Source: an uncultured Bdellovibrionales bacterium (GTDB taxonomy: Bacteria > Patescibacteriota > Minisyncoccia > Moranbacterales > UBA1568). Taken from it: DNA of 45,763 bases. The translations under genes were made by a program, and so were the position numbers. Under the pieces are notes generated by a model. That model was not told the DNA's origin, did not search any database, and saw only the letters and a list, made by a program, of their open reading frames with translations. Below, in pieces: positions 1 through 45,763 of this stretch. The stretch is taken from positions 1-45,763 of the forward strand of contig CAZIBB010000002.1 in the NCBI GenBank assembly GCA_964537075.1. The letters are read 5' to 3'. Within the stretch, counting starts at the first letter, position 1, and every line of letters starts with the position of its first letter.

Positions 1-2093
1 CCCTTCGCAACCGTAATATCCTGCTGCACGAATTCACCAATAGCAGCTACTCTTGTCATCTCCGCGGCGGCCCCAATAGTATCGATGGATGATAGAGCCT
101 CCGCAGCGGGAGCAACAGCGGAGGAAACAGAATTCTCAACGGGCACACCTGATCCGCCATCCGCTGGAGGAGGAATTTCAACATCCGATACGGATGACTC
201 CACATCAACTCCGGCATCAGAAAAATAATGTATCGCGGCTGATGCTCCAAAGACAGCGCCTACTGATAAAGCGAAGGCCCCTACTCGCCGACGATCTCTG
301 CCTTTCACACGACCTTCCAAATCCTGATCAGCATTTTTTATCTTTATAGACAAACGTTCTTGAAGCTCCGTCAATCGCGTTTCTCTATTGGTATCTTTTT
401 CAAGTTCGAATCCCATGAATAAATCCTTTTTTTCTGTATCAACCGATTTTTCAGCACGATACCGAGAAAGCTTTTCCAGTCCCGCTTCAAGAGTCGCGAA
501 TAATCCGCCGGCAGCGGCACCACGTCTCAATCCCACAAGTGATGCTGCCACCGCCCCTCCAGCCGTTCCAAGCAATCCGCCGGCAGCAGCACCAGCAACA
601 CCAAACACGACGACGCCAATAGCCGCTTTTTTCCATAATGGCAACTTATTGTATTTTCGTCCGAGATCAAGAATTTTTTCGGAGAATCCTTTCCGCTCCA
701 TCTGCACATCCGTCCAAGCATCATAGAGCTTCACTTTCGATTCCATGGAAAAATACTGCAGTGTTTCTGCCATGGCCTGTTTCAATTCCTCACCCTCCTT
801 CTTTTGCCGGAGGTCTTCGATTTTCTTATCCAGAATTTCTCGGAGCTTCAATTGATACTGTACTTTCTCATCGAGCGCCTTCTCATCCTTGAAACTTTTC
901 CCGAAAATTCCCGAAAGTCGTTTCCACACCCCGGTTTCTTCATAATCCTTTTTCGCATAGGCCATGCGCAATCCATCCAGTTCGGCTTCCAGCGCCATCA
1001 AACCCTCATTTCCCGCAGGCTGCGCCGTTTTCTCTTTCTGACGAATCATCTCTAAGACTAACTCGCTAAATTTATCTCGTATTCCATGCGTCCTCGTCAC
1101 GGTTGCCTTCCAGTCCGAATTCATAAATTCCTCATACGTGGAAAAACGACCAGCCTTTGCCCGATCAACCTTCATTCGGTTTATCCATTCTTCCGCCTGG
1201 ACATCTCTTCTGAAGGATTCTGAATATACCGTTTCAAAGGATGCTACGGTATCGAACAAATCATCAAATGTCTTCGCGCTTCGGACGGCGGCTTCTCTTC
1301 TCCGCAACTCTTCATCCGATTCTTTTTTCGTTTCACCCTCCGGATGATAGCTTCCATAAGAAGATTTCACCCGGCGTGAGGCAACATTGACAATCTTCAT
1401 TTTTTCACTGAGAACCTTCTTTTCACCCTCATTATCTCCATTTTTATCTGGATGATACTTGCTTTTCAATGATTTCAGTTCTTGCGTGGCCATATGCATG
1501 TCTGAAAAATCAGCATTGCCAAGTCGTGTAAAAAAATGATTCAGAATGCCATCTCCTTCAACAAGCATTATTTGATCATCAGTGAGTTTCAAATTTGTCC
1601 GCAAGAATAACTTCGTCACATCAGGCAGGGATTCAGCTCTCTCTTCCCATTGACGAGACGGGTTATCTTGTGGTTTTTTTACTCCTCCAGCAGGAGCAGC
1701 ATCAGCATCAAAGACATTCGAAACCAGCATGGCATCAGGAGTGATCGGAGGCACAGATGCAGGAATAATAGACGGATCTGAGGTGATGCCGATCGAATCA
1801 TTTGCTTCGTCTTGCCTCCTCAAAATCTGTTCGGCAAATATATCTCCTGATTTGTAGGGATCCCGTTCCTTCTGGCTTGCCCCATCAAAGGCAGACAAAG
1901 ATACATCAGGAATAGCCGTATCAGCAGCAGCTTGAGGTGCCTTCAGATCGCGACTACCTATTTGTCCATCTCCTGATAAAACGGCAGAATCGGCATTGGC
2001 GATACCATACTGCGCTTCAGCTGCTTTCGCGCCAAGATCAGCGTTCTTCCTGAGAAAGTCAGGAAGAATCCTTTCGTCCCCCTTCTTGCTCAT
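1..2093 (-). CDS. J-domain (DnaJ-like, HPD motif) membrane protein; C-terminus lies beyond the window edge
   Basis: Absent from the ORF track because it has no stop inside the window. My hand translation of the minus strand from ATG 2093..2091 stays open to position 1 (more than 690 codons). It contains FFTRLGNADFSDMHMATQELKSLKSKYHPDKNGDNEGEKKVLSEKMKIVNVA (KYHPDK at 1443-1460, HPD at 1446-1454). It also has Gly/Ala-rich hydrophobic segments (AAIGVVVFGVAGAAAGGLLGTAGGAVAASLVGL; VGAFALSVGAVFGASAAI) and coiled-coil-like charged stretches. The ATG overlaps the upstream TGA (ATGA at 2090-2093). Confidence 0.7.
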   Translation of the reverse strand, partial: MSKKGDERILPDFLRKNADLGAKAAEAQYGIANADSAVLSGDGQIGSRDLKAPQAAADTAIPDVSLSAFDGASQKERDPYKSGDIFAEQILRRQDEANDSIGITSDPSIIPASVPPITPDAMLVSNVFDADAAPAGGVKKPQDNPSRQWEERAESLPDVTKLFLRTNLKLTDDQIMLVEGDGILNHFFTRLGNADFSDMHMATQELKSLKSKYHPDKNGDNEGEKKVLSEKMKIVNVASRRVKSSYGSYHPEGETKKESDEELRRREAAVRSAKTFDDLFDTVASFETVYSESFRRDVQAEEWINRMKVDRAKAGRFSTYEEFMNSDWKATVTRTHGIRDKFSELVLEMIRQKEKTAQPAGNEGLMALEAELDGLRMAYAKKDYEETGVWKRLSGIFGKSFKDEKALDEKVQYQLKLREILDKKIEDLRQKKEGEELKQAMAETLQYFSMESKVKLYDAWTDVQMERKGFSEKILDLGRKYNKLPLWKKAAIGVVVFGVAGAAAGGLLGTAGGAVAASLVGLRRGAAAGGLFATLEAGLEKLSRYRAEKSVDTEKKDLFMGFELEKDTNRETRLTELQERLSIKIKNADQDLEGRVKGRDRRRVGAFALSVGAVFGASAAIHYFSDAGVDVESSVSDVEIPPPADGGSGVPVENSVSSAVAPAAEALSSIDTIGAAAEMTRVAAIGEFVQQDITVAK

Positions 2094-4354
2094 ACTTTTT
2101 TATTTAAAAATTTTTCGATAGTATCTCGGATCAAATCTCGCGAAAAAATCTCAGCTTCTCCTTCTGACCATCCAAGGTCACTACCAACATGCGCGAAGGA
2201 TTTTTTCATCGATTCCATCAATGTATCAGCGATGTCTTCTGGATGTTCACCATGATATGCCACCAAGTCTATACTGCTCTTCTTCGCATCCTTTTTCATG
2301 CCATTGAGAGCTTTTGTTATAGCTCCGGACAGGATGGCACTGTCACCACTTTCTTCTGCCTGCAAAAAAAGCTCATCATACGTGCGTTCTGATGATTCCG
2401 TGAGATTCTCCAGAGTTGTTGCCACTGTCTCAACCAAAGGCGTTGTCGGCGTACCTTGCTCAAGTACTTCTTTTTTTATCGGCACAGACTTTTTCTTATT
2501 TCCTCGCGAGAATAATTCAAAATCAAATCTGTCCTGCAAATCTTTTCTGAATCGTTCTGCTTGCGCTGGTCTAATTTTTCTTACCACCCACGCCTCTTCT
2601 GTATCCTCACCTCGATACTTAAATTTGATTTCTTCCGCAGAAACCGATTCGATCACCAATTCCTTTCCATCTTTCTTGAAGGGCATTCGTCGTTTTCCGA
2701 GAACGTCTGCCAATGCAATGAAAACAGCCTCAGGAGATTCTTCTCCTTTTTCTCGTTTCAGCGGTTTTTCTTTTTTAAATGTCTTTTGCTTCTCTTCCCA
2801 AGCAATTCCCAATTCCTTATTCACATCATTGAGAAACACCTGAGCCTCTCTTTGGCTCCCACCATTGATTTTCTCTACAAAATCAGAAAGGGCAGGGGTA
2901 ACAACATCACCAGTCGCCTCGAGAAAGTATCGCTGTTTGCCGATGACGAAACCAATGCTCCGAAGCGCCCTGAGAGAATCCGCGCCTTGTATGGAATCGA
3001 GAAAGACTTGTTTTTCTTTCTCGACAGCCTCCTTGAAAGCAATCAAAACCTCTTGACCCTTTTCAGGTCTTAGTTTTACTGGCATCGATTCACCTGGATT
3101 CTTCATAGGCTGAGATGGCATATTTTCTACGACCGGTGTGACTATCGGATCTTTCTCTAATTGTACTCCATTTTCCGATATTATTGGAGGAATTACGAGA
3201 GGAAAGTCACCGCCTTCTGATATTGCTCTCTTATCTATTACATGTTTCCTTCCCTTTTCTCCCCTTCCTCCCTTTGGTCTTTGAGTATCTGCTATTTTCT
3301 TTCCGCGTCCTGATTTTCGAATATCTTTCTCTTTCTTCAATTCTTGATTCAATTCAGCCTGTCGAACAGCATCCGTATTGACGCCGAACGCATCGTACTC
3401 ATCTATCCCGACTGCAAAAGCAATTTCCGATAGACTCCCTCGAAGAGCCTGCAATAATTCCCGTTTTTGGACAGGATCTTCTGTTTCGAAAAAAGCATTT
3501 TCATTCGATTCGTACCGAGCATCAATTTCACCGCTTACAGACATCGGTTCCTCCGAAATGTTTTTCAAGGCATGATTTAAAATGTCTGTCTCATATCCAT
3601 ATACTGACTGCATCCAGTCAACACTCACTAATTCTGCGGAAATCTCATTGGATAATGTCCACAACTCATGTATCTGCCGTTCTTGCTCATCCAATATGCT
3701 CGTCCGTTTTCCTGCTCGTTTGGCACGGTCATATCCATCGATAATTTCACGACAACGCTGAATATACTGAGCGAGCTCTGCCTTCAAATCAAAAACTGAT
3801 GCCTCCGCCACCGCTCGATCCTCTTCAGTAGCATCCTCCGCGAGAGGAAATTCGATCGATTCCGGGTCGATGCTTTCTAGGGATTTCAAGAATTTTCTCC
3901 CATATATCTCACATGCGCGATCAAGCAATTTCATCTCCCTGTCGTATTCCCCCTCAAAAGATAATACCTCTGAAAAATTTTTCCTCGCACCCTTTTTGTG
4001 TCCTCGTTCAGCATTTTCCTCACTTGAAAAATCAGCATCCTTAGTGCCCTGTGATATATTTGCTCCCGTGGTATTCTCTCGCTTCCTGTATTTCAGCCCC
4101 TTTTTCAAAAGTATCCCCTCCAAAATAGCTCCCGGCATCACATGAGACTGAGTGCCCCCATTCACCCTATACTCCACCATTTGCTTCTCATTCATCCCAT
4201 GTGTCGAAAGAACTCGAAATGATGGCCGTCCTTTCTTGGCGACAACAACTTTGCCTCTTTTTTCATGTATTGCATCCGGAGCATAAAACGCATCGCCTGC
4301 TTGGATTTTCGGCTGTACAAATTCTATTCCTTCACTCATAAAACAATTCATCAA
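2090..4354 (-). CDS. hypothetical, highly charged (K/E/R-rich) 754-aa protein; no family recognised
   Basis: Long uninterrupted ORF in the track. Its stop TGA (2090-2092) overlaps the ATG of the downstream J-domain gene. The start is uncertain: TTG 4354, ATG 4351 or ATG 4339. I recognise no conserved motif. Confidence 0.6.
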   Translation of the reverse strand: MMNCFMSEGIEFVQPKIQAGDAFYAPDAIHEKRGKVVVAKKGRPSFRVLSTHGMNEKQMVEYRVNGGTQSHVMPGAILEGILLKKGLKYRKRENTTGANISQGTKDADFSSEENAERGHKKGARKNFSEVLSFEGEYDREMKLLDRACEIYGRKFLKSLESIDPESIEFPLAEDATEEDRAVAEASVFDLKAELAQYIQRCREIIDGYDRAKRAGKRTSILDEQERQIHELWTLSNEISAELVSVDWMQSVYGYETDILNHALKNISEEPMSVSGEIDARYESNENAFFETEDPVQKRELLQALRGSLSEIAFAVGIDEYDAFGVNTDAVRQAELNQELKKEKDIRKSGRGKKIADTQRPKGGRGEKGRKHVIDKRAISEGGDFPLVIPPIISENGVQLEKDPIVTPVVENMPSQPMKNPGESMPVKLRPEKGQEVLIAFKEAVEKEKQVFLDSIQGADSLRALRSIGFVIGKQRYFLEATGDVVTPALSDFVEKINGGSQREAQVFLNDVNKELGIAWEEKQKTFKKEKPLKREKGEESPEAVFIALADVLGKRRMPFKKDGKELVIESVSAEEIKFKYRGEDTEEAWVVRKIRPAQAERFRKDLQDRFDFELFSRGNKKKSVPIKKEVLEQGTPTTPLVETVATTLENLTESSERTYDELFLQAEESGDSAILSGAITKALNGMKKDAKKSSIDLVAYHGEHPEDIADTLMESMKKSFAHVGSDLGWSEGEAEIFSRDLIRDTIEKFLNKKV

Positions 4355-4392
4355 TTACTGTATACCAAACAAGTGTGGCTCAATACCTTTTA

Positions 4393-4401
4393 TGCTATAA
4401 T
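4393..4401 (+). promoter_or_regulatory. candidate extended -10 promoter (TGcTATAAT) upstream of the GT-C gene
   Basis: TGC at 4393-4395 followed by TATAAT at 4396-4401, 30 nt upstream of ATG 4431, in the divergent intergenic region 4355-4430. The -35 is weak (gtgtgg). Confidence 0.35.
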
Positions 4402-4430
4402 TTTAACACAAGAAAAGAAAAACAAATACT

Positions 4431-6013
4431 ATGTCTATCAGCACACGCCGCATTTCTCCTATGCTCCTTGGTTTCGGAATGATTCTTCTGCTCGCTTTTT
4501 TTCTCCGCTTCTACAATATAGAGAATCTCCCCGCCGGACTCTATCCAGATGAAGCGATGAACGGCACCAATGCCATCGAAGCGAATGAAACCGGAAATTA
4601 CAAACTCTTCTACGAGGACAATTCCGGCCGTGAAGGACTTTTCATCAATCTCCAGGCGCTCGCCCTGAAAACATTCGGCTACAATATCCCTGCCCTCAAG
4701 CTCTGGTCGGCCATTTTCGGCACCTTGACCGCTCTCGGTATCGGACTCCTCGCCTGGGAACTCTTTGAACGGCGTTCCGCAGCCCTTATCGCAGCCTTTA
4801 TCACGGCCACATCATACTGGGCAATCAATTTCTCCCGCATCGGCTTTCGGGCCATCATGACCTCATTTCTCCTCTCCTTTTCTTTTTATTTTTTCTTCCG
4901 CGGCCTCCGTACCGGAAAGATGTTTCATTTCGCTCTCGCCGGACTCATATTCGGTCTCGGTCTTCATACCTATATCGCTTTTCGTGTCGCGCCATTCATC
5001 CTCGTGTTTCTCCTTCCATTTCTCATACTCGCCTACGAGAATTTTTTCCAGCGCTACTGGAAGCATGCCCTCGTCTTCCTCTTCGCCGCTTTTATCGCCG
5101 CGAGCCCGATGTTTTATGATTTTTATCAGAACCCGCATCATTTTTCAGATCGCTCCGAAGATATTTCCATATTTTCACCCAAGGTGAACCACGGAGATTT
5201 CTTTGGAACCCTCGGAAAGACGCTTGGTCTTTCTCTCATCAAATACAATTTCGTCGGAGATCAAAATTTCCGGCATAACTACGCGCCATACCCCATTCTC
5301 GATCCTATTATCGGCACTTTTTTCCTCGCAGGATTCCTCTTTCTCCTTGGTCAGACAGGCGACTGCTTCTCGCACGCCTCCGCTCTCTTGAATACAATCC
5401 TCATATCGCGCGCAATGCATTTCTCTTCATCATTTTTTTCGTGATGCTCGCACCGGAATTTCTCACCAATGAAGGACTCCCGCATGCTCTCCGATCTATC
5501 GGGACTCAAGTGCCGGTTTTTCTCTTCGCCACCTTTCCGGCGCTTTTTCTGTTCAATCTCGCCCTTCGAAATAAAGGCGGCCGTCATCTGATTTTTTTCT
5601 CCTTCATCATTCTTGCACTCGGTACAAGCGCTCTTTGGAATACGATGAAATACTTTTCCTTTTTCGCGGACAACCCAAAGCAATATTCCTCTTTCGGAGC
5701 CTCACTCAAGAATATGTCTGATCATATCAATACTGCGCCAAGCGAAACGCGCATATATCTCTCTGCCAATACCGGCTACATCGACCTCCAGGCCATACTC
5801 TTTCAAACCTATCAGCAGGCAAAAAATTTCGAAGTCCTGAAACCGGAGACTACTATTATCGCGCCAGCCGAGATCATCATGATCCGCTTCGATGAAAATA
5901 TCTTCCAAAATATCAGGAAGCGCTCACCACAATCCTTCGTCAAGGAAATCCCCTCTGATTCCGGCTATGCGAATTTCAAGGTCGTCGTGATACCAGAAAT
6001 CAAGGAACAGTAA
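4431..6013 (+). pseudogene. GT-C fold (ArnT/PMT-like) polyprenyl-phosphate-sugar dependent glycosyltransferase, split by a frameshift (ORFs 4431..5444 and 5441..6013)
   Basis: The N-terminal ORF is multi-TM with the early-loop motif LYPDEAMNG that is typical of GT-C enzymes. After about 5355 its frame gives a non-membrane tail (QTGDCFSHASALLNTILISRAMHFSSSFFS*). The frame of the second ORF is open from before 5351 and reads SDRRLLLARLRSLEYNPHIARNAFLFIIFFVMLAPEFLTNEGLPHALRS, a natural continuation. Confidence 0.7.
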
Positions 6014-6077
6014 ACAGTGAACAATGAGCAAAAAAACCCACAAGGCTTTCACATGAATATATTTCGCAATCAACTCA

Positions 6078-6131
6078 TTTTTATCAAGGTCCGACCTTAA
6101 GACCCATCCCAAGGTCGGACCTTGATAAAAA
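6078..6131. repeat. perfect 21-bp inverted repeat (TTTTTATCAAGGTCCGACCTT / AAGGTCGGACCTTGATAAAAA) with a 12-nt loop
   Basis: Arms at 6078-6098 and 6111-6131 are exact reverse complements. The repeat lies between the two GT-C genes. There is no U-tract after the stem on either strand. Confidence 0.9.
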
Positions 6132-6163
6132 ACCTGAACTCTATCTGCTAACATCTCAAATCT

Positions 6164-8092
6164 ATGCATCACCTCCTCCAATCCCTCAAGCGCCACCCTG
6201 CCATCGCCGTATCGCTCATACTAGTCGTCTTCCTCGCCTTCACCATCATAACCGCCTGGAACGATTCGGCGACTTATGACGAGAGAGCTCACATCCCTGC
6301 TTCCTACAGCTATGTCCGCTATGGTGACATGCGCATCAATTATGAACACCCCCCGCTCTTAAAAGACCTAATCGGTATTTCCCTCCTCACTCTGCAGCCG
6401 ACATTCCCCGGGACGGATCCTCTCTGGACCGAAGGCGTCAACGAACAATGGAACATCGGGACGCTCTTCCTCTACAAGCTTGGAAACGATGCGGATCTTC
6501 TGATCTTTTTCGCGCGACTGCCGATCATCCTTCTCGGGCTCCTTGCCGCCTTCTTCCTCTATCGCATCACCAAGGAAAACGCCGGCACCATCGCTGGAAT
6601 TTTCGCCGTCCTTCTGTTCGCTTTCGATCCGAATATCATCGCCCACGCCCACTATGTCACGACCGACCTCGGCATCGCGATCGCCATCCTGATCGCAACC
6701 TATTTCTTCGTACGATTTCTCAAATATCCTTCCACAAAAAATCTCATCATCGCCGGTATCATCCTCGGCCTCGCCCAAACCGTAAAATTTTCCGCCATCC
6801 TCATTCTCCCGATATTCGGCATTATGTCCGTTCTCTATGGACTCGGAACCGCCATCAAACTCTCTTGGATGGCGCGCATCAAGCTCGCTTTTGCGTATGC
6901 GAGAAAATACATCTACATACTCATGATCTGTTTCATGACCATCTATGCCGTCTATCTCCCGAATGTCTGGAATATGCCGAGCGAACAGATGAACACGCTC
7001 GCCCTTCAAAAGTTTGGCGATGATCGCGAGGCGAAAGTCTTTGCCAGGAATGTCATCGCCGGCATGGAACAAATTCCCCTACTCAAACCATTCACTCACT
7101 ACACGCTCGGCGTCATGGTCGTCTTTACAAGGGTCGCCGGCGGCAATGTCTTCTTCTTCAATAATCCGTTTTTCAATGATACGGAAAGGGAACTCATCTC
7201 CACGGTCGCCTCTCCCTGGTACTTTCCCGCGGTCTTCCTCATGAAGGAAACCATCCCCTTCCTCTTCCTCCTGTTCTTCTCCCTCCTCTACAGCCTCTAC
7301 CGCATCGCGAAACTCCCGCTCTGGAAGGAAGGCGCCTCTCAGTCTCTCGATACCATCATCGAGAGTTTTCACACGAAGACGATCGAATGGACCGTCGGAG
7401 GATTCATCACTCTCTATATCCTCCTCTCGGTCACGGGCAACTTGAATATCGGCCTCCGGCATCTTTTCCCTATCATCCTCTTCCTCTATTTCTTCATCGC
7501 GAAGACGCTCGCCGGTTTCATCAGGCGCCGCCTGCATGATGAGAAACATATCGCGCCGGAGAAGCAACTCAACCGACGTATTTTCTTCATACTCGGATTA
7601 GGATTTTCCCTCTGGATCATCGCGATCCCCTTCATCGCCTATCCGAATTTTCTCTCCTATTTCAACGAAGCGATCGGCTCAGAAAATGGCTACCACTATG
7701 TTACCGATTCCAATTATGACTGGGGTCAGGACATGAAGCGTGTAGAGGCATTCATCAATACTCACAACAGTGAGTGTTCCCGCACGAATACCCTGCCATC
7801 CTGCCGGATCGATACCATTCGCATCGATTATTTCGGTGGAGCGGAACCGGACTACTATCTCGGGAGTGCGTTCAGACCCTGGTATGGCGGACTTCCGCCG
7901 GAAACCGGATGGTACGCGCTGTCATCATTCTTCATCCAAGAAGATAGCTACAAGCAAATCGAACCCGGCACCCGAAGCTACCGTGACTGGCTCTGGAAAT
8001 TCACTCCTGTCACCCGTGCCGGTGAGTCCATCTTCATCTACCATCTCACTGATAATGACATCAGGTCATTATCAGTGAGCAATGAACAATAG
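6164..8092 (+). CDS. GT-C fold glycosyltransferase (PMT_2/ArnT-like), polytopic membrane protein
   Basis: 642 aa with many TM helices and an early-loop YDERAH motif. The architecture is that of phospholipid-carrier-dependent glycosyltransferases, with a soluble C-terminal domain. Confidence 0.8.
   Translation: MHHLLQSLKRHPAIAVSLILVVFLAFTIITAWNDSATYDERAHIPASYSYVRYGDMRINYEHPPLLKDLIGISLLTLQPTFPGTDPLWTEGVNEQWNIGTLFLYKLGNDADLLIFFARLPIILLGLLAAFFLYRITKENAGTIAGIFAVLLFAFDPNIIAHAHYVTTDLGIAIAILIATYFFVRFLKYPSTKNLIIAGIILGLAQTVKFSAILILPIFGIMSVLYGLGTAIKLSWMARIKLAFAYARKYIYILMICFMTIYAVYLPNVWNMPSEQMNTLALQKFGDDREAKVFARNVIAGMEQIPLLKPFTHYTLGVMVVFTRVAGGNVFFFNNPFFNDTERELISTVASPWYFPAVFLMKETIPFLFLLFFSLLYSLYRIAKLPLWKEGASQSLDTIIESFHTKTIEWTVGGFITLYILLSVTGNLNIGLRHLFPIILFLYFFIAKTLAGFIRRRLHDEKHIAPEKQLNRRIFFILGLGFSLWIIAIPFIAYPNFLSYFNEAIGSENGYHYVTDSNYDWGQDMKRVEAFINTHNSECSRTNTLPSCRIDTIRIDYFGGAEPDYYLGSAFRPWYGGLPPETGWYALSSFFIQEDSYKQIEPGTRSYRDWLWKFTPVTRAGESIFIYHLTDNDIRSLSVSNEQ
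8045..8079. repeat. perfect 15-bp inverted repeat (CTCACTGATAATGAC / GTCATTATCAGTGAG), 5-nt loop, inside the 3' end of the GT-C gene
   Basis: 8045-8059 and 8065-8079 are exact reverse complements. The repeat overlaps the codons for HLTDNDIRSLSVS. Confidence 0.85.
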
Positions 8093-8564
8093 ACAGCGAA
8101 CAACGAACATCAAGAAAAACAATTGATACAAAATATAGGCAAAAGACAGATATCTTGAAAGAAAAAATGGACGAACTGGCTTATTCCATTTACAAGGAAA
8201 CCAAAAACTTCCCAAAAGATGAGATGCATGGAATCACTTCACAAATTCGCCGATCAGCACTTTCTATTGTTTTGAATTACATTGAAGGTTACGCGCGAAC
8301 AGGATCAAAAGAGTATAAGAATTTTTTACAGATTTCGTACGGGTCTCTGAAAGAAACAAACTACCTTCTATTTTTCTCAACAAGAGAGGGTTATATTTCA
8401 AAAGAAAGTTACGAAAAATTAACAAAGATTTCTGATGAAATCGGTGCTATGTTTTGGACTACACTTCAGAAAATTAAAACTCGTATCAACGGTTGATTGT
8501 TCCTTATTCACTGCTCCTCGTTCATTGTTCATTGTTCCCTACTCCTTGTTCCCTGTTCACTGTC
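8073..8564 (+). mobile_element. IVS-like cassette 1: GAACA-word arm (8073-8113), 4HB ORF, TGTTC-word arm (8497-8564)
   Basis: Left arm: cagtgagcaatgaacaatagacagcgaacaacgaacatc. Right arm: ttgttccttattcactgctcctcgttcattgttcattgttccctactccttgttccctgttcactgtc. The two are imperfect reverse complements built from the same words. The arms are homologous to those of cassette 2. Confidence 0.4.
8122..8496 (+). CDS. four-helix-bundle protein (23S rRNA intervening-sequence protein / DGR Avd-like family)
   Basis: The sequence MDELAYSIYKETKNFPKDEMHGITSQIRRSALSIVLNYIEGYARTGSKEYKNFLQISYGSLKETNYLL is typical of the family. The track ORF starts at TTG 8155. The frame is open from 8086 and is colinear with the paralog back to 8122, where ATT replaces the paralog's ATG. 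The true start is uncertain: ATT 8122, TTG 8155 or ATG 8167. Confidence 0.8.
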   Translation: MDTKYRQKTDILKEKMDELAYSIYKETKNFPKDEMHGITSQIRRSALSIVLNYIEGYARTGSKEYKNFLQISYGSLKETNYLLFFSTREGYISKESYEKLTKISDEIGAMFWTTLQKIKTRING

Positions 8565-9428
8565 AAGCGTATAATACACCTTGTTTTCCGTCCGCAAATC
8601 AAGGCGCGCCAGATATTCCTGATCTGCCTCCGGAATACCGCGGATCAAGGCTGCCTGAAGCGTCGTCAGAGTATTCTCTACCGATTGATGCCGGTCGAGC
8701 AATATATCAAAACCATCCTCAACATGAAAGATGAGTTCCCCGGAAAAACGGAGGGGCATATATATGTCGTGGGAGAGCACTTTCCCAAATCGACTCTCAA
8801 ATGTATGGACGAAATCACCGACAAATGAGGGTATACTTCCTTCCGCCACCCTCTTCCCTGCCTCCGATTCCCGCCCGTCTTCATCATGCACCCGAAAAGT
8901 ATATGAGGTATCGAGCACAAGGGAAAGATTCGGATGATCGGAAACATACCCGTCCTCATCGAGAAGAAAATTCCCATTCGCTGATTGCCATACGATCACC
9001 GTCGGACGCTCCTGAATATTTATGATGATTCCGGCAGGGAATATTTTTTCCATTGTCACCGATCGGATTTTCGGTGAAATATTCCGTATGTCGTCGAGCA
9101 GGGAGTTTTTCGGAACAAAAAAGAAATTGTTTTTGGGGAAGAGGAAAAGACGTTTCCCCTGCATGTCTCTCTCGACTTCCGCCTGAAGCGTTGTCAGTGA
9201 AACCGCTTCATTACCGACAAAGGAGATATCACGTATCGTGGTTTCCACCGAAAAAAAGAGGAGGTATCCCAAGGACAAGAAAAAGACTATCCACAGTATG
9301 CCCGGGATGAGAAAGCGGATCCGTGCTCTCTGTCGTTCCGGCCTCACGCGTTTTTCTCGAGAAGCTGAAAATTCCGAAAAAGGAACCATCGGAGCCTGTT
9401 TTCTTTGTTTTCTTCCGAATATATTCAT
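8529..9428 (-). CDS. ftsQ: cell division protein FtsQ/DivIB-like (N-terminal TM helix plus POTRA)
   Basis: Basic N-terminus, a single TM helix (FLIPGILWIVFFLSLGYLLFF), then IRDISFVGNEAVSLTTLQAEV, which is POTRA-like. It overlaps the holB stop (ATGA at 9425-9428). The C-terminal codons run into the TGTTC-word arm. Confidence 0.65.
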   Translation of the reverse strand: MNIFGRKQRKQAPMVPFSEFSASREKRVRPERQRARIRFLIPGILWIVFFLSLGYLLFFSVETTIRDISFVGNEAVSLTTLQAEVERDMQGKRLFLFPKNNFFFVPKNSLLDDIRNISPKIRSVTMEKIFPAGIIINIQERPTVIVWQSANGNFLLDEDGYVSDHPNLSLVLDTSYTFRVHDEDGRESEAGKRVAEGSIPSFVGDFVHTFESRFGKVLSHDIYMPLRFSGELIFHVEDGFDILLDRHQSVENTLTTLQAALIRGIPEADQEYLARLDLRTENKVYYTLDSEQGTRSREQ

Positions 9429-10309
9429 ATTCTTTTCTCCACCGACAAAAACAATGAATCGAAAGCCAGTCTCGCATTTGCCTGCGTCGCCTTGAGCGTA
9501 TTGAGCACGTCATTCATACGGTCAAGAAAAAAGAGTTTCTCTCGCAATTTCTCCGACGCGGCACTTTTTCGCAATTGCTCTCTCGCCCCGAGAAGATACC
9601 ATTCGCAGAGTTCGATTCCGAGTGGCACGTTCTTTCCGAACTGTTCCGACAGTGCGAGCCGATCCCCCAAAGGAAGCATCGCCAGACGAAAAAGTTGCCG
9701 CAAGAGAACTTTCTTCTTTTCAAAAGCCTTTGGATCACGCTGCGCCTCGATCGGAATTCCCGGTCGCCCGAGAGAAAAAAAGAACGGTTCGACGGAAATC
9801 CCTCCAGGGAACAGTTCCTCCATACCTGAAGCGATCAGTTCCTCCGCGACCGGTTCGAAAGATACGACTTGGCAGCGCGATCGTACCGTACCGAGAATGC
9901 GCCCCGGCTCATGGGTGATCAGTATGACTATTGCACTGTCTGTTGGGTCTTCCAGTGTTTTCAGCAATGCGTTCTGGGCGCCCTCTGTCAGACGATGTGC
10001 ATCTCGAATGATACCGATGCGAAATTTTCCCCGAGATGGATAACTCGAGAGAAATGATTTGAGTTCGCGAATCGTTTCGACTGGTATCACCTTTTCTTTC
10101 ATAACCCCATTCCGTTCCTCCTGCTCCGACTCAATGATCCGGATATCGACCAATGACCCATCGGTCAGCTGTTCCGCGAATGACTTTGCCACGAGAAACT
10201 TCCCAATCTTGTCTGGTCCGGAAAAAATATATGACTGCGTAGGCGCTTCACTCTCCGCGATACGGCGGAGGAACTCCCGTTCCTTATTGTGACCGATGAT
10301 TATATTCAT
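9425..10309 (-). CDS. holB: DNA polymerase III subunit delta'
   Basis: Degenerate P-loop FSGPDKIGKF, NALLKTLEDP, and the TVRSRCQVVSF (SRC) motif. Confidence 0.8.
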   Translation of the reverse strand: MNIIIGHNKEREFLRRIAESEAPTQSYIFSGPDKIGKFLVAKSFAEQLTDGSLVDIRIIESEQEERNGVMKEKVIPVETIRELKSFLSSYPSRGKFRIGIIRDAHRLTEGAQNALLKTLEDPTDSAIVILITHEPGRILGTVRSRCQVVSFEPVAEELIASGMEELFPGGISVEPFFFSLGRPGIPIEAQRDPKAFEKKKVLLRQLFRLAMLPLGDRLALSEQFGKNVPLGIELCEWYLLGAREQLRKSAASEKLREKLFFLDRMNDVLNTLKATQANARLAFDSLFLSVEKRI

Positions 10310-10315
10310 AAATCC

Positions 10316-10384
10316 GTAACCAGTAATTTGAAACTAGTAACTAGGAGATATCTGAAAGAAATGTGGTTACCAGTTACTGGTTAC
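10316..10384. repeat. spacer hairpin built from GTAACCAGTAA words
   Basis: GTAACCAGTAA at 10316-10326 is the exact reverse complement of TTACTGGTTAC at 10374-10384. Additional partial pairing comes from actagtaactagg and ggttaccagttact. The right arm overlaps the GT4 stop. Confidence 0.7.
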
Positions 10385-11504
10385 CAATAACGCGGTTTAC
10401 CGCATTTCGTATCTTCTCCTGAAACGCTTTCTTTGAAAATCGCATCATATTCAGCTTCATTTCTTCTCGATCGTATTTCCCTTCATTCGTGATAAATCTC
10501 CTCACTCCATCGGAAAGGATTTCCGGAGTCTGGGCAAAAAACAGTTCCCCATTCACACCGGACTCCACCAATTCACGCGAGCCGCCACGCTCAAAAGCGA
10601 TGACTGGTGTGCCGCAGGCAAGCGACTCGGCCATGGCCAGACCGAAATCTTCCTCCGCGACATGTACAAGCGCCCTCGCTTCGCTCAGGAGACAAGACAC
10701 CTCCGCATCATCCTGAAATCCCATAAAACGGATATTCTTCTTTGCCATTCTCTCAAGCGACCGTCTCATCGGTCCGACCCCGACGATCAACAAGGGCAAC
10801 TCTAATTTATTGAAAGCCTCGATGGCGACTGCAACTTTTTTCGCCTCGGTCAATCGCGACACCATGAGAAAATGACCATTCCTATGGTCATCCCGATCCG
10901 CCAACTGGCGGAGAGGGATCTCCGTTGAAATGACCGGCGGATACACCACCTCTGATGGCAACCGGTAATATTTCGCGATCCGCTCCAGCGTATATACCGA
11001 ATTGGCAATCAGCACATCCGGCCGCTCTGCCGCCTGCTTATCCCAAACCCGCAGATACGAAAGCATCATTCGACCGAACAATCGGAATGGAGCGAAGAAT
11101 CCAAGCGTGCGAAGATAGGTCTCATTTTCATCCCATGCATACCGCATCGGCGAATGCACGTAGGCGATATGTTTTGTATAAAGTCGCGTTACCACGCCCT
11201 TCGACCACGCCCCGGAAGAAGAAATGACGAGATCGAAGTCCCGCAGATCAAGAGCCTCAACCGCCGTTGGATACAATGGAAGCAACCACCGGTGGCGTCG
11301 CGTCAAAAAACGGGGAAATCTCGATAAGAATGACTCACGGATCTCGCTTCCCGGAAAATGCCTTCGTACGATATTCTTGTCAGCTAACAAGACGTATACC
11401 GGCGCTTCCGGATACATCGCCATCAAAGACTGCAAAACCCTCTCCGCTCCCCCGAAGGCAAGCAGGAAATCATGGACAATAGCTATTTTTTTTTCATCAC
11501 CCAT
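10374..11504 (-). CDS. glycosyltransferase family 4 (GT-B, group 1)
   Basis: C-terminal EDFGLAMAESLACGTPVIAFERGGSRELVESGVNGELF (E-X7-E type motif); 376 aa. Confidence 0.85.
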   Translation of the reverse strand: MGDEKKIAIVHDFLLAFGGAERVLQSLMAMYPEAPVYVLLADKNIVRRHFPGSEIRESFLSRFPRFLTRRHRWLLPLYPTAVEALDLRDFDLVISSSGAWSKGVVTRLYTKHIAYVHSPMRYAWDENETYLRTLGFFAPFRLFGRMMLSYLRVWDKQAAERPDVLIANSVYTLERIAKYYRLPSEVVYPPVISTEIPLRQLADRDDHRNGHFLMVSRLTEAKKVAVAIEAFNKLELPLLIVGVGPMRRSLERMAKKNIRFMGFQDDAEVSCLLSEARALVHVAEEDFGLAMAESLACGTPVIAFERGGSRELVESGVNGELFFAQTPEILSDGVRRFITNEGKYDREEMKLNMMRFSKKAFQEKIRNAVNRVIGNQ

Positions 11505-11664
11505 AAAACACAGAAATCAAAACACAAAATACCAGACAAAGCACAACTTCCAAAACACAAAACATAAACGACTAAGGTTTTAGGTTTTATGTTTTGAGTT
11601 TTTTGCCTGCCTGCCGGTAGGCAGGGTTCTTGTTCCGCTAGCTGGCGGATTGAGATTTGTGTTT
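11505..11664. repeat. CACAAAA-word hairpin element, copy 1 (fills the whole spacer)
   Basis: The A/C-rich arm aaaacacagaaatcaaaacacaaaataccagacaaagcacaacttccaaaacacaaaacataaac starts immediately after ATG 11504. G/T-rich partners are ggttttaggttttatgttttgag and gagatttgtgttttt. It also contains the GC hairpin cctgcc-ggta-ggcagg and the motif CCGCTAGCTGGCGGAT. Confidence 0.7.
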
Positions 11665-12741
11665 TTACTCTATTAACAATTTCTCTATCTCTTTCGCGCA
11701 TCGAATCCAACTGAAACGACTCACATTGTGGGTCGCTCTTTTTATTATATCACCTCTCCATTCCTCATCAGAAAGCACCTTTTGAATCCCCTCTGCGATA
11801 TCTTCCGGACTCAAGGGATTCACAGTCACGACGCCTTCCCCACCCACCTCAGGAAGCGAGGAGATATCCGACGTAATGACCGGTACTCTGGATGATTGAG
11901 CTTCCAATACCGGTATCCCAAACCCTTCGTACAGGCTCGGAAAGATGAAAACATCCGCACCACGAAGCAATGCCCACTTTTCCTCTTCACTCACATACCC
12001 AAGCTCCACGACTTCATCGCGATATTTGATATTTGATATTTGATATTTGATTCTTCCATAACCATATCCCGGCTTTCCCGCCAATATCAGCTGATGCGGT
12101 ATCCGATGCTGCTCCTTCAGTATCTCAAAGGCTTCGATAATCCGAACGACATTTTTCCGTTCTTCCAACCTCCCAATGAATAAAAGGTATGGTTTTTCTT
12201 GTTTCTTTGTTGGCTGTTCATTGCTCACTGTTGACTGATCCTCATATCCCTCATATACCACTTGTATCTTCGACTCAGGAACACCATAGAGCTTCATTAG
12301 ATCGGACTTCGTATTCTCCGACACCGCAATCAGCGTGCTCGCCGCTCGACATGAGAATCGGATCGAGAGCCTCATATACCATCGCTCCAGAAACGAATAT
12401 GCCTTGGGACAGAATTCATATTCGAGACCATGTATGGTGACGATCGTTTTCTTCGGATGGATGAGCGGTGCCGTATGCGCCGGTATGAACAGGGCATCGA
12501 CTGGAAAAAACAACATTTCCAGGGAAAGTCGCACCTGTGTCCAGAGTCTCGGTGCGCAAAGTTCCTTCACCGTCCAATTATGAGGAAGTTCGAATGGCAC
12601 CTGCTGTCCCGAGCGGACATACAAAAAAACCGGCTCCTGGAGGAGCGTTTCACGGAGATGCCTGATCACCTGATACGAATATTCCTCAATTCCCGTCCGC
12701 TCCGGAAGAAATGCCCGCGATCCATCGATACCGATAATCAT
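11665..12741 (-). CDS. glycosyltransferase family 4 (GT-B, group 1)
   Basis: YEGFGIPVLEAQSSRVPVITSDISSLPEVGGEGVVTVNP. The likely start is MIIGIDGS at 12741 (the track ORF extends to 12762). Confidence 0.85.
   Translation of the reverse strand: MIIGIDGSRAFLPERTGIEEYSYQVIRHLRETLLQEPVFLYVRSGQQVPFELPHNWTVKELCAPRLWTQVRLSLEMLFFPVDALFIPAHTAPLIHPKKTIVTIHGLEYEFCPKAYSFLERWYMRLSIRFSCRAASTLIAVSENTKSDLMKLYGVPESKIQVVYEGYEDQSTVSNEQPTKKQEKPYLLFIGRLEERKNVVRIIEAFEILKEQHRIPHQLILAGKPGYGYGRIKYQISNIKYRDEVVELGYVSEEEKWALLRGADVFIFPSLYEGFGIPVLEAQSSRVPVITSDISSLPEVGGEGVVTVNPLSPEDIAEGIQKVLSDEEWRGDIIKRATHNVSRFSWIRCAKEIEKLLIE
12021..12052 (-). repeat. heptanucleotide tandem repeat (plus-strand GATATTT x4.5; coding strand AAATATC) inside the GT4 coding sequence
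   Basis: The plus strand reads gatattt gatattt gatattt gatattt gatt. It encodes IKYQISNIKY. The unit length is not a multiple of 3. Confidence 0.95.
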
Positions 12742-13213
12742 AGAACAGTGAACAATGACCAATGAACAGGGAACAATAAACCATCAGCCATCAATATGCT
12801 TTTTAATTTTCTGAAGTGTTGTCCAGAGCATGGCTCCAATCTCATCAGAAAGTCTCTCAATTTTTTCATAAGATTCTTATGATAAATATCCTTCCCTCAT
12901 CGAAAAAAACAAGAGATAATTTGTTTCCTTGAGAGATCCATATGAAATTTGCAAAAAATTCTTATACTCCCTTGACCCAGTTCTCGCATACCCTTCAATG
13001 TAATTCAAAATAATCGATAGCCCGGCTCGACGAAGTTGTGATGTAATTCCATATATCTCATCTCTCGGAAAATTCTTCGTTTCTTGGTAAATACAATGAG
13101 CAAGTTCGTCCATCTTTTGTTTCAAAATATCTGTTTTCTGCTTATATCCTTCATCCATTGTTTTTTCCTCATTGTTCCCTGTTCTCTGCTTCTTGCTCCC
13201 TGTTCACTGTTCC
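12742..13213 (-). mobile_element. IVS-like cassette 2: GAACA-word arm (12742-12782), 4HB ORF (reverse), TGTTC-word arm (13170-13213)
   Basis: Left arm: agaacagtgaacaatgaccaatgaacagggaacaataaacc. Right arm: cattgttccctgttctctgcttcttgctccctgttcactgttcc. The arms resemble those of cassette 1: CAGTGArCAATGAmCAAT on the left, and the complement of ACAGTGAACAGGGArCAAG on the right. Confidence 0.4.
12784..13158 (-). pseudogene. four-helix-bundle protein paralog interrupted by an in-frame TAA (codon 94 of 125)
   Basis: The track ORF 12877..13158 ends at TAA (12877-12879), where the paralog has Lys. The same frame continues as ESYEKIERLSDEIGAMLWTTLQKIKKHIDG* to TGA 12784-12786. This is colinear with the C-terminus of the copy at 8122..8496; both are 375 nt. 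Confidence 0.75.
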
Positions 13214-13217
13214 ATGA

Positions 13218-14231
13218 CTACTTCCCCATCATGATACTCCTCTTGTAAATCTCCAGATTCTCCAAGACGAGACCTGTCCCCTTTACCACGCAGAAAGCCG
13301 GCTCATCCGCCAAGTAGCATGGAACACCGATCGTTTTTGCGATGAGCTGATCGAGGTACCGGAGTTGTGAGGTTCCTCCCGAGAGAATCATACCCTTATC
13401 CATGACATCCGCCGCGAGTTCCGGCGGGGTTTCCTGCAGAACTTGCTTGATGACATTGATAATCTCCCGCAGTTCATCTTGTATCGCTTCAGTCACCTCA
13501 TTCGAAGAGATAGTAATCGTCTTTGGCAGCCCCCCCATGAGATCCCGTCCGCGAATATCCATATGGTCTTCCTTGACCTGCACGATAGCCGAGCCGATGG
13601 TGATCTTCACCTCCTCCGCAGTACGATCACCGATCGCCAGACTATATTTTCGCTTGATATAATCCGAAATGGCCTGATCGATACGATTGCCTCCGACGCG
13701 CGCCGAAGCCGAGGCCACGACGCCACCGAGAGAGATAATGGCGATTTCTGATGTCCCTCCACCGATATTGATAATCATGTTTCCCTGCGCCGCATGGATG
13801 GGAATACCTGCGCCGATAGCTGCGAGGATCGGCTCTTTCACGACATATGCCGTTTTCGCCCCGGCTTTGAGCGCGGCATCAATCACCGCGCGCCTCTCAG
13901 TCGAGGTGACGCCGGCAGGAATCGAGAGCACTATCTCGGGACGGAAAAAACGGAACTTCCCACTGACCTTGCCGATAAAATATCGGAGCATCGCTTCAGT
14001 CACCTTATAGTCAGCGATCGCCCCATCACGAAGCGGCTGAGATGCGATGATACTATCCGGCGTCCGTCCGAGCATTTCCTTCGCCTCATTCCCGACCGCC
14101 AACACCTTGTTTTCAAACAGTGAAATGGCTACTACCGACGGTTCATTGACGACAATACCCTTGCCCGGAACGAAAACAAGCGTGTTCGCCGTACCGAGAT
14201 CGATGCCAATTTTTCGTACAAATAAAGCCAT
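13218..14231 (-). CDS. mreB: rod shape-determining protein MreB
   Basis: IGIDLGTANTLVFVPGKGIVVNEPSVVAI and actin-fold motifs throughout. The likely start is MALFVRKIGIDLG at 14231 (the track ORF extends to 14249). Confidence 0.9.
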   Translation of the reverse strand: MALFVRKIGIDLGTANTLVFVPGKGIVVNEPSVVAISLFENKVLAVGNEAKEMLGRTPDSIIASQPLRDGAIADYKVTEAMLRYFIGKVSGKFRFFRPEIVLSIPAGVTSTERRAVIDAALKAGAKTAYVVKEPILAAIGAGIPIHAAQGNMIINIGGGTSEIAIISLGGVVASASARVGGNRIDQAISDYIKRKYSLAIGDRTAEEVKITIGSAIVQVKEDHMDIRGRDLMGGLPKTITISSNEVTEAIQDELREIINVIKQVLQETPPELAADVMDKGMILSGGTSQLRYLDQLIAKTIGVPCYLADEPAFCVVKGTGLVLENLEIYKRSIMMGK

Positions 14232-14341
14232 ACATTTAGTAAAACACAATAATCAAATCACAAAGACCAAACAAAACACAATTTTCAAAACACTCACACT
14301 CAAACTTTTACATCCTTTTGTGTTTTTTACTTTGTGCTTTT
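14232..14341. repeat. CACAAAA-word hairpin element, copy 2
   Basis: aaaacacaataatcaaatcacaaagaccaaacaaaacacaattttcaaaacactcac is followed by a shorter G/T arm, ttttgtgttttttactttgtgctttt, which reaches the murA stop. Confidence 0.6.
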
Positions 14342-15602
14342 ACTTCTCCACCCTCCTGATATCCGCTCCGAGCTTTTTCAATCGCTCTTCGATACGCTCA
14401 TAGCCACGATCTACCTGATAAATATCCTCGATAATTGTCTTTCCCTCCGCGCACAAGGCCGCGATGATGAGTGCCGCCCCAGCACGAAGATCAAAACTTT
14501 TGATCGTCGTTCCATGAAGCGTCACCGGTCCGCGGAAAAGTACCTGATGCGGATTGAGTATGGTCGCACATCCTCTCATTTTCTCCAACTCCGATACATA
14601 GTTGAAACGGCCTTCGAAAATCGTATCAAAGATAAGGGTCTCGCCTTCGGCCTGTGTCGCGAGCACTCCGAATGGCGCCTGTACATCAGTTGGAATGCCC
14701 GGATAGGTTCGTGCATCAAGCTTCGCCACCGCCAGAAGCTTCTCCGCAGGATGAATAGTGATCGAATTCTCCCGGACAGTAAACGAAACGCCAAATTCCC
14801 GCATTCTTTCAAGGACGAGATCGAGGTGTTCTTCTCGAGCATGGTTGACCGTAATCTCGCTTCCCGTCGCTGCGCCGAGAATAAGGAATGTCGCTGCTTC
14901 ATTATGGTCCGGGATGATCTCATATTCGACACCCTGGAGATTCGCGCATCCCTCAATGGTAATCGTATGCGTTCCGAGTCCATCGATCTTCGCGCCCATT
15001 TTCCGCAGGAATTTTCCGAGATCCTCGACATGCGGCTCGGCCGCGGCGATCTTGATCGTCGTCTTTCCGGGAAGCGATGAGGCGAGTGTCATGGCGATCT
15101 CCGTCGCGGTGACGGAAAATTCCCGGAGCACCACGGTGGCTGGAGCGCGTTTCGACGCGTCGATCTCATATCCTTTTTCTATGCCAGTCACGGAAACGCC
15201 AAGTTTCGAGAGCGCCTTCATATGCGTCTCGACGGGTCGGGCGCCGATCACGCACCCTCCGGGATGATACAGTTTAAATTTTTCAAAGCGAGCGGAGAGC
15301 GGTCCGAGCAAGAGTATGGAGGATCGTATCTTTTTCACCAGATCGATATTCATGCGGGATGGATCGATATCCTTCGCCGTGATCGCGACGGTATGCGTAT
15401 CGCGCCATTCCACGAGCGCTCCCATGCTCTCGAGAATTTCCAGCATCCGGAAAACATCCTCGATACGGGGAATATTTTTCAAGACACAGGTCTCCCTGGA
15501 GAGAAGCGTTGCGGCGATGATCGGCGTCGCGGCATTTTTCAGGCCGGAAATCTCGATTTCGCCCGACAGCTTTTTCCCTCCCGTAATTTCGAATACCTCC
15601 AT
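14340..15602 (-). CDS. murA: UDP-N-acetylglucosamine 1-carboxyvinyltransferase
   Basis: Full-length 420 aa; N-terminus MEVFEITGGKKLSGEIEISGLKNAATPIIAATLL; EPSP-synthase-fold repeats. Confidence 0.95.
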   Translation of the reverse strand: MEVFEITGGKKLSGEIEISGLKNAATPIIAATLLSRETCVLKNIPRIEDVFRMLEILESMGALVEWRDTHTVAITAKDIDPSRMNIDLVKKIRSSILLLGPLSARFEKFKLYHPGGCVIGARPVETHMKALSKLGVSVTGIEKGYEIDASKRAPATVVLREFSVTATEIAMTLASSLPGKTTIKIAAAEPHVEDLGKFLRKMGAKIDGLGTHTITIEGCANLQGVEYEIIPDHNEAATFLILGAATGSEITVNHAREEHLDLVLERMREFGVSFTVRENSITIHPAEKLLAVAKLDARTYPGIPTDVQAPFGVLATQAEGETLIFDTIFEGRFNYVSELEKMRGCATILNPHQVLFRGPVTLHGTTIKSFDLRAGAALIIAALCAEGKTIIEDIYQVDRGYERIEERLKKLGADIRRVEK

Positions 15603-15634
15603 ATGAAAAAAAATAATTCATCACAATATCATCC

Positions 15635-15663
15635 ATTGTAGCTCAAAAAGCGCTTCATTTCAA
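15635..15663 (-). promoter_or_regulatory. candidate sigma70-type promoter for murA (TTGAAA-17-TACAAT)
   Basis: On the minus strand, the -35 TTGAAA is at 15658-15663 and the -10 TACAAT is at 15635-15640, with an exact 17-nt spacer. It lies about 33 nt upstream of ATG 15602. Confidence 0.5.
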
Positions 15664-15820
15664 GAGGGAAAATGGCTCTTTGACAGGCTCAAGTATCAAA
15701 CAAGAGAGACTCCTTTCAGGAGGGATTCCGCGGAAGGAACCACCTCCCCACAAAGTAAGTCCGCGGTATAAGGTAAAAGATCGGGTCATGCGTTTCCGTG
15801 ACGAAAGCGTGAGGAAATGA

Positions 15821-15853
15821 AAAAACCACTCCGATGTATCAGGGTGGTTTTTT
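15821..15853. terminator. bidirectional intrinsic-terminator-like hairpin (AAAAACCACTCC...GGGTGGTTTTTT)
   Basis: Stem ACCAC(t)CC pairs with GG-GTGGT, with A5 on the left and T6 on the right, so either strand gives a stem plus U-tract. It sits in the 458-nt non-coding gap between murA and the CAP-domain gene. Confidence 0.6.
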
Positions 15854-15986
15854 CGTTTGTCTGATATATTTATGAATCAGACCAAAACGAAGAATTTCGC
15901 TTTTCTTGTTTGAGAGATTTTTTATGTCTCTTTGTGTTTGTTTTTGTATTGAGTTTTCAAGGAACTCTTTCGGAATCGAGAGATTC

Positions 15987-16039
15987 CCGCGTGACGTTCT
16001 GATATTTTTTATATATATAAATGTCAGAACGTCGCGCGG
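15987..16039. repeat. 16-bp inverted repeat with an AT-only 21-nt loop, just downstream of the CAP-domain gene stop
   Basis: ccgcgtgacgttctga (15987-16002) pairs with tcagaacgtcgcgcgg (16024-16039). There is one T/G opposition, which would be a G-U pair in plus-strand RNA. Confidence 0.8.
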
Positions 16040-16060
16040 AAACCCATTCCAGAGGAAGGG

Positions 16061-16795
16061 TTACCATTTTCGGAGCCACTTCTCATGCATCGCGAATGAA
16101 AGCACCACGAACAATCCTGATGCCTGCACGAAAGCGAAGAATATCAGTGCCAGCAAGCGCTTGGTGTCAATCTTCCAATGCGTCGCCGTCGTAGAAAGAA
16201 AATTCGTCACCGCGCCGATCACGCCGCCATTGTTATCGGCCGGCATCGAAGAACCGAGTACCGACGGATATTTTTTCGGGCAATTTACCCTGCTTTTCTG
16301 AGAAAGATCTATTTTCTTTTCATCAATCATCTGCGTCCCAAACATCTGCACGGCAACCGTCGTTTGTCGCCCCTCCCAGTTTATACTACGTATCGCCACA
16401 CCGATTTCCCGATACTTCGGGCTCAGAATATTTTCACAATGCCTCTTGCTCTCCATCCATACCTGCTCTTCGAGAACCGCATCACGAAAATGAATGGCGA
16501 GATTCTCCCCTGCATAGCGATATTCATATTCTGATTGACGAAACCAATCCCAGGGAGTAATTCCCTTCGGTGAAGTATGCGAAAAATATTGTTCGGTCGC
16601 CATATCGCCGGCCTTGCCCTCGGCTGCCCGATCCAGTACCGAACTGCGAATCAGCGGAACCAGTCCTGCCTCGGTACGATCCTGATTCACCAAAGAAACG
16701 ACTTCTTCCGATGTAATCGCGGCGAAAGCCGCATTCCCCTGAGAGAGGAATACCGCGAACGATATGATGGCGAGAAGAGAGATATTTTTGTTCAT
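16061..16795 (-). CDS. secreted/anchored CAP (SCP/PR-1, YkwD-like) domain protein
   Basis: The signal peptide begins at MNKNISLLAIISFAVFLSQGNAAFA (ATG 16795). The CAP motifs are NQDRTEAGLVPL, AEGKAGDMATEQYFSHTSPKG, YAGENLA and WMESKRHCENIL. There is a C-terminal hydrophobic anchor. Confidence 0.75.
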   Translation of the reverse strand: MNKNISLLAIISFAVFLSQGNAAFAAITSEEVVSLVNQDRTEAGLVPLIRSSVLDRAAEGKAGDMATEQYFSHTSPKGITPWDWFRQSEYEYRYAGENLAIHFRDAVLEEQVWMESKRHCENILSPKYREIGVAIRSINWEGRQTTVAVQMFGTQMIDEKKIDLSQKSRVNCPKKYPSVLGSSMPADNNGGVIGAVTNFLSTTATHWKIDTKRLLALIFFAFVQASGLFVVLSFAMHEKWLRKW

Positions 16796-16810
16796 AATGC
16801 CGGATAATAA

Positions 16811-16841
16811 GCTTTTACAAAAGAAAAAACGGGTCCCATTG
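16811..16841 (-). terminator. intrinsic-terminator-like hairpin plus U-tract in the leader of the CAP-domain gene
   Basis: The minus strand reads aacgggtgcccaatgggacccgtt followed by ttttttctttt. The stem pairs 16818-16827 with 16832-16841. It lies about 20 nt upstream of ATG 16795. Confidence 0.55.
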
Positions 16842-16858
16842 GGCACCCGTTCCTTCAT

Positions 16859-16887
16859 TGATATACCCATTATAGCATGGAAAACCC
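16859..16887 (-). promoter_or_regulatory. near-consensus promoter TTTACA-17-(TGc)TATAAT
   Basis: On the minus strand, the -35 TTTACA is at 16882-16887 and the -10 TATAAT is at 16859-16864, preceded by TGC, with a 17-nt spacer. It points toward the terminator-like hairpin and the CAP-domain gene. Confidence 0.55.
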
Positions 16888-17014
16888 CTCTTGTAAAGAT
16901 AATACTTCCTAGGTTCAACAAGTAAGTGCAACACGAACGAATTAAACACTTCCAAAGGAGTCAGCCAACCCAGTCTCTTCCTTGGCAAAGTATATCATGG
17001 GCTGTTCGGGAAAT

Positions 17015-17935
17015 TTACGATCCCTTTCTGATATAATCATAGGCCGAGAGAGCAGCCACGACACCATCACCAGCAGAAATATTATTCTGCTTGTATGGAG
17101 CGTCCGTGGCATCACCGGTAGCAAAAATTCCAGGTCTTGATGTGCCTTTCGTTTTATGATCAATCATAATTTCTCCACGTTCATTCAGCTCGATAAATCC
17201 TTTGACAAATTCCGTGTTCGGTACCATGCCGATTTCCACGAACACACCATCCGTCGGAAAATCAATCACTTTGTCATGCGCCTTATCAAGATATCGCAGC
17301 CCCTCCAATTTCGTTTCACCGAGCACTTCCTGTGCCAGGGCGTTATAAATCACCTTCACTTTCTCCGAAGCGAGAACTTTTTTCTGCGTAACGGCGTCAC
17401 CCTTCAGTACATCTGCGCGCACCATCAAAGCGATCTCCGTCGCATAGGGAAGCAAATCCTCCACCGCTTCAAGTCCGGAATTTCCGCCGCCGACAACGAC
17501 GACCTTCCTGTTACGGAAGAACGGTGCATCACAGGTCGAGCAGAACACCACTCCTTTGCCGATAAACTTTTCCTCACCTGGAATATCGAGATGCCGATGG
17601 CGTCCACCAGTGGCGAGAATGATCGACTTCGTTTCATACGAAAGCCCATTTGTCGCCGTCACCGTATAATGACCACCCTGTTCAGTGATGCCCGAGGCCC
17701 TGATGCCGACAACGATTTCAATCCCCTCCTGAGCACGCAGATGCTTCTCGAGAGATTGGGCGAATTCCCAGCCAGGCAAGGAAACTGTACCGACCCAATT
17801 TTCAATGCTCGCCGAAACGATCGATTGTCCGCCGAAACTCTCCGTAAGAAAAAGCGTCTTCATCTGCTTGCGTGTCGTATAAATTCCCGCTGCAATTCCT
17901 CCTGGCCCGCCGCCAATCACTATAACATCATACAT
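17015..17935 (-). CDS. trxB: thioredoxin-disulfide reductase
   Basis: VIVIGGGPGGIAAG (FAD), redox motif CSTCD, VVVVGGGNSGLEA (NADPH); 306 aa. Confidence 0.9.
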   Translation of the reverse strand: MYDVIVIGGGPGGIAAGIYTTRKQMKTLFLTESFGGQSIVSASIENWVGTVSLPGWEFAQSLEKHLRAQEGIEIVVGIRASGITEQGGHYTVTATNGLSYETKSIILATGGRHRHLDIPGEEKFIGKGVVFCSTCDAPFFRNRKVVVVGGGNSGLEAVEDLLPYATEIALMVRADVLKGDAVTQKKVLASEKVKVIYNALAQEVLGETKLEGLRYLDKAHDKVIDFPTDGVFVEIGMVPNTEFVKGFIELNERGEIMIDHKTKGTSRPGIFATGDATDAPYKQNNISAGDGVVAALSAYDYIRKGS

Positions 17936-18089
17936 AAGCTAAAAAATACAAATTACAAAACACAAAAACCAAACAAAGTACAGAACTCAGATCTCAAAAC
18001 ATAAACTCTCTCTTGGCAGGTTTACACCCTGTGCTTTGAAAGTTGTGCTTTGTTTGGCCTTTGTGTTTTAAAGATTGTGCTTTAAAAAA
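17936..18089. repeat. CACAAAA-word hairpin element, copy 3
   Basis: 17957-17966 aaaacacaaa pairs with 18060-18069 tttgtgtttt. 17969-17978 ccaaacaaag pairs with 18048-18057 ctttgtttgg. Together they form a 22-nt stem with a 2x2 internal loop. The element fills the whole spacer between the gdh stop and the trxB start. Confidence 0.75.
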
Positions 18090-19325
18090 TTAGACCCTTC
18101 CCCGATCCTTCATCGCCTGTGCGACTCGTTTCACGGCGAGCGCATACGCCCCCATCCGTACACTCACATTATACCGCTCTTTTTCCTGCCAGACACCCTC
18201 GATCGCTTTTTCCATTTTTGCCTTGAGTTTTTCCCGCACATCATCCTCTGTCCAAGCATAATTCATCGCATTCTGAACCTGCTCGAAATAGGAAACGGTT
18301 ACACCTCCAGCATTCGCGAGAATATCAGGGACGACCGTCACTCCCTTATCAAGGAGTATTTCTTCCGCTTCCGGCGTCGTCGGACCATTAGCAATCTCAA
18401 TGATAAGCTTCGCCCGTACAAGATGTGCATTATCCCTATGGATAGCATTTTCAAGTGCAGCGGGGACGAGAATATCAGCTGGAACCGAAAGTACAGCATC
18501 GCTTGGGAGTTTTTCACAGTCAATACATGTCTGTAAGTTTCCGGTGACTTTCTTATGCTCATCAACCTCCGGAATATTTAATCCCTCACTTCGATAAATC
18601 GTTGACTTCGAATCAGCGATCGCCACCACCTTATACCCGGCGGCATACAGGAGCCGGGCGAGATGTCCACCACCATTTCCAAATCCCTGGATGGCAACCG
18701 TCGCAGTCTTCGGGAGATGGAGTTTCTCCGCGGCTTTTTCCAAAACATAAAATGCTCCCTGCGCCGTCGCCGTATCGCGTCCGAGTGACCCGCCGAGAGA
18801 AATTGGCTTCCCGGTGATCACCCCAGGGGAGAGATGTCCGAGAATTTTTTCATACTCATCAAGCATCCATCCCATCACGCGCCCATCGGTCGAGACATCC
18901 GGTGCTGGAACATCAGTCTGCGCTCCGATCAACGGGGCGATAGCAGCGGCATAGCCACGGGACAATGCCTCCAGTTCACGGAGCGAAAGTTTCTTCACAT
19001 CCACGATCACGCCACCCTTGCCGCCACCGAGTGGAATATCGACGACTGCCGTCTTCCATGTCATCCACATCGAAAGTGCTTTCACTTCATCAGCTGAGAC
19101 ATTTGGATGAAAACGAATACCTCCTTTATAGGGTCCGCGGGCATTGTTATGCTGACTCCGGAATCCGGAGAACACGCGAGTTGTTCCATCGTCCATTCGG
19201 ACCGGTATCGCCACTTCGAGTATCCGTTCCGGAACATTCAGGCGGACAGAGATATTCGGATCGAGAGCGATGATATCGCTCACCGCTGCGAGCTGCGATT
19301 GCGCCGATTGGAAGGGGTTGTTCAT
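18090..19325 (-). CDS. gdh: glutamate dehydrogenase (Glu/Leu/Phe/Val dehydrogenase family)
   Basis: KGGIRFHPNVSADEVKALSMWMTWKTAVVDIPLGGGKGGV, and the Rossmann motif VAIQGFGNGG. Confidence 0.9.
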   Translation of the reverse strand: MNNPFQSAQSQLAAVSDIIALDPNISVRLNVPERILEVAIPVRMDDGTTRVFSGFRSQHNNARGPYKGGIRFHPNVSADEVKALSMWMTWKTAVVDIPLGGGKGGVIVDVKKLSLRELEALSRGYAAAIAPLIGAQTDVPAPDVSTDGRVMGWMLDEYEKILGHLSPGVITGKPISLGGSLGRDTATAQGAFYVLEKAAEKLHLPKTATVAIQGFGNGGGHLARLLYAAGYKVVAIADSKSTIYRSEGLNIPEVDEHKKVTGNLQTCIDCEKLPSDAVLSVPADILVPAALENAIHRDNAHLVRAKLIIEIANGPTTPEAEEILLDKGVTVVPDILANAGGVTVSYFEQVQNAMNYAWTEDDVREKLKAKMEKAIEGVWQEKERYNVSVRMGAYALAVKRVAQAMKDRGRV

Positions 19326-19454
19326 ATGATTACTTCAAAACACAAATTAACAAAACACAAAAATCCAGACAAAACACAAAATCCGAAAACACAAACTCAT
19401 CCAGTCCCCATCCTTGTTTGGTTTTTGTGCTTTAGGCTTTGTGCTTTCAAAAGC
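19326..19454. repeat. CACAAAA-word hairpin element, copy 4
   Basis: caaaacacaaattaacaaaacacaaaaatccagacaaaacacaaaatccgaaaacacaaac is followed by cttgtttggtttttgtgctttaggctttgtgctttc. Confidence 0.7.
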
Positions 19455-19697
19455 CTATTGCATCTTGAATAGGCTTTTGAGATACGCTTCATCAATCTTT
19501 TTTTTGCCATCCCACTTGCAGGCGAAATCATCCTTCAGAAGCTCAACGCCAAGCATCGCCACCGCCTCGCGGATCGCAGAAATCTGTGCGATCACATCGA
19601 GACAATCCTTTTTCTCTTCCACCATACGACGGATGCCTCTCAACTGCCCTTCGATGCGAGCGATGCGAGATAATATCGGCGAACTTGTTTCTGTCAT
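19455..19697 (-). CDS. CsoR/RcnR/FrmR-family (DUF156) metal or persulfide-sensing transcriptional repressor
   Basis: RIARIEGQLRGIRRMVEEKKDCLDVIAQISAIREAVAMLGVELL is the family signature. The likely start is MTETSSP at 19697 (the track ORF extends to 19751). Confidence 0.8.
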   Translation of the reverse strand: MTETSSPILSRIARIEGQLRGIRRMVEEKKDCLDVIAQISAIREAVAMLGVELLKDDFACKWDGKKKIDEAYLKSLFKMQ

Positions 19698-19711
19698 ACT
19701 CCATAAAATTA

Positions 19712-19734
19712 AATATACCCCATAGGGGTATATT
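19712..19734. promoter_or_regulatory. candidate CsoR-type operator: AATATACCCC-ata-GGGGTATATT
   Basis: Perfect 10-bp arms (19712-21 and 19725-34) with a 3-nt spacer. The site is centred about 26 nt upstream of the repressor ATG. Confidence 0.6.
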
Positions 19735-19766
19735 AGAAGAAACCAACACAACTGTCAAACGGAGCG

Positions 19767-21143
19767 CTATTTTAACTCTCGTACCACTTCCCGAAACTGA
19801 TTTCCTCGATCGAATTCATTCTGAAACAAGCCAAAACTCGTCGCCCCCGGGGAAAGAAGAATACTCTCCCCTGACTTGGCACCGTCAACCGCGAGTGCTA
19901 CCGCCTGTTCCATGGATTCTACCCTCACTATCGTTCCATCGTCTTGGCATCCCATGGCCTGCAAAAGCTTTTCCGTTCCTGCTCCACGGAAAAAGATACA
20001 GCGCTTCGTTTTCAATGGAATCTCCCTCGCAAATTCCGAAAAGTCCAGATTCTTATCATTCCCCCCTGCGATGAGGATGACCGGCTGATCGAATGACCGA
20101 AGCGCCGCTATGGCCGCCTCGGGAATGGTCGCCGCAGAATCATTGAAAAATTTCACACCATCCTTCTCTCTCACGAATTCCAAACGATGCGGCACACCGG
20201 GAAATGTTTCCAGGCCGGAAACTATATCTTCTTTTTTCAATCCGAACGAAAACAGGGCCGCCGTCGCGGCAAGAGCGTTGCGCCGATTATGTGCTCCAAG
20301 GATATGCCACGATGAGAAATCGAACCATGCTTCCTTGGAAGAATTTTTCTGATACATCATTTTCCCTTCCTGTTCGAAAAATCCCTCCGGAATTTCCTGT
20401 CCGGAGAACCGCATCACCCTGCCAGGCGCCTTTCCGATCATCCGGCTCCCCCAATCGTCATCGCCGCTCGCTACCAAGGTATCTTCCGATTTCTGGAAGA
20501 GGAAGATATTTTCCTTATCGGCGACATAGTCTTCCATCGACGCATAATAGTTGAGATGATCGGGATAGATGTTGGTCACCACGGAAATGTGTGGGCTCTG
20601 CTTCATCGACGAGAGTCGCCAGCTCGACAACTCGAAAACGACGACCGCATCCGGATTCAGAGTCAGCAGATTATCAAGCACCGAGACCTGACCGATACCG
20701 ATGCGCGCCACTGGAATATTCGCCTGTTCGAGTATGTGTACAATGAGCAATGCTGTCGTCGTCTTTCCCTTGCTTCCGGTCACTCCGATGACCTGATTCT
20801 GGCAGCATTGAAAAAAAATGCTCGCGTCCGTCTCGACAGGAATACCATGTATCAAAGCCATCTGCACAAACTCATTCGTCCAAGGAATCCCCGGATTTTT
20901 TATCACCAGATCGGTTTCAACGAAGTCCTGCTGATCATGTCGGCCAAGAGTATACCGGATGGACGGAATATCCCGAAGCATCGCGATCGACGAGGCGAGT
21001 TCTGTCTCAGTTTTGGTGTCGGTGATGATAATTTCTTTCGCTCCAGCCTGTGCGAGAAATTTCACGGTTCCCACACCGCCGGAATTGAGTCCTAAACCGA
21101 ACACCGTTACTCGTTTTCCCTGAAAGAAAGAAGTATCGTTCAT
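19767..21143 (-). CDS. murD: UDP-N-acetylmuramoyl-L-alanine--D-glutamate ligase
   Basis: N-terminal Rossmann motif VTVFGLGLNSGG, Mur ligase P-loop GVTGSKGKTTT; 458 aa. Confidence 0.9.
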   Translation of the reverse strand: MNDTSFFQGKRVTVFGLGLNSGGVGTVKFLAQAGAKEIIITDTKTETELASSIAMLRDIPSIRYTLGRHDQQDFVETDLVIKNPGIPWTNEFVQMALIHGIPVETDASIFFQCCQNQVIGVTGSKGKTTTALLIVHILEQANIPVARIGIGQVSVLDNLLTLNPDAVVVFELSSWRLSSMKQSPHISVVTNIYPDHLNYYASMEDYVADKENIFLFQKSEDTLVASGDDDWGSRMIGKAPGRVMRFSGQEIPEGFFEQEGKMMYQKNSSKEAWFDFSSWHILGAHNRRNALAATAALFSFGLKKEDIVSGLETFPGVPHRLEFVREKDGVKFFNDSAATIPEAAIAALRSFDQPVILIAGGNDKNLDFSEFAREIPLKTKRCIFFRGAGTEKLLQAMGCQDDGTIVRVESMEQAVALAVDGAKSGESILLSPGATSFGLFQNEFDRGNQFREVVRELK

Positions 21144-21210
21144 AAAAAAATATCTCTGATAAGCCTATAACCCGTCAAAGATATCACAAAACAGCCATTT
21201 TTACCATTTT

Positions 21211-22803
21211 TCACCAAGAGAAAAGAGATTGGTTGCGACGCAAGACCCTGCCTGATCGGATACCGGAAGATCGGCCCGAGAGAAGGGTCACCTCGCCATT
21301 GATGACAACTTCATGGATGCCGAGAGGATACTGATATGGATTCTCAATAGTAGCGGTATCAATCACCCGCTCCGGATCAAAAACGACGATATCGGCGAAG
21401 TACCCCTCCTTCAATCGTCCGCGCTTTTCAATATGAAAAACCTGCGCCGGCTTACCGGTCATCTTATGTATCGCTTCCTCCCATGAAAGCAGTTTCTCTT
21501 CCCGTACATACCGTCCTAATACGCGCGGAAATGTTCCGAAACTTCTCGGATGGACCTGCTCCCCGGTCTCCTTGTAATCAATCGAATATCCTGAGCCATT
21601 GGAAGAAATAATAGAAAACGGATGTTGGATGCCATGGCGCATATTGTGATCAGAAATAGCCTCAAGCGAAACGATAGCCCGACCATCGCTCGCCAACAAG
21701 ACATCGATGATAATCTCTTCGGGAGATTTTTTCTGCATGGCGGCGATATCGGCGATATATCGGCGCGGCATCATCTTGCTCAAAGAGGAGGAAAGTACCA
21801 TAAGCGTTGTGTAGTCGAGACCTTCTTTTCTCATTTCTTCGACGACCTTGTTTCGCACCCGCACGTCTCGCAGCTGCCGAAGCATCACTTTCCGACCCCC
21901 CTCCGTCACCCAGTCCGGAAGAAAGGTATAGAGTACCGATCCGGTCGTCGTATAGGGATACACATCGAAGCTGATAGGGAGACCACCGGTCGCCGCCGCT
22001 TCAATACAGTTCAAGGCTCCATCAAAAAGATTCCAATACTTTTTCCCGCTCGCCTTCAGGTGGGAAATATGCAGACCAATCTTCGTTTCCTTCGCGGTAT
22101 GGATAGCCTCTTCGATTGATTCTATCAATTCATCCGATTCGTTCCGCAAATACGTCGAATATACTCCGTCAAAACCAGCGGCCGTTTCTGTCAGATCCAT
22201 AATTTCACTGGCCGTCGCACTCTTCGCATGAGTATAGCGCAACCCGGTGGAAAAACCGATAGCTCCTTCCTTCATCGCCTGTTTCAGAAGATGCTTCATG
22301 TCATCGATATCTTCAGGTTTCACAAGGCGATTGACATCATGCAATACTCCGCGACGGAGTGTCCCATGTCCGACGAGTGTGGCGAAATTCACTGTCATTC
22401 TTCTCTTCTCCAGTTCGGCGAGAAATTCTTTCATCGAAAGCCAATTGAAGGAAATCTTCTCCACATCGGTCCACTTCTGAATGGAACGGATAGTATCATG
22501 CGTCACAAGCGGCGCGAGTGAAGACCCCGCATTCCCGCCGATGATCGTCGTCACTCCCTGCCGGAACATACTCTCTAATTCCGGATTCGAGAGAAGCTGC
22601 CAATAAACATCCGAATGATTGTTCACATCGATAAACCCAGGCGCGACATAGCGCCCGATGGCATCGATCACATTCGGCGCCGCTTCATGGGAAAGGTCAC
22701 CGATGAAAGTGATCTTATCTTCCTTGATGCCGATATCAGCCCGAAACATCGGCTTTCCCGAGCCGTCAATCACTGTCCCATTTTTGATGAGAACGTCGTA
22801 CAT
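21211..22803 (-). CDS. amidohydrolase-superfamily enzyme, N-acyl-D-amino-acid deacylase (D-aminoacylase)-like
   Basis: YDVLIKNGTVIDGSGKPMFRADIGIKEDKITFIGDL plus PGFIDVNNHSD, and the characteristic C-terminal GYFADIVVFDP; 530 aa. Confidence 0.75.
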   Translation of the reverse strand: MYDVLIKNGTVIDGSGKPMFRADIGIKEDKITFIGDLSHEAAPNVIDAIGRYVAPGFIDVNNHSDVYWQLLSNPELESMFRQGVTTIIGGNAGSSLAPLVTHDTIRSIQKWTDVEKISFNWLSMKEFLAELEKRRMTVNFATLVGHGTLRRGVLHDVNRLVKPEDIDDMKHLLKQAMKEGAIGFSTGLRYTHAKSATASEIMDLTETAAGFDGVYSTYLRNESDELIESIEEAIHTAKETKIGLHISHLKASGKKYWNLFDGALNCIEAAATGGLPISFDVYPYTTTGSVLYTFLPDWVTEGGRKVMLRQLRDVRVRNKVVEEMRKEGLDYTTLMVLSSSLSKMMPRRYIADIAAMQKKSPEEIIIDVLLASDGRAIVSLEAISDHNMRHGIQHPFSIISSNGSGYSIDYKETGEQVHPRSFGTFPRVLGRYVREEKLLSWEEAIHKMTGKPAQVFHIEKRGRLKEGYFADIVVFDPERVIDTATIENPYQYPLGIHEVVINGEVTLLSGRSSGIRSGRVLRRNQSLFSW

Positions 22804-22839
22804 ATGATAAGAGATGAGTGGTTAAGAATGAAAAGAATA

Positions 22840-23838
22840 TCAGCGGGATACTATCACTGCCAGTTCAACAAGACGATTGGAATATCCCCATTCATTATCA
22901 TACCATGCGATGACCTTTACCAGATCGCCGTCCACCACCTTGGTGAGAGGGAGGTCGACGATACTCGAATAAGGATTGCCGATGAAATCCGATGAGACAA
23001 GCGATTCTTTGGTCACGGCGAGAACACCCGCGTATTTCGCATCATGTGATGCCTCCTCGAGCACGGCATTCAATTCTTCAACAGTTGTTTTTCTCTTCAA
23101 TACGAAAGTGAAATCCGTCACCGATACCACAATTGTCGGTACTCGAAACGATAATCCGTCGAACATACCGGCAAGCTCCGGGATAACTTTCGTCACCGAT
23201 ATGGCGGCGCCCGTCGTCGTCGGAACGATATTCTGTCCGGCGGCACGAGCACGGCGCAGGTCACGATGAGGGCCATCCTGCAAATTCTGATCCGCCGTGT
23301 ATGAATGTGTCGTGGTCATCAAAGCCTTGGCGATGCCAAATTTTTCGTGAATCACCTGTGCGACCGGTGCGAGACAATTCGTCGTGCAGGATGCATTGGA
23401 AATAATCGGCTCCCCCTGATATTCATCTTCATTTACGCCACGGAGGTAGGTTTTGATTTCTCCTTCATCTTTGGCCGGAGCCGAAAGGATGATCTTCTTC
23501 GCCCCCGCTTCGATATGCCCACCCGCCGATTTTCCGTCGGTGAACCGGCCAGTACATTCGAGTACGACATCGACACCCAAATCCTTCCATGGTAATTTCT
23601 TCGGATCCGATTCACCATAGACGGGATATATCTTCTCATCGATGATCAAAGAATTTCCATCTACCCGTACCGCGCGCTGATACATGCCGTAGGCCGTATC
23701 ATGCTTCAAGAGATGCGCCAATGTCTTCGCATCGGTCAGGTCATTGATCGCCACTATTTCCACATCATTCCGTTCCAAGGCGATTTTCAGTGCTGCCCGC
23801 CCGATTCGCCCGAACCCGTTGATCGCTATGCGTACCAT
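22840..23838 (-). CDS. gap: type I glyceraldehyde-3-phosphate dehydrogenase
   Basis: INGFGRIGR and the active site SNASCTTNCLAP; 332 aa. Confidence 0.95.
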   Translation of the reverse strand: MVRIAINGFGRIGRAALKIALERNDVEIVAINDLTDAKTLAHLLKHDTAYGMYQRAVRVDGNSLIIDEKIYPVYGESDPKKLPWKDLGVDVVLECTGRFTDGKSAGGHIEAGAKKIILSAPAKDEGEIKTYLRGVNEDEYQGEPIISNASCTTNCLAPVAQVIHEKFGIAKALMTTTHSYTADQNLQDGPHRDLRRARAAGQNIVPTTTGAAISVTKVIPELAGMFDGLSFRVPTIVVSVTDFTFVLKRKTTVEELNAVLEEASHDAKYAGVLAVTKESLVSSDFIGNPYSSIVDLPLTKVVDGDLVKVIAWYDNEWGYSNRLVELAVIVSR

Positions 23839-23999
23839 AAGATTTTACTTCTTAAAATAAATTACAAACTCAAAATTACAAATCCCAAACAAACCTCAAC
23901 CTTCAATCTCAAAACCTGATTTTTTATTCTATTCTTTTGGATTTTAATTTTAAATTTTGTATTTTTTTGTTCCATACTCCATGTTCACTGCTCTCTGCC
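23839..23999. repeat. CACAAAA-word hairpin element, copy 5 (diverged, ATTACAAA words), plus a solo TGTTC-word segment
   Basis: aaaataaattacaaactcaaaattacaaatcccaaacaaacctcaaccttcaatctcaaaacc is followed by ttttggattttaattttaaattttgtattttttt and then gttccatactccatgttcactgctctctgcc. Confidence 0.55.
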
Positions 24000-24857
24000 T
24001 CATGCCTTTCCGCCGCTCCCATACATCATGATCTTCTTCTTCACTGCATCCTGTACCGCCGATTTTCCTCCCTCGAGCAATCGGCGAATATCGGTTTCAT
24101 CATGCTCTTCCAGATGTTGCTTCACCGCGCCGATAAAAGCGAGACGGATCGACGTATCCACATTGAAGCAGCTGATTCCCATCCCGATAACTTTCTTCAC
24201 TCGTTCTTCGTTCCAATCCGACGAACCATGCAATACGAGCGGAATGGATACCTGGGAAGCGATGGTCTGCAGGCGATCGTAATCCGGCACTTCCCGCTCC
24301 TTGAAGAAACCATGGGCATTCCCAATGGCGACCGCAAGAGTATCGATGCCCGTCTGCTCTACGAATTCGACTGCCTGCTTTGGATCGGTCATATAATTCT
24401 CCCAATTGATTGAGTCCATATTCACCTCGCCGAGATACGGCACATTCCCCAATTCCGCCTGCACCGAAATCCCGCGAAGATGTGCGAGCTCAACAATCTT
24501 TCTTGTCGTCATGAGATTATCGGTATACTCCTTGCGGGATCCATCATACATGACTGATGGAAAGCCTATTTCCATGGCACGCTCCACGATCTCGAAACTC
24601 TTCCCGTGATCGAGGTGGATACCGACGGGAATTTCAGGCGCATAAAACTCAACCATGCCTTTGATCAATTGAAAGATGGCGCGACCACCGGCATAGTCGA
24701 ATGTCTTTTCCGTCACTTGGATGATGACCGGAGACTTCATCTCTTTCGCCGCGAGAACGATCGCTCTCGTCGTTTCAAGATTCACCGTATTGAAAGCGCC
24801 CACGGCATATCCTTCGGCACGAGCTTTTTCAAGCATCTGTTTCACATCAGCGATCAT
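24000..24857 (-). CDS. fba: class II fructose-bisphosphate aldolase
   Basis: YAVGAFNTVNLE, HLDHG, and the 285-aa TIM-barrel pattern. Confidence 0.9.
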   Translation of the reverse strand: MIADVKQMLEKARAEGYAVGAFNTVNLETTRAIVLAAKEMKSPVIIQVTEKTFDYAGGRAIFQLIKGMVEFYAPEIPVGIHLDHGKSFEIVERAMEIGFPSVMYDGSRKEYTDNLMTTRKIVELAHLRGISVQAELGNVPYLGEVNMDSINWENYMTDPKQAVEFVEQTGIDTLAVAIGNAHGFFKEREVPDYDRLQTIASQVSIPLVLHGSSDWNEERVKKVIGMGISCFNVDTSIRLAFIGAVKQHLEEHDETDIRRLLEGGKSAVQDAVKKKIMMYGSGGKA

Positions 24858-24875
24858 ATTCTTCGTGTCTTTTAT

Positions 24876-25661
24876 TTATTTATCCTCTTCGTCGCTTATC
24901 TCCGATTGAGAAAGAAGCGCCGCCATTTTTGTCATCTCATACGGGAAGAGACTTTCCCGCCCGACGAGTACGCCATCCATCTGTGCATCCAGACACACAC
25001 GAGAGAGGAGCGCCTGTTTCACTGATCCTCCATAGAGGACAGGGATCCGATCGGCCGTCTTCAGATCGAACATTTTCGAGAGCACCTTTCGGATGAGAAT
25101 CTTGACTTCCATGATATCCGCGGTCTCCGGAGTGGCATCGGTACCGATGGCCCACCTGGGCTCATAGGCAATGATTATCTTTTCCGCCTGCATCCGCGAG
25201 AGACCTTCGAAAATCGATTGTATCCCACGCTCGATAATGTCTCCTGTTTTCCCGTTCGCCCGCTCATCCGTGGTCTCGCCGATGCACATGATCGGACGGA
25301 GCATCTGTTTCAGTGCCATGTCCATCTTTCTTCGGACGATTTCATTGGTCTCATTGAAATAGAGTCTCCGTTCGCTATGACCGAGAATCACATATTCCGC
25401 ACCATACTGTTTGAGCATGACGGGAGAAGTTTCCCCGGTATATGAACCATCCTTTTCCCAAAACATATTCTGCCCGCCGAGCCTAATGGGAGCCGGAAAG
25501 TGTTCGAACATCAATCCGAAATGGATGCTCGCCGGACAGAGCACATATTCGACACCCGGAAAGAGATGCCCCTTCGTCTCACGGCCGAGTACCGTCAAAT
25601 ACTGCCTCACGTCATCAGGCGAGAGTAAATTCATTTTCAAATTTCCAATCAGATATTTCAT
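24876..25661 (-). CDS. tpiA: triose-phosphate isomerase
   Basis: GNLKMN, ILGHSERR, AYEPRWAIGT, YGGSV. Confidence 0.9.
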   Translation of the reverse strand: MKYLIGNLKMNLLSPDDVRQYLTVLGRETKGHLFPGVEYVLCPASIHFGLMFEHFPAPIRLGGQNMFWEKDGSYTGETSPVMLKQYGAEYVILGHSERRLYFNETNEIVRRKMDMALKQMLRPIMCIGETTDERANGKTGDIIERGIQSIFEGLSRMQAEKIIIAYEPRWAIGTDATPETADIMEVKILIRKVLSKMFDLKTADRIPVLYGGSVKQALLSRVCLDAQMDGVLVGRESLFPYEMTKMAALLSQSEISDEEDK

Positions 25662-25737
25662 ACCATTAAGACAATTTTAACTTTTTCAATTACGCTCTTC
25701 CTCTTCCAAACAGGTAAGCATCAAACAAGAGGTCCGA

Positions 25738-25797
25738 AATAACCAATAATCAATAACCAAAATTCTTCTTTGGTGATTGGTGATTGGGTATTATTTG
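25738..25797. repeat. spacer hairpin built from AACCAATAATC / GATTGGTGATTGG words
   Basis: aaataaccaataatcaataaccaaaa pairs with tttggtgattggtgattgggtattatttg (imperfect reverse complement, short loop). It is followed by CCGCCGGCTGGCGGAT at 25808-25823. Confidence 0.6.
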
Positions 25798-25853
25798 TAT
25801 CTTGGTCCGCCGGCTGGCGGATTGGTTATTAGAATTTATTTTTCCCAGAAAAA

Positions 25854-26912
25854 TTATAATTGTTCTCGCAGGAATTCCGCCGCCTTCTCCGGCTCTATCG
25901 TCGAAACTTCGATACCGGTTGCCAGCTCGAATCCCGCCCAGGTCGCTGTTTTCGGCAAAATCTCGATATGCCACTGATAATGAGCATAGTCCCGTCCATC
26001 ACAAGGCGCCGTATGGATATAAAAATTAAATGCCGGATCACCTAATCCCTTATGAAGAGCAAACATCGCCTTTTGGAACACTTCCGCCAATGAGAATTTT
26101 TCCGGATCGGTGATACGTTCGAAATACGGACTACCATCTTTCTTGGCGGTCACCCATACTTCGAAAGCTGAGCGCGAAGCAAACGGGCAGAAGGCGATAA
26201 AATCGGCGTTTTCATACACGACCCGCACTTTCTCTTCCCGTTCGCGATCCACCATCACCTGATACACTTTCTTTTTATGACTTCGGTAATAGAGTTCCGC
26301 ACCATTTAATTCCCCCTGAATATATGGGGAGACGACTGGTATCGCCATCAGCTGCGAATGAGGATGCACAATGGATGCTCCTGCTTCCTTCCCATGATTA
26401 TGAAAAATCTGGATATATTTCACGCTCTTCTTCGCCATAAGGTCGAGATACCGGCTCTGGTATGCATCGAACACTTCCGCCACCTGCCATGGTTCAAGGA
26501 GCGCAATCGACTTCTCGGGATCGCGCGTCACGATAAGTTCATGATATCCCACGCCGGACATCGCGAAGTATGGCCCGTCGGAAAGATCCTTCACCGCGCG
26601 ACCGCGGGTAAAGGCCGGATACTTGTTCGGGAAGACGCGCACACTCCAATCCCCGTCAGGCAGGCGATAGATGAGCAGGTCTTTCTCCTGCCCGCTTTGA
26701 TCGGGATCAGCGAAGGGGTCATTCAAGTCGGCATCCTTCACGCGCTTCGCCGCCGAAGCAAACTCATCCGGACGCTTCGCTCGCCCGGTGGCGATCACCA
26801 CCCAATCCCCCGTCACGATATCCTGACGAAGCTCCGACTGATATTCGACTGTTGTATTTTTTTCCTCCTCCACACGCTTTGATTTTTTTGTTATGTTTGA
26901 GATTTTTTGCAA
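25854..26912 (-). CDS. galT: galactose-1-phosphate uridylyltransferase (HIT superfamily, GalT-type)
   Basis: Active-site motif VHPHSQLMAIP and two half-domains; 352 aa. Confidence 0.8.
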   Translation of the reverse strand: MQKISNITKKSKRVEEEKNTTVEYQSELRQDIVTGDWVVIATGRAKRPDEFASAAKRVKDADLNDPFADPDQSGQEKDLLIYRLPDGDWSVRVFPNKYPAFTRGRAVKDLSDGPYFAMSGVGYHELIVTRDPEKSIALLEPWQVAEVFDAYQSRYLDLMAKKSVKYIQIFHNHGKEAGASIVHPHSQLMAIPVVSPYIQGELNGAELYYRSHKKKVYQVMVDREREEKVRVVYENADFIAFCPFASRSAFEVWVTAKKDGSPYFERITDPEKFSLAEVFQKAMFALHKGLGDPAFNFYIHTAPCDGRDYAHYQWHIEILPKTATWAGFELATGIEVSTIEPEKAAEFLREQL

Positions 26913-26921
26913 GACCTTTCC

Positions 26922-27689
26922 CTATTTCTTTTTTCCGGCATTGAGATGATACCTGCCCATCCAGATCCGGAATCGCGTCTTGAACAGATCCACGAACACC
27001 TGTATATATCCGTTCGGTCCGAACAATTTCACCGTCGATCCCTCTTCGTTCAGCCAGCGAACCGGCATCTGCTTCACCGTATAGTTCATGCGTTCCGCGA
27101 GCGTGATGAATTCGAAATCGAAACCGAATCGATCGACGACCATACGGCTCGCCACCGCTTCGGCAGCCTCACCCGTTATCATCTTAAAACCACACTGCGT
27201 ATCCGGATAGCTCCACAGCCCGAGTATGATGCGAATCGCCCAATTACCGGCATCCCCGAGCAGTTCGCGATACTTCGGCTGATGCACAGTGATCTGCGAC
27301 TTCATGTGATCACGCGAACCGATCACGACATCAAAACCATTTTTAAATTCCGGAAAAAATGTGTCAATATGGGTGATGGAAGTGGATCCATCAGCATCGA
27401 GAAATAGACGATACTTCCCTTTTCCCTCGAGCAATCCCTGACGAACAACATATCCCTTGCCATGATTCTCCGAATTCTCGATTACACGGAGATTCGCCAC
27501 CTGATGCGCATAATTGCGCGCGACCTCGGCGGTATTATCAGGCGATCCATCGACAATGACGATAATCTCATAGCTATAGTTCTGCCCTTTCAGATATTTG
27601 TCGATTTCCATCAGATTCCGGCCGATTCGCTCACCCTCCTTATACGCAGGGATGAGAACACTCAGATACGGTTGTTCCATACACGACAA
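26922..27689 (-). CDS. GT2 glycosyltransferase, polyprenyl/dolichyl-phosphate hexosyltransferase-like
   Basis: LSVLIPAYKEGERI, IIVIVDGSPDNT, LFLDADGST (DXD); 255 aa, no TM domain. Confidence 0.8.
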   Translation of the reverse strand: MSCMEQPYLSVLIPAYKEGERIGRNLMEIDKYLKGQNYSYEIIVIVDGSPDNTAEVARNYAHQVANLRVIENSENHGKGYVVRQGLLEGKGKYRLFLDADGSTSITHIDTFFPEFKNGFDVVIGSRDHMKSQITVHQPKYRELLGDAGNWAIRIILGLWSYPDTQCGFKMITGEAAEAVASRMVVDRFGFDFEFITLAERMNYTVKQMPVRWLNEEGSTVKLFGPNGYIQVFVDLFKTRFRIWMGRYHLNAGKKK

Positions 27690-27768
27690 TCAGTGATTAG
27701 TATACTCTACCCCTATTATTGTACCACATATTCATAAAAGCATGGAACGTAAAGCATAGAACACCTAG

Positions 27769-27958
27769 GTATCTATCTCAAATCTCACCGCATGAGATGA
27801 AAAGCAAGAATGTCTCCTGCTTGTCGGCTAAAATTTCATCATTTTGGCTGCAAATCCTAAAAATCTCGTCGGAATATCTCGATATTCCTCCTCACTTTTC
27901 AAAATTTTCGCTCAAACTGATGAAATTTTATCTGCGACATGAGATTTGAGATAGATAC
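27769..27958 (+). repeat. structured roughly 190-nt element A (19-bp terminal inverted repeats, nested hairpins); homolog of element B at 41845-42009
   Basis: The terminal repeats GTATCTATCTCAAATCTCA (27769-27787) and TGAGATTTGAGATAGATAC (27940-27958) are exact reverse complements. An inner stem pairs taaaatttcatca with tgatgaaatttta. There is a hairpin ggaatatc-tc-gatattcc. Sequence blocks are shared with element B in the same order and spacing. Confidence 0.7.
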
Positions 27959-28001
27959 TAAATCAAAAACAGCCTCGACTTCCTCGAGACTGCCCTCCTG
28001 T

Positions 28002-28427
28002 TCATTGCTCCTTGTTCTCTGTTCGCTGACCGCGGTCCATATAGGACTGCAGAATGATCCGGGCGGCCTCGGCATCATCGTGCCGACCGACATGCTTCTC
28101 CCCTCGCTCAATCAAGTTCGCCTGAGCCATCTTGGTCGTGAACATTTCATCCTGATAGGCAGTTGTGACGTGATAGGTTCCTTCCAGGCTCCGACCAAGC
28201 TTTTCCCCCTCATACTCCGTTTCTTTGCGACTAATGTGGCTGGGAATCCCGATCACGACCGTGCCTACCTCCTCACGGGCGATGATCTCTCCTAGCTTCG
28301 CGAGCAGCTCCTCCGTATTATCAATGGTATCGTAGGCGAGCGCCACGCCTGTTTCCGCATGTGCCAAAGCAATCCCCACCTTTGATGAACCCCAATCTAC
28401 CCCAAGAAAGTTTTTTCTTACATCCAT
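28002..28427 (-). CDS. ruvX: Holliday junction resolvase-like / pre-16S rRNA nuclease YqgF
   Basis: FLGVDWGSSKVGIALA, and later DDAEAARIILQSYMD; 141 aa. The C-terminal codons run into a TGTTC-word segment (27985-28030). Confidence 0.85.
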   Translation of the reverse strand: MDVRKNFLGVDWGSSKVGIALAHAETGVALAYDTIDNTEELLAKLGEIIAREEVGTVVIGIPSHISRKETEYEGEKLGRSLEGTYHVTTAYQDEMFTTKMAQANLIERGEKHVGRHDDAEAARIILQSYMDRGQRTENKEQ

Positions 28428-28569
28428 ACACTAAAAAACACAGATATTCAAAAACACAAAAACCAAACAAAGCACAATTTTCAAAACCTAAACGAAGCCG
28501 TTCCCTTTTGTGTTTTATATATCTGTGTTTTGTTTGGTTTTTGTGTTCTGGGCTTTGTGCATTCTCTCG
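28428..28569. repeat. CACAAAA-word hairpin element, copy 6
   Basis: 28453-28470 AACACAAAAACCAAACAA is the exact reverse complement of 28530-28547 TTGTTTGGTTTTTGTGTT. Within 28435-28447, aaaacacagatat matches atatctgtgtttt at about 28520-28532. The element fills the spacer between the map stop and the ruvX start. Confidence 0.8.
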
Positions 28570-29337
28570 CTATAAGCGAGTAACAATCTCTGCTCCATCC
28601 TTCGTGATGATCACCGAATCCTCGAAATGCGCGGAGAGCGAGCCATCAGCCGTCACAAATGTCCAGTGATCCGACCCAAGCTTCACTTCCCAGCCGCCGA
28701 TATTGATCATCGGCTCGAGGGCGACTGCCATTCCTTCGATAAATGTGAATCCAGGAACGCTCTTTGTCACATAATTCGGAATCTGTGGCTCCTCATGGAG
28801 TTCCCGTCCCACGCCATGACCAACGAGGTCTCGCACTGGAAGAAATCCATCCTGCTTCACGCGATTCTCCACCGCACGGGCATAATCGATCATCTTCGAT
28901 CCCGAACGAAGCGTGGCGATACCGAGATCGAGCGATTCACGGGTTGCGATGAGCAGCCTCTCTGCTTCGGGAGAAATCTTCCCTACCCCGAAAGTCCGCG
29001 CCATATCCGATACCATCCCCTCATAGCGCATACCGATATCCATCTTGAACAAATCCCCTTCTCTCAGAATGCGATCAAAACTTGGAATGCCATGTACCAC
29101 TTCCTCATTGATGGATGCACAAATCGTCGCTGGAAATGGCGTTCCATGGCCATAACCCTTGAAAATAGGAATACCGCCGATCTCCGTGATCCATTTCTCG
29201 GCAAGCGCGTCGATCTCACCAGTCGAAACACCCGGCTTCACTTCCAGAGCGAGCCGATCGACGATCTTCGCCAATTCCCTTCCGGAATTTCGGAGATGAT
29301 TCAATTCATCATCAGTTTTTTTCCAATCTTGTTTCAT
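28570..29337 (-). CDS. map: type I methionine aminopeptidase
   Basis: VVHGIP, DIGMRYEG, GHGVGRELHEEP, and metal ligands in the expected order. Confidence 0.95.
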   Translation of the reverse strand: MKQDWKKTDDELNHLRNSGRELAKIVDRLALEVKPGVSTGEIDALAEKWITEIGGIPIFKGYGHGTPFPATICASINEEVVHGIPSFDRILREGDLFKMDIGMRYEGMVSDMARTFGVGKISPEAERLLIATRESLDLGIATLRSGSKMIDYARAVENRVKQDGFLPVRDLVGHGVGRELHEEPQIPNYVTKSVPGFTFIEGMAVALEPMINIGGWEVKLGSDHWTFVTADGSLSAHFEDSVIITKDGAEIVTRL

Positions 29338-29360
29338 ACATTTACATTCATTATTTTAGC

Positions 29361-29444
29361 GTCCCATTCATTGCAAAAGAATTTTTTCTGCTGTCCGTGT
29401 TCTGACGAAAGGCAAGGAAAAAATTGCTTTTGTAATAATGGGAC
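29361..29444. repeat. long imperfect palindrome filling the adk-map spacer
   Basis: gtcccattcattgcaaaagaattttttc (29361-29388) pairs with gaaaaaattgcttttgtaataatgggac (29417-29444). About 26 positions pair, with two bulges and one mismatch. Confidence 0.7.
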
Positions 29445-29445
29445 A

Positions 29446-30102
29446 TCATACCACACGGGCCTCTATCTGCTGGAAAATATCTCCGGCCGGGAGCTTCCCG
29501 TCCACACGAAGAAGTTTTCCCTCTTTCTCGAAATGTCGTATCACCGGTTCCGTATCCTCGTGGAATATCCGCCATCGATTCTCTACGCCCGCCGGCGTAT
29601 CATCCTTCCGCTGCACGAGCTTGCCCCCGCATTTGAAGCAAGGCTCCGAGTGATCTTCCGGATGAATGCCTAAAACGAATTTTTCCCCACACTGCTCGCA
29701 ATTGAATCGGCGCGAAATCCGATCGATCGATACTTCCTTTGGAAGATCAATGAAAATGACCCAATCAATACTCCTTCCATATTCAGCGAGAATATCGATC
29801 ACCTCTCCGATCTGGCTCTCGCGACGCGGAGCTCCGTCAAGGACGATACCATTCTTCGGATCCGCCTTGGCGAGAGCCCGACCAAGCGCCTGTTTCACCA
29901 CCTCATCCGATGCCAGCTCCTTCTTCACATAAATTGTCCGATATACTTCTTTCCCAAAGGGAGAATCTTCCTTCGCAATCGCACGAAGCTCACCCCCGAC
30001 ATCGATATGCGTCGAATGGAGCCGTTCCTTGAAAAAGTCCGCCTGCGTGCTCTTCCCGCTCCCCGGCGGTCCGAGCAAAATGTAATTCTTTATATTTTCC
30101 AT
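29446..30102 (-). CDS. adk: adenylate kinase (Zn-lid type)
   Basis: P-loop LLGPPGSGKSTQ and a lid with CEQCGEKF...CFKCGG. The likely start is MENIKNY at 30102 (the track ORF begins at a TTG at 30129). Confidence 0.9.
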   Translation of the reverse strand: MENIKNYILLGPPGSGKSTQADFFKERLHSTHIDVGGELRAIAKEDSPFGKEVYRTIYVKKELASDEVVKQALGRALAKADPKNGIVLDGAPRRESQIGEVIDILAEYGRSIDWVIFIDLPKEVSIDRISRRFNCEQCGEKFVLGIHPEDHSEPCFKCGGKLVQRKDDTPAGVENRWRIFHEDTEPVIRHFEKEGKLLRVDGKLPAGDIFQQIEARVV

Positions 30103-30125
30103 AAGGATAGATACTATCACAAAAT

Positions 30126-30755
30126 TCAATTCGAATCAATGTGAGATTCCTTCCTCCATAAATTATGTATGAGGAAGAAAATGCTCGTCGCGAAAATCGC
30201 CCCGAGCGTATCGGCGAGCATATCCTTCTGTGCATCCCAGATATCCCCCTGACTCCCGAGATACGCCATGGCCGATGCGGCATCCGCCGATGATCCGGCC
30301 GCATACCACCACTCCACCAGTTCATAGCTCATCGCGATCGTGGCGATGGCGAATATCGGATAGGTGAAGAGAAGAAATTTGTTCGCTACTAATTTCTTGT
30401 TCCAGATCCACTCCGCCATCGCGAAGGCATAGAAACCGACGCTGAAATGTGCGATGCGATCATAATGATTTCGTTCAAACCCGAAGAAATCCGAGAACCA
30501 GTCAAATGGCACGAGCGCGAAGGTATAATGTCCGCCGATGGTATGGAGATAAATGAGCACGAACATAAATCCATACGCCACATTAGAAAAACGAATCCCC
30601 TGCCGATACAGGAAAATGATAACTGCGAGGATGATCCATACCGTCAGATTCTCCGCGAACCACACCGTCCGATCAATCGGATTCACCGCAAGCGCGAGAC
30701 AGAGAACAGCATATGCCGAGAGGAGCCACCAGAGGCATTTCGAATTGTTCTGCAT
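30126..30755 (-). CDS. polytopic inner-membrane protein, DUF2238/YjdF-like
   Basis: 209 aa with about 6 TM helices. The family assignment is from memory of HYTFALVP...RNHYDRIAHF-type motifs and has moderate certainty. Confidence 0.55.
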   Translation of the reverse strand: MQNNSKCLWWLLSAYAVLCLALAVNPIDRTVWFAENLTVWIILAVIIFLYRQGIRFSNVAYGFMFVLIYLHTIGGHYTFALVPFDWFSDFFGFERNHYDRIAHFSVGFYAFAMAEWIWNKKLVANKFLLFTYPIFAIATIAMSYELVEWWYAAGSSADAASAMAYLGSQGDIWDAQKDMLADTLGAIFATSIFFLIHNLWRKESHIDSN

Positions 30756-30841
30756 ATAGCGAGAGAGTTAGAAAATAGTGAAGAAAATCTGGAAAGAGCG
30801 GATGCACCGCTACTTTCAGTATACACGAAAGATACGAGACA

Positions 30842-30883
30842 TAAAAAAAATCGCTCCGACATGACATCGGAGCGATCTTTTTT
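30842..30883. terminator. bidirectional intrinsic terminator downstream of the cold-shock gene
   Basis: The perfect 10-bp stem ATCGCTCCGA (30850-59) / TCGGAGCGAT (30867-76) has a 7-nt loop. It is flanked by A8 on the left and T6 on the right, and begins 8 nt after the csp stop. Confidence 0.85.
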
Positions 30884-30891
30884 CACGACAC

Positions 30892-31089
30892 TTATGCGCG
30901 TGATACGTTGGTGGCCGCTGGGCCTTTTTCACCCTGGGTGACTTCGAAAGTGACGACATCGCCAACCTTCAATTCATCGTAGGTTACTCCAACCAATTCC
31001 TTAGAGTGGAAGAAGAGATCCTTCTCGACGCCTTCGCGTGAGATGAATCCAAATCCTCGGTCTGTAAGGGTTTTGATAGTTCCTTGCAT
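30892..31089 (-). CDS. cold-shock protein (CspA family, S1-like OB fold)
   Basis: MQGTIKTLTDRGFGFISREG (RNP1-like GFGFI) and DLFFHSKEL (RNP2-like); 65 aa. Confidence 0.9.
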   Translation of the reverse strand: MQGTIKTLTDRGFGFISREGVEKDLFFHSKELVGVTYDELKVGDVVTFEVTQGEKGPAATNVSRA

Positions 31090-31181
31090 AGAATTTGCTT
31101 TAGGATTGCTTATAACTAGAAGCTCGACACCATATCTTCTGTGTCCCTATAAAGAGCTTGCACTCTCACTAACACCTAACC

Positions 31182-31210
31182 ACTATAGCGCAGAATGAGC
31201 ATTTTGTCAA
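31182..31210 (-). promoter_or_regulatory. consensus-like promoter TTGACA-17-TATAGT for the cold-shock gene, giving a long 5' UTR
   Basis: On the minus strand, the -35 TTGACA is at 31205-31210 and the -10 TATAGT is at 31182-31187, with a 17-nt spacer. The predicted leader of roughly 85 nt runs to ATG 31089. Confidence 0.65.
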
Positions 31211-31250
31211 ACTCAGGTCTCAGACAAGCAAATTTTAGCCTAAACAAGGC

Positions 31251-31682
31251 CTATTCCGTCGTCTTGCCATCAAACTCCGGTTCATCGGCTATCGCTTCAG
31301 CCCTGGTCGCCCGTACCACCCCGTCCTGATGATGCGACGGCGCATAGATAGTATAGAGCCGGAGGGCATCGGTTCCCGAAGTATTGATGACATTGTGCGT
31401 CGCCCCTGCAGGCACGATAACGCTCTCTCCATCTCCCACAATATATTCGATCTCATTGACGATCACTTTCCCTTCACCGGTTTCGAAGCGGAAAAATTGA
31501 TCTCCATCCTCATGTACCTCGAGTCCAATTTCTTCGCGCGGTTTGAGAGTCATGAGAACCAATTGCAGATGTTTCCCCGTATACAATACTTCCCGGAAAT
31601 TCTCGTTCTCCAGGGTAAGTGTCTCGATATTCCCCTTGTATCCTTTTTTCATATGGTTATGCATTACAAATGAAATTGGCAT
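31251..31682 (-). CDS. cupin-domain protein
   Basis: GLEVHEDGDQFFRFETGEGKVIVNEIEYIVGDGESVIVPAGATHNVIN (cupin motifs 1 and 2). The start is uncertain: ATG 31682, 31664 or 31652. The track ORF's upstream extension to 31814 overlaps the neighbouring gene and is unlikely. Confidence 0.65.
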   Translation of the reverse strand: MPISFVMHNHMKKGYKGNIETLTLENENFREVLYTGKHLQLVLMTLKPREEIGLEVHEDGDQFFRFETGEGKVIVNEIEYIVGDGESVIVPAGATHNVINTSGTDALRLYTIYAPSHHQDGVVRATRAEAIADEPEFDGKTTE

Positions 31683-31707
31683 CTCTAGTATACACCTACA
31701 AAATTTC

Positions 31708-32094
31708 TCACCCTTGAAACTCCTTATCATGTTCCAATTTCGCGCGCCAGGCGATGAAATTGAGGAAAGCGTAGAGGCAGATGGCGATAAGGAAAAATGC
31801 CTGTCGGTCTTCACTCGTCTGCGCTGGCATGTGACTCATGAGAAATATCGTCAATCCAAAAGCGAGGAGTGGCAAGAGTACATCCACCTTTGCATTCCAT
31901 CTTGTTTCATGAAGTCGAATGCGTCGCTCAAAACCCTCCCAAAGAATCGCAATAAAGAGAGTCGCGACAAATGCCCATTGAGGTGGCCATGCGAAAACCA
32001 GTGAGCCAAGAGCCATCACCACTCCGAACAAAAAATGTGGTATCGACCACCAATCCAAGCATTTTTTTGGAAACCAAAAATTTTTTTGTTTCAT
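31708..32094 (-). CDS. small hypothetical membrane protein (about 4 TM helices)
   Basis: Hydrophobic ORF. The likely start is MKQKNFWFPKK at 32094, directly after the queH stop. No family recognised. Confidence 0.5.
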   Translation of the reverse strand: MKQKNFWFPKKCLDWWSIPHFLFGVVMALGSLVFAWPPQWAFVATLFIAILWEGFERRIRLHETRWNAKVDVLLPLLAFGLTIFLMSHMPAQTSEDRQAFFLIAICLYAFLNFIAWRAKLEHDKEFQG

Positions 32095-32096
32095 AA

Positions 32097-32645
32097 TTAT
32101 TCCCCTGATGGAGTCCGAATCGAATACTGACAACCGCAGTAATTCTGACGGTAAATACTGCGTTCCTTCACCATGGCGCGGGCGATCATCTCACGGCCTT
32201 TTTTCTTCCAGTCCTCGGCGTAGAATCGAATACCGTAGCGCTTGGCGGCCGCCTCACCCACGGGAAAGATCACTTTCGAGCTCTTGCGAGTTCCCATGGT
32301 GAGCGTCGTTCCAAAGATAGGAAATCCCCGCTCCAAGGCCTCCTTGGCGGCATGACCGAGACGCATACCGATACAGGTGTAGCAACGCCTCCCCTGCTCG
32401 GGTTCACTCTCGAGTCCCTTCACGCGCTCATTCCAGGACTCAGGGGTATAGTCTTGATCAATCATGGGAACGCTCCACTCCTCGCACACGCGCACGACTT
32501 CTTTCTTCCGGAGGAGATATTCTGCTTCCGGAAAGATATTCGGATTATAGAACAAAACCGAGAGATCAAAGGTCACTCGAAGCTCATCGATGACCGCGAT
32601 ACCGCACGGTGCACAGCAAGTATGCAATAAAAACTTTTCACGCAT
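32097..32645 (-). CDS. queH: epoxyqueuosine reductase QueH (DUF208)
   Basis: N-terminal LLHTCCAPCG, C-terminal YRQNYCGC; 182 aa. Confidence 0.85.
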   Translation of the reverse strand: MREKFLLHTCCAPCGIAVIDELRVTFDLSVLFYNPNIFPEAEYLLRKKEVVRVCEEWSVPMIDQDYTPESWNERVKGLESEPEQGRRCYTCIGMRLGHAAKEALERGFPIFGTTLTMGTRKSSKVIFPVGEAAAKRYGIRFYAEDWKKKGREMIARAMVKERSIYRQNYCGCQYSIRTPSGE

Positions 32646-32660
32646 AACAAATATAATTTT

Positions 32661-32724
32661 GAATTTTTACAGCGGACTCCGCTGGCTGGCGGATCAAAAA
32701 GCGGAACGACCGTTGTAAAAATTC
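32661..32724. repeat. hairpin module R, copy 1 (downstream of secY)
   Basis: The outer stem gaatttttacagcgg / ccgttgtaaaaattc encloses agcggactccgct, CCGCTGGCTGGCGGAT and AAAAGCGGAACGACCG (32697-32712). Confidence 0.7.
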
Positions 32725-32749
32725 ATCCTTCGAAATTCAGAATTCCCCA

Positions 32750-34030
32750 TTAAAAGCCTTCGTAACTCCGCATCGCCAGCTGACTCTCGGTATGCTTGAT
32801 GAATTCGAGAACGACCGATACGACGATAAGGATGCTCACGCCACCGATCTGCAGCGCCTGAATATGCGTAATCCCCTGGACAATATACGGAAGTACCGCG
32901 ATGAGACCAAGAAACACCGATCCGGCAAGCGTAATACGCATGATGATATAGTGCAGATGATCGGCGGTTGCCTGACCGGGACGAATGCCCGGAACATATC
33001 CGCCCTGCTTCTGCAGATTCTCGGAAATTTTGTACGGATCGAACACAACGGTCGTATAAAAATACGTGAAGAGAATGACGAGAACGAAGAAAATCGACCC
33101 GTAGACGAACTGGTCCTGAAGAAAGGCGCTTACCTTGATCGCTATATCAGCTACTGGCTTCCCCTGAAAAGACTGTGCGATAAAACTCGCAAGCATGGTT
33201 GGAATAAGAATAATAGACACGGCAAAAATAATCGGGATAACGCCCGCTTGGTTCACTTTGAGCGGAAGATGCGACGCCGTTCCGCCATATACCTGGCTTC
33301 CCCGAACGCGCTTGGCATACGAGACCGGAATGATGCGCTGCCCCTCATTCACGAGGATAACACCTGCGATAGTGATCGCTCCGACGAGGAAGAATGCAAA
33401 ATATGAAAAAAACTGCGATGGATCCCATGTCGCGGCGAAACGGCTCACGCCGGTCGGAAGAGCGGCGACGATACCGGCGAAAATCATCATGGAGACACCG
33501 TTTCCAAGTCCCTTTTCCGTAATCAATTCGCCGAGCCACATAAGGAGGATTGAACCGGCCGTCGCGGTAATGATGATCGCCACCATCCGAAACGATGTGA
33601 GATCGATGAAGACATTCTGCGATTTCAAAAGTGAAATCATCGCGAAAGCCTGAATACCAGCGAATGGAACAGTGAGCCACCGCGTCCAAGAATTGAATTT
33701 CTGGCGACCTGCCTCCCCTTCTTCCTTATACAATCGCTCCAATGCCGGAACAATCGTCGTCATGAGCTGCATAATAATCGAGGCTGTGATGTACGGCCCG
33801 ACACCAAGGAGTACGATGGAAATATTCGAAAGACCCCCGCCTGAAAACACATTGAGCATACCTAACAGCTGATTGCCGTCAAAGAGCTGCTTCAACTGCG
33901 TCGCATCCACCCCCGGCAATGGAATATTGGCGGCCAAACGATATGCCACGAGTATGCCAAGAATAAACAGGACCTTCTTGCGCAAATCAGACTGATTCAC
34001 CATGGCCGAGAAAATATCTTTGATAGTCAT
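32750..34030 (-). CDS. secY: preprotein translocase subunit SecY
   Basis: 426 aa with 10 TM helices; LGILVAYRLAANIPLPGV, GVGPYITASIIMQL. Confidence 0.95.
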   Translation of the reverse strand: MTIKDIFSAMVNQSDLRKKVLFILGILVAYRLAANIPLPGVDATQLKQLFDGNQLLGMLNVFSGGGLSNISIVLLGVGPYITASIIMQLMTTIVPALERLYKEEGEAGRQKFNSWTRWLTVPFAGIQAFAMISLLKSQNVFIDLTSFRMVAIIITATAGSILLMWLGELITEKGLGNGVSMMIFAGIVAALPTGVSRFAATWDPSQFFSYFAFFLVGAITIAGVILVNEGQRIIPVSYAKRVRGSQVYGGTASHLPLKVNQAGVIPIIFAVSIILIPTMLASFIAQSFQGKPVADIAIKVSAFLQDQFVYGSIFFVLVILFTYFYTTVVFDPYKISENLQKQGGYVPGIRPGQATADHLHYIIMRITLAGSVFLGLIAVLPYIVQGITHIQALQIGGVSILIVVSVVLEFIKHTESQLAMRSYEGF

Positions 34031-34237
34031 AGTTTTTTATTACCTAGCGAGTGAGTGAAGCGAAAGTTCTTACTTTCGATTCCGAGCGAGTGACGGTAAC
34101 ACATGGTGAATACCATTTATTATTTTATAGAATCGGAACATTTAAAATTTTTGAGATCTCTCGCAGCACAGACTCTTTTCCCGAGTCGAGCAGGGAATGA
34201 TCGGTAAAAATTTATAAATGTTCCGGTTCTACCATTT

Positions 34238-34280
34238 CTACAGAAGCGGACGCACCGCTCCAAAAGCGGAACGACCGCTC
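34238..34280. repeat. hairpin module R, copy 2 (upstream of secY)
   Basis: ctacagaagcggacgcaccgctcc followed by AAAAGCGGAACGACCG (34262-34277, identical 16-mer to 32697-32712). It forms two tandem hairpins, agcgg-acgca-ccgct and agcgg-aacga-ccgct. Confidence 0.7.
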
Positions 34281-34297
34281 CCTTACTATCATAGCAG

Positions 34298-34323
34298 AAA
34301 AAAAGGCGGGAAGTTATTCCGCC
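34298..34323 (-). terminator. weak intrinsic-terminator-like hairpin at the rplO stop (GGCGG-loop-CCGCC plus T7)
   Basis: The minus strand reads ggcggaataacttcccgcc followed by ttttttt. The stem is only 5 bp and the stop codon lies in the loop. Confidence 0.4.
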
Positions 34324-34748
34324 ACCTTTCCTCCTTGTTTTTCGATGGCCTCCCTGGCACCAGCCGAACAAGTAATACCCTTGGAGAGTATCAGCGCTTT
34401 GGAAAGAATTCCCGTAGCGACGACCTTTACCCCTGCGCGTTTCGCATTCTTCGTCACCGCTCGCGAGAGAAGCAGCGCTTCAACGGTTACCGTCGCACCG
34501 GTTTCGAAATGCTTTTCAAGCAAGGCGAGCGTTACCGTCGCTTTCTTCACGACCGGTGATTTGAAACCACGGACTTTCTTCAGTCGTTCGGTCAACGTCG
34601 AACGACCACCCTCGAAAAGAGGATCCTTCTTTTTGCCGTGAGCGCCCTGTCCTTTGGTACCGCGACCGGAAGTCGTACCACGTTTTCCTCCTCGACCGAT
34701 CTTCTTCGATTTTTTTCGAGCCGAGCTCTTCAGTTCATGTGCTTGCAT
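34314..34748 (-). CDS. rplO: 50S ribosomal protein L15
   Basis: KKIGRGGKRGTTSGRGTKGQ; position after rpsE. Confidence 0.95.
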   Translation of the reverse strand: MQAHELKSSARKKSKKIGRGGKRGTTSGRGTKGQGAHGKKKDPLFEGGRSTLTERLKKVRGFKSPVVKKATVTLALLEKHFETGATVTVEALLLSRAVTKNAKRAGVKVVATGILSKALILSKGITCSAGAREAIEKQGGKVAE

Positions 34749-34757
34749 AGGTTTGTC

Positions 34758-35303
34758 TTACTTTACTTCAGAAACAAGAGTTGTCTTTTCTTCCGCTTTC
34801 TCCGCAACGACGACAGGTGCGATCACTTCCTTCGCCCGGGGAAGCTGCTTCAGAGCCTCTACCGTCACACGAGCCACGTTGAGGGGATTCGATGCGCCAA
34901 GCGACTTGGAAATAACATCACGAACTCCGAGGAGATCGACAACCGCACGCACGGCACCGCCGGCGATGAGACCCCGTCCTTCGGAGGCCGGTTTCAGGAG
35001 TACGCGGGCGGATCCGAGCTTAGCAGTAACATCATGAGCGATCGTTCCACCGGTCAAAGCAATTTCCACCATATTTTTCTTCGCCTCACTGTAAGCCTTC
35101 TGGATAGCGATGGAAACATCCGCTCCCTTCGCGACGCCGACACCGACTTTCCCTTTGCGGTTTCCGATGACGAGGGTCGCCCGGAAACGGAAACGACGCC
35201 CACCTTTCACCACGCGAGTCACGCGCGCCAAATTCAAAAGCTTCTGATCGAACTCAGGTTTCTCCCGTCTTGCTCCTCCTTTTCTTCCTTGCTGCTTGGC
35301 CAT
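34758..35303 (-). CDS. rpsE: 30S ribosomal protein S5
   Basis: LARVTRVVKGGRRFRFRATLVIGN...GVGVAKG. Confidence 0.95.
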   Translation of the reverse strand: MAKQQGRKGGARREKPEFDQKLLNLARVTRVVKGGRRFRFRATLVIGNRKGKVGVGVAKGADVSIAIQKAYSEAKKNMVEIALTGGTIAHDVTAKLGSARVLLKPASEGRGLIAGGAVRAVVDLLGVRDVISKSLGASNPLNVARVTVEALKQLPRAKEVIAPVVVAEKAEEKTTLVSEVK

Positions 35304-35317
35304 AACGATAGAGTAAA

Positions 35318-35692
35318 TTATATTAAGAGTCCGGCACCACGCGCACCATCACAAGCAGCCTTTACTTTCCCATGATAACGGTATCCTGCACGGTCAAACA
35401 CCGCTTCTTTGATACCAAGAGCCACACACTTAAGAGCAATCGCTTTTCCTACGGCTTCAGCTCCAACGACCGTATTTTTCTCTTTGATCTCGGCGATACT
35501 GCATGCGGCCAGAGTCTTTCCACTTTCATCATCGATCATCTGCGCGTAAAAAGCCTTGTTGCTCCGAAAAACAGAGAGTCTCGGACGAGTCGCGGTACCG
35601 GAAACCTTCGCCCGTATGCGGCGCTTTCGAATTTCCCGGAGAAGTGTTGTAGATTGCTTTCGTATCATATCCTTGTTCTTATGAGGGCTCAC
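35318..35692 (-). CDS. rplR: 50S ribosomal protein L18
   Basis: RRIRAKVSGTATRPRLSVFRSNKAFYAQ; conserved operon position. Confidence 0.95.
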   Translation of the reverse strand: MSPHKNKDMIRKQSTTLLREIRKRRIRAKVSGTATRPRLSVFRSNKAFYAQMIDDESGKTLAACSIAEIKEKNTVVGAEAVGKAIALKCVALGIKEAVFDRAGYRYHGKVKAACDGARGAGLLI

Positions 35693-35706
35693 TCGTTTGT
35701 AATATA

Positions 35707-36243
35707 TTAAGCGGAGGCTTTCTTTCCTTCCTTGCGACGGACGATCTCACCGACATATTTGAATCCCTTGCCCTTGTACGGCTCTACCGGTTTCAAATCG
35801 CGGATCTCGGCGATAAACTGACCGACCTTCTGCCGATCGATTCCGGAAATAGAAAGGATATTCCCTTCAATCTTCGCATCGATTCCTTCCGGGATAATCA
35901 TCTCAACCGGATGGGAGAATCCCAAGGCGAGATTGATTTTCCTCCCAGCGACGGCCATACGGAAACCGACACCATTGAGTTCCAACTGTTTCTGAAATCC
36001 CTTGGTCGTTCCTTCGATCATATTGGAAATCATCTTGGCGGTCGTCCCCCAGAGCGCGGATGCCAATTTGGACTGACCGACCTTTTCCACCAGAACCTCC
36101 TTCTCGGAAACGATCACTTTCACCTCATCACGATGCGCGAAAGAGAGCGTCCCCTTCGGACCCTTCACGGTGATGTTATTCGCATGAAGCGTCACTTCGG
36201 CGCCGTCTGCGATCACTACTGGTTTTTTTCCAATTCTACTCAT
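35707..36243 (-). CDS. rplF: 50S ribosomal protein L6
   Basis: MSRIGKKPVVI... The likely start is ATG 36243 (the track ORF begins at GTG 36252). Confidence 0.95.
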   Translation of the reverse strand: MSRIGKKPVVIADGAEVTLHANNITVKGPKGTLSFAHRDEVKVIVSEKEVLVEKVGQSKLASALWGTTAKMISNMIEGTTKGFQKQLELNGVGFRMAVAGRKINLALGFSHPVEMIIPEGIDAKIEGNILSISGIDRQKVGQFIAEIRDLKPVEPYKGKGFKYVGEIVRRKEGKKASA

Positions 36244-36265
36244 AAGACTCACGTATAACGTTCAG

Positions 36266-36673
36266 TTACCACACTTCACAAATAAGCTCGCCGCCGAGAC
36301 CCTGACGATAGGCGTTGACGCCGCTCATCACACCCTTGGAGGTCGAAACCACTGCCATTCCGAATCCATTCTTGACCTTCTTGATCTCGCCTTTCTTCAC
36401 ATAAACGCGGCAACCTTCCTTGCTCACGCGGCGGATTTCATGAATAGCTGGAGCCTTTTCCACGAGTGAAACCGGAATATATTTCAACCACAGGATAAGA
36501 TTCTCCTTGTTGTTCTCGAGAACCTCTTTTTCGGATCGGAGAATAAACCCTTCCTTTTCCAGGATACGGGCGATTTCTCGCTTCAGCTTCGAAGCAGGCA
36601 TCGACACAGAGTCGCGACCGGCGCGCTGAGCATTTCTTACTCTCGTTAACATGTCTGCTATTGGATCCAACAT
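36266..36673 (-). CDS. rpsH: 30S ribosomal protein S8
   Basis: DPIADMLTRVRNAQRAG. Confidence 0.95.
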   Translation of the reverse strand: MLDPIADMLTRVRNAQRAGRDSVSMPASKLKREIARILEKEGFILRSEKEVLENNKENLILWLKYIPVSLVEKAPAIHEIRRVSKEGCRVYVKKGEIKKVKNGFGMAVVSTSKGVMSGVNAYRQGLGGELICEVW

Positions 36674-36720
36674 ACTTTATAGAAAAAATTCTTTAGAGAG
36701 GCTCTTTACACTTTAATCAT

Positions 36721-36906
36721 TTACCATGAGGCCTTCTTCACTCCCGGGATCTCACCTTTCGAGGCGAGCTCTCGGAAACAGATGCGGCAGAGGTCAAACT
36801 TTCTCATATATCCCCGTTTCCGACCGCATTTCCAGCATCGGTGAACAATCCGAGAACTAAATTTCGGAGTCTTCAGGGATCTTGCCATGGTTGAAATTTT
36901 TGACAT
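36721..36906 (-). CDS. rpsN: 30S ribosomal protein S14, type Z (zinc-binding)
   Basis: 61 aa, with [23 protein letters not shown] (two CxxC motifs). Confidence 0.95.
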
Positions 36907-36938
36907 ACGAGCTATCAGTTATATTATCTTTTAGGCTT

Positions 36939-37499
36939 CTAGTTTTCCTTGTCGTCTTTTCTGATCGGAACTCCTATCTTTCGAAAGAGTACCGTCGCCT
37001 CTTCTTTCGTCTGTGCCGTACTCACGATCGTTATCTGGAGACCGAAGATCGCCTGAACTTTCTCCTGCACGATTTCCGGAAAAATCATGTGCTCCCGAAG
37101 GCCGATATTGCAATTTCCCCCCTGGTCGACGATGGTCGTTTTCAATCCCTGAAAATCGCGAATACGGGGAAGCGTCGCATTGAGCAGCCGATCAAGGAAT
37201 TGCCACATGCGCTTCCCACGAAGCGTCACCTTCACACCGACCTCCTGGCCTTCGCGAAGCTTGAAACCGGCGATGGACTTTTTCGACTTGGTCTGAACCG
37301 GCTTCTGTCCGGTAACCAAGGTGATCGTATCAACAATCTCGTCGACTTTCTTTCCGTCTTTCAGGAATTTCCCCGTACCAACGTTCACAATCACTTTCTT
37401 GATCGTCGGAATGGCCATGACATTACCGTACTTGAACTCCTTCTGGAGCTCAGGCACCGCATCTTTCCTATATTTCATTTGGGTAAATCCTTGTTTCAT
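36939..37499 (-). CDS. rplE: 50S ribosomal protein L5
   Basis: NVMAIPTIKKVIVNVGTG and conserved operon position. The start could instead be the internal MKYRKD. Confidence 0.93.
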   Translation of the reverse strand: MKQGFTQMKYRKDAVPELQKEFKYGNVMAIPTIKKVIVNVGTGKFLKDGKKVDEIVDTITLVTGQKPVQTKSKKSIAGFKLREGQEVGVKVTLRGKRMWQFLDRLLNATLPRIRDFQGLKTTIVDQGGNCNIGLREHMIFPEIVQEKVQAIFGLQITIVSTAQTKEEATVLFRKIGVPIRKDDKEN

Positions 37500-37516
37500 A
37501 TTCTCCTCAGAATCAT

Positions 37517-37825
37517 TTAAACGATTGCTTTTCCTGAACGCTTGGCAAAACGTACCTTTTCGCCGCCTTCGGTACGATACCCCACGCGCGTCGGCTTATT
37601 CGTCTCCGGGCAGAGAAGCATCACGTTTGAAATATGAATCGATGCTTCCATTTCCACGCGCTCCCCTTTCTCGCCCTCACGACGGGCTTTGCGATGACGC
37701 TTGACGATGTTCGCACCCTTCACCAGCACGCGCTCCGAAGCAGGGAGTACCTGGAGAATGACTCCTCGCTTCCCTTTATCCTTGCCAGCTATAATTTCTA
37801 CCTGATCTCCTTTGTGGATTTTCAT
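37517..37825 (-). CDS. rplX: 50S ribosomal protein L24
   Basis: MKIHKGDQVEIIAGKDKGKRG (KOW motif). Confidence 0.95.
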   Translation of the reverse strand: MKIHKGDQVEIIAGKDKGKRGVILQVLPASERVLVKGANIVKRHRKARREGEKGERVEMEASIHISNVMLLCPETNKPTRVGYRTEGGEKVRFAKRSGKAIV

Positions 37826-37919
37826 AATCTTGAACTTTCGACAAACAACTTACAACTGACGACAAAACTCTTTTTTTTCTTGTAGTAGGTCGCTAGTCGT
37901 TTATCGTTAGTTATATTTC

Positions 37920-38285
37920 TTACAATACTTCCGGTGCGAGGGAGGCGATCTTCGCAAAACCCTTCTCACGGACTTCTCTCGCTATCGGCCCGAAGATTCG
38001 GGTGCCCTTCGGTTCTTTTCCTTCGACGATCACCGCTGCATTCTCATCAAATCGGATATAAGTATTGTCTTTGCGGCGATGTTCGTTTCTCTGTCGGACG
38101 ATGACGGCACGGACCTTGTCTCCCTTCTTCACGATCCCTCTCGGTTCCGCCTGCTTCACCGAGGCGACGATGATGTCACCCAAAGCCGCATAGCGGCGGC
38201 GAGTTCCCCCAAGTATCTTAAAACACTTGATGATTTTCGCACCGCTGTTATCAGCTACTTTCAATACGGATTCCGCTTGTATCAT
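37920..38285 (-). CDS. rplN: 50S ribosomal protein L14
   Basis: [17 protein letters not shown]. Confidence 0.96.
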
Positions 38286-38289
38286 ACTC

Positions 38290-38574
38290 TTATGCCTTCT
38301 TTATGATTTCTGATAATTGATACTTTTTGGTCTTACTCATCGGTTTACAGGACTGAAACATCACCACATCATTCTTCTTCGCCTCATTTTCCGGATTGTG
38401 CACGTGATATTTCTTGGTTGAGCGGTACTGCTTGCCATACAACGGATGTGTCTTCAGCGTTTCCACAGCGACAACAATCGTTTTGTCCATAGAAGAACTT
38501 ACCACCGTCCCCTTCCACTTCGGCGAGGATTTGGCTGTTTTCACTGCTTCTTTTGCTGATGTAACTTGTTTCAT
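38290..38574 (-). CDS. rpsQ: 30S ribosomal protein S17
   Basis: [28 protein letters not shown]. Confidence 0.93.
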
Positions 38575-38682
38575 ATCGTTATATATACCGCACCTTATGA
38601 AATAATATCACTTCTTTCTCGAATACTTTTCTTCTTTACGCTTTCATAACGTGCGGCACAGAGATTCAATTATCTTTCAGTC

Positions 38683-38892
38683 CTATGCGGCTACCATTCC
38701 TTCTTCGCGATCACGCTCGGAAAGGATAGTCTTGATTCTCGCGACGTCGCGCTTGAGGACGCCGTATCCGTGATGTTTTTTCTCCTCGTGAGCCATCAGA
38801 CGGAAACGAAGTTCGCGAAGCGAGTCCTCACAGAGTGAGAGCTCTTTCCCGAGTTCTACCGTAGTTTTTTCCCGCCATTCGGTTGCTTTCAT
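38683..38892 (-). CDS. rpmC: 50S ribosomal protein L29
   Basis: 69 aa; LRELRFRLM-type helix pair; conserved operon position. Confidence 0.9.
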   Translation of the reverse strand: MKATEWREKTTVELGKELSLCEDSLRELRFRLMAHEEKKHHGYGVLKRDVARIKTILSERDREEGMVAA

Positions 38893-38953
38893 AATCGTTT
38901 TCTTATTCTCTGATCTGGTATCTAATATCCAGTATCTAATATCTCATCTCTGC

Positions 38954-39364
38954 CTAGTGCCTCTCGACGAACTTGGTTTTCAGCGACAGCTTATGCGAGG
39001 CGAGTCTCATCGCTTCCGTCGCCTGTTCTTTCGTCACGCCGTCGAGTTCGAACAGTATCTTTCCGGCGGCGATCTTCGCGACGAAATGATCGACGCTTCC
39101 CTTTCCCTTTCCCATCGGCGTCTGTTCACCCTTCTTCGTGACTGGCATATCGGGGAAAATCCTGATCCACACCTTGCCTCCGCGCTGGATATAGCGGGTC
39201 ATCGCACGGCGAGCGGCCTCAATCTGACGAGCAGAAATGATGCCGGCTTCCATCGCCTTCAGTCCGAAACTTCCGAACGAAACGGCGATACCGCGGGTGG
39301 CCGGGCCTTTCGGCATCCCTCCCCGCTGGTGCTTTCGATGTTTTACTTTTCGTGGCATTAACAT
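38954..39364 (-). CDS. rplP: 50S ribosomal protein L16
   Basis: [13 protein letters not shown]...[13 protein letters not shown]. Confidence 0.96.
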
Positions 39365-39376
39365 AAGCGTGGTCGA

Positions 39377-40060
39377 CTATTTCTTTTCTTCAGTTATCGT
39401 CTCTTTCTTTTCTTTGATGACGAATTTCTCTCCCTTATACACCCATACTTTCACACCGATCACCCCATAAGTCGTATTCGCATTGTATCTCGCGAAATCG
39501 ATATCGGCGCGGAGCGTATGGAGAGGGATCTTTCCCTGAGCCTGCCATTCACGTCGAGACATTTCCGCTCCTCCCAATCGTCCTGATACCTCGATCTTCA
39601 CTCCTTCTACCGCCTGATTCGCACGGACCTGTTCGATCATGGTCTTCAGGATTCTCCGGAAGGGCATACGCTTCTCGATCTGCTCGGCCACCTGCTGAGC
39701 GATGAGCATCGCATTCTCCTCAAAGCGTTTCACTTCTTCGACGCTGACCTTGAGATCGAGCTTTCGCCCCGGGAAAAATCTCTGTCGGATCACACGGGTC
39801 AGATCCTCGATCCCCGTACCACCACGACCGATGAGTACGCCGGGCCGTGAGGTCAGGATCGACAAGCGCACGACTCCCGATGACCGTTCGATCAGGACAT
39901 CGGCGATAGCGGCCGCCTTCCATTTCTTGAAGACGAATTCGCGGATCTCGATATCCTCACGAAGATTTTTCTGATATTCTTTTTTCCCACCGAACCAGCG
40001 AGACTTCCATTCGGTAACGATACCGAGACGGAGTCCAATGGCGTTATATTTATGACCCAT
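39377..40060 (-). CDS. rpsC: 30S ribosomal protein S3
   Basis: MGHKYNAIGLRLGIVTEWKSRWF, with a KH domain. Confidence 0.96.
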   Translation of the reverse strand: MGHKYNAIGLRLGIVTEWKSRWFGGKKEYQKNLREDIEIREFVFKKWKAAAIADVLIERSSGVVRLSILTSRPGVLIGRGGTGIEDLTRVIRQRFFPGRKLDLKVSVEEVKRFEENAMLIAQQVAEQIEKRMPFRRILKTMIEQVRANQAVEGVKIEVSGRLGGAEMSRREWQAQGKIPLHTLRADIDFARYNANTTYGVIGVKVWVYKGEKFVIKEKKETITEEKK

Positions 40061-40086
40061 AGGATCTCTTTCTCAATTGCTGATAA

Positions 40087-40539
40087 TTATGCGGCCTTCT
40101 TCTCGGTCTTCTTTACCTTCTTCTTTGTTTTGTCTTTTGGGGAGGGAGTCTTTTCTTTCTTTTCACCCTTCGATTTCTTCACTTCCTTTACCACTGATTT
40201 TATATCTTCCCGACTCTCTAACACCAGGAATATTTTTGAGCTCCGTTTGATAATGGCTCCGGCTCGTCCGAAAGCCTTCGGCTTCCATCGTTTCAGTTTC
40301 GGCCCCTCACCCACTTCCGCAGTTTTGATGAACAATGTTTGACGATCGAGACCGAAATTATTTTCGGCATTCGCGATCGCACTTTTGAGAAGCACAAGCA
40401 TCGGAAGCGAGGTGCGTTTGGTCTGCTTGGCGAGTTGCACAAGAGCAACATCTACCGGCATCCCGATCACTGACCCGACTACCAGCCGGCTCTTTCTCGG
40501 AGCGATACGTAAGTTTTTGAGGGTTGCTTCCACTTTCAT
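40087..40539 (-). CDS. rplV: 50S ribosomal protein L22 (with a Lys-rich C-terminal extension)
   Basis: LKNLRIAPRKSRLVV. The tail reads KKSKGEKKEKTPSPKDKTKKKVKKTEKKAA. Confidence 0.94.
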   Translation of the reverse strand: MKVEATLKNLRIAPRKSRLVVGSVIGMPVDVALVQLAKQTKRTSLPMLVLLKSAIANAENNFGLDRQTLFIKTAEVGEGPKLKRWKPKAFGRAGAIIKRSSKIFLVLESREDIKSVVKEVKKSKGEKKEKTPSPKDKTKKKVKKTEKKAA

Positions 40540-40599
40540 AAGGGCATTTTGCGTTATTATCTCTTTTCTTCCTTGCTTCGTATTCGGTATCTGGCATTT

Positions 40600-40941
40600 T
40601 TATTTCTTCGCTGTATCCGAGACTTTCGCGGCTTTCGCGGCATCAAGCTCTCTTTGCTTGGCAGCGATTTCAATTTCCTTCTGCATCTTTCCTCCGTGGC
40701 GGACGAACTTTCGGGTCGGAGAGAACTCTCCGAGTCGATGTCCAACCATCTCTTCGGTCGTAAAGACGTTGATAAAGTCCTTGCCATTGTGAACACCAAA
40801 CGTAAATCCTACCATTTCTGGAGAGATGACACAAGCCCGAGACCAGGTCTTGATAGCACCTTTGTCCCCTGGTTTGCGACCTTCGAGCTTTTTCAGCACG
40901 CGAGGGTCGATGTATGGTCCTTTCTTTAAACTTCGTGACAT
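40600..40941 (-). CDS. rpsS: 30S ribosomal protein S19 (C-terminally extended)
   Basis: [12 protein letters not shown]...[13 protein letters not shown]. Confidence 0.96.
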
Positions 40942-40970
40942 AGTGTAATGTTATTTGACTGACTCTAACT

Positions 40971-41798
40971 CTAACGCTTGATTCGTCGCTTGAGGATATA
41001 CTTGCTGCTCTGTTTCTTCGATCGTCTCGTTTTCTTTCCGAGTGCCGGCTTGCCCCATGGGGTCTTCGGATGCATACCGATCGGCTGCCTTCCTTCTCCA
41101 CCACCATGAGGGTGATCGACCGGGTTCATCGCGGAACCACGGACCGTCGGCCGACGTCCCAACCAACGGGCGCGTCCGGCCTTGCCGATACGCTCGGCGG
41201 AATGCTCGAAATTACTCACCTGACCGATCGTCGCAGAGCACTCCATATTCACGAGTCGAACCTCGCTTGAAGCAAGCTTAAGCTGGGCATACTTTCCCTC
41301 AGCAGCCATAATCGTCGCGCCGCTTCCGGCGCTCCGAACCATCTGACCGCCTTTCCCGATCTTGATCTCGATATTGGAAATAACCGTTCCGACGGGGATA
41401 TTCTTCAACGGAAGACGATTCCCGATCTCGATCGGAGAATTCGCGCCCGAGAGAATCATCTGCCCGACTTTCATTCCTTCCGTCGCCAGCACATAGCGCT
41501 TCTCTCCATCGACATAGTGGACGAGGGCGATCAATGCGGAACGATTCGGATCCTTTTCGATCGCGGCAATCTTCCCTGGAATATCGAATTTGTCCATCTT
41601 GAAATCGACGAGGCGATACATCCGCTTGTGCCCACCACCCTTGTGACGAACAGAAATCTTTCCATGCGAACGTCCACCCTTCTTTCCGAGCGGGGCGAGG
41701 AGAGATTTCTCCGGTTTGCGATCGGTCAACATGTCCGGCTTGACGATGGACATGTTGCGACGAGCCGCATTATTTTTTCGATAGATCTTGATTGCCAT
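40971..41798 (-). CDS. rplB: 50S ribosomal protein L2
   Basis: GRNNxGxIT-like region, and [19 protein letters not shown]. Confidence 0.97.
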
Positions 41799-41844
41799 AT
41801 GAGGTCGATACTGATTCGTTTATGCTGCGATACTTGAGAGCCTG

Positions 41845-42009
41845 TCTGAAATCTCATGTCTCGAGAAAATATTCAGATTTCGAGCGAAAACCTTGAGAAG
41901 TGAGGAGACATATCATGATACGCCGACGAGCTTCGAGGGGTTTACAGCCGAAATCTGGATATTTTATGAGACAAGCATAGTTTTTTTATTATACAGCGGT
42001 GAGATTTTA
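41845..42009 (-). repeat. structured roughly 165-nt element B (homolog of element A) occupying the rplW-rplB spacer
   Basis: Five blocks are shared with element A, in the same order on the minus strand: AAATCTCACCGC (42007-41996), CTCGTCGG (41930-41923), CTCCTCACTT (41907-41898), TTTTCGCTC (41890-41882), GACATGAGATTT (41860-41849). Inter-block distances are 77/23/17/30 nt, against 85/23/17/31 nt in A. Confidence 0.7.
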
Positions 42010-42360
42010 AGACTGGCTCCGAAACATTTCGATGGTTTCACCTTTTCTGAGTTTAACGATCGCTTTCTTTACCTTGGCCTGCATACCGATCGTCCGTCCG
42101 AAAGCGCGCTTGCGCGAAGGAACCGTGATCGTATGGACTGCCTCCACATGCACGCCGTAGATTTCCTCGACCGAACGCTTCACCTCACTCTTCGTCGCCG
42201 TCAAACCGATACGGAATGTGTATTCGCCGCGCTCAGAGAGAACAAATGATTTTTCCGTAATGCGGGGAGCGAGCAAAACTTTGTTCGCCAAAGCAATACC
42301 GAAAGAAGTCTTCTCCCTCTTTGCATCCTTTTTCACATCTTTTTTCTCAAATAATGCCAT
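42007..42360 (-). CDS. rplW: 50S ribosomal protein L23 (N-terminally extended)
   Basis: LLAPRITEKS...TFRIGLTATKSEVKRSVEEIYGVHV. Confidence 0.93.
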   Translation of the reverse strand: MALFEKKDVKKDAKREKTSFGIALANKVLLAPRITEKSFVLSERGEYTFRIGLTATKSEVKRSVEEIYGVHVEAVHTITVPSRKRAFGRTIGMQAKVKKAIVKLRKGETIEMFRSQS

Positions 42361-42372
42361 AGTCGTATAGTT

Positions 42373-43077
42373 TTATGCCTTGGTTTCTCTGACTTTCTTC
42401 TTCGTCTTTTCGATATTGGCTTCTTTCACAGTATCTTTCTCCGTCCATTCTTTGAAACGCACTTCAAGTTCCTTCACACTTTCCTGTGACATCACGATAT
42501 ACTGTGAATTCAGGAGATCGAAAACACTCAGATTCACTACAGGCATATTCTCCACGCGATCGAGGTTCCGTGCAGCCAGACGGGATCCGGATTCACGATT
42601 TGAGAAAGCCATCACGATAGTCTTCCCCATGCAGCCGAAAGCGGAGAGAGCCTGACTGTAAAACTTCGTTTTCTGCTCCTTCAGAATAAGAGAGTCAACG
42701 ACAATCAGCATTCCACGACGAACCTTCTCGGACAGAACGATGAGAGCGGCCTTCTGGCGCATCTTGCGATTCACCTTGGTCGAGAAATTCCGATCATTGC
42801 GAGGCCCGTGTACCACACCACCTTTTTTCCACAGTGGCGTCCGACGCGACCCGACGCGTGCGCGACCGGTACCCTTCTGATTCCATGGCTTCATGCCGGA
42901 TCCACGGCGATCACCACGATTCTTCGTATGAGCAATCGGCTCACGAAGATTATTGGAAAGCGACACATATACCTGATGCACGAGAGCATCATTCATCGGC
43001 ATATCAAAAAGGATCGGGTTCAGATCGAGACTTCCGACTTCTTTTCCTTCCAGGTTTTTGACAGCGATCTGAGTCAT
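42373..43077 (-). CDS. rplD: 50S ribosomal protein L4
   Basis: HTKNRGDRRGSGMKPWNQKGTGRARVGSRRTPLWKKGG. The likely start is MTQIAVKN at 43077 (the track ORF extends to 43116 and overlaps rplC). Confidence 0.95.
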   Translation of the reverse strand: MTQIAVKNLEGKEVGSLDLNPILFDMPMNDALVHQVYVSLSNNLREPIAHTKNRGDRRGSGMKPWNQKGTGRARVGSRRTPLWKKGGVVHGPRNDRNFSTKVNRKMRQKAALIVLSEKVRRGMLIVVDSLILKEQKTKFYSQALSAFGCMGKTIVMAFSNRESGSRLAARNLDRVENMPVVNLSVFDLLNSQYIVMSQESVKELEVRFKEWTEKDTVKEANIEKTKKKVRETKA

Positions 43078-43106
43078 ATCGTTCTTCTCTTCTCGGATAA
43101 TCGAAA

Positions 43107-43670
43107 TTATTTGCACTTCACGCAGAGCATGCGTCCGACGACACCCGGCACCGCCCCGCGGACACCGATGAGTCCTTTCTCCATATCGACGAGCACCACC
43201 TGCAAATTCTGGACGGTGAAATTATCCCCACCCATACGTCCAGCCATACGCTTCCCCTTGAAAACGTGCTGCGGATCGGTCGCTCCGATAGAACCGGCTT
43301 TGCGAAGATCGTGTTTGCGACCATGAGTCGTCGGGGATCCCTTGAATCCATGACGCTTCACGACACCCTGAAAGCCCTTGGCCTTCGTCACACCCGTCAC
43401 ATTGACGAGGTCGCCAATCACGAACTGATCGACATTCATCTTGGTCCCAGGAGCGAGTTCTATCACCTCTTCAAAACGGAATTCTCTTTTGAAATTTTTC
43501 TTGGCATTTTTTTTCGTCTCGATCTGAAGAGCGGCATATCCATCACGCTCGGCATTGCGTACCAAAGAAACCGTATTCTCGCCGCAATCGATCAGAGTAA
43601 TATTCAAGGCGCCACGATTTTCATCATGGAGAGTCGTCATGCCCAGTTTTTTTCCGATAATACACTTCAT
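43107..43670 (-). CDS. rplC: 50S ribosomal protein L3
   Basis: IGKKLGMTTL...KGFQGVVKRHGF. Confidence 0.95.
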   Translation of the reverse strand: MKCIIGKKLGMTTLHDENRGALNITLIDCGENTVSLVRNAERDGYAALQIETKKNAKKNFKREFRFEEVIELAPGTKMNVDQFVIGDLVNVTGVTKAKGFQGVVKRHGFKGSPTTHGRKHDLRKAGSIGATDPQHVFKGKRMAGRMGGDNFTVQNLQVVLVDMEKGLIGVRGAVPGVVGRMLCVKCK

Positions 43671-43818
43671 ACGATTCCATTAAACTTCTAACAAAAAACT
43701 GGTCGCGAGCGCCAGCCATTCAAAGGAAAATCTTCCTTTCTGGCTCGCTCAGTATCCCCTCTCCACATCACCACCTGAATTGAGTGAGGACTTTAACGAG
43801 TTCTTTATTCTTTTTTGG

Positions 43819-43940
43819 AGAATTTCTCTGCTTGAGTACAGTTCGAGGCACAAGCGAGGAGCGGAGTAAGCTGTATTATGGAATACAGCGCACGAGCACC
43901 ACAGATTGTAACGAAGAAATGTGCCAAGCAGAGAAATTCT
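43819..43940. repeat. 16-bp perfect inverted repeat closing a roughly 90-nt structured loop in the rpsJ-rplC spacer
   Basis: AGAATTTCTCTGCTTG (43819-43834) is the exact reverse complement of CAAGCAGAGAAATTCT (43925-43940). There is an inner 8-bp hairpin gctgtatt-atgg-aatacagc (43870-43889). The right arm abuts the rpsJ stop. Confidence 0.85.
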
Positions 43941-44273
43941 TTACATTTTGATTTCAATATCGACTCCGGCTGGGAGATCCAAATTAGTCAACTGTTCGAT
44001 CGTCTTCGGATTCGGATTCCAGATGTCGATCAGGCGCTTATGAATGCGCATTTCGAACTGATCACGGGAATTCTTATGAACGAAGGTCGATCGGTTGACC
44101 GTCATCCGATGCATCTCGGTCGGAAGAGGCACTGGACCGGTAATCACGGCTCCGGTACGCTCCGCTGTTTCCACGATCTTGCGCGCTGATTGATCGATCA
44201 CCTTATGATCATACGCCTTGATCTTGATCCGGACGCGAGTCGCCTCTTTTTGTTCAACTTTTTTCGTCGCCAT
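43941..44273 (-). CDS. rpsJ: 30S ribosomal protein S10
   Basis: [38 protein letters not shown]. The start MATKK at 44273 is preceded by AAAGGA (the track ORF extends upstream into tuf). Confidence 0.95.
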
Positions 44274-44364
44274 TCCTTTGCTTTGAAAATTACAATGCTT
44301 TCGACTTTTTCGAAAAACGGTCATCCCGATGAGCAGCGCTCCATCGGGACTCAGTTGTCCGAAA

Positions 44365-45555
44365 TTACTTGATGATCTTAGTACAAATACCGGCACCGAC
44401 GGTACGACCACCCTCGCGGATGGCGAAACGCATACCTTCTTCCATAGCGACTGGTGAGAGCAGTTTTACGATCGGTCGGAAGGTATCCCCTGGCATCACC
44501 ATCTCAGTTCCTTCTGGAAGCGTCACTTCACCGGTCACATCCGTCGTACGGATATAGAACTGCGGCTTGTAGCCCTTGAAGAAAGGAGTGTGGCGTCCGC
44601 CTTCTTCCTTGGAGAGCACATAGACTTCACCTTCGAATTCGGTATGAGGAGTGATAGAACCCGGCTTGGCCAGCACCTGACCACGCTCGACATCTTCTTT
44701 CTTTATACCGCGGATGAGGAGACCAGCATTGTCGCCGCACTCACCACGATTGAGGGATTTGTTGAACATCTCGATACCGGTTACCACCGTCTTGGCAGTC
44801 GGTCGGATACCGACGATTTCCACATCCTCGTTGATATTGATAATACCGCGCTCGATACGACCAGTTACCACCGTGCCTCGGCCTTCGATAGAGAAGATGT
44901 CTTCGATAGGCATGAGAAATGGCTTATCCAAGTCACGAACCGGCTGCGGAATACTTTCGTCAACGGCCTTCATCAGTTCCCAAATCGGAGCGGCATCAGC
45001 TTCATCAGCGGACTTAGCTTCGAGGGCCTTGAGAGCGGAACCACGAACGATACGGGCGTTCGCACCATCGAATTCATACTTGGTGAGCAATTCACGGATT
45101 TCCTCTTCGACGAGGTCAACGAGTTCGGCATCATCTACCATATCTACCTTGTTCAAGAAAACGACGATAGCAGGAACACCCACCTGGCGGGCCAGGAGAA
45201 TGTGTTCGCGGGTCTGTGGCATAGGACCATCAGTAGCAGAAACAACGAGAATCGCGCCATCCATCTGAGCGGCACCAGTAATCATGTTCTTGATATAGTC
45301 AGCGTGACCAGGACAGTCAACGTGAGCATAGTGACGAGCTTCAGTTTCATACTCACAATGAGCGGTCGCGATAGTGATACCACGCTCGCGTTCCTCCGGA
45401 GCCTTGTCGATATCATCGATACCACGAGCCTTGGCCAATCCACGGAAACTCAAAACCGACAGAATCGCTGCTGTCAAAGTCGTCTTTCCATGGTCGACGT
45501 GACCGATAGTTCCGATATTTACATGCGGTTTTGTCCGTTGAAACTGTTCTGCCAT
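44365..45555 (-). CDS. tuf: elongation factor Tu
   Basis: [25 protein letters not shown]; 396 aa. Confidence 0.98.
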
Positions 45556-45707
45556 ACCTTTTTGTCCTTCATTCCCCTGCCGCTATTGATAGGGCAAGAG
45601 AAGAGAGAAGAGATATTAAATAAATTATTTTTTAGATCCTTTTCGAATCCTTTCCACAAGCCACTTTTTCCACGAATGAAAAAAGATTGCCGTGAAGCAT
45701 CAGAAAT

Positions 45708-45736
45708 ATACTATCAAGCTATTTAAACGGTGTCAA
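45708..45736 (-). promoter_or_regulatory. consensus-like promoter TTGACA-17-TAGTAT upstream of tuf
   Basis: On the minus strand, the -35 TTGACA is at 45731-45736 and the -10 TAGTAT is at 45708-45713, with a 17-nt spacer. It lies about 150 nt upstream of the tuf ATG. Confidence 0.6.
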
Positions 45737-45763
45737 CCCCGCACCTATTTGGCACAGCGCCAA

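Follow-up and report, generated by a model that had tools for sequence, protein, structure and literature searches.

Four-helix-bundle genes packaged between inverted heptamer arrays outside rRNA: a possible intervening-sequence-type cassette of mRNA

What the S23p (PF05635) proteins and the rRNA intervening sequences do has been a puzzle since the 1990s, and the abundant tandem heptamers of cyanobacteria, Xanthomonas and other bacteria are a second long-standing one. The DNA analysed here, a stretch of 45,763 nucleotides (the window), raises the question of whether the two belong together. It holds two four-helix-bundle (4HB) genes of this family, each lying between inverted arms made of heptamers and among a GT-C gene, an FtsQ-like gene, mreB and a GT4 gene. 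What kind of unit is this, and does it occur elsewhere? If 4HB genes were always packaged between inverted heptamer arrays, the two puzzles would merge into one.

The family identity given in the original prediction was borne out by profile matches. Both window genes score 100 bits against PF05635 (E 1e-28; cut-off 33.8) and 99-100 bits against TIGR02436 (8e-29 and 1.7e-28; cut-off 24), and by sequence similarity the solved relatives of their proteins are 2GSC (1.5e-15) and 2RLD (2.7e-6). The predicted coordinates of the two ORFs stood as well, but the start of copy 1 had to be corrected and an in-frame stop added to copy 2 (Table). Copy 1 reads ATT at codon 8122, the ancestral ATG being gone; its Shine-Dalgarno sequence is also lost (CAAGA in place of the sequence kept by copy 2), and the first canonical starts are a TTG at 8155 and an ATG at 8167. 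The lesions in both copies are recent. An independent assembly (L091), 99.9% identical, carries both of them too. Comparison of copy 1 with copy 2 gave a dN/dS of 0.036, and purifying selection on the 4HB protein is strong. Synonymous sites are saturated between the two copies, yet the arm words stay related. No further degraded 4HB remnants were found by tblastn across the window, which holds just the two copies.

The arms themselves were recovered by complementarity where the original prediction had placed them, and the two consensus strings that it gave for them had been read correctly. In cassette 1, positions 8073-8109 pair with 8498-8534 (37 nt, 73% complementary), and in cassette 2, positions 12735-12787 pair with 13168-13220 (53 nt, 74% complementary, rising to 80% in a 35-nt core). 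The heptamer unit of the window arms is GAACA plus two bases. In fact, seven is the sole enriched short period in the window, with 66 sliding windows reaching a self-match of at least 0.7 at lag 7 as against 0 or 1 at each of the remaining lags between 3 and 11. With up to 3 mismatches allowed, the word CAGTGARCAATGARCA has 30 matches where 0.94 would be expected. Twenty-eight of these matches fall in the four arms, three solo segments and a tract inside the GT4 gene; the other two (20734-20749 and 31999-32014) are isolated, have 3 mismatches each and are at about chance level. The three solo segments had been predicted and hold up, with CAGTGARCAATGARCA matches at 6008-6030, 23975-23997 and 27999-28028, whereas the GT4-internal tract (12215-12237) had been missed. 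A weaker partner of the arm that encodes the RuvX tail lies at 27743-27765, and comparison of the 4HB gene with the 235-nt stretch that the pair encloses downstream of ruvX gave no significant similarity and no detectable remnant.

Neighbouring genes run into this material. The GT-C gene upstream of cassette 1 ends within the 5′ arm, at a TAG (8090-8092), and none of the three frames of this arm is free of stop codons. The 3′ arm is open in every sense frame, and on the opposite strand it supplies the convergent FtsQ-like gene with its C-terminal tail and stop codon (8529-8531). The shared ...EQ* endings claimed for four neighbouring ORFs are all present, the two GT-C genes, ftsQ and ruvX closing with KEQ*, NEQ*, REQ* and KEQ*. 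Annotators should be warned that ORFs beside such repeats can pick up repeat-encoded tails of this kind, and start codons as well.

Table. Positions in the window of the two cassettes, the solo arms and the gene-free heptamer hairpins.
Feature	Position	Strand	Remarks
Cassette 1, 5′ arm	8073..8113	+	~5.5 heptamers, CAGTGAG/CAATGAA/CAGCGAA type
4HB gene copy 1	8122..8496	+	PF05635/TIGR02436; frame open throughout
Cassette 1, 3′ arm	8497..8564	+	~10 heptamers, TGTTCAT/TGTTCCC type
Cassette 2, 5′ arm relative to gene	13170..13213	-	starts 4 nt past mreB stop codon (13218-13220)
4HB gene copy 2	12784..13158	-	ATG and GAGGA Shine-Dalgarno; in-frame TAA 12877-12879, codon 94 of 124
Cassette 2, 3′ arm	12742..12782	-	abuts GT4 gene ATG (12741-12739)
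Solo arm, GAACA type	6005..6030	+	3′ end of PMT_2 ORF; stop codon 6011-6013 inside arm
Solo arm, GAACA type	23968..23999	-	right after stop codon of fructose-bisphosphate aldolase gene
Solo arm, GAACA type	27999..28030	-	encodes RuvX tail QRTENKEQ*
Arm-like tract, three heptamers	12215..12237	-	inside GT4 coding sequence; encodes QSTVSNEQ in two-domain linker
Gene-free heptamer hairpin	28428..28565	.	AAAACAC/GTGTTTT class; between + strand ORF 28627-29673 and ruvX start
Further gene-free hairpins	10310-10390, 11505-11604, 14250-14345, 17936-18085, 19326-19450, 23839-23968, 25730-25800		represented by 28428..28565

The heptamer-armed packaging of 4HB genes is not a local oddity of the window. 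The comparison covered 84 cassettes, made up of 82 relatives (almost all from Patescibacteria) and the two window copies, together with 196 control genes. Flank pairing was taken as the predicted duplex energy of the 60 nt upstream against the 60 nt downstream, and values of -25 kcal/mol or better were counted as strong. The median flank duplex was -29 kcal/mol for the 84 cassettes, as against -17.6 for flanks of different loci (p = 2.5e-12) and -14 for the controls; strong complementarity was found at 69% of the cassettes and at 11% of the controls (p = 5e-24). In fact, the controls with true heptamer arms turned out to be more 4HB genes, namely two divergent Patescibacteria paralogues and two cyanobacterial plasmid copies that had stayed unmasked in the control set. 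No cargo other than 4HB was seen between heptamer arms among the cassettes and the 196 controls. Bracketing by matched inverted arms is specific to 4HB genes, and the architecture is spread across phyla.

The repeat unit varies between genomes and matches within a locus, and an AACA core is shared. The clade-wide consensus is T-R-W-A-A-C-A, and in the phased unit A reaches 97% and C 92% at fixed positions, giving an information content of 4.84 bits as against 2.76 +/- 0.26 in column-permuted controls. A conserved core of this kind is superfluous for a plain stem and hints at recognition by a protein. Similarity of the arm units follows protein identity (r = 0.38, where the maximum of 500 permutations was 0.255), and the closest relatives have identical arm words in differing gene neighbourhoods. 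Arms and gene are thus inherited jointly, which upholds the earlier idea of a duplicated stem-ORF-stem unit outside rRNA. Between two near-identical contigs (L081 and L082), the 5′ arm differs by an indel of 28 nt, or four units. Across relatives with a conserved murA-mreB, the site after mreB can be empty or occupied by either a gene-free hairpin or a cassette, and in four cassette-free relatives just 0-8 nt separate mreB from GT4. A second assembly of the window showed no difference across both cassettes, and six assemblies of one related cassette, from different samples, were mutually identical; L081 and L082 were the sole pair to differ.

The reading that we prefer, and to which we would give an even chance, is that each locus is an intervening-sequence-type cassette that lives in mRNA and not in rRNA. 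The cassette would be a gene of ~375 nt for a four-helix-bundle protein (PF05635, Avd-related) set inside two inverted tandem-heptamer arrays, and would fill the entire spacer between two genes and be transcribed with both. The arms would pair in the transcript to give a stem of 35-50 bp with the gene looped out, and the stem would juxtapose the upstream stop and the downstream start. The inward-facing arm would give stops in three frames, and the outward-facing arm would stay open and provide the predicted downstream start codon. With the gene looped out and stops and start supplied, insertion between translationally coupled genes would therefore be nearly harmless; a small element could then live between such genes of a minimal genome without breaking them. 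By analogy with 23S intervening sequences, the stem would also be a likely substrate for RNase III. Finally, the jointly inherited arms and gene would gain and lose units by 7-nt slippage, with solo arms and empty hairpins left behind.

Several features of the loci are consistent with this scheme. The 4HB genes are co-oriented with their neighbours at 93% and 94% of the loci, as compared with a baseline of 83%, and the median gaps to those neighbours are 40 and 33 nt, spacers that the arms fill. A stem enclosing the ORF is predicted in both the minimum-energy and the centroid folds of both cassettes. In cassette 2, the entire ORF is enclosed by the terminal stem (-133 vs -101 kcal/mol, z = -6.1), and the GT4 ATG is predicted to pair with a CAU (13216-13214) at the stem base, 2 nt past the mreB stop; cassette 1, folded as a whole molecule, does no better than shuffled sequence (z = -0.7), which counts against the scheme. 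Stops in all three frames are seen in 52% of the inward-reading arms (shuffled 25%), and 20% of the outward-reading ones are stop-free (shuffled 5%). Considering these features, we infer that the arms pair as RNA, that translation may be coupled across the stem, and that RNase III may cut it.

An RNA wobble signature in the arms was also looked for and rejected. The duplex energies of sense and antisense strands do not differ (39/84; p = 0.83), and mismatches of the G.U type are not favoured over those of the A.C type (81 vs 98; p = 0.23). The complementarity could therefore reflect DNA-level upkeep or the common descent of the arms, and the RNA-level reading accordingly rests on context and not on covariation.

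Work on the rRNA intervening sequences provides a close parallel, and the link to them in the original prediction has been strengthened. In the 23S intervening sequence of Coxiella burnetii, the S23p ORF is immediately preceded by tandem GACAGAT heptamers, more in some strains than in others; experimental mapping places RNase III cleavage at the first of these repeats, and the RNA element persists although its ORF is in decay (PMC4990558). Intervening sequences with S23p in 23S rRNA also occur in Leptospira, Brucella and Xanthomonas (PMC4990558). Like the cassettes here, they place the same protein family in the loop of a terminal-inverted-repeat stem. Unlike them, the present cassettes lie between protein-coding genes, have arms made wholly of heptamers and encode a protein under strong purifying selection. 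A location in rRNA was ruled out for the cassettes, as 16S/23S rRNA motifs were absent near all 92 loci tested, and at gathering thresholds Rfam reported no family in the window.

Another means by which the arms could function is as arrays recognised by a protein, the pentameric 4HB protein binding the heptamer units through their AACA core in DNA or RNA; we regard this as doubtful. The protein would either regulate its own cassette or maintain and spread the heptamer hairpins of the genome, in the manner of RAYT with REP/REPIN. It speaks for recognition that 4HB is the sole cargo between heptamer arms, that the unit keeps a sequence core beyond mere complementarity, that selection on the protein is so strong, that the related Avd protein binds RNA and a reverse transcriptase, and that taxa already known for heptamers (cyanobacteria, Xanthomonas) have flanked 4HB genes. 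Moreover, 17% of nearby gene-free tracts share the unit of the local cassette, as against 0% for units of other loci. The Xanthomonas 4HB protein is described as a homopentameric ring (PMC4990558), and the 2GSC and 2RLD entries list five chains each. Against recognition, a catalytic motif is absent, the arms persist although both window copies are damaged, and most gene-free hairpins use other units (AAAACAC, AATTTTC) without the AACA core (37% as against 83%). The likeness to REP/REPIN-RAYT is that one gene stands between inverted repeats which recur, in the same genome, as gene-free intergenic hairpins. The differences are that the cargo here is 4HB and not an HUH (IS200/IS605-like) tyrosine transposase, that the repeats are slippage-prone tandem heptamers in place of a fixed palindrome, and that many paralogous cassettes are possible per genome, each with its own unit. 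That a pentameric 4HB ring is the trans-acting partner that reads 7-nt units, with each protein clade matched to its own unit, is likewise an unlikely proposal, if one with reach. Were 4HB to read heptamers, it could control the processing, translation or spread of a genome-wide hairpin network, and cyanobacterial STRR, Xanthomonas- and Beggiatoa-type heptamers and the rRNA intervening-sequence ORF would be explained together.

It is also conceivable, though distinctly improbable, that the arms are terminal inverted repeats or hairpin ends of an element moving at the DNA level, driven by a trans-acting recombinase or by template switches at the hairpins, and that any RNA stem is incidental. 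The variable filling of the post-mreB site, the presence of the same arm words around the closest homologues in other neighbourhoods, and the occurrence of solo arms and empty hairpins would all suit mobility, and the lack of wobble-pair bias is what a DNA-level constraint predicts. Even so, the 32 scanned ORFs, about two thirds of the window genes, include no transposase, integrase or reverse transcriptase. A target-site duplication is not visible at either cassette, where a short one could be hidden because the arms are repetitive. The identity of one cassette in six assemblies from different samples likewise argues against movement, and exact stop-to-start insertion on the neighbours' strand better fits selection at the level of expression. 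Carriage by phages was rejected, since relatives are absent from viral contigs (0 matches) and phage records gave one weak match; the PADLOC defence-system models had no match either.

Coincidence, in which heptamers are generic spacer material and 4HB genes merely happen to lie between two such spacers, is already disfavoured and in our estimate very unlikely. The repeat type is certainly common. Period-7 tracts occur in 29% of the other spacers of related loci and in many of the window's own spacers, several gene-free ones fold as long hairpins, and about a quarter of other spacers hold heptamer-built hairpins without a gene; the repeat type is therefore generic, as the original prediction had allowed in naming what would count against it. 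The matched bracketing of a gene, on the other hand, is specific to 4HB: the excess of strong inverted flanks over controls is large, flanks of the same locus pair far better than flanks of different loci, the arm unit tracks the protein, and other phyla show the pattern too.

An invertible switch, or a stray Avd gene of a diversity-generating retroelement, is barely credible: a short segment flanked by inverted repeats and weak hits against Avd models (31-37 bits for PF22296, 27-32 bits for NF033474, 2e-10 for phrog_3206) invite the idea, but the first two fall short of the respective cut-offs, 40 and 80 bits, the scanned ORFs lack a reverse transcriptase, and the invertibility once suggested for the cassettes is at odds with their 93-94% co-stranding against the 83% baseline and with the lack of orientation variants among repeated assemblies of the same cassette. 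The likeness of Avd to the 4HB proteins is that of a related four-helix-bundle fold family, with PF22296 and NF033474 sub-threshold, whereas the cassettes here are heptamer-armed and sit in housekeeping operons with no reverse transcriptase nearby.

The known heptamer repeats of other bacteria (cyanobacterial STRR, TAACTGA of Beggiatoaceae, GGGAATC of Xanthomonas) are likewise tandem, lie in spacers and often touch start codons, and prokaryotic heptamer simple-sequence repeats in general share with the present arms intergenic tandem 7-nt units with copy-number polymorphism, as between L081 and L082. Intergenic heptamers in forward orientation have stops in all three frames (PMC4679880). Those of Xanthomonas at times form inverted pairs within operons, such as groES/groEL; what differs here is the matched inverted arms around one gene family. 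A link between heptamers and the 4HB gene was not made in PMC4679880 or PMC4692102, and full-text searches, in which subscription journals were mostly uncovered, turned up no description of 4HB genes between heptamer arms other than in rRNA.

On the present evidence, the packaging spans rRNA, Patescibacteria operons, cyanobacterial plasmids (including sites inside cas operons) and the Xanthomonas accB operon. The cyanobacterial plasmid copies of 4HB do have flanking heptamers, and in a few cyanobacterial copies (L087, L175, L088) the flanks are direct and not inverted, an observation that counts against the stem model. The merged puzzle would be tractable in culturable organisms, as a crystal structure and published RNA-seq are available for XCC0516. 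In Xanthomonas, a GGGAATC tract overlaps the start codon of XCC0516, which encodes the protein of PDB 2GSC. Its X. citri counterpart, in the same place beside bccP, has repeats at both ends and belongs to one three-gene transcript in the RNA-seq table (PMC4692102 supplement).

Both genes named in the original prediction belong to the four-helix-bundle (4HB) family otherwise known from rRNA intervening sequences, matching the PF05635/TIGR02436 profiles at ~1e-28 (~100 bits), and they score under the cut-offs of the models for Avd, the accessory protein of diversity-generating retroelements. The ancestral start codon of copy 1 is now ATT and its Shine-Dalgarno sequence is gone, while copy 2 is interrupted by an in-frame TAA. 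Both of these lesions recur in an independent assembly (contig L091) that is 99.9% identical across 18.5 kb. Since the two copies compare at a dN/dS of 0.036 with synonymous sites saturated, the lesions in both must be recent.

Imperfect inverted repeats enclose each of the two genes, and computed arm pairing placed them at the coordinates given in the prediction. The "GAACA words" of the arms are in fact tandem heptamer units. Period 7 is the sole enriched short period in the window, with 66 sliding windows of at least 0.7 self-match against 0–1 at lags 3–6 and 8–11. The arm word CAGTGARCAATGARCA was matched 30 times with up to three mismatches (0.94 expected); 28 of these matches fall in the four arms, three solo arms (arm-like tracts with no 4HB gene) and a tract inside the GT4 gene, and the other two are isolated. 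The solo arms lie 3′ of genes, where they provide or adjoin stop codons, and the four neighbouring ORFs noted for ending in ...EQ* do have their stops within GAACARTRR words.

Coordinates of repeats, cassettes and related features in the window
Feature	Positions	Strand	Remark
4HB gene, copy 1	8122–8496	+	start codon now ATT
Cassette 1 arms	8073–8109 with 8498–8534		73% complementarity
4HB gene, copy 2	12784–13158	-	in-frame TAA at 12877–12879
Cassette 2 arms	12735–12787 with 13168–13220		74% complementarity; 35-nt core 80%
Solo arm	6008–6030		CAGTGARCAATGARCA word matches
Solo arm	23975–23997		CAGTGARCAATGARCA word matches
Solo arm	27999–28028		CAGTGARCAATGARCA word matches
Arm-like tract inside GT4 gene	12215–12237		encodes QSTVSNEQ, interdomain linker
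(ATCAAAT) repeat in GT4 gene	12021–12051	-	residues 231–241, IKYQISNIKYR
24-nt core ACACAAAAACCAAACAAAGCACAA	14258–14281, 17960–17983, 18043–18066, 28454–28477, 28523–28546		five copies, up to 3 mismatches
GC-rich palindromes CCTGCCTGCCGGTAGGCAGG and CCGCYRGCTGGCGGAT	11606–11625; also 11635, 25807, 32679		within or beside heptamer hairpins
Inverted repeat GTATCTATCTCAAATCTCA...	27769–27790 and 27940–27960		ruvX-GT2 spacer
Inverted repeat TTTATCAAGGTCCGACCTT...AAGGTCGGACCTTGATAAA	6070–6140		3′ of PMT_2 gene
Missing base relative to L091	5358		splits PMT_2 gene
PMT_2 ORFs	4431–5444 and 5441–6013		337 aa and 190 aa

The nearest homologues of the window's 4HB genes are found in Patescibacteria such as Moranbacteria, and flanks were read for each 4HB gene in 80 genomic loci and contigs of the closest relatives. 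Almost all of these genes have tandem heptamers directly 5′ and the reverse complement directly 3′, with a unit that varies between genomes (CATGGAA, CATGTAA, CTTGAAA, CATATAA, CGTGAAG, CAGTTAA and CAATAAA are examples) and agrees within a locus. Duplexes were predicted between the two flanks, 60 nt on either side of the gene, in 84 cassettes: the window's two and 82 of related loci. Their median energy was -29 kcal/mol; shuffling the partner flank weakened it to -14.8, and exchanging that flank for one of another locus to -17.6 (p = 2.5e-12). Phased units gave the consensus T-R-W-A-A-C-A, its fixed A and C reaching 97% and 92%, with an information content of 4.84 bits (column-permuted controls, 2.76 ± 0.26), so that the core of the clade is what the window carries as its GAACA word. 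Arm-unit similarity climbs with protein identity (Spearman r = 0.38; maximum of 500 permutations, 0.255) and paralogues within one genome carry unlike units; gene and arms are thus inherited as a single cassette.

In the window a heptamer hairpin by itself is generic to spacers, as many other spacers are long gene-free hairpins built from different words, including AAAACAC/GTGTTTT, AATAACC, GTAACTA and TTTTGAA, with z-scores of -3.5 to -4.4 in five of the eight folded. Three of the folded hairpins share the 24-nt core ACACAAAAACCAAACAAAGCACAA, present in five copies (both arms counted) where none is expected, and these AAAACAC-class hairpins form a dispersed REP- or MITE-like family distinct from the GAACA arms. 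A pure coincidence of 4HB genes with such spacers is rejected on a test of 196 control genes with spacers on both sides, for which the median predicted duplex was -14 kcal/mol; 69% of cassettes but 11% of controls reached -25 or better (p = 5e-24). The controls with genuine heptamer brackets proved to be further 4HB genes (two divergent paralogues and two unmasked cyanobacterial copies), so that 4HB is the only cargo seen.

As predicted, the cassettes lie outside any rRNA: rRNA motifs were absent from all 92 loci tested, and neither tRNA nor Rfam families were found in the window. Glycosyltransferase clusters are a recurrent setting for the cassettes of this clade. Cassette 2 stands in the order mreB, 4HB, GT4, every gene on the minus strand; cassette 1 follows a GT-C gene and is convergent with an FtsQ-like gene. 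Across loci, the 4HB strand is that of the upstream neighbour in 93% and of the downstream neighbour in 94% (baseline 83% per gene pair), which leaves the suggestion of an invertible cassette unsupported. Gaps to the neighbours have medians of 40 and 33 nt, of which the predicted duplexes leave a median of 6.5 nt between 5′ arm and start codon and of 2 nt between stop codon and 3′ arm. Judging from sequence, these distances leave no space for a private promoter or terminator, and so the arms must be transcribed within the operon mRNA.

In the predicted fold of cassette 2, a terminal stem encloses the whole ORF (-133 kcal/mol against -101 for shuffles, z = -6.1) and pairs the GT4 start codon (12741–12739) with CAU at 13216–13214, which one unpaired base (13217) separates from the mreB stop codon. 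Among relatives keeping the murA-mreB-GT4 order, the mreB-GT4 spacer is 0–8 nt in four loci, a gene-free heptamer hairpin in about nine, with a different unit in each, and a 4HB cassette in two more. The predicted stem would therefore bring stop and start close again, as in the uninterrupted operon. A unit of 7 nt also allows one stop codon to reach all three frames within three units. Read inward, 52% of arms have stops in all three frames (25% when shuffled); read outward, 20% are stop-free in every frame (5% when shuffled), and they are richer in ATG. Co-orientation, tight gaps, stem and arm polarity together suggest a cassette adapted to a place between coupled genes, much as an rRNA intervening sequence occupies a helix. 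By analogy with Coxiella, and given the duplex length, the stem would probably be cut by RNase III.

Against such a role, the arms showed no RNA-specific signal, with equal sense and antisense energies and no favouring of G.U-type mismatches (81 vs 98), and cassette 1, folded as a whole molecule, is unremarkable. The main rival is protein recognition, by which a 4HB pentamer would bind the heptamer arrays and be their partner as RAYTs are of REPINs. A plain stem does not need the AACA core, and its conservation therefore suggests recognition by a protein. Moreover, a cassette's own unit occurs in 17% of nearby gene-free tracts, against 0% for units of other loci. The closest solved structure is XCC0516 of Xanthomonas campestris (2GSC, 1.5e-15), followed by 2RLD, and both entries hold five chains. 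Mobility at the DNA level is possible as well, given that a cassette may be present or absent at one fixed site and that the same arms recur in new neighbourhoods, but searches showed no recombinase among the window ORFs scanned, no visible target duplication and no phage carriage. The other 30 ORFs scanned in the window have housekeeping or unassigned products (among them murA, mreB, glycosyltransferases, holB, FtsQ-like, gdhA, murD, glycolytic enzymes, ruvX, secY and ribosomal proteins) and include no reverse transcriptase, transposase or integrase. As none of the defining parts of a diversity-generating retroelement came to light among the ORFs scanned, a role in one is improbable.

Comparable packaging of 4HB genes between heptamers extends to other phyla. 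Most of 17 cyanobacterial plasmid copies (33–47% identity) have purine-rich flanking heptamers, usually inverted and occasionally direct, with units including GGGAAAA, GGGAACA, GGGTGTA, GTCAGAA, GGAGATA, GGGCAGA and AGGTGAC. Three of these cassettes (loci L084, L087 and L179) lie in cas operons, twice separating cas6 from cas4 in type I-D loci and once cmr2 from cmr3. Such positions may account for the appearance of "23S rRNA IVP" as a CRISPR-linked domain in a terascale clustering study (PMC10910872). In Xanthomonas, a GGGAATC tract covers the start codon of XCC0516, a neighbour of bccP (supplementary table, PMC4692102, where the protein family goes unmentioned). Inverted GGGAATC tracts 60 nt apart in the groES-groEL spacer of X. 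campestris and X. citri (PMC4692102 supplement) are the counterpart of the window's gene-free intercistronic hairpins. The Coxiella 23S intervening sequence has two or three GACAGAT heptamers directly 5′ of a decaying S23p ORF, their number being strain-dependent and the first repeat being the RNase III cut site (PMC4990558); a 28-nt (four-unit) difference in the 5′ arm between two near-identical contigs of our set resembles this variation. Insertions with 4HB-family ORFs also occur in the rRNA of CPR bacteria (PMC11270868). While 4HB genes outside rRNA, intervening sequences with S23p ORFs and bacterial heptamer repeats were already known, an incomplete search, which an earlier description may have escaped, found no published account of PF05635 genes specifically packaged in inverted heptamer arrays across phyla, or equating this packaging with that of intervening sequences.

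Several other features of the window were recorded. The perfect (ATCAAAT) × 4.4 repeat in the GT4 coding sequence could be a slipped-strand on/off site in a surface-glycan gene, because adding or losing a single unit would cause a frameshift. In loci L093–L172 the murA-mreB pair is conserved (MreB 65–89% identical) and the glycosyltransferase that follows is just 25–41% identical to the window's GT4; a variable glycan locus starts directly after mreB in these relatives. GCCTGCC..GGCAGGC palindromes near-identical to the window's occur in unrelated Patescibacteria loci (L033, L098 and L105), and the two perfect inverted repeats of 20–21 nt, in the ruvX-GT2 spacer and 3′ of PMT_2, are without heptamer character. 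Finally, the base missing relative to L091 splits a 527-aa PMT_2 glycosyltransferase into two ORFs and is either a true frameshift or an assembly error.

Follow-up and report, generated by a model that had tools for sequence, protein, structure and literature searches.

Hairpin repeats at gene junctions of a Moraniibacteriota genome: probable ORF-less members of a foldback family resembling rRNA intervening sequences

What are the A/C- and G/T-rich hairpins that repeatedly separate unrelated genes in this DNA? The window (the whole stretch analysed, 45,763 nucleotides) comes from a genome of the Moraniibacteriota (CPR). An earlier note, made from its sequence alone, had pointed out six homologous elements, each next to a start codon, and had proposed three roles for them: a processing or terminator-antiterminator signal, a translational leader, or a MITE-like repeat that inserts at gene junctions. 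The third of these is closest to the evidence. The elements are probably ORF-less (miniature) members of an IVS-like foldback family found in Parcubacteria-type CPR bacteria, and all six window copies belong to this family, the fifth marginally.

Copies of the repeat in the window

Gene contexts are those of codon-score gene calls made in this analysis.

Copy 1, 11504..11664, minus strand: between two GT4 glycosyltransferase genes; nhmmer arm match of 27.3 bits; MFE z -4.1
Copy 2, 14235..14339, minus strand: murA to mreB; arm match of 33.8 bits; fold not significant, z -0.07
Copy 3, 17936..18089, minus strand: gdh to trxB; full hairpin; arm matches of 37.8 and 17.8 bits; z -4.85
Copy 4, 19326..19455, minus strand: csoR-like gene to gdh; arm matches; z -3.8
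Copy 5, 23839..23999, minus strand: fba to gap; diverged; 4.2 bits against the arm profile, E 0.13; z -1.0
Copy 6, 28428..28569, minus strand: map to ruvX; most complete hairpin; arm matches of 28-30 bits; z -5.0

The homology of copies 1, 2, 3, 4 and 6 was upheld at about 17-38 bits by an arm HMM built from 131 copies, with which the window spacers of at least 60 nt were scored; copy 5 is marginal because of its low score and E-value, and apart from it none of the other spacers of this size exceeded 1 bit. The core motif TTGTGYTTTGTYTGGTNTTTGTG, with at most three mismatches, has six matches in the window where none is expected, and TTGTGTTTT has 14 matches (0.36 expected), all 14 of them within the six named spacers. 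The base pairings quoted in the earlier note are real: 28453-28476 is 96% complementary to 28524-28547, and 17943-17982 is 78% complementary to 18044-18083. Folding into a hairpin in gene sense, claimed for the whole set, is significant for copies 1, 3, 4 and 6 (z -3.8 to -5.0) but not for copies 2 and 5. The elements do span the interval from the upstream stop to just short of the next ATG, at a distance of 0-21 nt rather than the 0-15 nt first given, and for mreB the ORF list implies an ATG that lies 4 nt upstream of the true one. The suggestion that starts lacking a Shine-Dalgarno sequence are peculiar to the genes preceded by elements did not hold: an SD-like motif was found in just four of 50 window genes, and the deficiency is a genome-wide trait.

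The copies differ in completeness. Copy 6 has arms at 28513-28565 and 28433-28493, within which lie the 24-nt segments of 96% complementarity, and copy 3 has an A/C-rich arm (in gene sense) at 18029-18089 and a G/T-rich arm at 17940-17999, detected as an inverted repeat. Copy 4 is a full hairpin minus the innermost box of its 5' arm, with arms at 19414-19455 and 19331-19399 and the loop GGATGGGGACTGGATGAG. In copies 1 and 2 only the start-proximal arm is recognisable. That of copy 1 (G/T-rich, 11504-11563) reaches the ATG, and its 5' half consists mostly of GC-rich mini-hairpins (about 11601-11649) that take the place of the other arm, of which only a terminal AAAACACAAA remnant is left; that of copy 2 (G/T-rich, 14235-14293) is accompanied by a rudimentary 5' arm, AAAGCACAAAG..AACACAAAAGG. 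Copy 5 has TTTGTAA-type boxes and a GAACA-type box at its upstream end (23982-23993). Every window copy lies between protein-coding genes.

Architecture, spread and turnover of the family

A genome scan found at least 109 stretches with the repeat, about 98 of those listed being in Patescibacteria MAGs, and the family is distributed over dozens of Parcubacteria-type MAGs. The matches listed include Moranii-, Taylor-, Kaiser-, Campbell-, Andersen-, Portnoy- and Paceibacteria; they comprise at least 214 arms in at least 144 elements, with hairpins of 112-166 nt that fill stop-to-start spacers and an identical order of arms in 67 of 67 hairpins. In the typical element (about 140 nt), a short loop joins an A/C-rich arm to a G/T-rich one, and the whole usually occupies the entire spacer from stop to start. 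Each arm, about 55-60 nt long, consists of four TGTGYTTTG-type boxes arrayed around TTTGTTTGG, which hardly varies. Conservation of the boxes exceeds 90%, with hardly any variation among MAGs that span about 35-54% GC according to their names, whereas the linkers are about 40% identical. As terminal inverted repeats, the 55-60 nt arms form a long stem, 82% paired over 41 consensus pairs. The short elements have the small size, terminal inverted repeats and lack of coding capacity that define MITEs. The earlier note had recognised no described RNA family in them, and Rfam agrees, giving no match at gathering score and, at E up to 1, only chance miRNA-precursor hairpins for copy 6; no published description of the repeat sequence was found in the literature searched.

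Occupancy of orthologous spacers turns over. In two relatives, whose gdh identity is 89% and 85%, the 21 syntenic kb contain no CACAAAA-family arm; there the corresponding spacers measure 2-4 nt, are replaced by a gene overlap or are filled by other hairpin families. The copy 1 site is empty in relatives L111, L112 and L114, where the genes overlap. The murA-mreB spacer (copy 2) is 10 nt in L016, which has an element after mreB instead of before it, and contains a full hairpin of the CACAAAA-arm family in L114 and other hairpin families in L111-L113. The copy 6 site is 2 nt in L111, and is occupied by a different hairpin family in L112 and by the CACAAAA-arm family in L064 and L069. A loop of the copy 4 type is also present in L113, at the orthologous site, and in L064, where its site is not orthologous. 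Such presence/absence polymorphism is expected of a MITE. Target-site duplication was not detected, the flank matches of 61 hairpins, whose termini are somewhat ambiguous owing to A/T runs, being the same as those of shuffled-partner controls. Nor were recent copies: among the 67 listed hairpins, no pair reaches 85% identity over 110 nt. Certain orthologous sites have kept their copy in different genera: the one upstream of rsmI in four genomes, the one upstream of ruvX in three. Box conservation and retained sites fit purifying selection on resident copies, for a host-level or protein-binding function, better than they fit selfish insertions that are simply decaying.

The PF05635 gene-bearing form

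The earlier note missed a link between the repeat and a protein family: the same arms flank a gene of PF05635 ('23S rRNA intervening sequence protein') in other genomes, and a sister family flanks PF05635 twice in the window. The full-length member of the family (about 480 nt) has two inverted arms that enclose a PF05635 gene of about 120 amino acids; in the short form the arms are retained and the gene gives way to a loop of 10-35 nt. In at least seven genomes, PF05635 ORFs lie between arms spaced 340-440 nt apart, and the ORFs between CACAAAA arms in other genomes match PF05635 at 66-75 bits. In an independent test, five homologues were picked by protein similarity alone: four of the five are flanked by the same arms and one by inverted arms of variant sequence. 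The loci contain nine other PF05635 genes, among them the two of the window, all flanked by inverted box arrays of other sequences. Proteins with CACAAAA arms score 130-199 bits against each other and at most 44 bits against proteins with other arms, a sister protein at about 105 bits being the one exception; the clades of the protein follow the families of the arms. All 21 of 21 PF05635 genes have the same orientation as the upstream host gene. The two sister elements of the window are as follows.

Sister element with ORF, 12743..13217, minus strand: PF05635 (23S_rRNA_IVP) gene at 12877-13158, Pfam 83 bits; inverted arrays of GAACA(G/A)-type heptamers at 12743-12775 and 13173-13212
Second PF05635 element, 8075..8563, plus strand: ORF at about 8166-8496, tblastn E 1e-49; flanks form a duplex; inverted GAACA-type arrays at 8077-8109 and 8519-8558, the left one overlapping the stop of the upstream gene

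At the site orthologous to the first of these, the mreB-GT4 spacer of L111 contains an ORF-less AACAG-type hairpin of 80 nt. No CACAAAA-armed PF05635 gene was found within the window, where all six copies are ORF-less. To our knowledge PF05635 proteins are not transposases, and we know of no mechanism for their mobility.

Competing explanations and related systems

The arms might instead be a host module that acts at the DNA level: a DNA-binding protein conserved in Parcubacteria, for instance a nucleoid-associated protein, an insulator or a gene-boundary factor, would have four sites in each arm, host selection would keep the copies, and the PF05635 gene would merely often be found inside. 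This is unlikely, although it would account for the near-invariance of boxes between variable linkers over a wide range of GC content, for the independent conservation of arms without compensatory change, for their strand symmetry relative to transcription, for the age of the copies and for those kept at orthologous sites. The closest relatives have empty spacers or unrelated hairpins at the same sites, therefore no site needs an element. Sigma-70-like promoters are not enriched in the elements, canonical TATAAT promoters being found elsewhere, and arm family and PF05635 clade go together too tightly and too repeatedly for an incidental association.

A cis-acting RNA hairpin, whether an intercistronic RNase III site, a bidirectional terminator or attenuator, or an SD-independent leader or coupling device, is a rather improbable explanation, and the two RNA roles proposed in the earlier note fail because there is no covariation, arms occur in both orientations and the sense strand has no excess of G-U pairs. 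The stems are long and stable on either strand (mean -42 kcal/mol, z about -4 to -5), the base of the hairpin joins the stop and the following ATG, full hairpins are rarer in convergent spacers (one observed, about 5.5 expected), and other hairpin families fill the same spacers in relatives, all of which would suit such a function. The lack of Shine-Dalgarno sequences in this genome would suit it too; about half of Parcubacteria are known to have lost the anti-SD (PMC9297842). However, RNAalifold kept just 12 invariant pairs, with none of the compensatory substitutions for which the earlier note had proposed to search. Paired cells amount to 82.4%, compared with 82.7 +/- 0.4% when partner arms are shuffled, and the covariation score is 0.096 versus 0.103 (449 of 500 shuffles at least as high); at variable columns, partner arms are less alike than unrelated arms. 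G-U and A-C pairs on the sense strand stand at 127:129, and MFE does not differ significantly between sense and antisense (p 0.13). Solo arms are G/T-sense in 21 cases and A/C-sense in 19, and such occurrence in both orientations was part of the pattern that the note had named as a sign of a plain low-complexity MITE. Orientation bias is seen in the loop only, the purine-rich side of which is in gene sense 36:12, and is explicable by the sense orientation of an ancestral ORF or by coding-strand purine skew. Some close relatives have empty sites. As for intrinsic termination, a consensus scan placed no terminator on the arms; its sole matches within the named spacers are in the copy 1 mini-hairpin (11601-11626), on the strand antisense to the genes, whereas canonical GC-rich terminators are present elsewhere in the window (6078-6131, 15815-15858 and 30843-30883).

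Local formation of low-complexity palindromes of independent origin, by slippage combined with template switching within AT-rich spacers, would suit the short tandem boxes of every family and the many box families in spacers of related genomes, but is very improbable, being contradicted by the conservation of one arm of about 55 nt, nearly unchanged, in dozens of MAGs of different candidate phyla, by the tie of arm sequence to a single protein clade, and by motif counts far above shuffled expectation.

If the elements are indeed miniature members of an IVS-like foldback family, they would spread or be exchanged as units into short gaps between genes and would be transcribed by read-through from the upstream gene. 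Once transcribed, the arms may pair into a stem of about 50 bp that is cut by RNase III, by analogy with rRNA intervening sequences (IVSs). The boxes would be kept through a sequence-specific factor that binds each arm, for which the PF05635 protein is the best candidate. We tentatively suggest, as a possibility, that box-array foldback elements have PF05635 proteins as their sequence-specific partners, each clade of these proteins recognising its own boxes and promoting the spread, exchange or RNA processing of gene-bearing and miniature copies. In that case, rRNA IVSs would be one landing site of a far larger class of mobile hairpin elements that populate CPR gene junctions and use a protein that is not a transposase.

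Hosts of 23S rRNA IVSs include Leptospira, Coxiella, Salmonella and Campylobacter. These sequences are bounded by stems, excised by RNase III, with or without an S23p ORF, and regarded as possibly mobile (PMC4990558); CPR rRNA genes contain PF05635 ORFs as well as short insertions without ORFs (PMC11270868). The foldback elements resemble them in coming in two sizes, ORF-less hairpins of about 100-150 nt and forms of about 430-750 nt with a PF05635 ORF of about 120 amino acids (PMC4990558, PMC11270868). The optional PF05635 (S23p) ORF, present in other genomes and in the two sister elements of the window, is within the stem-loop formed by terminal inverted repeats and in sense with the host transcript, and the sporadic distribution likewise suggests transfer. 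Unlike IVSs, which interrupt 23S (or 16S) rRNA genes, in 23S at helix 25 or 45, and are missing from the mature rRNA, the foldback elements lie between protein-coding genes (none of 141 loci examined had either of the two universal 16S/23S rRNA motifs searched), form multi-copy families (5-6 copies in the 46 kb of the window) and have arms built as arrays of repeated boxes, which are conserved in different candidate phyla; excision by RNase III is documented for IVSs, whereas for the foldback elements we infer it by analogy.

In Enterobacteria and Vibrio, ERIC/IRU elements occupy transcribed intergenic regions as imperfect palindromes of about 127 bp, whose sequence is highly conserved from genus to genus and whose positions differ between species; we know of no transposase, target duplication, gene-bearing form or box-array arms for ERIC. 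The foldback elements share the intergenic palindromes, the conservation between genera, the variable positions and the lack of target duplication, but are unrelated in sequence and host group and have a gene-bearing form and box-array arms. The stems of Correia/NEMIS elements in Neisseria are cut by RNase III. Like these MITEs and foldback-type elements, the repeats are short, non-coding, bounded by inverted repeats, situated at gene junctions, presumably co-transcribed and polymorphic in presence; unlike MITEs, they lack target-site duplications, and their arms make up nearly the entire element. A larger relative with the same ends exists, its only gene coding for a PF05635 four-helix bundle, a protein not known as a transposase.

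REP/REPIN-RAYT systems are similar in their extragenic inverted doublets, hairpins of about 100 nt, and long-term upkeep with one cognate single-copy protein gene flanked by repeats. They differ in that the foldback arms are not short palindromes with a GTAG head and the protein is PF05635 rather than an IS200-like Y1 transposase; in the inspected loci, no RAYT (IS200-like) gene was observed beside an arm. Avd, the accessory protein of diversity-generating retroelements (DGRs), is a homologue of PF05635; it is a nucleic-acid-binding pentamer of four-helix bundles (PMC10053308). Matches to bAvd and to 2RLD were obtained as well. Unlike in DGRs, neither a reverse transcriptase nor a template/variable repeat adjoins the foldback elements.

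Repeat copies in the window

In gene sense (minus strand), each of the six named spacers runs from the stop codon of the upstream gene through an A/C-rich segment (..AAAGCACAA..AACACAAAAACCAAACAAAGCACAA..), a short loop and a G/T-rich segment (GTTTGTGYTTTG..TTGTGYTTTGTTTGG..TTTGTGYTYTG..TGTGYTTT) to the ATG of the next gene, which lies 0-21 nt from the G/T-rich segment:

11504-11664, minus strand, copy 1, between two GT4 genes
14235-14339, minus strand, copy 2, murA-mreB
17936-18089, minus strand, copy 3, gdh-trxB
19326-19455, minus strand, copy 4, csoR-like-gdh
23839-23999, minus strand, copy 5, fba-gap
28428-28569, minus strand, copy 6, map-ruvX

The core motif has six matches in the window versus 0 expected, and TTGTGTTTT has 14 versus 0.36 expected. 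With a profile of one arm, copies 1, 2, 3, 4 and 6 score 17-37 bits and copy 5 only 4.2 bits; none of the remaining spacers of the window exceeds 1 bit. The repeat, described in the earlier note as six homologous spacers, is confirmed for five of the copies and is marginal for copy 5, and the exact arm pairings listed in that note are present in the sequence. Folding in gene sense is far better than that of shuffled sequences for copies 1, 3, 4 and 6 (z -3.8 to -5.0), which is not the case for copies 2 and 5. Rfam, searched at gathering and E-value thresholds, returned nothing relevant to the element, in agreement with the earlier failure to recognize a described RNA family. This CACAAAA family takes up ~0.8 kb of the 46 kb and sister families add more, an expenditure that is unexpected for a tiny CPR genome, given that such genomes are streamlined. 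Small GC-rich palindromes (CCTGCCTACCGGCAGGCAGG, CCGCCAGCTAGCGG) are nested in copy 1 (11601-11649), and palindromes of this type recur in or beside elements of other MAGs (L072 3532-3543, L038 7944-7957 and L050 5120-5133, L-numbers denoting loci fetched from other genomes); in L093, CCGTCAGCTGACGG interrupts an arm.

Distribution and turnover

The gdh homologues name the host lineage as Candidatus Moraniibacteriota. When one genome per species was searched for a core pattern of 21-23 nt, at least 109 stretches matched, and ~98 of those listed are in MAGs of Patescibacteria (Moranii-, Taylor-, Kaiser-, Campbell-, Andersen-, Portnoy- and Paceibacteria, the 'Parcubacteria group', and some MAGs with other submitter labels); the other matches listed are chance 22-nt matches in unrelated taxa. 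The arm profile detected 214 arms in 144 elements of the listed loci. Two-armed elements are 112-166 nt long and typically occupy the whole stop-to-start spacer, and in all 67 of them the A/C-rich arm comes first on either strand. The arm columns TTGTG-Y-TTTGTTTGG-nn-TTTGTG are almost invariant and the linkers variable; part of this invariance reflects how the arms were chosen, because the scan pattern picked one arm per locus, and partner arms and extra arms are unbiased by the pattern. No recent copies were found, in that no two hairpins are at least 85% identical over 110 nt. A DNA uptake sequence was rejected, the core 9-mer being found only inside elements. The 27 matches in viral contigs are all an unrelated gut-phage locus or chance. 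In the IMG/VR contigs (L115-L141), allowing a 1-nt gap in the core pattern gives matches to a single conserved locus (TTGTGTTTTGTTTGGTTTTGTGATAT) of a gut-metagenome phage contig family, which is unrelated to the CPR element.

Orthologous sites were compared in four syntenic loci of relatives (gdh identity 89, 85, 84 and 76%). The two closest (89 and 85%) have no CACAAAA-family arms in 21 kb. In one of them the map-ruvX spacer is 2 nt long, and in the second it contains a 144-nt hairpin of other sequence; the csoR-gdh spacer is 4 nt long in one syntenic relative, and the two GT4 genes overlap in three of the four. Most other spacers of the relatives hold different long hairpins, with boxes TTCAAAT, ATCAAAA, AACAG, ACGAAT and GAGTTAAC. 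In L016, an element follows mreB and the spacer before mreB is only 10 nt. Copies common to different genera are found upstream of rsmI in four MAGs and upstream of ruvX in three; copy 4 is common to the window and the syntenic locus L113, and its loop type is found at the ruvX site in L064. No target-site duplication was found around the hairpins.

The gene-bearing form and PF05635

In seven loci from seven different MAGs (L053, L076, L091, L092, L105, L107 and L110), arms in the same outward configuration lie 340-440 nt apart around an ORF of ~95-126 aa, which belongs to PF05635 ('23S rRNA intervening sequence protein', S23p) above the curated cut-off and has 2RLD as its closest solved structure. 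The order in L105 is a stop codon, 11 nt, the A/C arm, the ORF from ATG to TGA, the G/T arm and the ATG of the next gene. In an independent check, protein similarity alone was used to pick five homologues from 2,763 database clusters: all five sit between unrelated host genes, four are flanked by CACAAAA arms, and the fifth has inverted arms of variant sequence. Nine further PF05635 genes in the loci, two in the window, lie between inverted arrays of other boxes. GAACA-type heptamer boxes have 18 matches in the window versus 0.5 expected, located as follows:

12743-13217, element with inverted GAACA(G/A) heptamer boxes around a PF05635 gene (12877-13158)
8075-8563, element with inverted GAACA(G/A) heptamer boxes around a PF05635 gene (~8166-8496)
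6005-6030, 23982-23993 and 27999-28024, solo arrays of the same heptamer boxes

Similarity between PF05635 proteins follows the arm family (130-199 bits among those with CACAAAA arms, at most 44 bits to others) with the exception of one sister protein at ~105 bits to the CACAAAA set, and the two PF05635 proteins of the window pair with each other. The pairing of many arm families with clades of the protein suggests specific recognition. The upstream host gene is co-oriented with the PF05635 gene in 21 of 21 cases, and the mreB-GT4 spacer holds an ORF-bearing GAACA element in the window and an ORF-less AACAG hairpin in the syntenic locus L111. Elsewhere, in L144 (2181-3195), a PF05635 element with CACAAAA arms and an ORF-less hairpin 400 nt beyond it lie within a cluster of PrgI/TraC/TraG-like (type IV secretion or conjugation) genes. 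In an Andersenbacteria MAG (L076 1457-2179), a PF05635 gene is preceded by three tandem arms of the same orientation, spaced ~100 nt apart; one opposite arm follows these three.

Intervening sequences (IVSs) of rRNA are stem-bounded inserts excised by RNase III. Some are short hairpins lacking an ORF, and others are longer and carry an S23p (PF05635) ORF; their mobility has long been suspected and may require the ORF (PMC4990558). S23p forms a pentamer of four-helix bundles and has the DGR protein Avd as a relative (PMC10053308), and PF05635 ORFs and many short uncharacterized insertions at IVS sites are reported from rRNA genes of CPR bacteria (PMC11270868). The present elements share the stem-bounded architecture of IVSs; unlike IVSs, they lie between protein-coding genes, are multi-copy, and have arms that are box arrays conserved across candidate phyla. 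A search of 141 fetched loci with universal 16S and 23S motifs found no rRNA genes. ERIC, Correia, REPIN and MITE sequences are functional analogues, each with at least one defining feature that the present elements lack. Full-text searches of the literature found no description of the element sequence or of CPR repeats of this kind, nor of intergenic PF05635-linked families or arm-protein pairing.

The preferred reading is that the elements are miniatures within an IVS-like family of foldback elements that has a link to PF05635, and their membership in that family is well supported. We infer that they may be mobile, that RNase III may cleave them, and that the PF05635 protein may recognize their boxes. 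If RNase III does cut the hairpins, they would define operon transcript punctuation in organisms without Shine-Dalgarno-led initiation. The link to PF05635 provides a testable handle on a question of some 30 years' standing, the nature and mobility of rRNA IVSs and the S23p ORF.

Alternative roles and other hairpin spacers

Because the boxes are strongly conserved in old, resident copies, they may have a host-level or protein-binding function. The earlier note had considered a shared processing or terminator-antiterminator signal, a translational leader and a MITE-like repeat. RNAalifold retained 12 invariant pairs and no compensatory changes in its consensus. Of the cells in a consensus stem of 41 pairs, 82.4% are paired versus 82.7 +/- 0.4 with partner arms shuffled among elements, and the covariation score is 0.096 versus 0.103 with partners shuffled. 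Where columns vary, similarity is lower between partner arms (0.39) than for arms of other elements, whether from the same genome (0.48) or from other genomes (0.42). No evidence thus supports a selected RNA structure. Nor do leader or processing roles find support in strand asymmetry: fold energies do not differ significantly (-41.9 sense, -40.6 antisense kcal/mol, p 0.13), G-U to A-C oppositions on the sense strand number 127:129, and solo arms occur in both orientations (21 G/T-sense, 19 A/C-sense). When genes are called by codon score, 52 hairpins fall in tandem spacers, 7 in divergent and 1 in convergent ones, versus a background of 490/59/55. The only polarity found is that of the loop, with its purine-rich side in gene sense 36:12; a polarity of two arm types, X and Y, was rejected, the arm combinations fitting random pairing. 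In the 67 hairpins of L003-L110 and the window, G-U and A-C oppositions are split between strands more evenly than chance. The two arms of an element combine C with T at the Y position of boxes B and D far above expectation, and C/C combinations there are nearly absent (odds ratios 0.21 and 0.04).

The absence of Shine-Dalgarno sequences, noted earlier for these six genes, does not mark them, as a GGAG/GAGG/AGGA/AAGG motif within 20 nt of the start is found in only 4 of the 50 called genes of the window; since the whole window lacks such sequences, a Shine-Dalgarno-related reading of the elements was rejected. This scarcity, taken as genome-wide, is in line with reports that about half of Parcubacteria have lost the anti-SD motif (PMC9297842), and translation initiation here appears to be Shine-Dalgarno-independent. 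The elements are not a conserved RNA structure or translation signal. Consensus scans found no enrichment of sigma-70-like promoters or terminators on the elements, canonical TATAAT promoters and GC-rich terminators being present outside them, and a Bacteroidetes-type promoter reading of the boxes was rejected by inspection. Bidirectional intrinsic-terminator-like hairpins, with a GC-rich stem between A and T tracts, occur at 6078-6131, 15815-15858 and 30843-30883, so the organism has ordinary terminators besides foldback repeats.

Spacers filled by hairpins seem to characterize this genome in general. The foldback hairpins can break assemblies, mimic structured RNAs in motif screens and mislead gene callers through spurious TTG/GTG starts inside arms; longest-ORF calling yields spurious ORFs that start there. 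The 312-nt ruvX-GT2 spacer (27690-28001) folds very strongly (MFE -112.9, z -8.0) and has nested inverted repeats, and its centre (27778-27959) shares 86% identity over 185 nt with a spacer of another Moraniibacteriota MAG (L049 2650-2831); as it has no Rfam match, it may be an unrecognized ncRNA or another repeat. A different conserved, terminator-like hairpin (TTTTTACARCGG...CCGYTGTAAAAA, flanked by A/T tracts) follows secY (32660-32725) and recurs in the gap-amidohydrolase and galT-TIM spacers of relatives (L111 5384-5477; L112 5085-5190 and 7955-8060). Other long imperfect inverted repeats of unrelated sequence are intergenic at 41866-41965, 34128-34231 and 29361-29444.

Follow-up and report, generated by a model that had tools for sequence, protein, structure and literature searches.

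The genomes of CPR/Patescibacteria are tiny and compact and are usually thought to be poor in mobile DNA. In Neisseria, the Correia elements (NEMIS), inverted-repeat elements of 100-155 bp, lie between genes and are co-transcribed with them; their hairpin, a substrate of RNase III, affects mRNA stability. The duplication made by Correia elements is TA, and they contain an IHF site and inverted repeats of 26 bp that are highly conserved. The palindromic repeats of the reduced Rickettsia genomes can enter coding sequence and become part of a protein, and they are typically translated in frame over their whole length. The IS1031 subgroup of IS5 makes 3-bp TNA duplications. Bacterial MITEs are defined by terminal inverted repeats, target duplications, the absence of a transposase and a long RNA stem-loop (Delihas 2011, PMC3184786). 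In the Bacillus cereus group, bcr1 comprises dispersed, transcribed repeats of about 155 bp with a non-conserved genomic distribution; short direct repeats flank them and compensatory base changes keep their RNA structure (PMC3184786).

In the present study, we analysed a window (the whole stretch of 45,763 nucleotides) in which an initial annotation had described a structured element present twice. We consider it likely that these copies, A and B, are members of a previously undescribed, non-autonomous, MITE-like family of mobile repeats in Moranbacteria and other Parcubacteria. L-numbers (L001, L060, etc.) label the loci and contigs that were examined beside the window.

Boundaries and insertion sites of the two window copies

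The five sequence blocks previously noticed in A and B are all exact and occur in identical order in the two copies. Their start-to-start distances, 85/23/17/31 nt in A and 77/23/17/30 nt in B, are also as earlier claimed. Within the window, the pattern CTCCTCACTT-N7-TTTTCGCTC was found only in A and B with 3 mismatches allowed (0.01 matches expected by chance), and the terminal 12-mers AAATCTCACCGC and GACATGAGATTT are likewise confined to them. The copy number in the window is two, A and B only, and the mean column identity in their pairwise alignment is 79%.

Folding gives, for each copy, a single long, imperfect hairpin that carries a small side hairpin; the z-scores against dinucleotide shuffles are -7 to -9.6. 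We refer to the better-folding strand of the element as the R strand and to the opposite one as the F strand. The folding energy of the R strand compared with that of the strand read earlier is -81 versus -65 kcal/mol for A and -74 versus -61 kcal/mol for B. The initial annotation had A antisense and B sense to the flanking genes. This is correct on the strand it described; the labels swap if the opposite (R) strand, which folds better in both copies, is the functional one.

The closing stem of A, proposed as a perfect 19-bp terminal inverted repeat, is indeed one (27769-27787 with 27940-27958). On the other hand, the extent given earlier for B (41845-42009, starting at the rplW stop codon) is too narrow. 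Because its outer stem also has about 20 bp (42000-42019 with 41838-41856), copy B starts inside rplW. The parts of the two copies are as follows.

27769 to 27958, minus strand (R strand): copy A, 190 nt, nhmmer score 165.6 against the family profile; its R strand runs in the same direction as ruvX and GT2
27769 to 27787, no strand assigned: outer-stem arm of copy A (terminal inverted repeat), pairing perfectly with 27940-27958; helix 1
27940 to 27958, no strand assigned: second outer-stem arm of copy A (terminal inverted repeat)
27841 to 27916, minus strand: apical core of copy A, the most conserved part of the family, with invariant columns and common to the type-2 copies; its R-strand sequence is GAGCGAAAA..AAGUGAGGAG-hairpin-CCGACGAG..UUUGCAGCC
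27788 to 27827, minus strand: side hairpin of copy A (helix 5), variable in length and sequence
27766 to 27768, no strand assigned: flank TAG (plus-strand letters) of copy A, candidate target-site duplication partner of 27959-27961
27959 to 27961, no strand assigned: flank TAA (plus-strand letters) of copy A, directly after the T-run of the ruvX terminator (minus strand)
27965 to 27997, minus strand: intrinsic-terminator-like hairpin and T-run of ruvX, with copy A directly downstream
41838 to 42019, plus strand (R strand): copy B, 182 nt, nhmmer score 166.1; antisense to the S10 operon
42000 to 42019, no strand assigned: outer-stem arm of copy B, within the rplW coding sequence
41838 to 41856, no strand assigned: second outer-stem arm of copy B
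41878 to 41954, plus strand: apical core of copy B
42007 to 42024, minus strand: new rplW 3' end, TTT CGG AGC CAG TCT TAA (F R S Q S stop); CGG and the codons after it are at the junction or within the element
41820 to 41837, minus strand: stranded ancestral rplW 3' end TCAAGTATCGCAGCATAA, matching TCAAGT..TCGCAGCATAA of the L060 empty site

The ruvX-GT2 gap measures 312 nt in the window and 98, 151, and 142 nt in the relatives L056, L057, and L059, respectively, and the gene order Peptidase_M24-RuvX-GT2 is kept in L056 and L057. The relatives have the same layout as the window, that is, a terminator hairpin with its T-run (an equivalent hairpin is present in L056, L057, and L059), then a TGGTACAAT box, then the GT2 start. 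Copy A sits exactly between the T-run of the ruvX terminator and this box. The TGGTACAAT box itself (about 27715-27723, minus strand), ahead of the GT2 start, resembles an extended -10 element and is conserved in L056, L057 (as TGTTACAAT), and L059.

Similarly, the rplW-rplB gap is 209 nt in the window and 20 nt (L050, L060) or 9 nt (L054) in relatives. All the relatives with an empty rplW-rplB site (L050, L052-L055, L060, and L061) have gaps of 9 or 20 nt and an L23 that is 83-92% identical. Both window sites are empty in close relatives, and the element was gained at both.

At rplW, the insertion also changed a protein. The L23 C terminus reads ..EMFRSQS in the window and ..EMFK(S)GVAA or similar in the 82-92% identical relatives, and copy B supplies the last five rplW codons and the stop. 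The sequence is ATGTTCAAGTCAGGTGTCGCAGCATAACGAATCAG in L060, the closest empty site, and ATGTT-TCG-[element]-TCAAGTA-TCGCAGCATAAACGAATCAG in the window; TCAAGT, the right junction, is uninterrupted in the empty site. The ancestral rplW 3' end therefore persists, non-coding, just downstream of B. In other words, copy B landed in the last rplW codons, gave the gene a new stop and stranded the old 3' end downstream.

The 209-nt gap and the same rplW-element junction are also present in L001, an independently assembled ENA contig (element at 10338-10527). Furthermore, the Logan contigs L002 and L003, which carry the exact L23 of the window, end about 60 nt into copy B. Because L001 shares the junction and two Logan contigs break inside the element, the copy B insertion is real, without assembly artefact. 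The element fragments the short-read assemblies of the window organism, as repeats do, and the practical consequence is that such assemblies break exactly at the copies (L002, L003).

A similar case may exist in 'bacterium WH4.bin1'. The phosphoglucomutase beside its L012 copy (5364-5555) ends in ..IIRGE, with the TAA stop abutting the element, and an 88% identical phosphoglucomutase without the element ends in ..IIAGETGTA (L012 versus L064 and L062). Judging from these protein ends, the element may have reshaped this gene too.

The window has other repeats of its own. Short tandem arrays with a 7-nt period and differing heptamers (GTTCATT, GATATTT, GAACAAT, CAAAACA, TTTGTGC, and TATCTAA among them) occur in its intergenic regions and gene 3' ends, at 8492-8563, 10316-10344, 11575-11595, 12021-12051, 12743-12781, 13169-13212, 17943-17967, 19336-19395, 19424-19447, 25738-25787, 28000-28030, and 38919-38944. 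The arrays after ruvX in the relatives have other heptamers, GAACAAT in L056 and AGATAAT in L057, L058, and L059. A 423-nt inverted repeat, 76% complementary, has its arms at 8115-8537 and 12743-13165, 4.2 kb apart. It flanks the genes for an FtsQ-like protein, DNA polymerase III delta' and two GT4 glycosyltransferases and partly overlaps the heptamer arrays. Separately, a 754-aa ORF at 2090-4354 (minus strand) has no Pfam match at E <= 1e-5.

A dispersed family across CPR genomes

Homologues of the window's RuvX and L23 are labelled Moranbacteria in their source records, which assigns the window to this group. About 25 further copies were found in MAGs of Moraniibacteriota, Nomurabacteria, and Parcubacteria and in metagenomes. 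Exact-pattern scans covered species-representative genomes and metagenome contigs. They yielded three copies in 'bacterium WH4.bin1' (on stretches of an 826-kb contig), three in Moraniibacteriota MFD10474 (on three contigs) and four in Moraniibacteriota STA_10 (on four contigs), besides copies in the Nomurabacteria MAG CG1_02_43_90, Parcubacteria GW2011_GWD2_38_11, and several metagenome contigs; the rest of the matches were plainly chance. These counts of three to four copies in each of three MAGs come from 8-kb stretches alone. A profile search with 17 copies added second copies in L024 and L044, and a scan with the terminal-repeat motif added one in L058, the ruvX contig of a relative. Collections of viral, plasmid, and phage sequences gave zero copies.

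Two of these loci have features of their own. Three short GC-rich palindromic inserts, GTGCCCCTCCCAAGGCGGGCAGGG, CCTGCCTGCCGGTAGGCAGG, and GCCACGTCGCTCGCGAGCGACAGTGAC, split the L044 copy (6391-6633) and suggest that the organism has another, smaller type of mobile palindrome. The L058 copy (3204-3394) lies about 400 nt from a gene (3789-3941) with a weak match to bAvd, the accessory protein of diversity-generating retroelements; this proximity is probably a coincidence.

The copies are 177-190 nt long and lie 6-90 nt from the neighbouring ORFs or overlap their stop codons. Several occur per genome, in both orientations, between unrelated housekeeping genes (iPGM, S41 peptidase, GT2, ValRS, PGM); the window copies neighbour glycolysis, cell-wall, and ribosomal genes. 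With neighbours that run in one direction, the R strand agrees in about half of the cases, i.e., there is no orientation preference. The occurrence in both orientations argues against an RNA function that depends on the host transcript and for a mobile DNA element. What had been viewed as a two-copy, implicitly RNA element is instead a dispersed multi-copy CPR repeat, inserted at both window sites relative to the relatives. Nor is it part of a longer IS or intron, as the annotation had allowed for: housekeeping genes flank it, and the inverted repeats are its outer limits. An integron attC site was rejected as well, with the copies being isolated, in both orientations and between housekeeping genes.

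One could also imagine that such hairpins evolved in place, as immobile cis-regulatory signals for processing, stability, or attenuation inside operons. They are very stable, they lie at gene ends and inside an operon, and their positions are near stop codons, all of which speaks for that view. Against it, the same sequence of about 190 nt stands at unrelated loci across different phylum-level lineages and in both orientations, relatives with an 83-92% identical L23 are empty at rplW-rplB, and downstream of B the ancestral rplW end remains recognizable. We therefore regard an origin in place as scarcely credible.

No conserved ORF was found among the copies, since every frame is stopped at different places between copies without a shared start codon. 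Specifically, a small protein was rejected, with the open frame broken at differing places in 10 of the 17 copies and no common start. The opposite idea, that stops are built into all frames, was also rejected; the worst-frame stop distance is like that of shuffles (50 versus 68 nt on the R strand, 95 versus 84 nt on the F strand).

The identity among the STA_10 copies is 86-95%. Over the element, A and B are only 65% identical, and the nearest copies lie in other genomes (84% for A with L048, 79% for B with L004 and with L012). Since each is closer to copies of other genomes than to the other, at least two old subfamilies coexist in the window genome, with A and B in different ones. A further architecture, 'type 2' (L026, L028, L030, L035/L041, and L045), has nothing in common with the main type beyond the apical ~75 nt and, at the inverted-repeat tip, AGAG(G/T)CTG.

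The annotation had not recognized the family, and the whole window is indeed without an Rfam match at the gathering score. With E up to 10, the two copies gave only chance-level Rfam matches, namely CRISPR-DR19 at 18.8 bits (cut-off 40) and two snoRNA families. A hammerhead motif was discarded, as the CTGATGA string of copy A is not conserved among the other copies. Literature searches on MITEs and repeats in Parcubacteria, Patescibacteria, and Moranbacteria found nothing relevant.

The flanks just outside the terminal G...C pair are mostly TTA or TAA. Identical TTA or TAA stands on both sides in 5 of the 17 copies, barely above the roughly 3 expected if each side independently prefers TTA/TAA (a rough hand estimate from the flank frequencies), and at least two of the three positions match in 12 of the 17. 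The left TAA of L012 and of L008 doubles as the stop codon of the gene before it. At copy B, read against the L060 empty site, the right flank is TCA, and the left junction is TCG with one extra T where TCA is expected. At the other empty sites, divergence precludes the reading of a duplication; for L012 versus L064/L062, it lies between the stop codon and the terminator that they share. The TTA/TAA flanks as such are a MITE-like trait; the near-chance count of identical flanks and the left junction of B weigh against a MITE reading.

A 10-nt match between the arm of A and the L059 empty site, together with target similarity at B, had raised the idea that the outer stem derives from target DNA. 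We dismissed it, since other genomes have these arm variants at sites with no relation to those in the window (that of A in L048, that of B in L012 and L004).

No transposase was found among the neighbouring proteins or the window proteins scanned, and no solitary or gene-flanking copies of the terminal repeats occur in the approximately 60 loci examined or in the window. The lack of an autonomous partner or transposase in the DNA examined is a further point against the MITE reading. Nevertheless, the copies are short and have no ORF, carry terminal inverted repeats, and are dispersed with presence/absence differences between relatives, which are the marks of a MITE. The element is mobile, non-autonomous, and bounded by inverted repeats.

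Fold, strand asymmetry and proposed mode of propagation

We examined covariation in an alignment of 17 copies (A2), with the structure from RNAalifold. The fold has 65 pairs, of which 29 have compensatory double changes. The paired cells amount to 95.7% observed versus 84.3% in column shuffles, and none of 500 shuffles reached the observed values; with partners slid by 1 to 3 columns, at most 50% are paired. Thus, the conserved secondary structure looked for in the initial annotation exists and covaries. The covariation covers the outer stem (helix 1, 96.4% paired), the long middle stem and the apical hairpin. The apical hairpin had been said to change its sequence and keep its pairing, and so it does; for instance, pair 87-101 of A2 is GC in 9 copies, AU in 6, CG in 1, and GU in 1.

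Conservation peaks in the apical core (about 75 nt), above the termini. Here, GAGCGAAAA stands opposite UUUGCAGCC, and AAGUGAGGAG stands opposite CYGACGAGCU around the variable hairpin. Read as a helix, AAGUGAGGAG/CYGACGAGCU could form two tandem G.A/A.G steps.

The two strands are not equivalent. The R strand gives the better fold in 21 of 22 copies, divergent type-2 copies included. Part of this energy difference is base composition, because the shuffle mean energies differ too (-40.5 versus -33.5 kcal/mol). Wobble cells are G-U in 74 cases and A-C in 14, and all six pair positions with frequent wobbles are G-U on the R strand, a small sample with roughly p = 0.03. A plain cut-and-paste MITE of double-stranded DNA predicts none of the following: covariation over the whole stem, conservation of the core over the termini, or one-sided wobbles. 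All three are thus points against the MITE reading in its simple form, and together they leave a small chance for a strand-specific RNA or ssDNA mechanism.

Such a mechanism would be a strand-specific mobile element that moves via ssDNA (HUH/IS200-IS605-type) or via RNA copied back to DNA, with the R-strand hairpin as the substrate. The 74:14 wobble bias with its six one-sided positions, the better R-strand fold, the covariation over the whole hairpin and the apical core that is more conserved than the termini are all in its favour. The irrelevance of neighbour orientation is also expected if selection acts on the element's own propagation. However, the pairing of the ends over about 20 bp and the TTA/TAA flanks are the architecture of an inverted-repeat transposon, whereas IS200/IS605 elements have separate subterminal hairpins without inverted repeats. 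The surroundings of the copies showed no gene for an HUH protein, TnpB, or a reverse transcriptase. Moreover, the asymmetry derives from few independent events (the six positions), and the energy difference is partly compositional. Overall, we consider this mechanism unlikely, and likewise it is doubtful that the invariant apical core (GAGCGAAAA..AAGUGAGGAG / CYGACGAGCU..UUUGCAGCC) is recognized on ssDNA or RNA by a CPR protein. A palindrome derived from IS200/IS605 was rejected, with the two ends of the element pairing together as inverted repeats; strand asymmetry is its sole IS200/IS605-like trait.

The strong covariation and the invariant purine-rich internal loops, possibly with tandem G.A/A.G stacking, would also suit independent ncRNA genes of about 190 nt on the R strand, duplicated around the genome, with apical internal loops that bind a protein. 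Being without match to known RNA families, they would be new. A search for a shared internal promoter or terminator found no promoter-like or terminator-like site common to A and B; the outward-facing -35/-10 match of copy A is a hybrid and hinges on the repeat variant of that copy. Furthermore, the outer stem extends to the outermost inserted base on either side, and a promoter borne by the element could therefore not yield the full hairpin. About half of the copies, among them the one in the S10 operon, have their R strand antisense to the genes around them. Copies overlap the stop codons of neighbours, and orthologous sites are empty in close relatives. These observations make ncRNA genes a decidedly improbable explanation.

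Returning to the MITE-like reading, we propose that a transposase moves the element in trans by recognizing the inverted-repeat tips (5'-GAGCCTGT-like). Insertion would take place at T-N-A (mostly TTA/TAA, often a stop codon) with a candidate 3-bp duplication, in an IS5/PIF-Harbinger-like (Tourist-like) manner. In such compact genomes, almost every copy would be transcribed by read-through, and the transcribed element would fold back entire into one long hairpin without a trailing T-run. Since no T-run follows the hairpin, transcription of rplB and the genes downstream would continue, and a folded-back copy would leave the neighbouring ribosome-binding and start sites undisturbed. As nearly all sites are transcribed in this proposal, the surviving copies would be those that fold back on themselves. 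The transcribed hairpin is probably cut or bound as dsRNA, in the manner of an RNase III substrate, because it would contain perfect duplexes of roughly 20 bp. The apical core probably binds a protein, either the transposase or a host factor. Tolerance of read-through and a conserved apical protein-binding core would then be what selection has preserved.

A MITE-like family that differs between near relatives is a marker of recent genome dynamics in uncultured CPR lineages, and one of its copies sits in the S10 ribosomal operon and rewrites the C terminus of L23. Covariation, conserved core and one-sided wobbles make the family a test case for selection as an RNA or ssDNA structure versus service as a transposase substrate only. 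A strand-specific hairpin, if true, would be a new way to mobilize or exploit small structured nucleic acids in ultra-small genomes.

Comparison with known systems

The present element is like bacterial MITEs in its length below 200 bp, terminal inverted repeats, lack of a transposase, dispersed intergenic copies, predicted long RNA stem-loop and altering of gene ends (PMC3184786). It differs from them in having no known cognate IS, a duplication that is a candidate only and a core more conserved than the inverted repeats. Its hosts, Moranbacteria and other Parcubacteria, are genome-reduced CPR bacteria, for which the literature searched describes no MITE.

Tourist-like MITEs and the IS5 and PIF-Harbinger elements are similar in the candidate 3-bp T-W-A (T-N-A) flanks. 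The tips of the inverted repeats, G-(A/G)-GCC-(T/A)-GT / GAGCC(T/A)GT, presumably resemble the GGCC(A/T)GT-like tips of Tourist/mPing. In contrast to those systems, no IS5-family transposase was found beside the present element, and the duplication is a candidate one.

As in the Rickettsia palindromic elements, an insertion has become part of a protein, copy B supplying the last five residues of L23. Unlike those elements, copy B brings a stop after five codons and has no conserved frame, and the sequences are unrelated.

The family is new, and its behaviour is closest to that of bcr1 and the Correia elements. It shares with bcr1 the dispersed, non-conserved distribution and the compensatory changes that keep the structure. 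The two are unrelated in sequence and host; bcr1 is transcribed, whereas transcription of the present element is a prediction, and the direct repeats of bcr1 have 5 bp, whereas the candidate duplication here has 3 bp. With the Correia elements there is no known sequence similarity, and RNase III processing, which is established for their hairpin, is only inferred for the hairpin described here.
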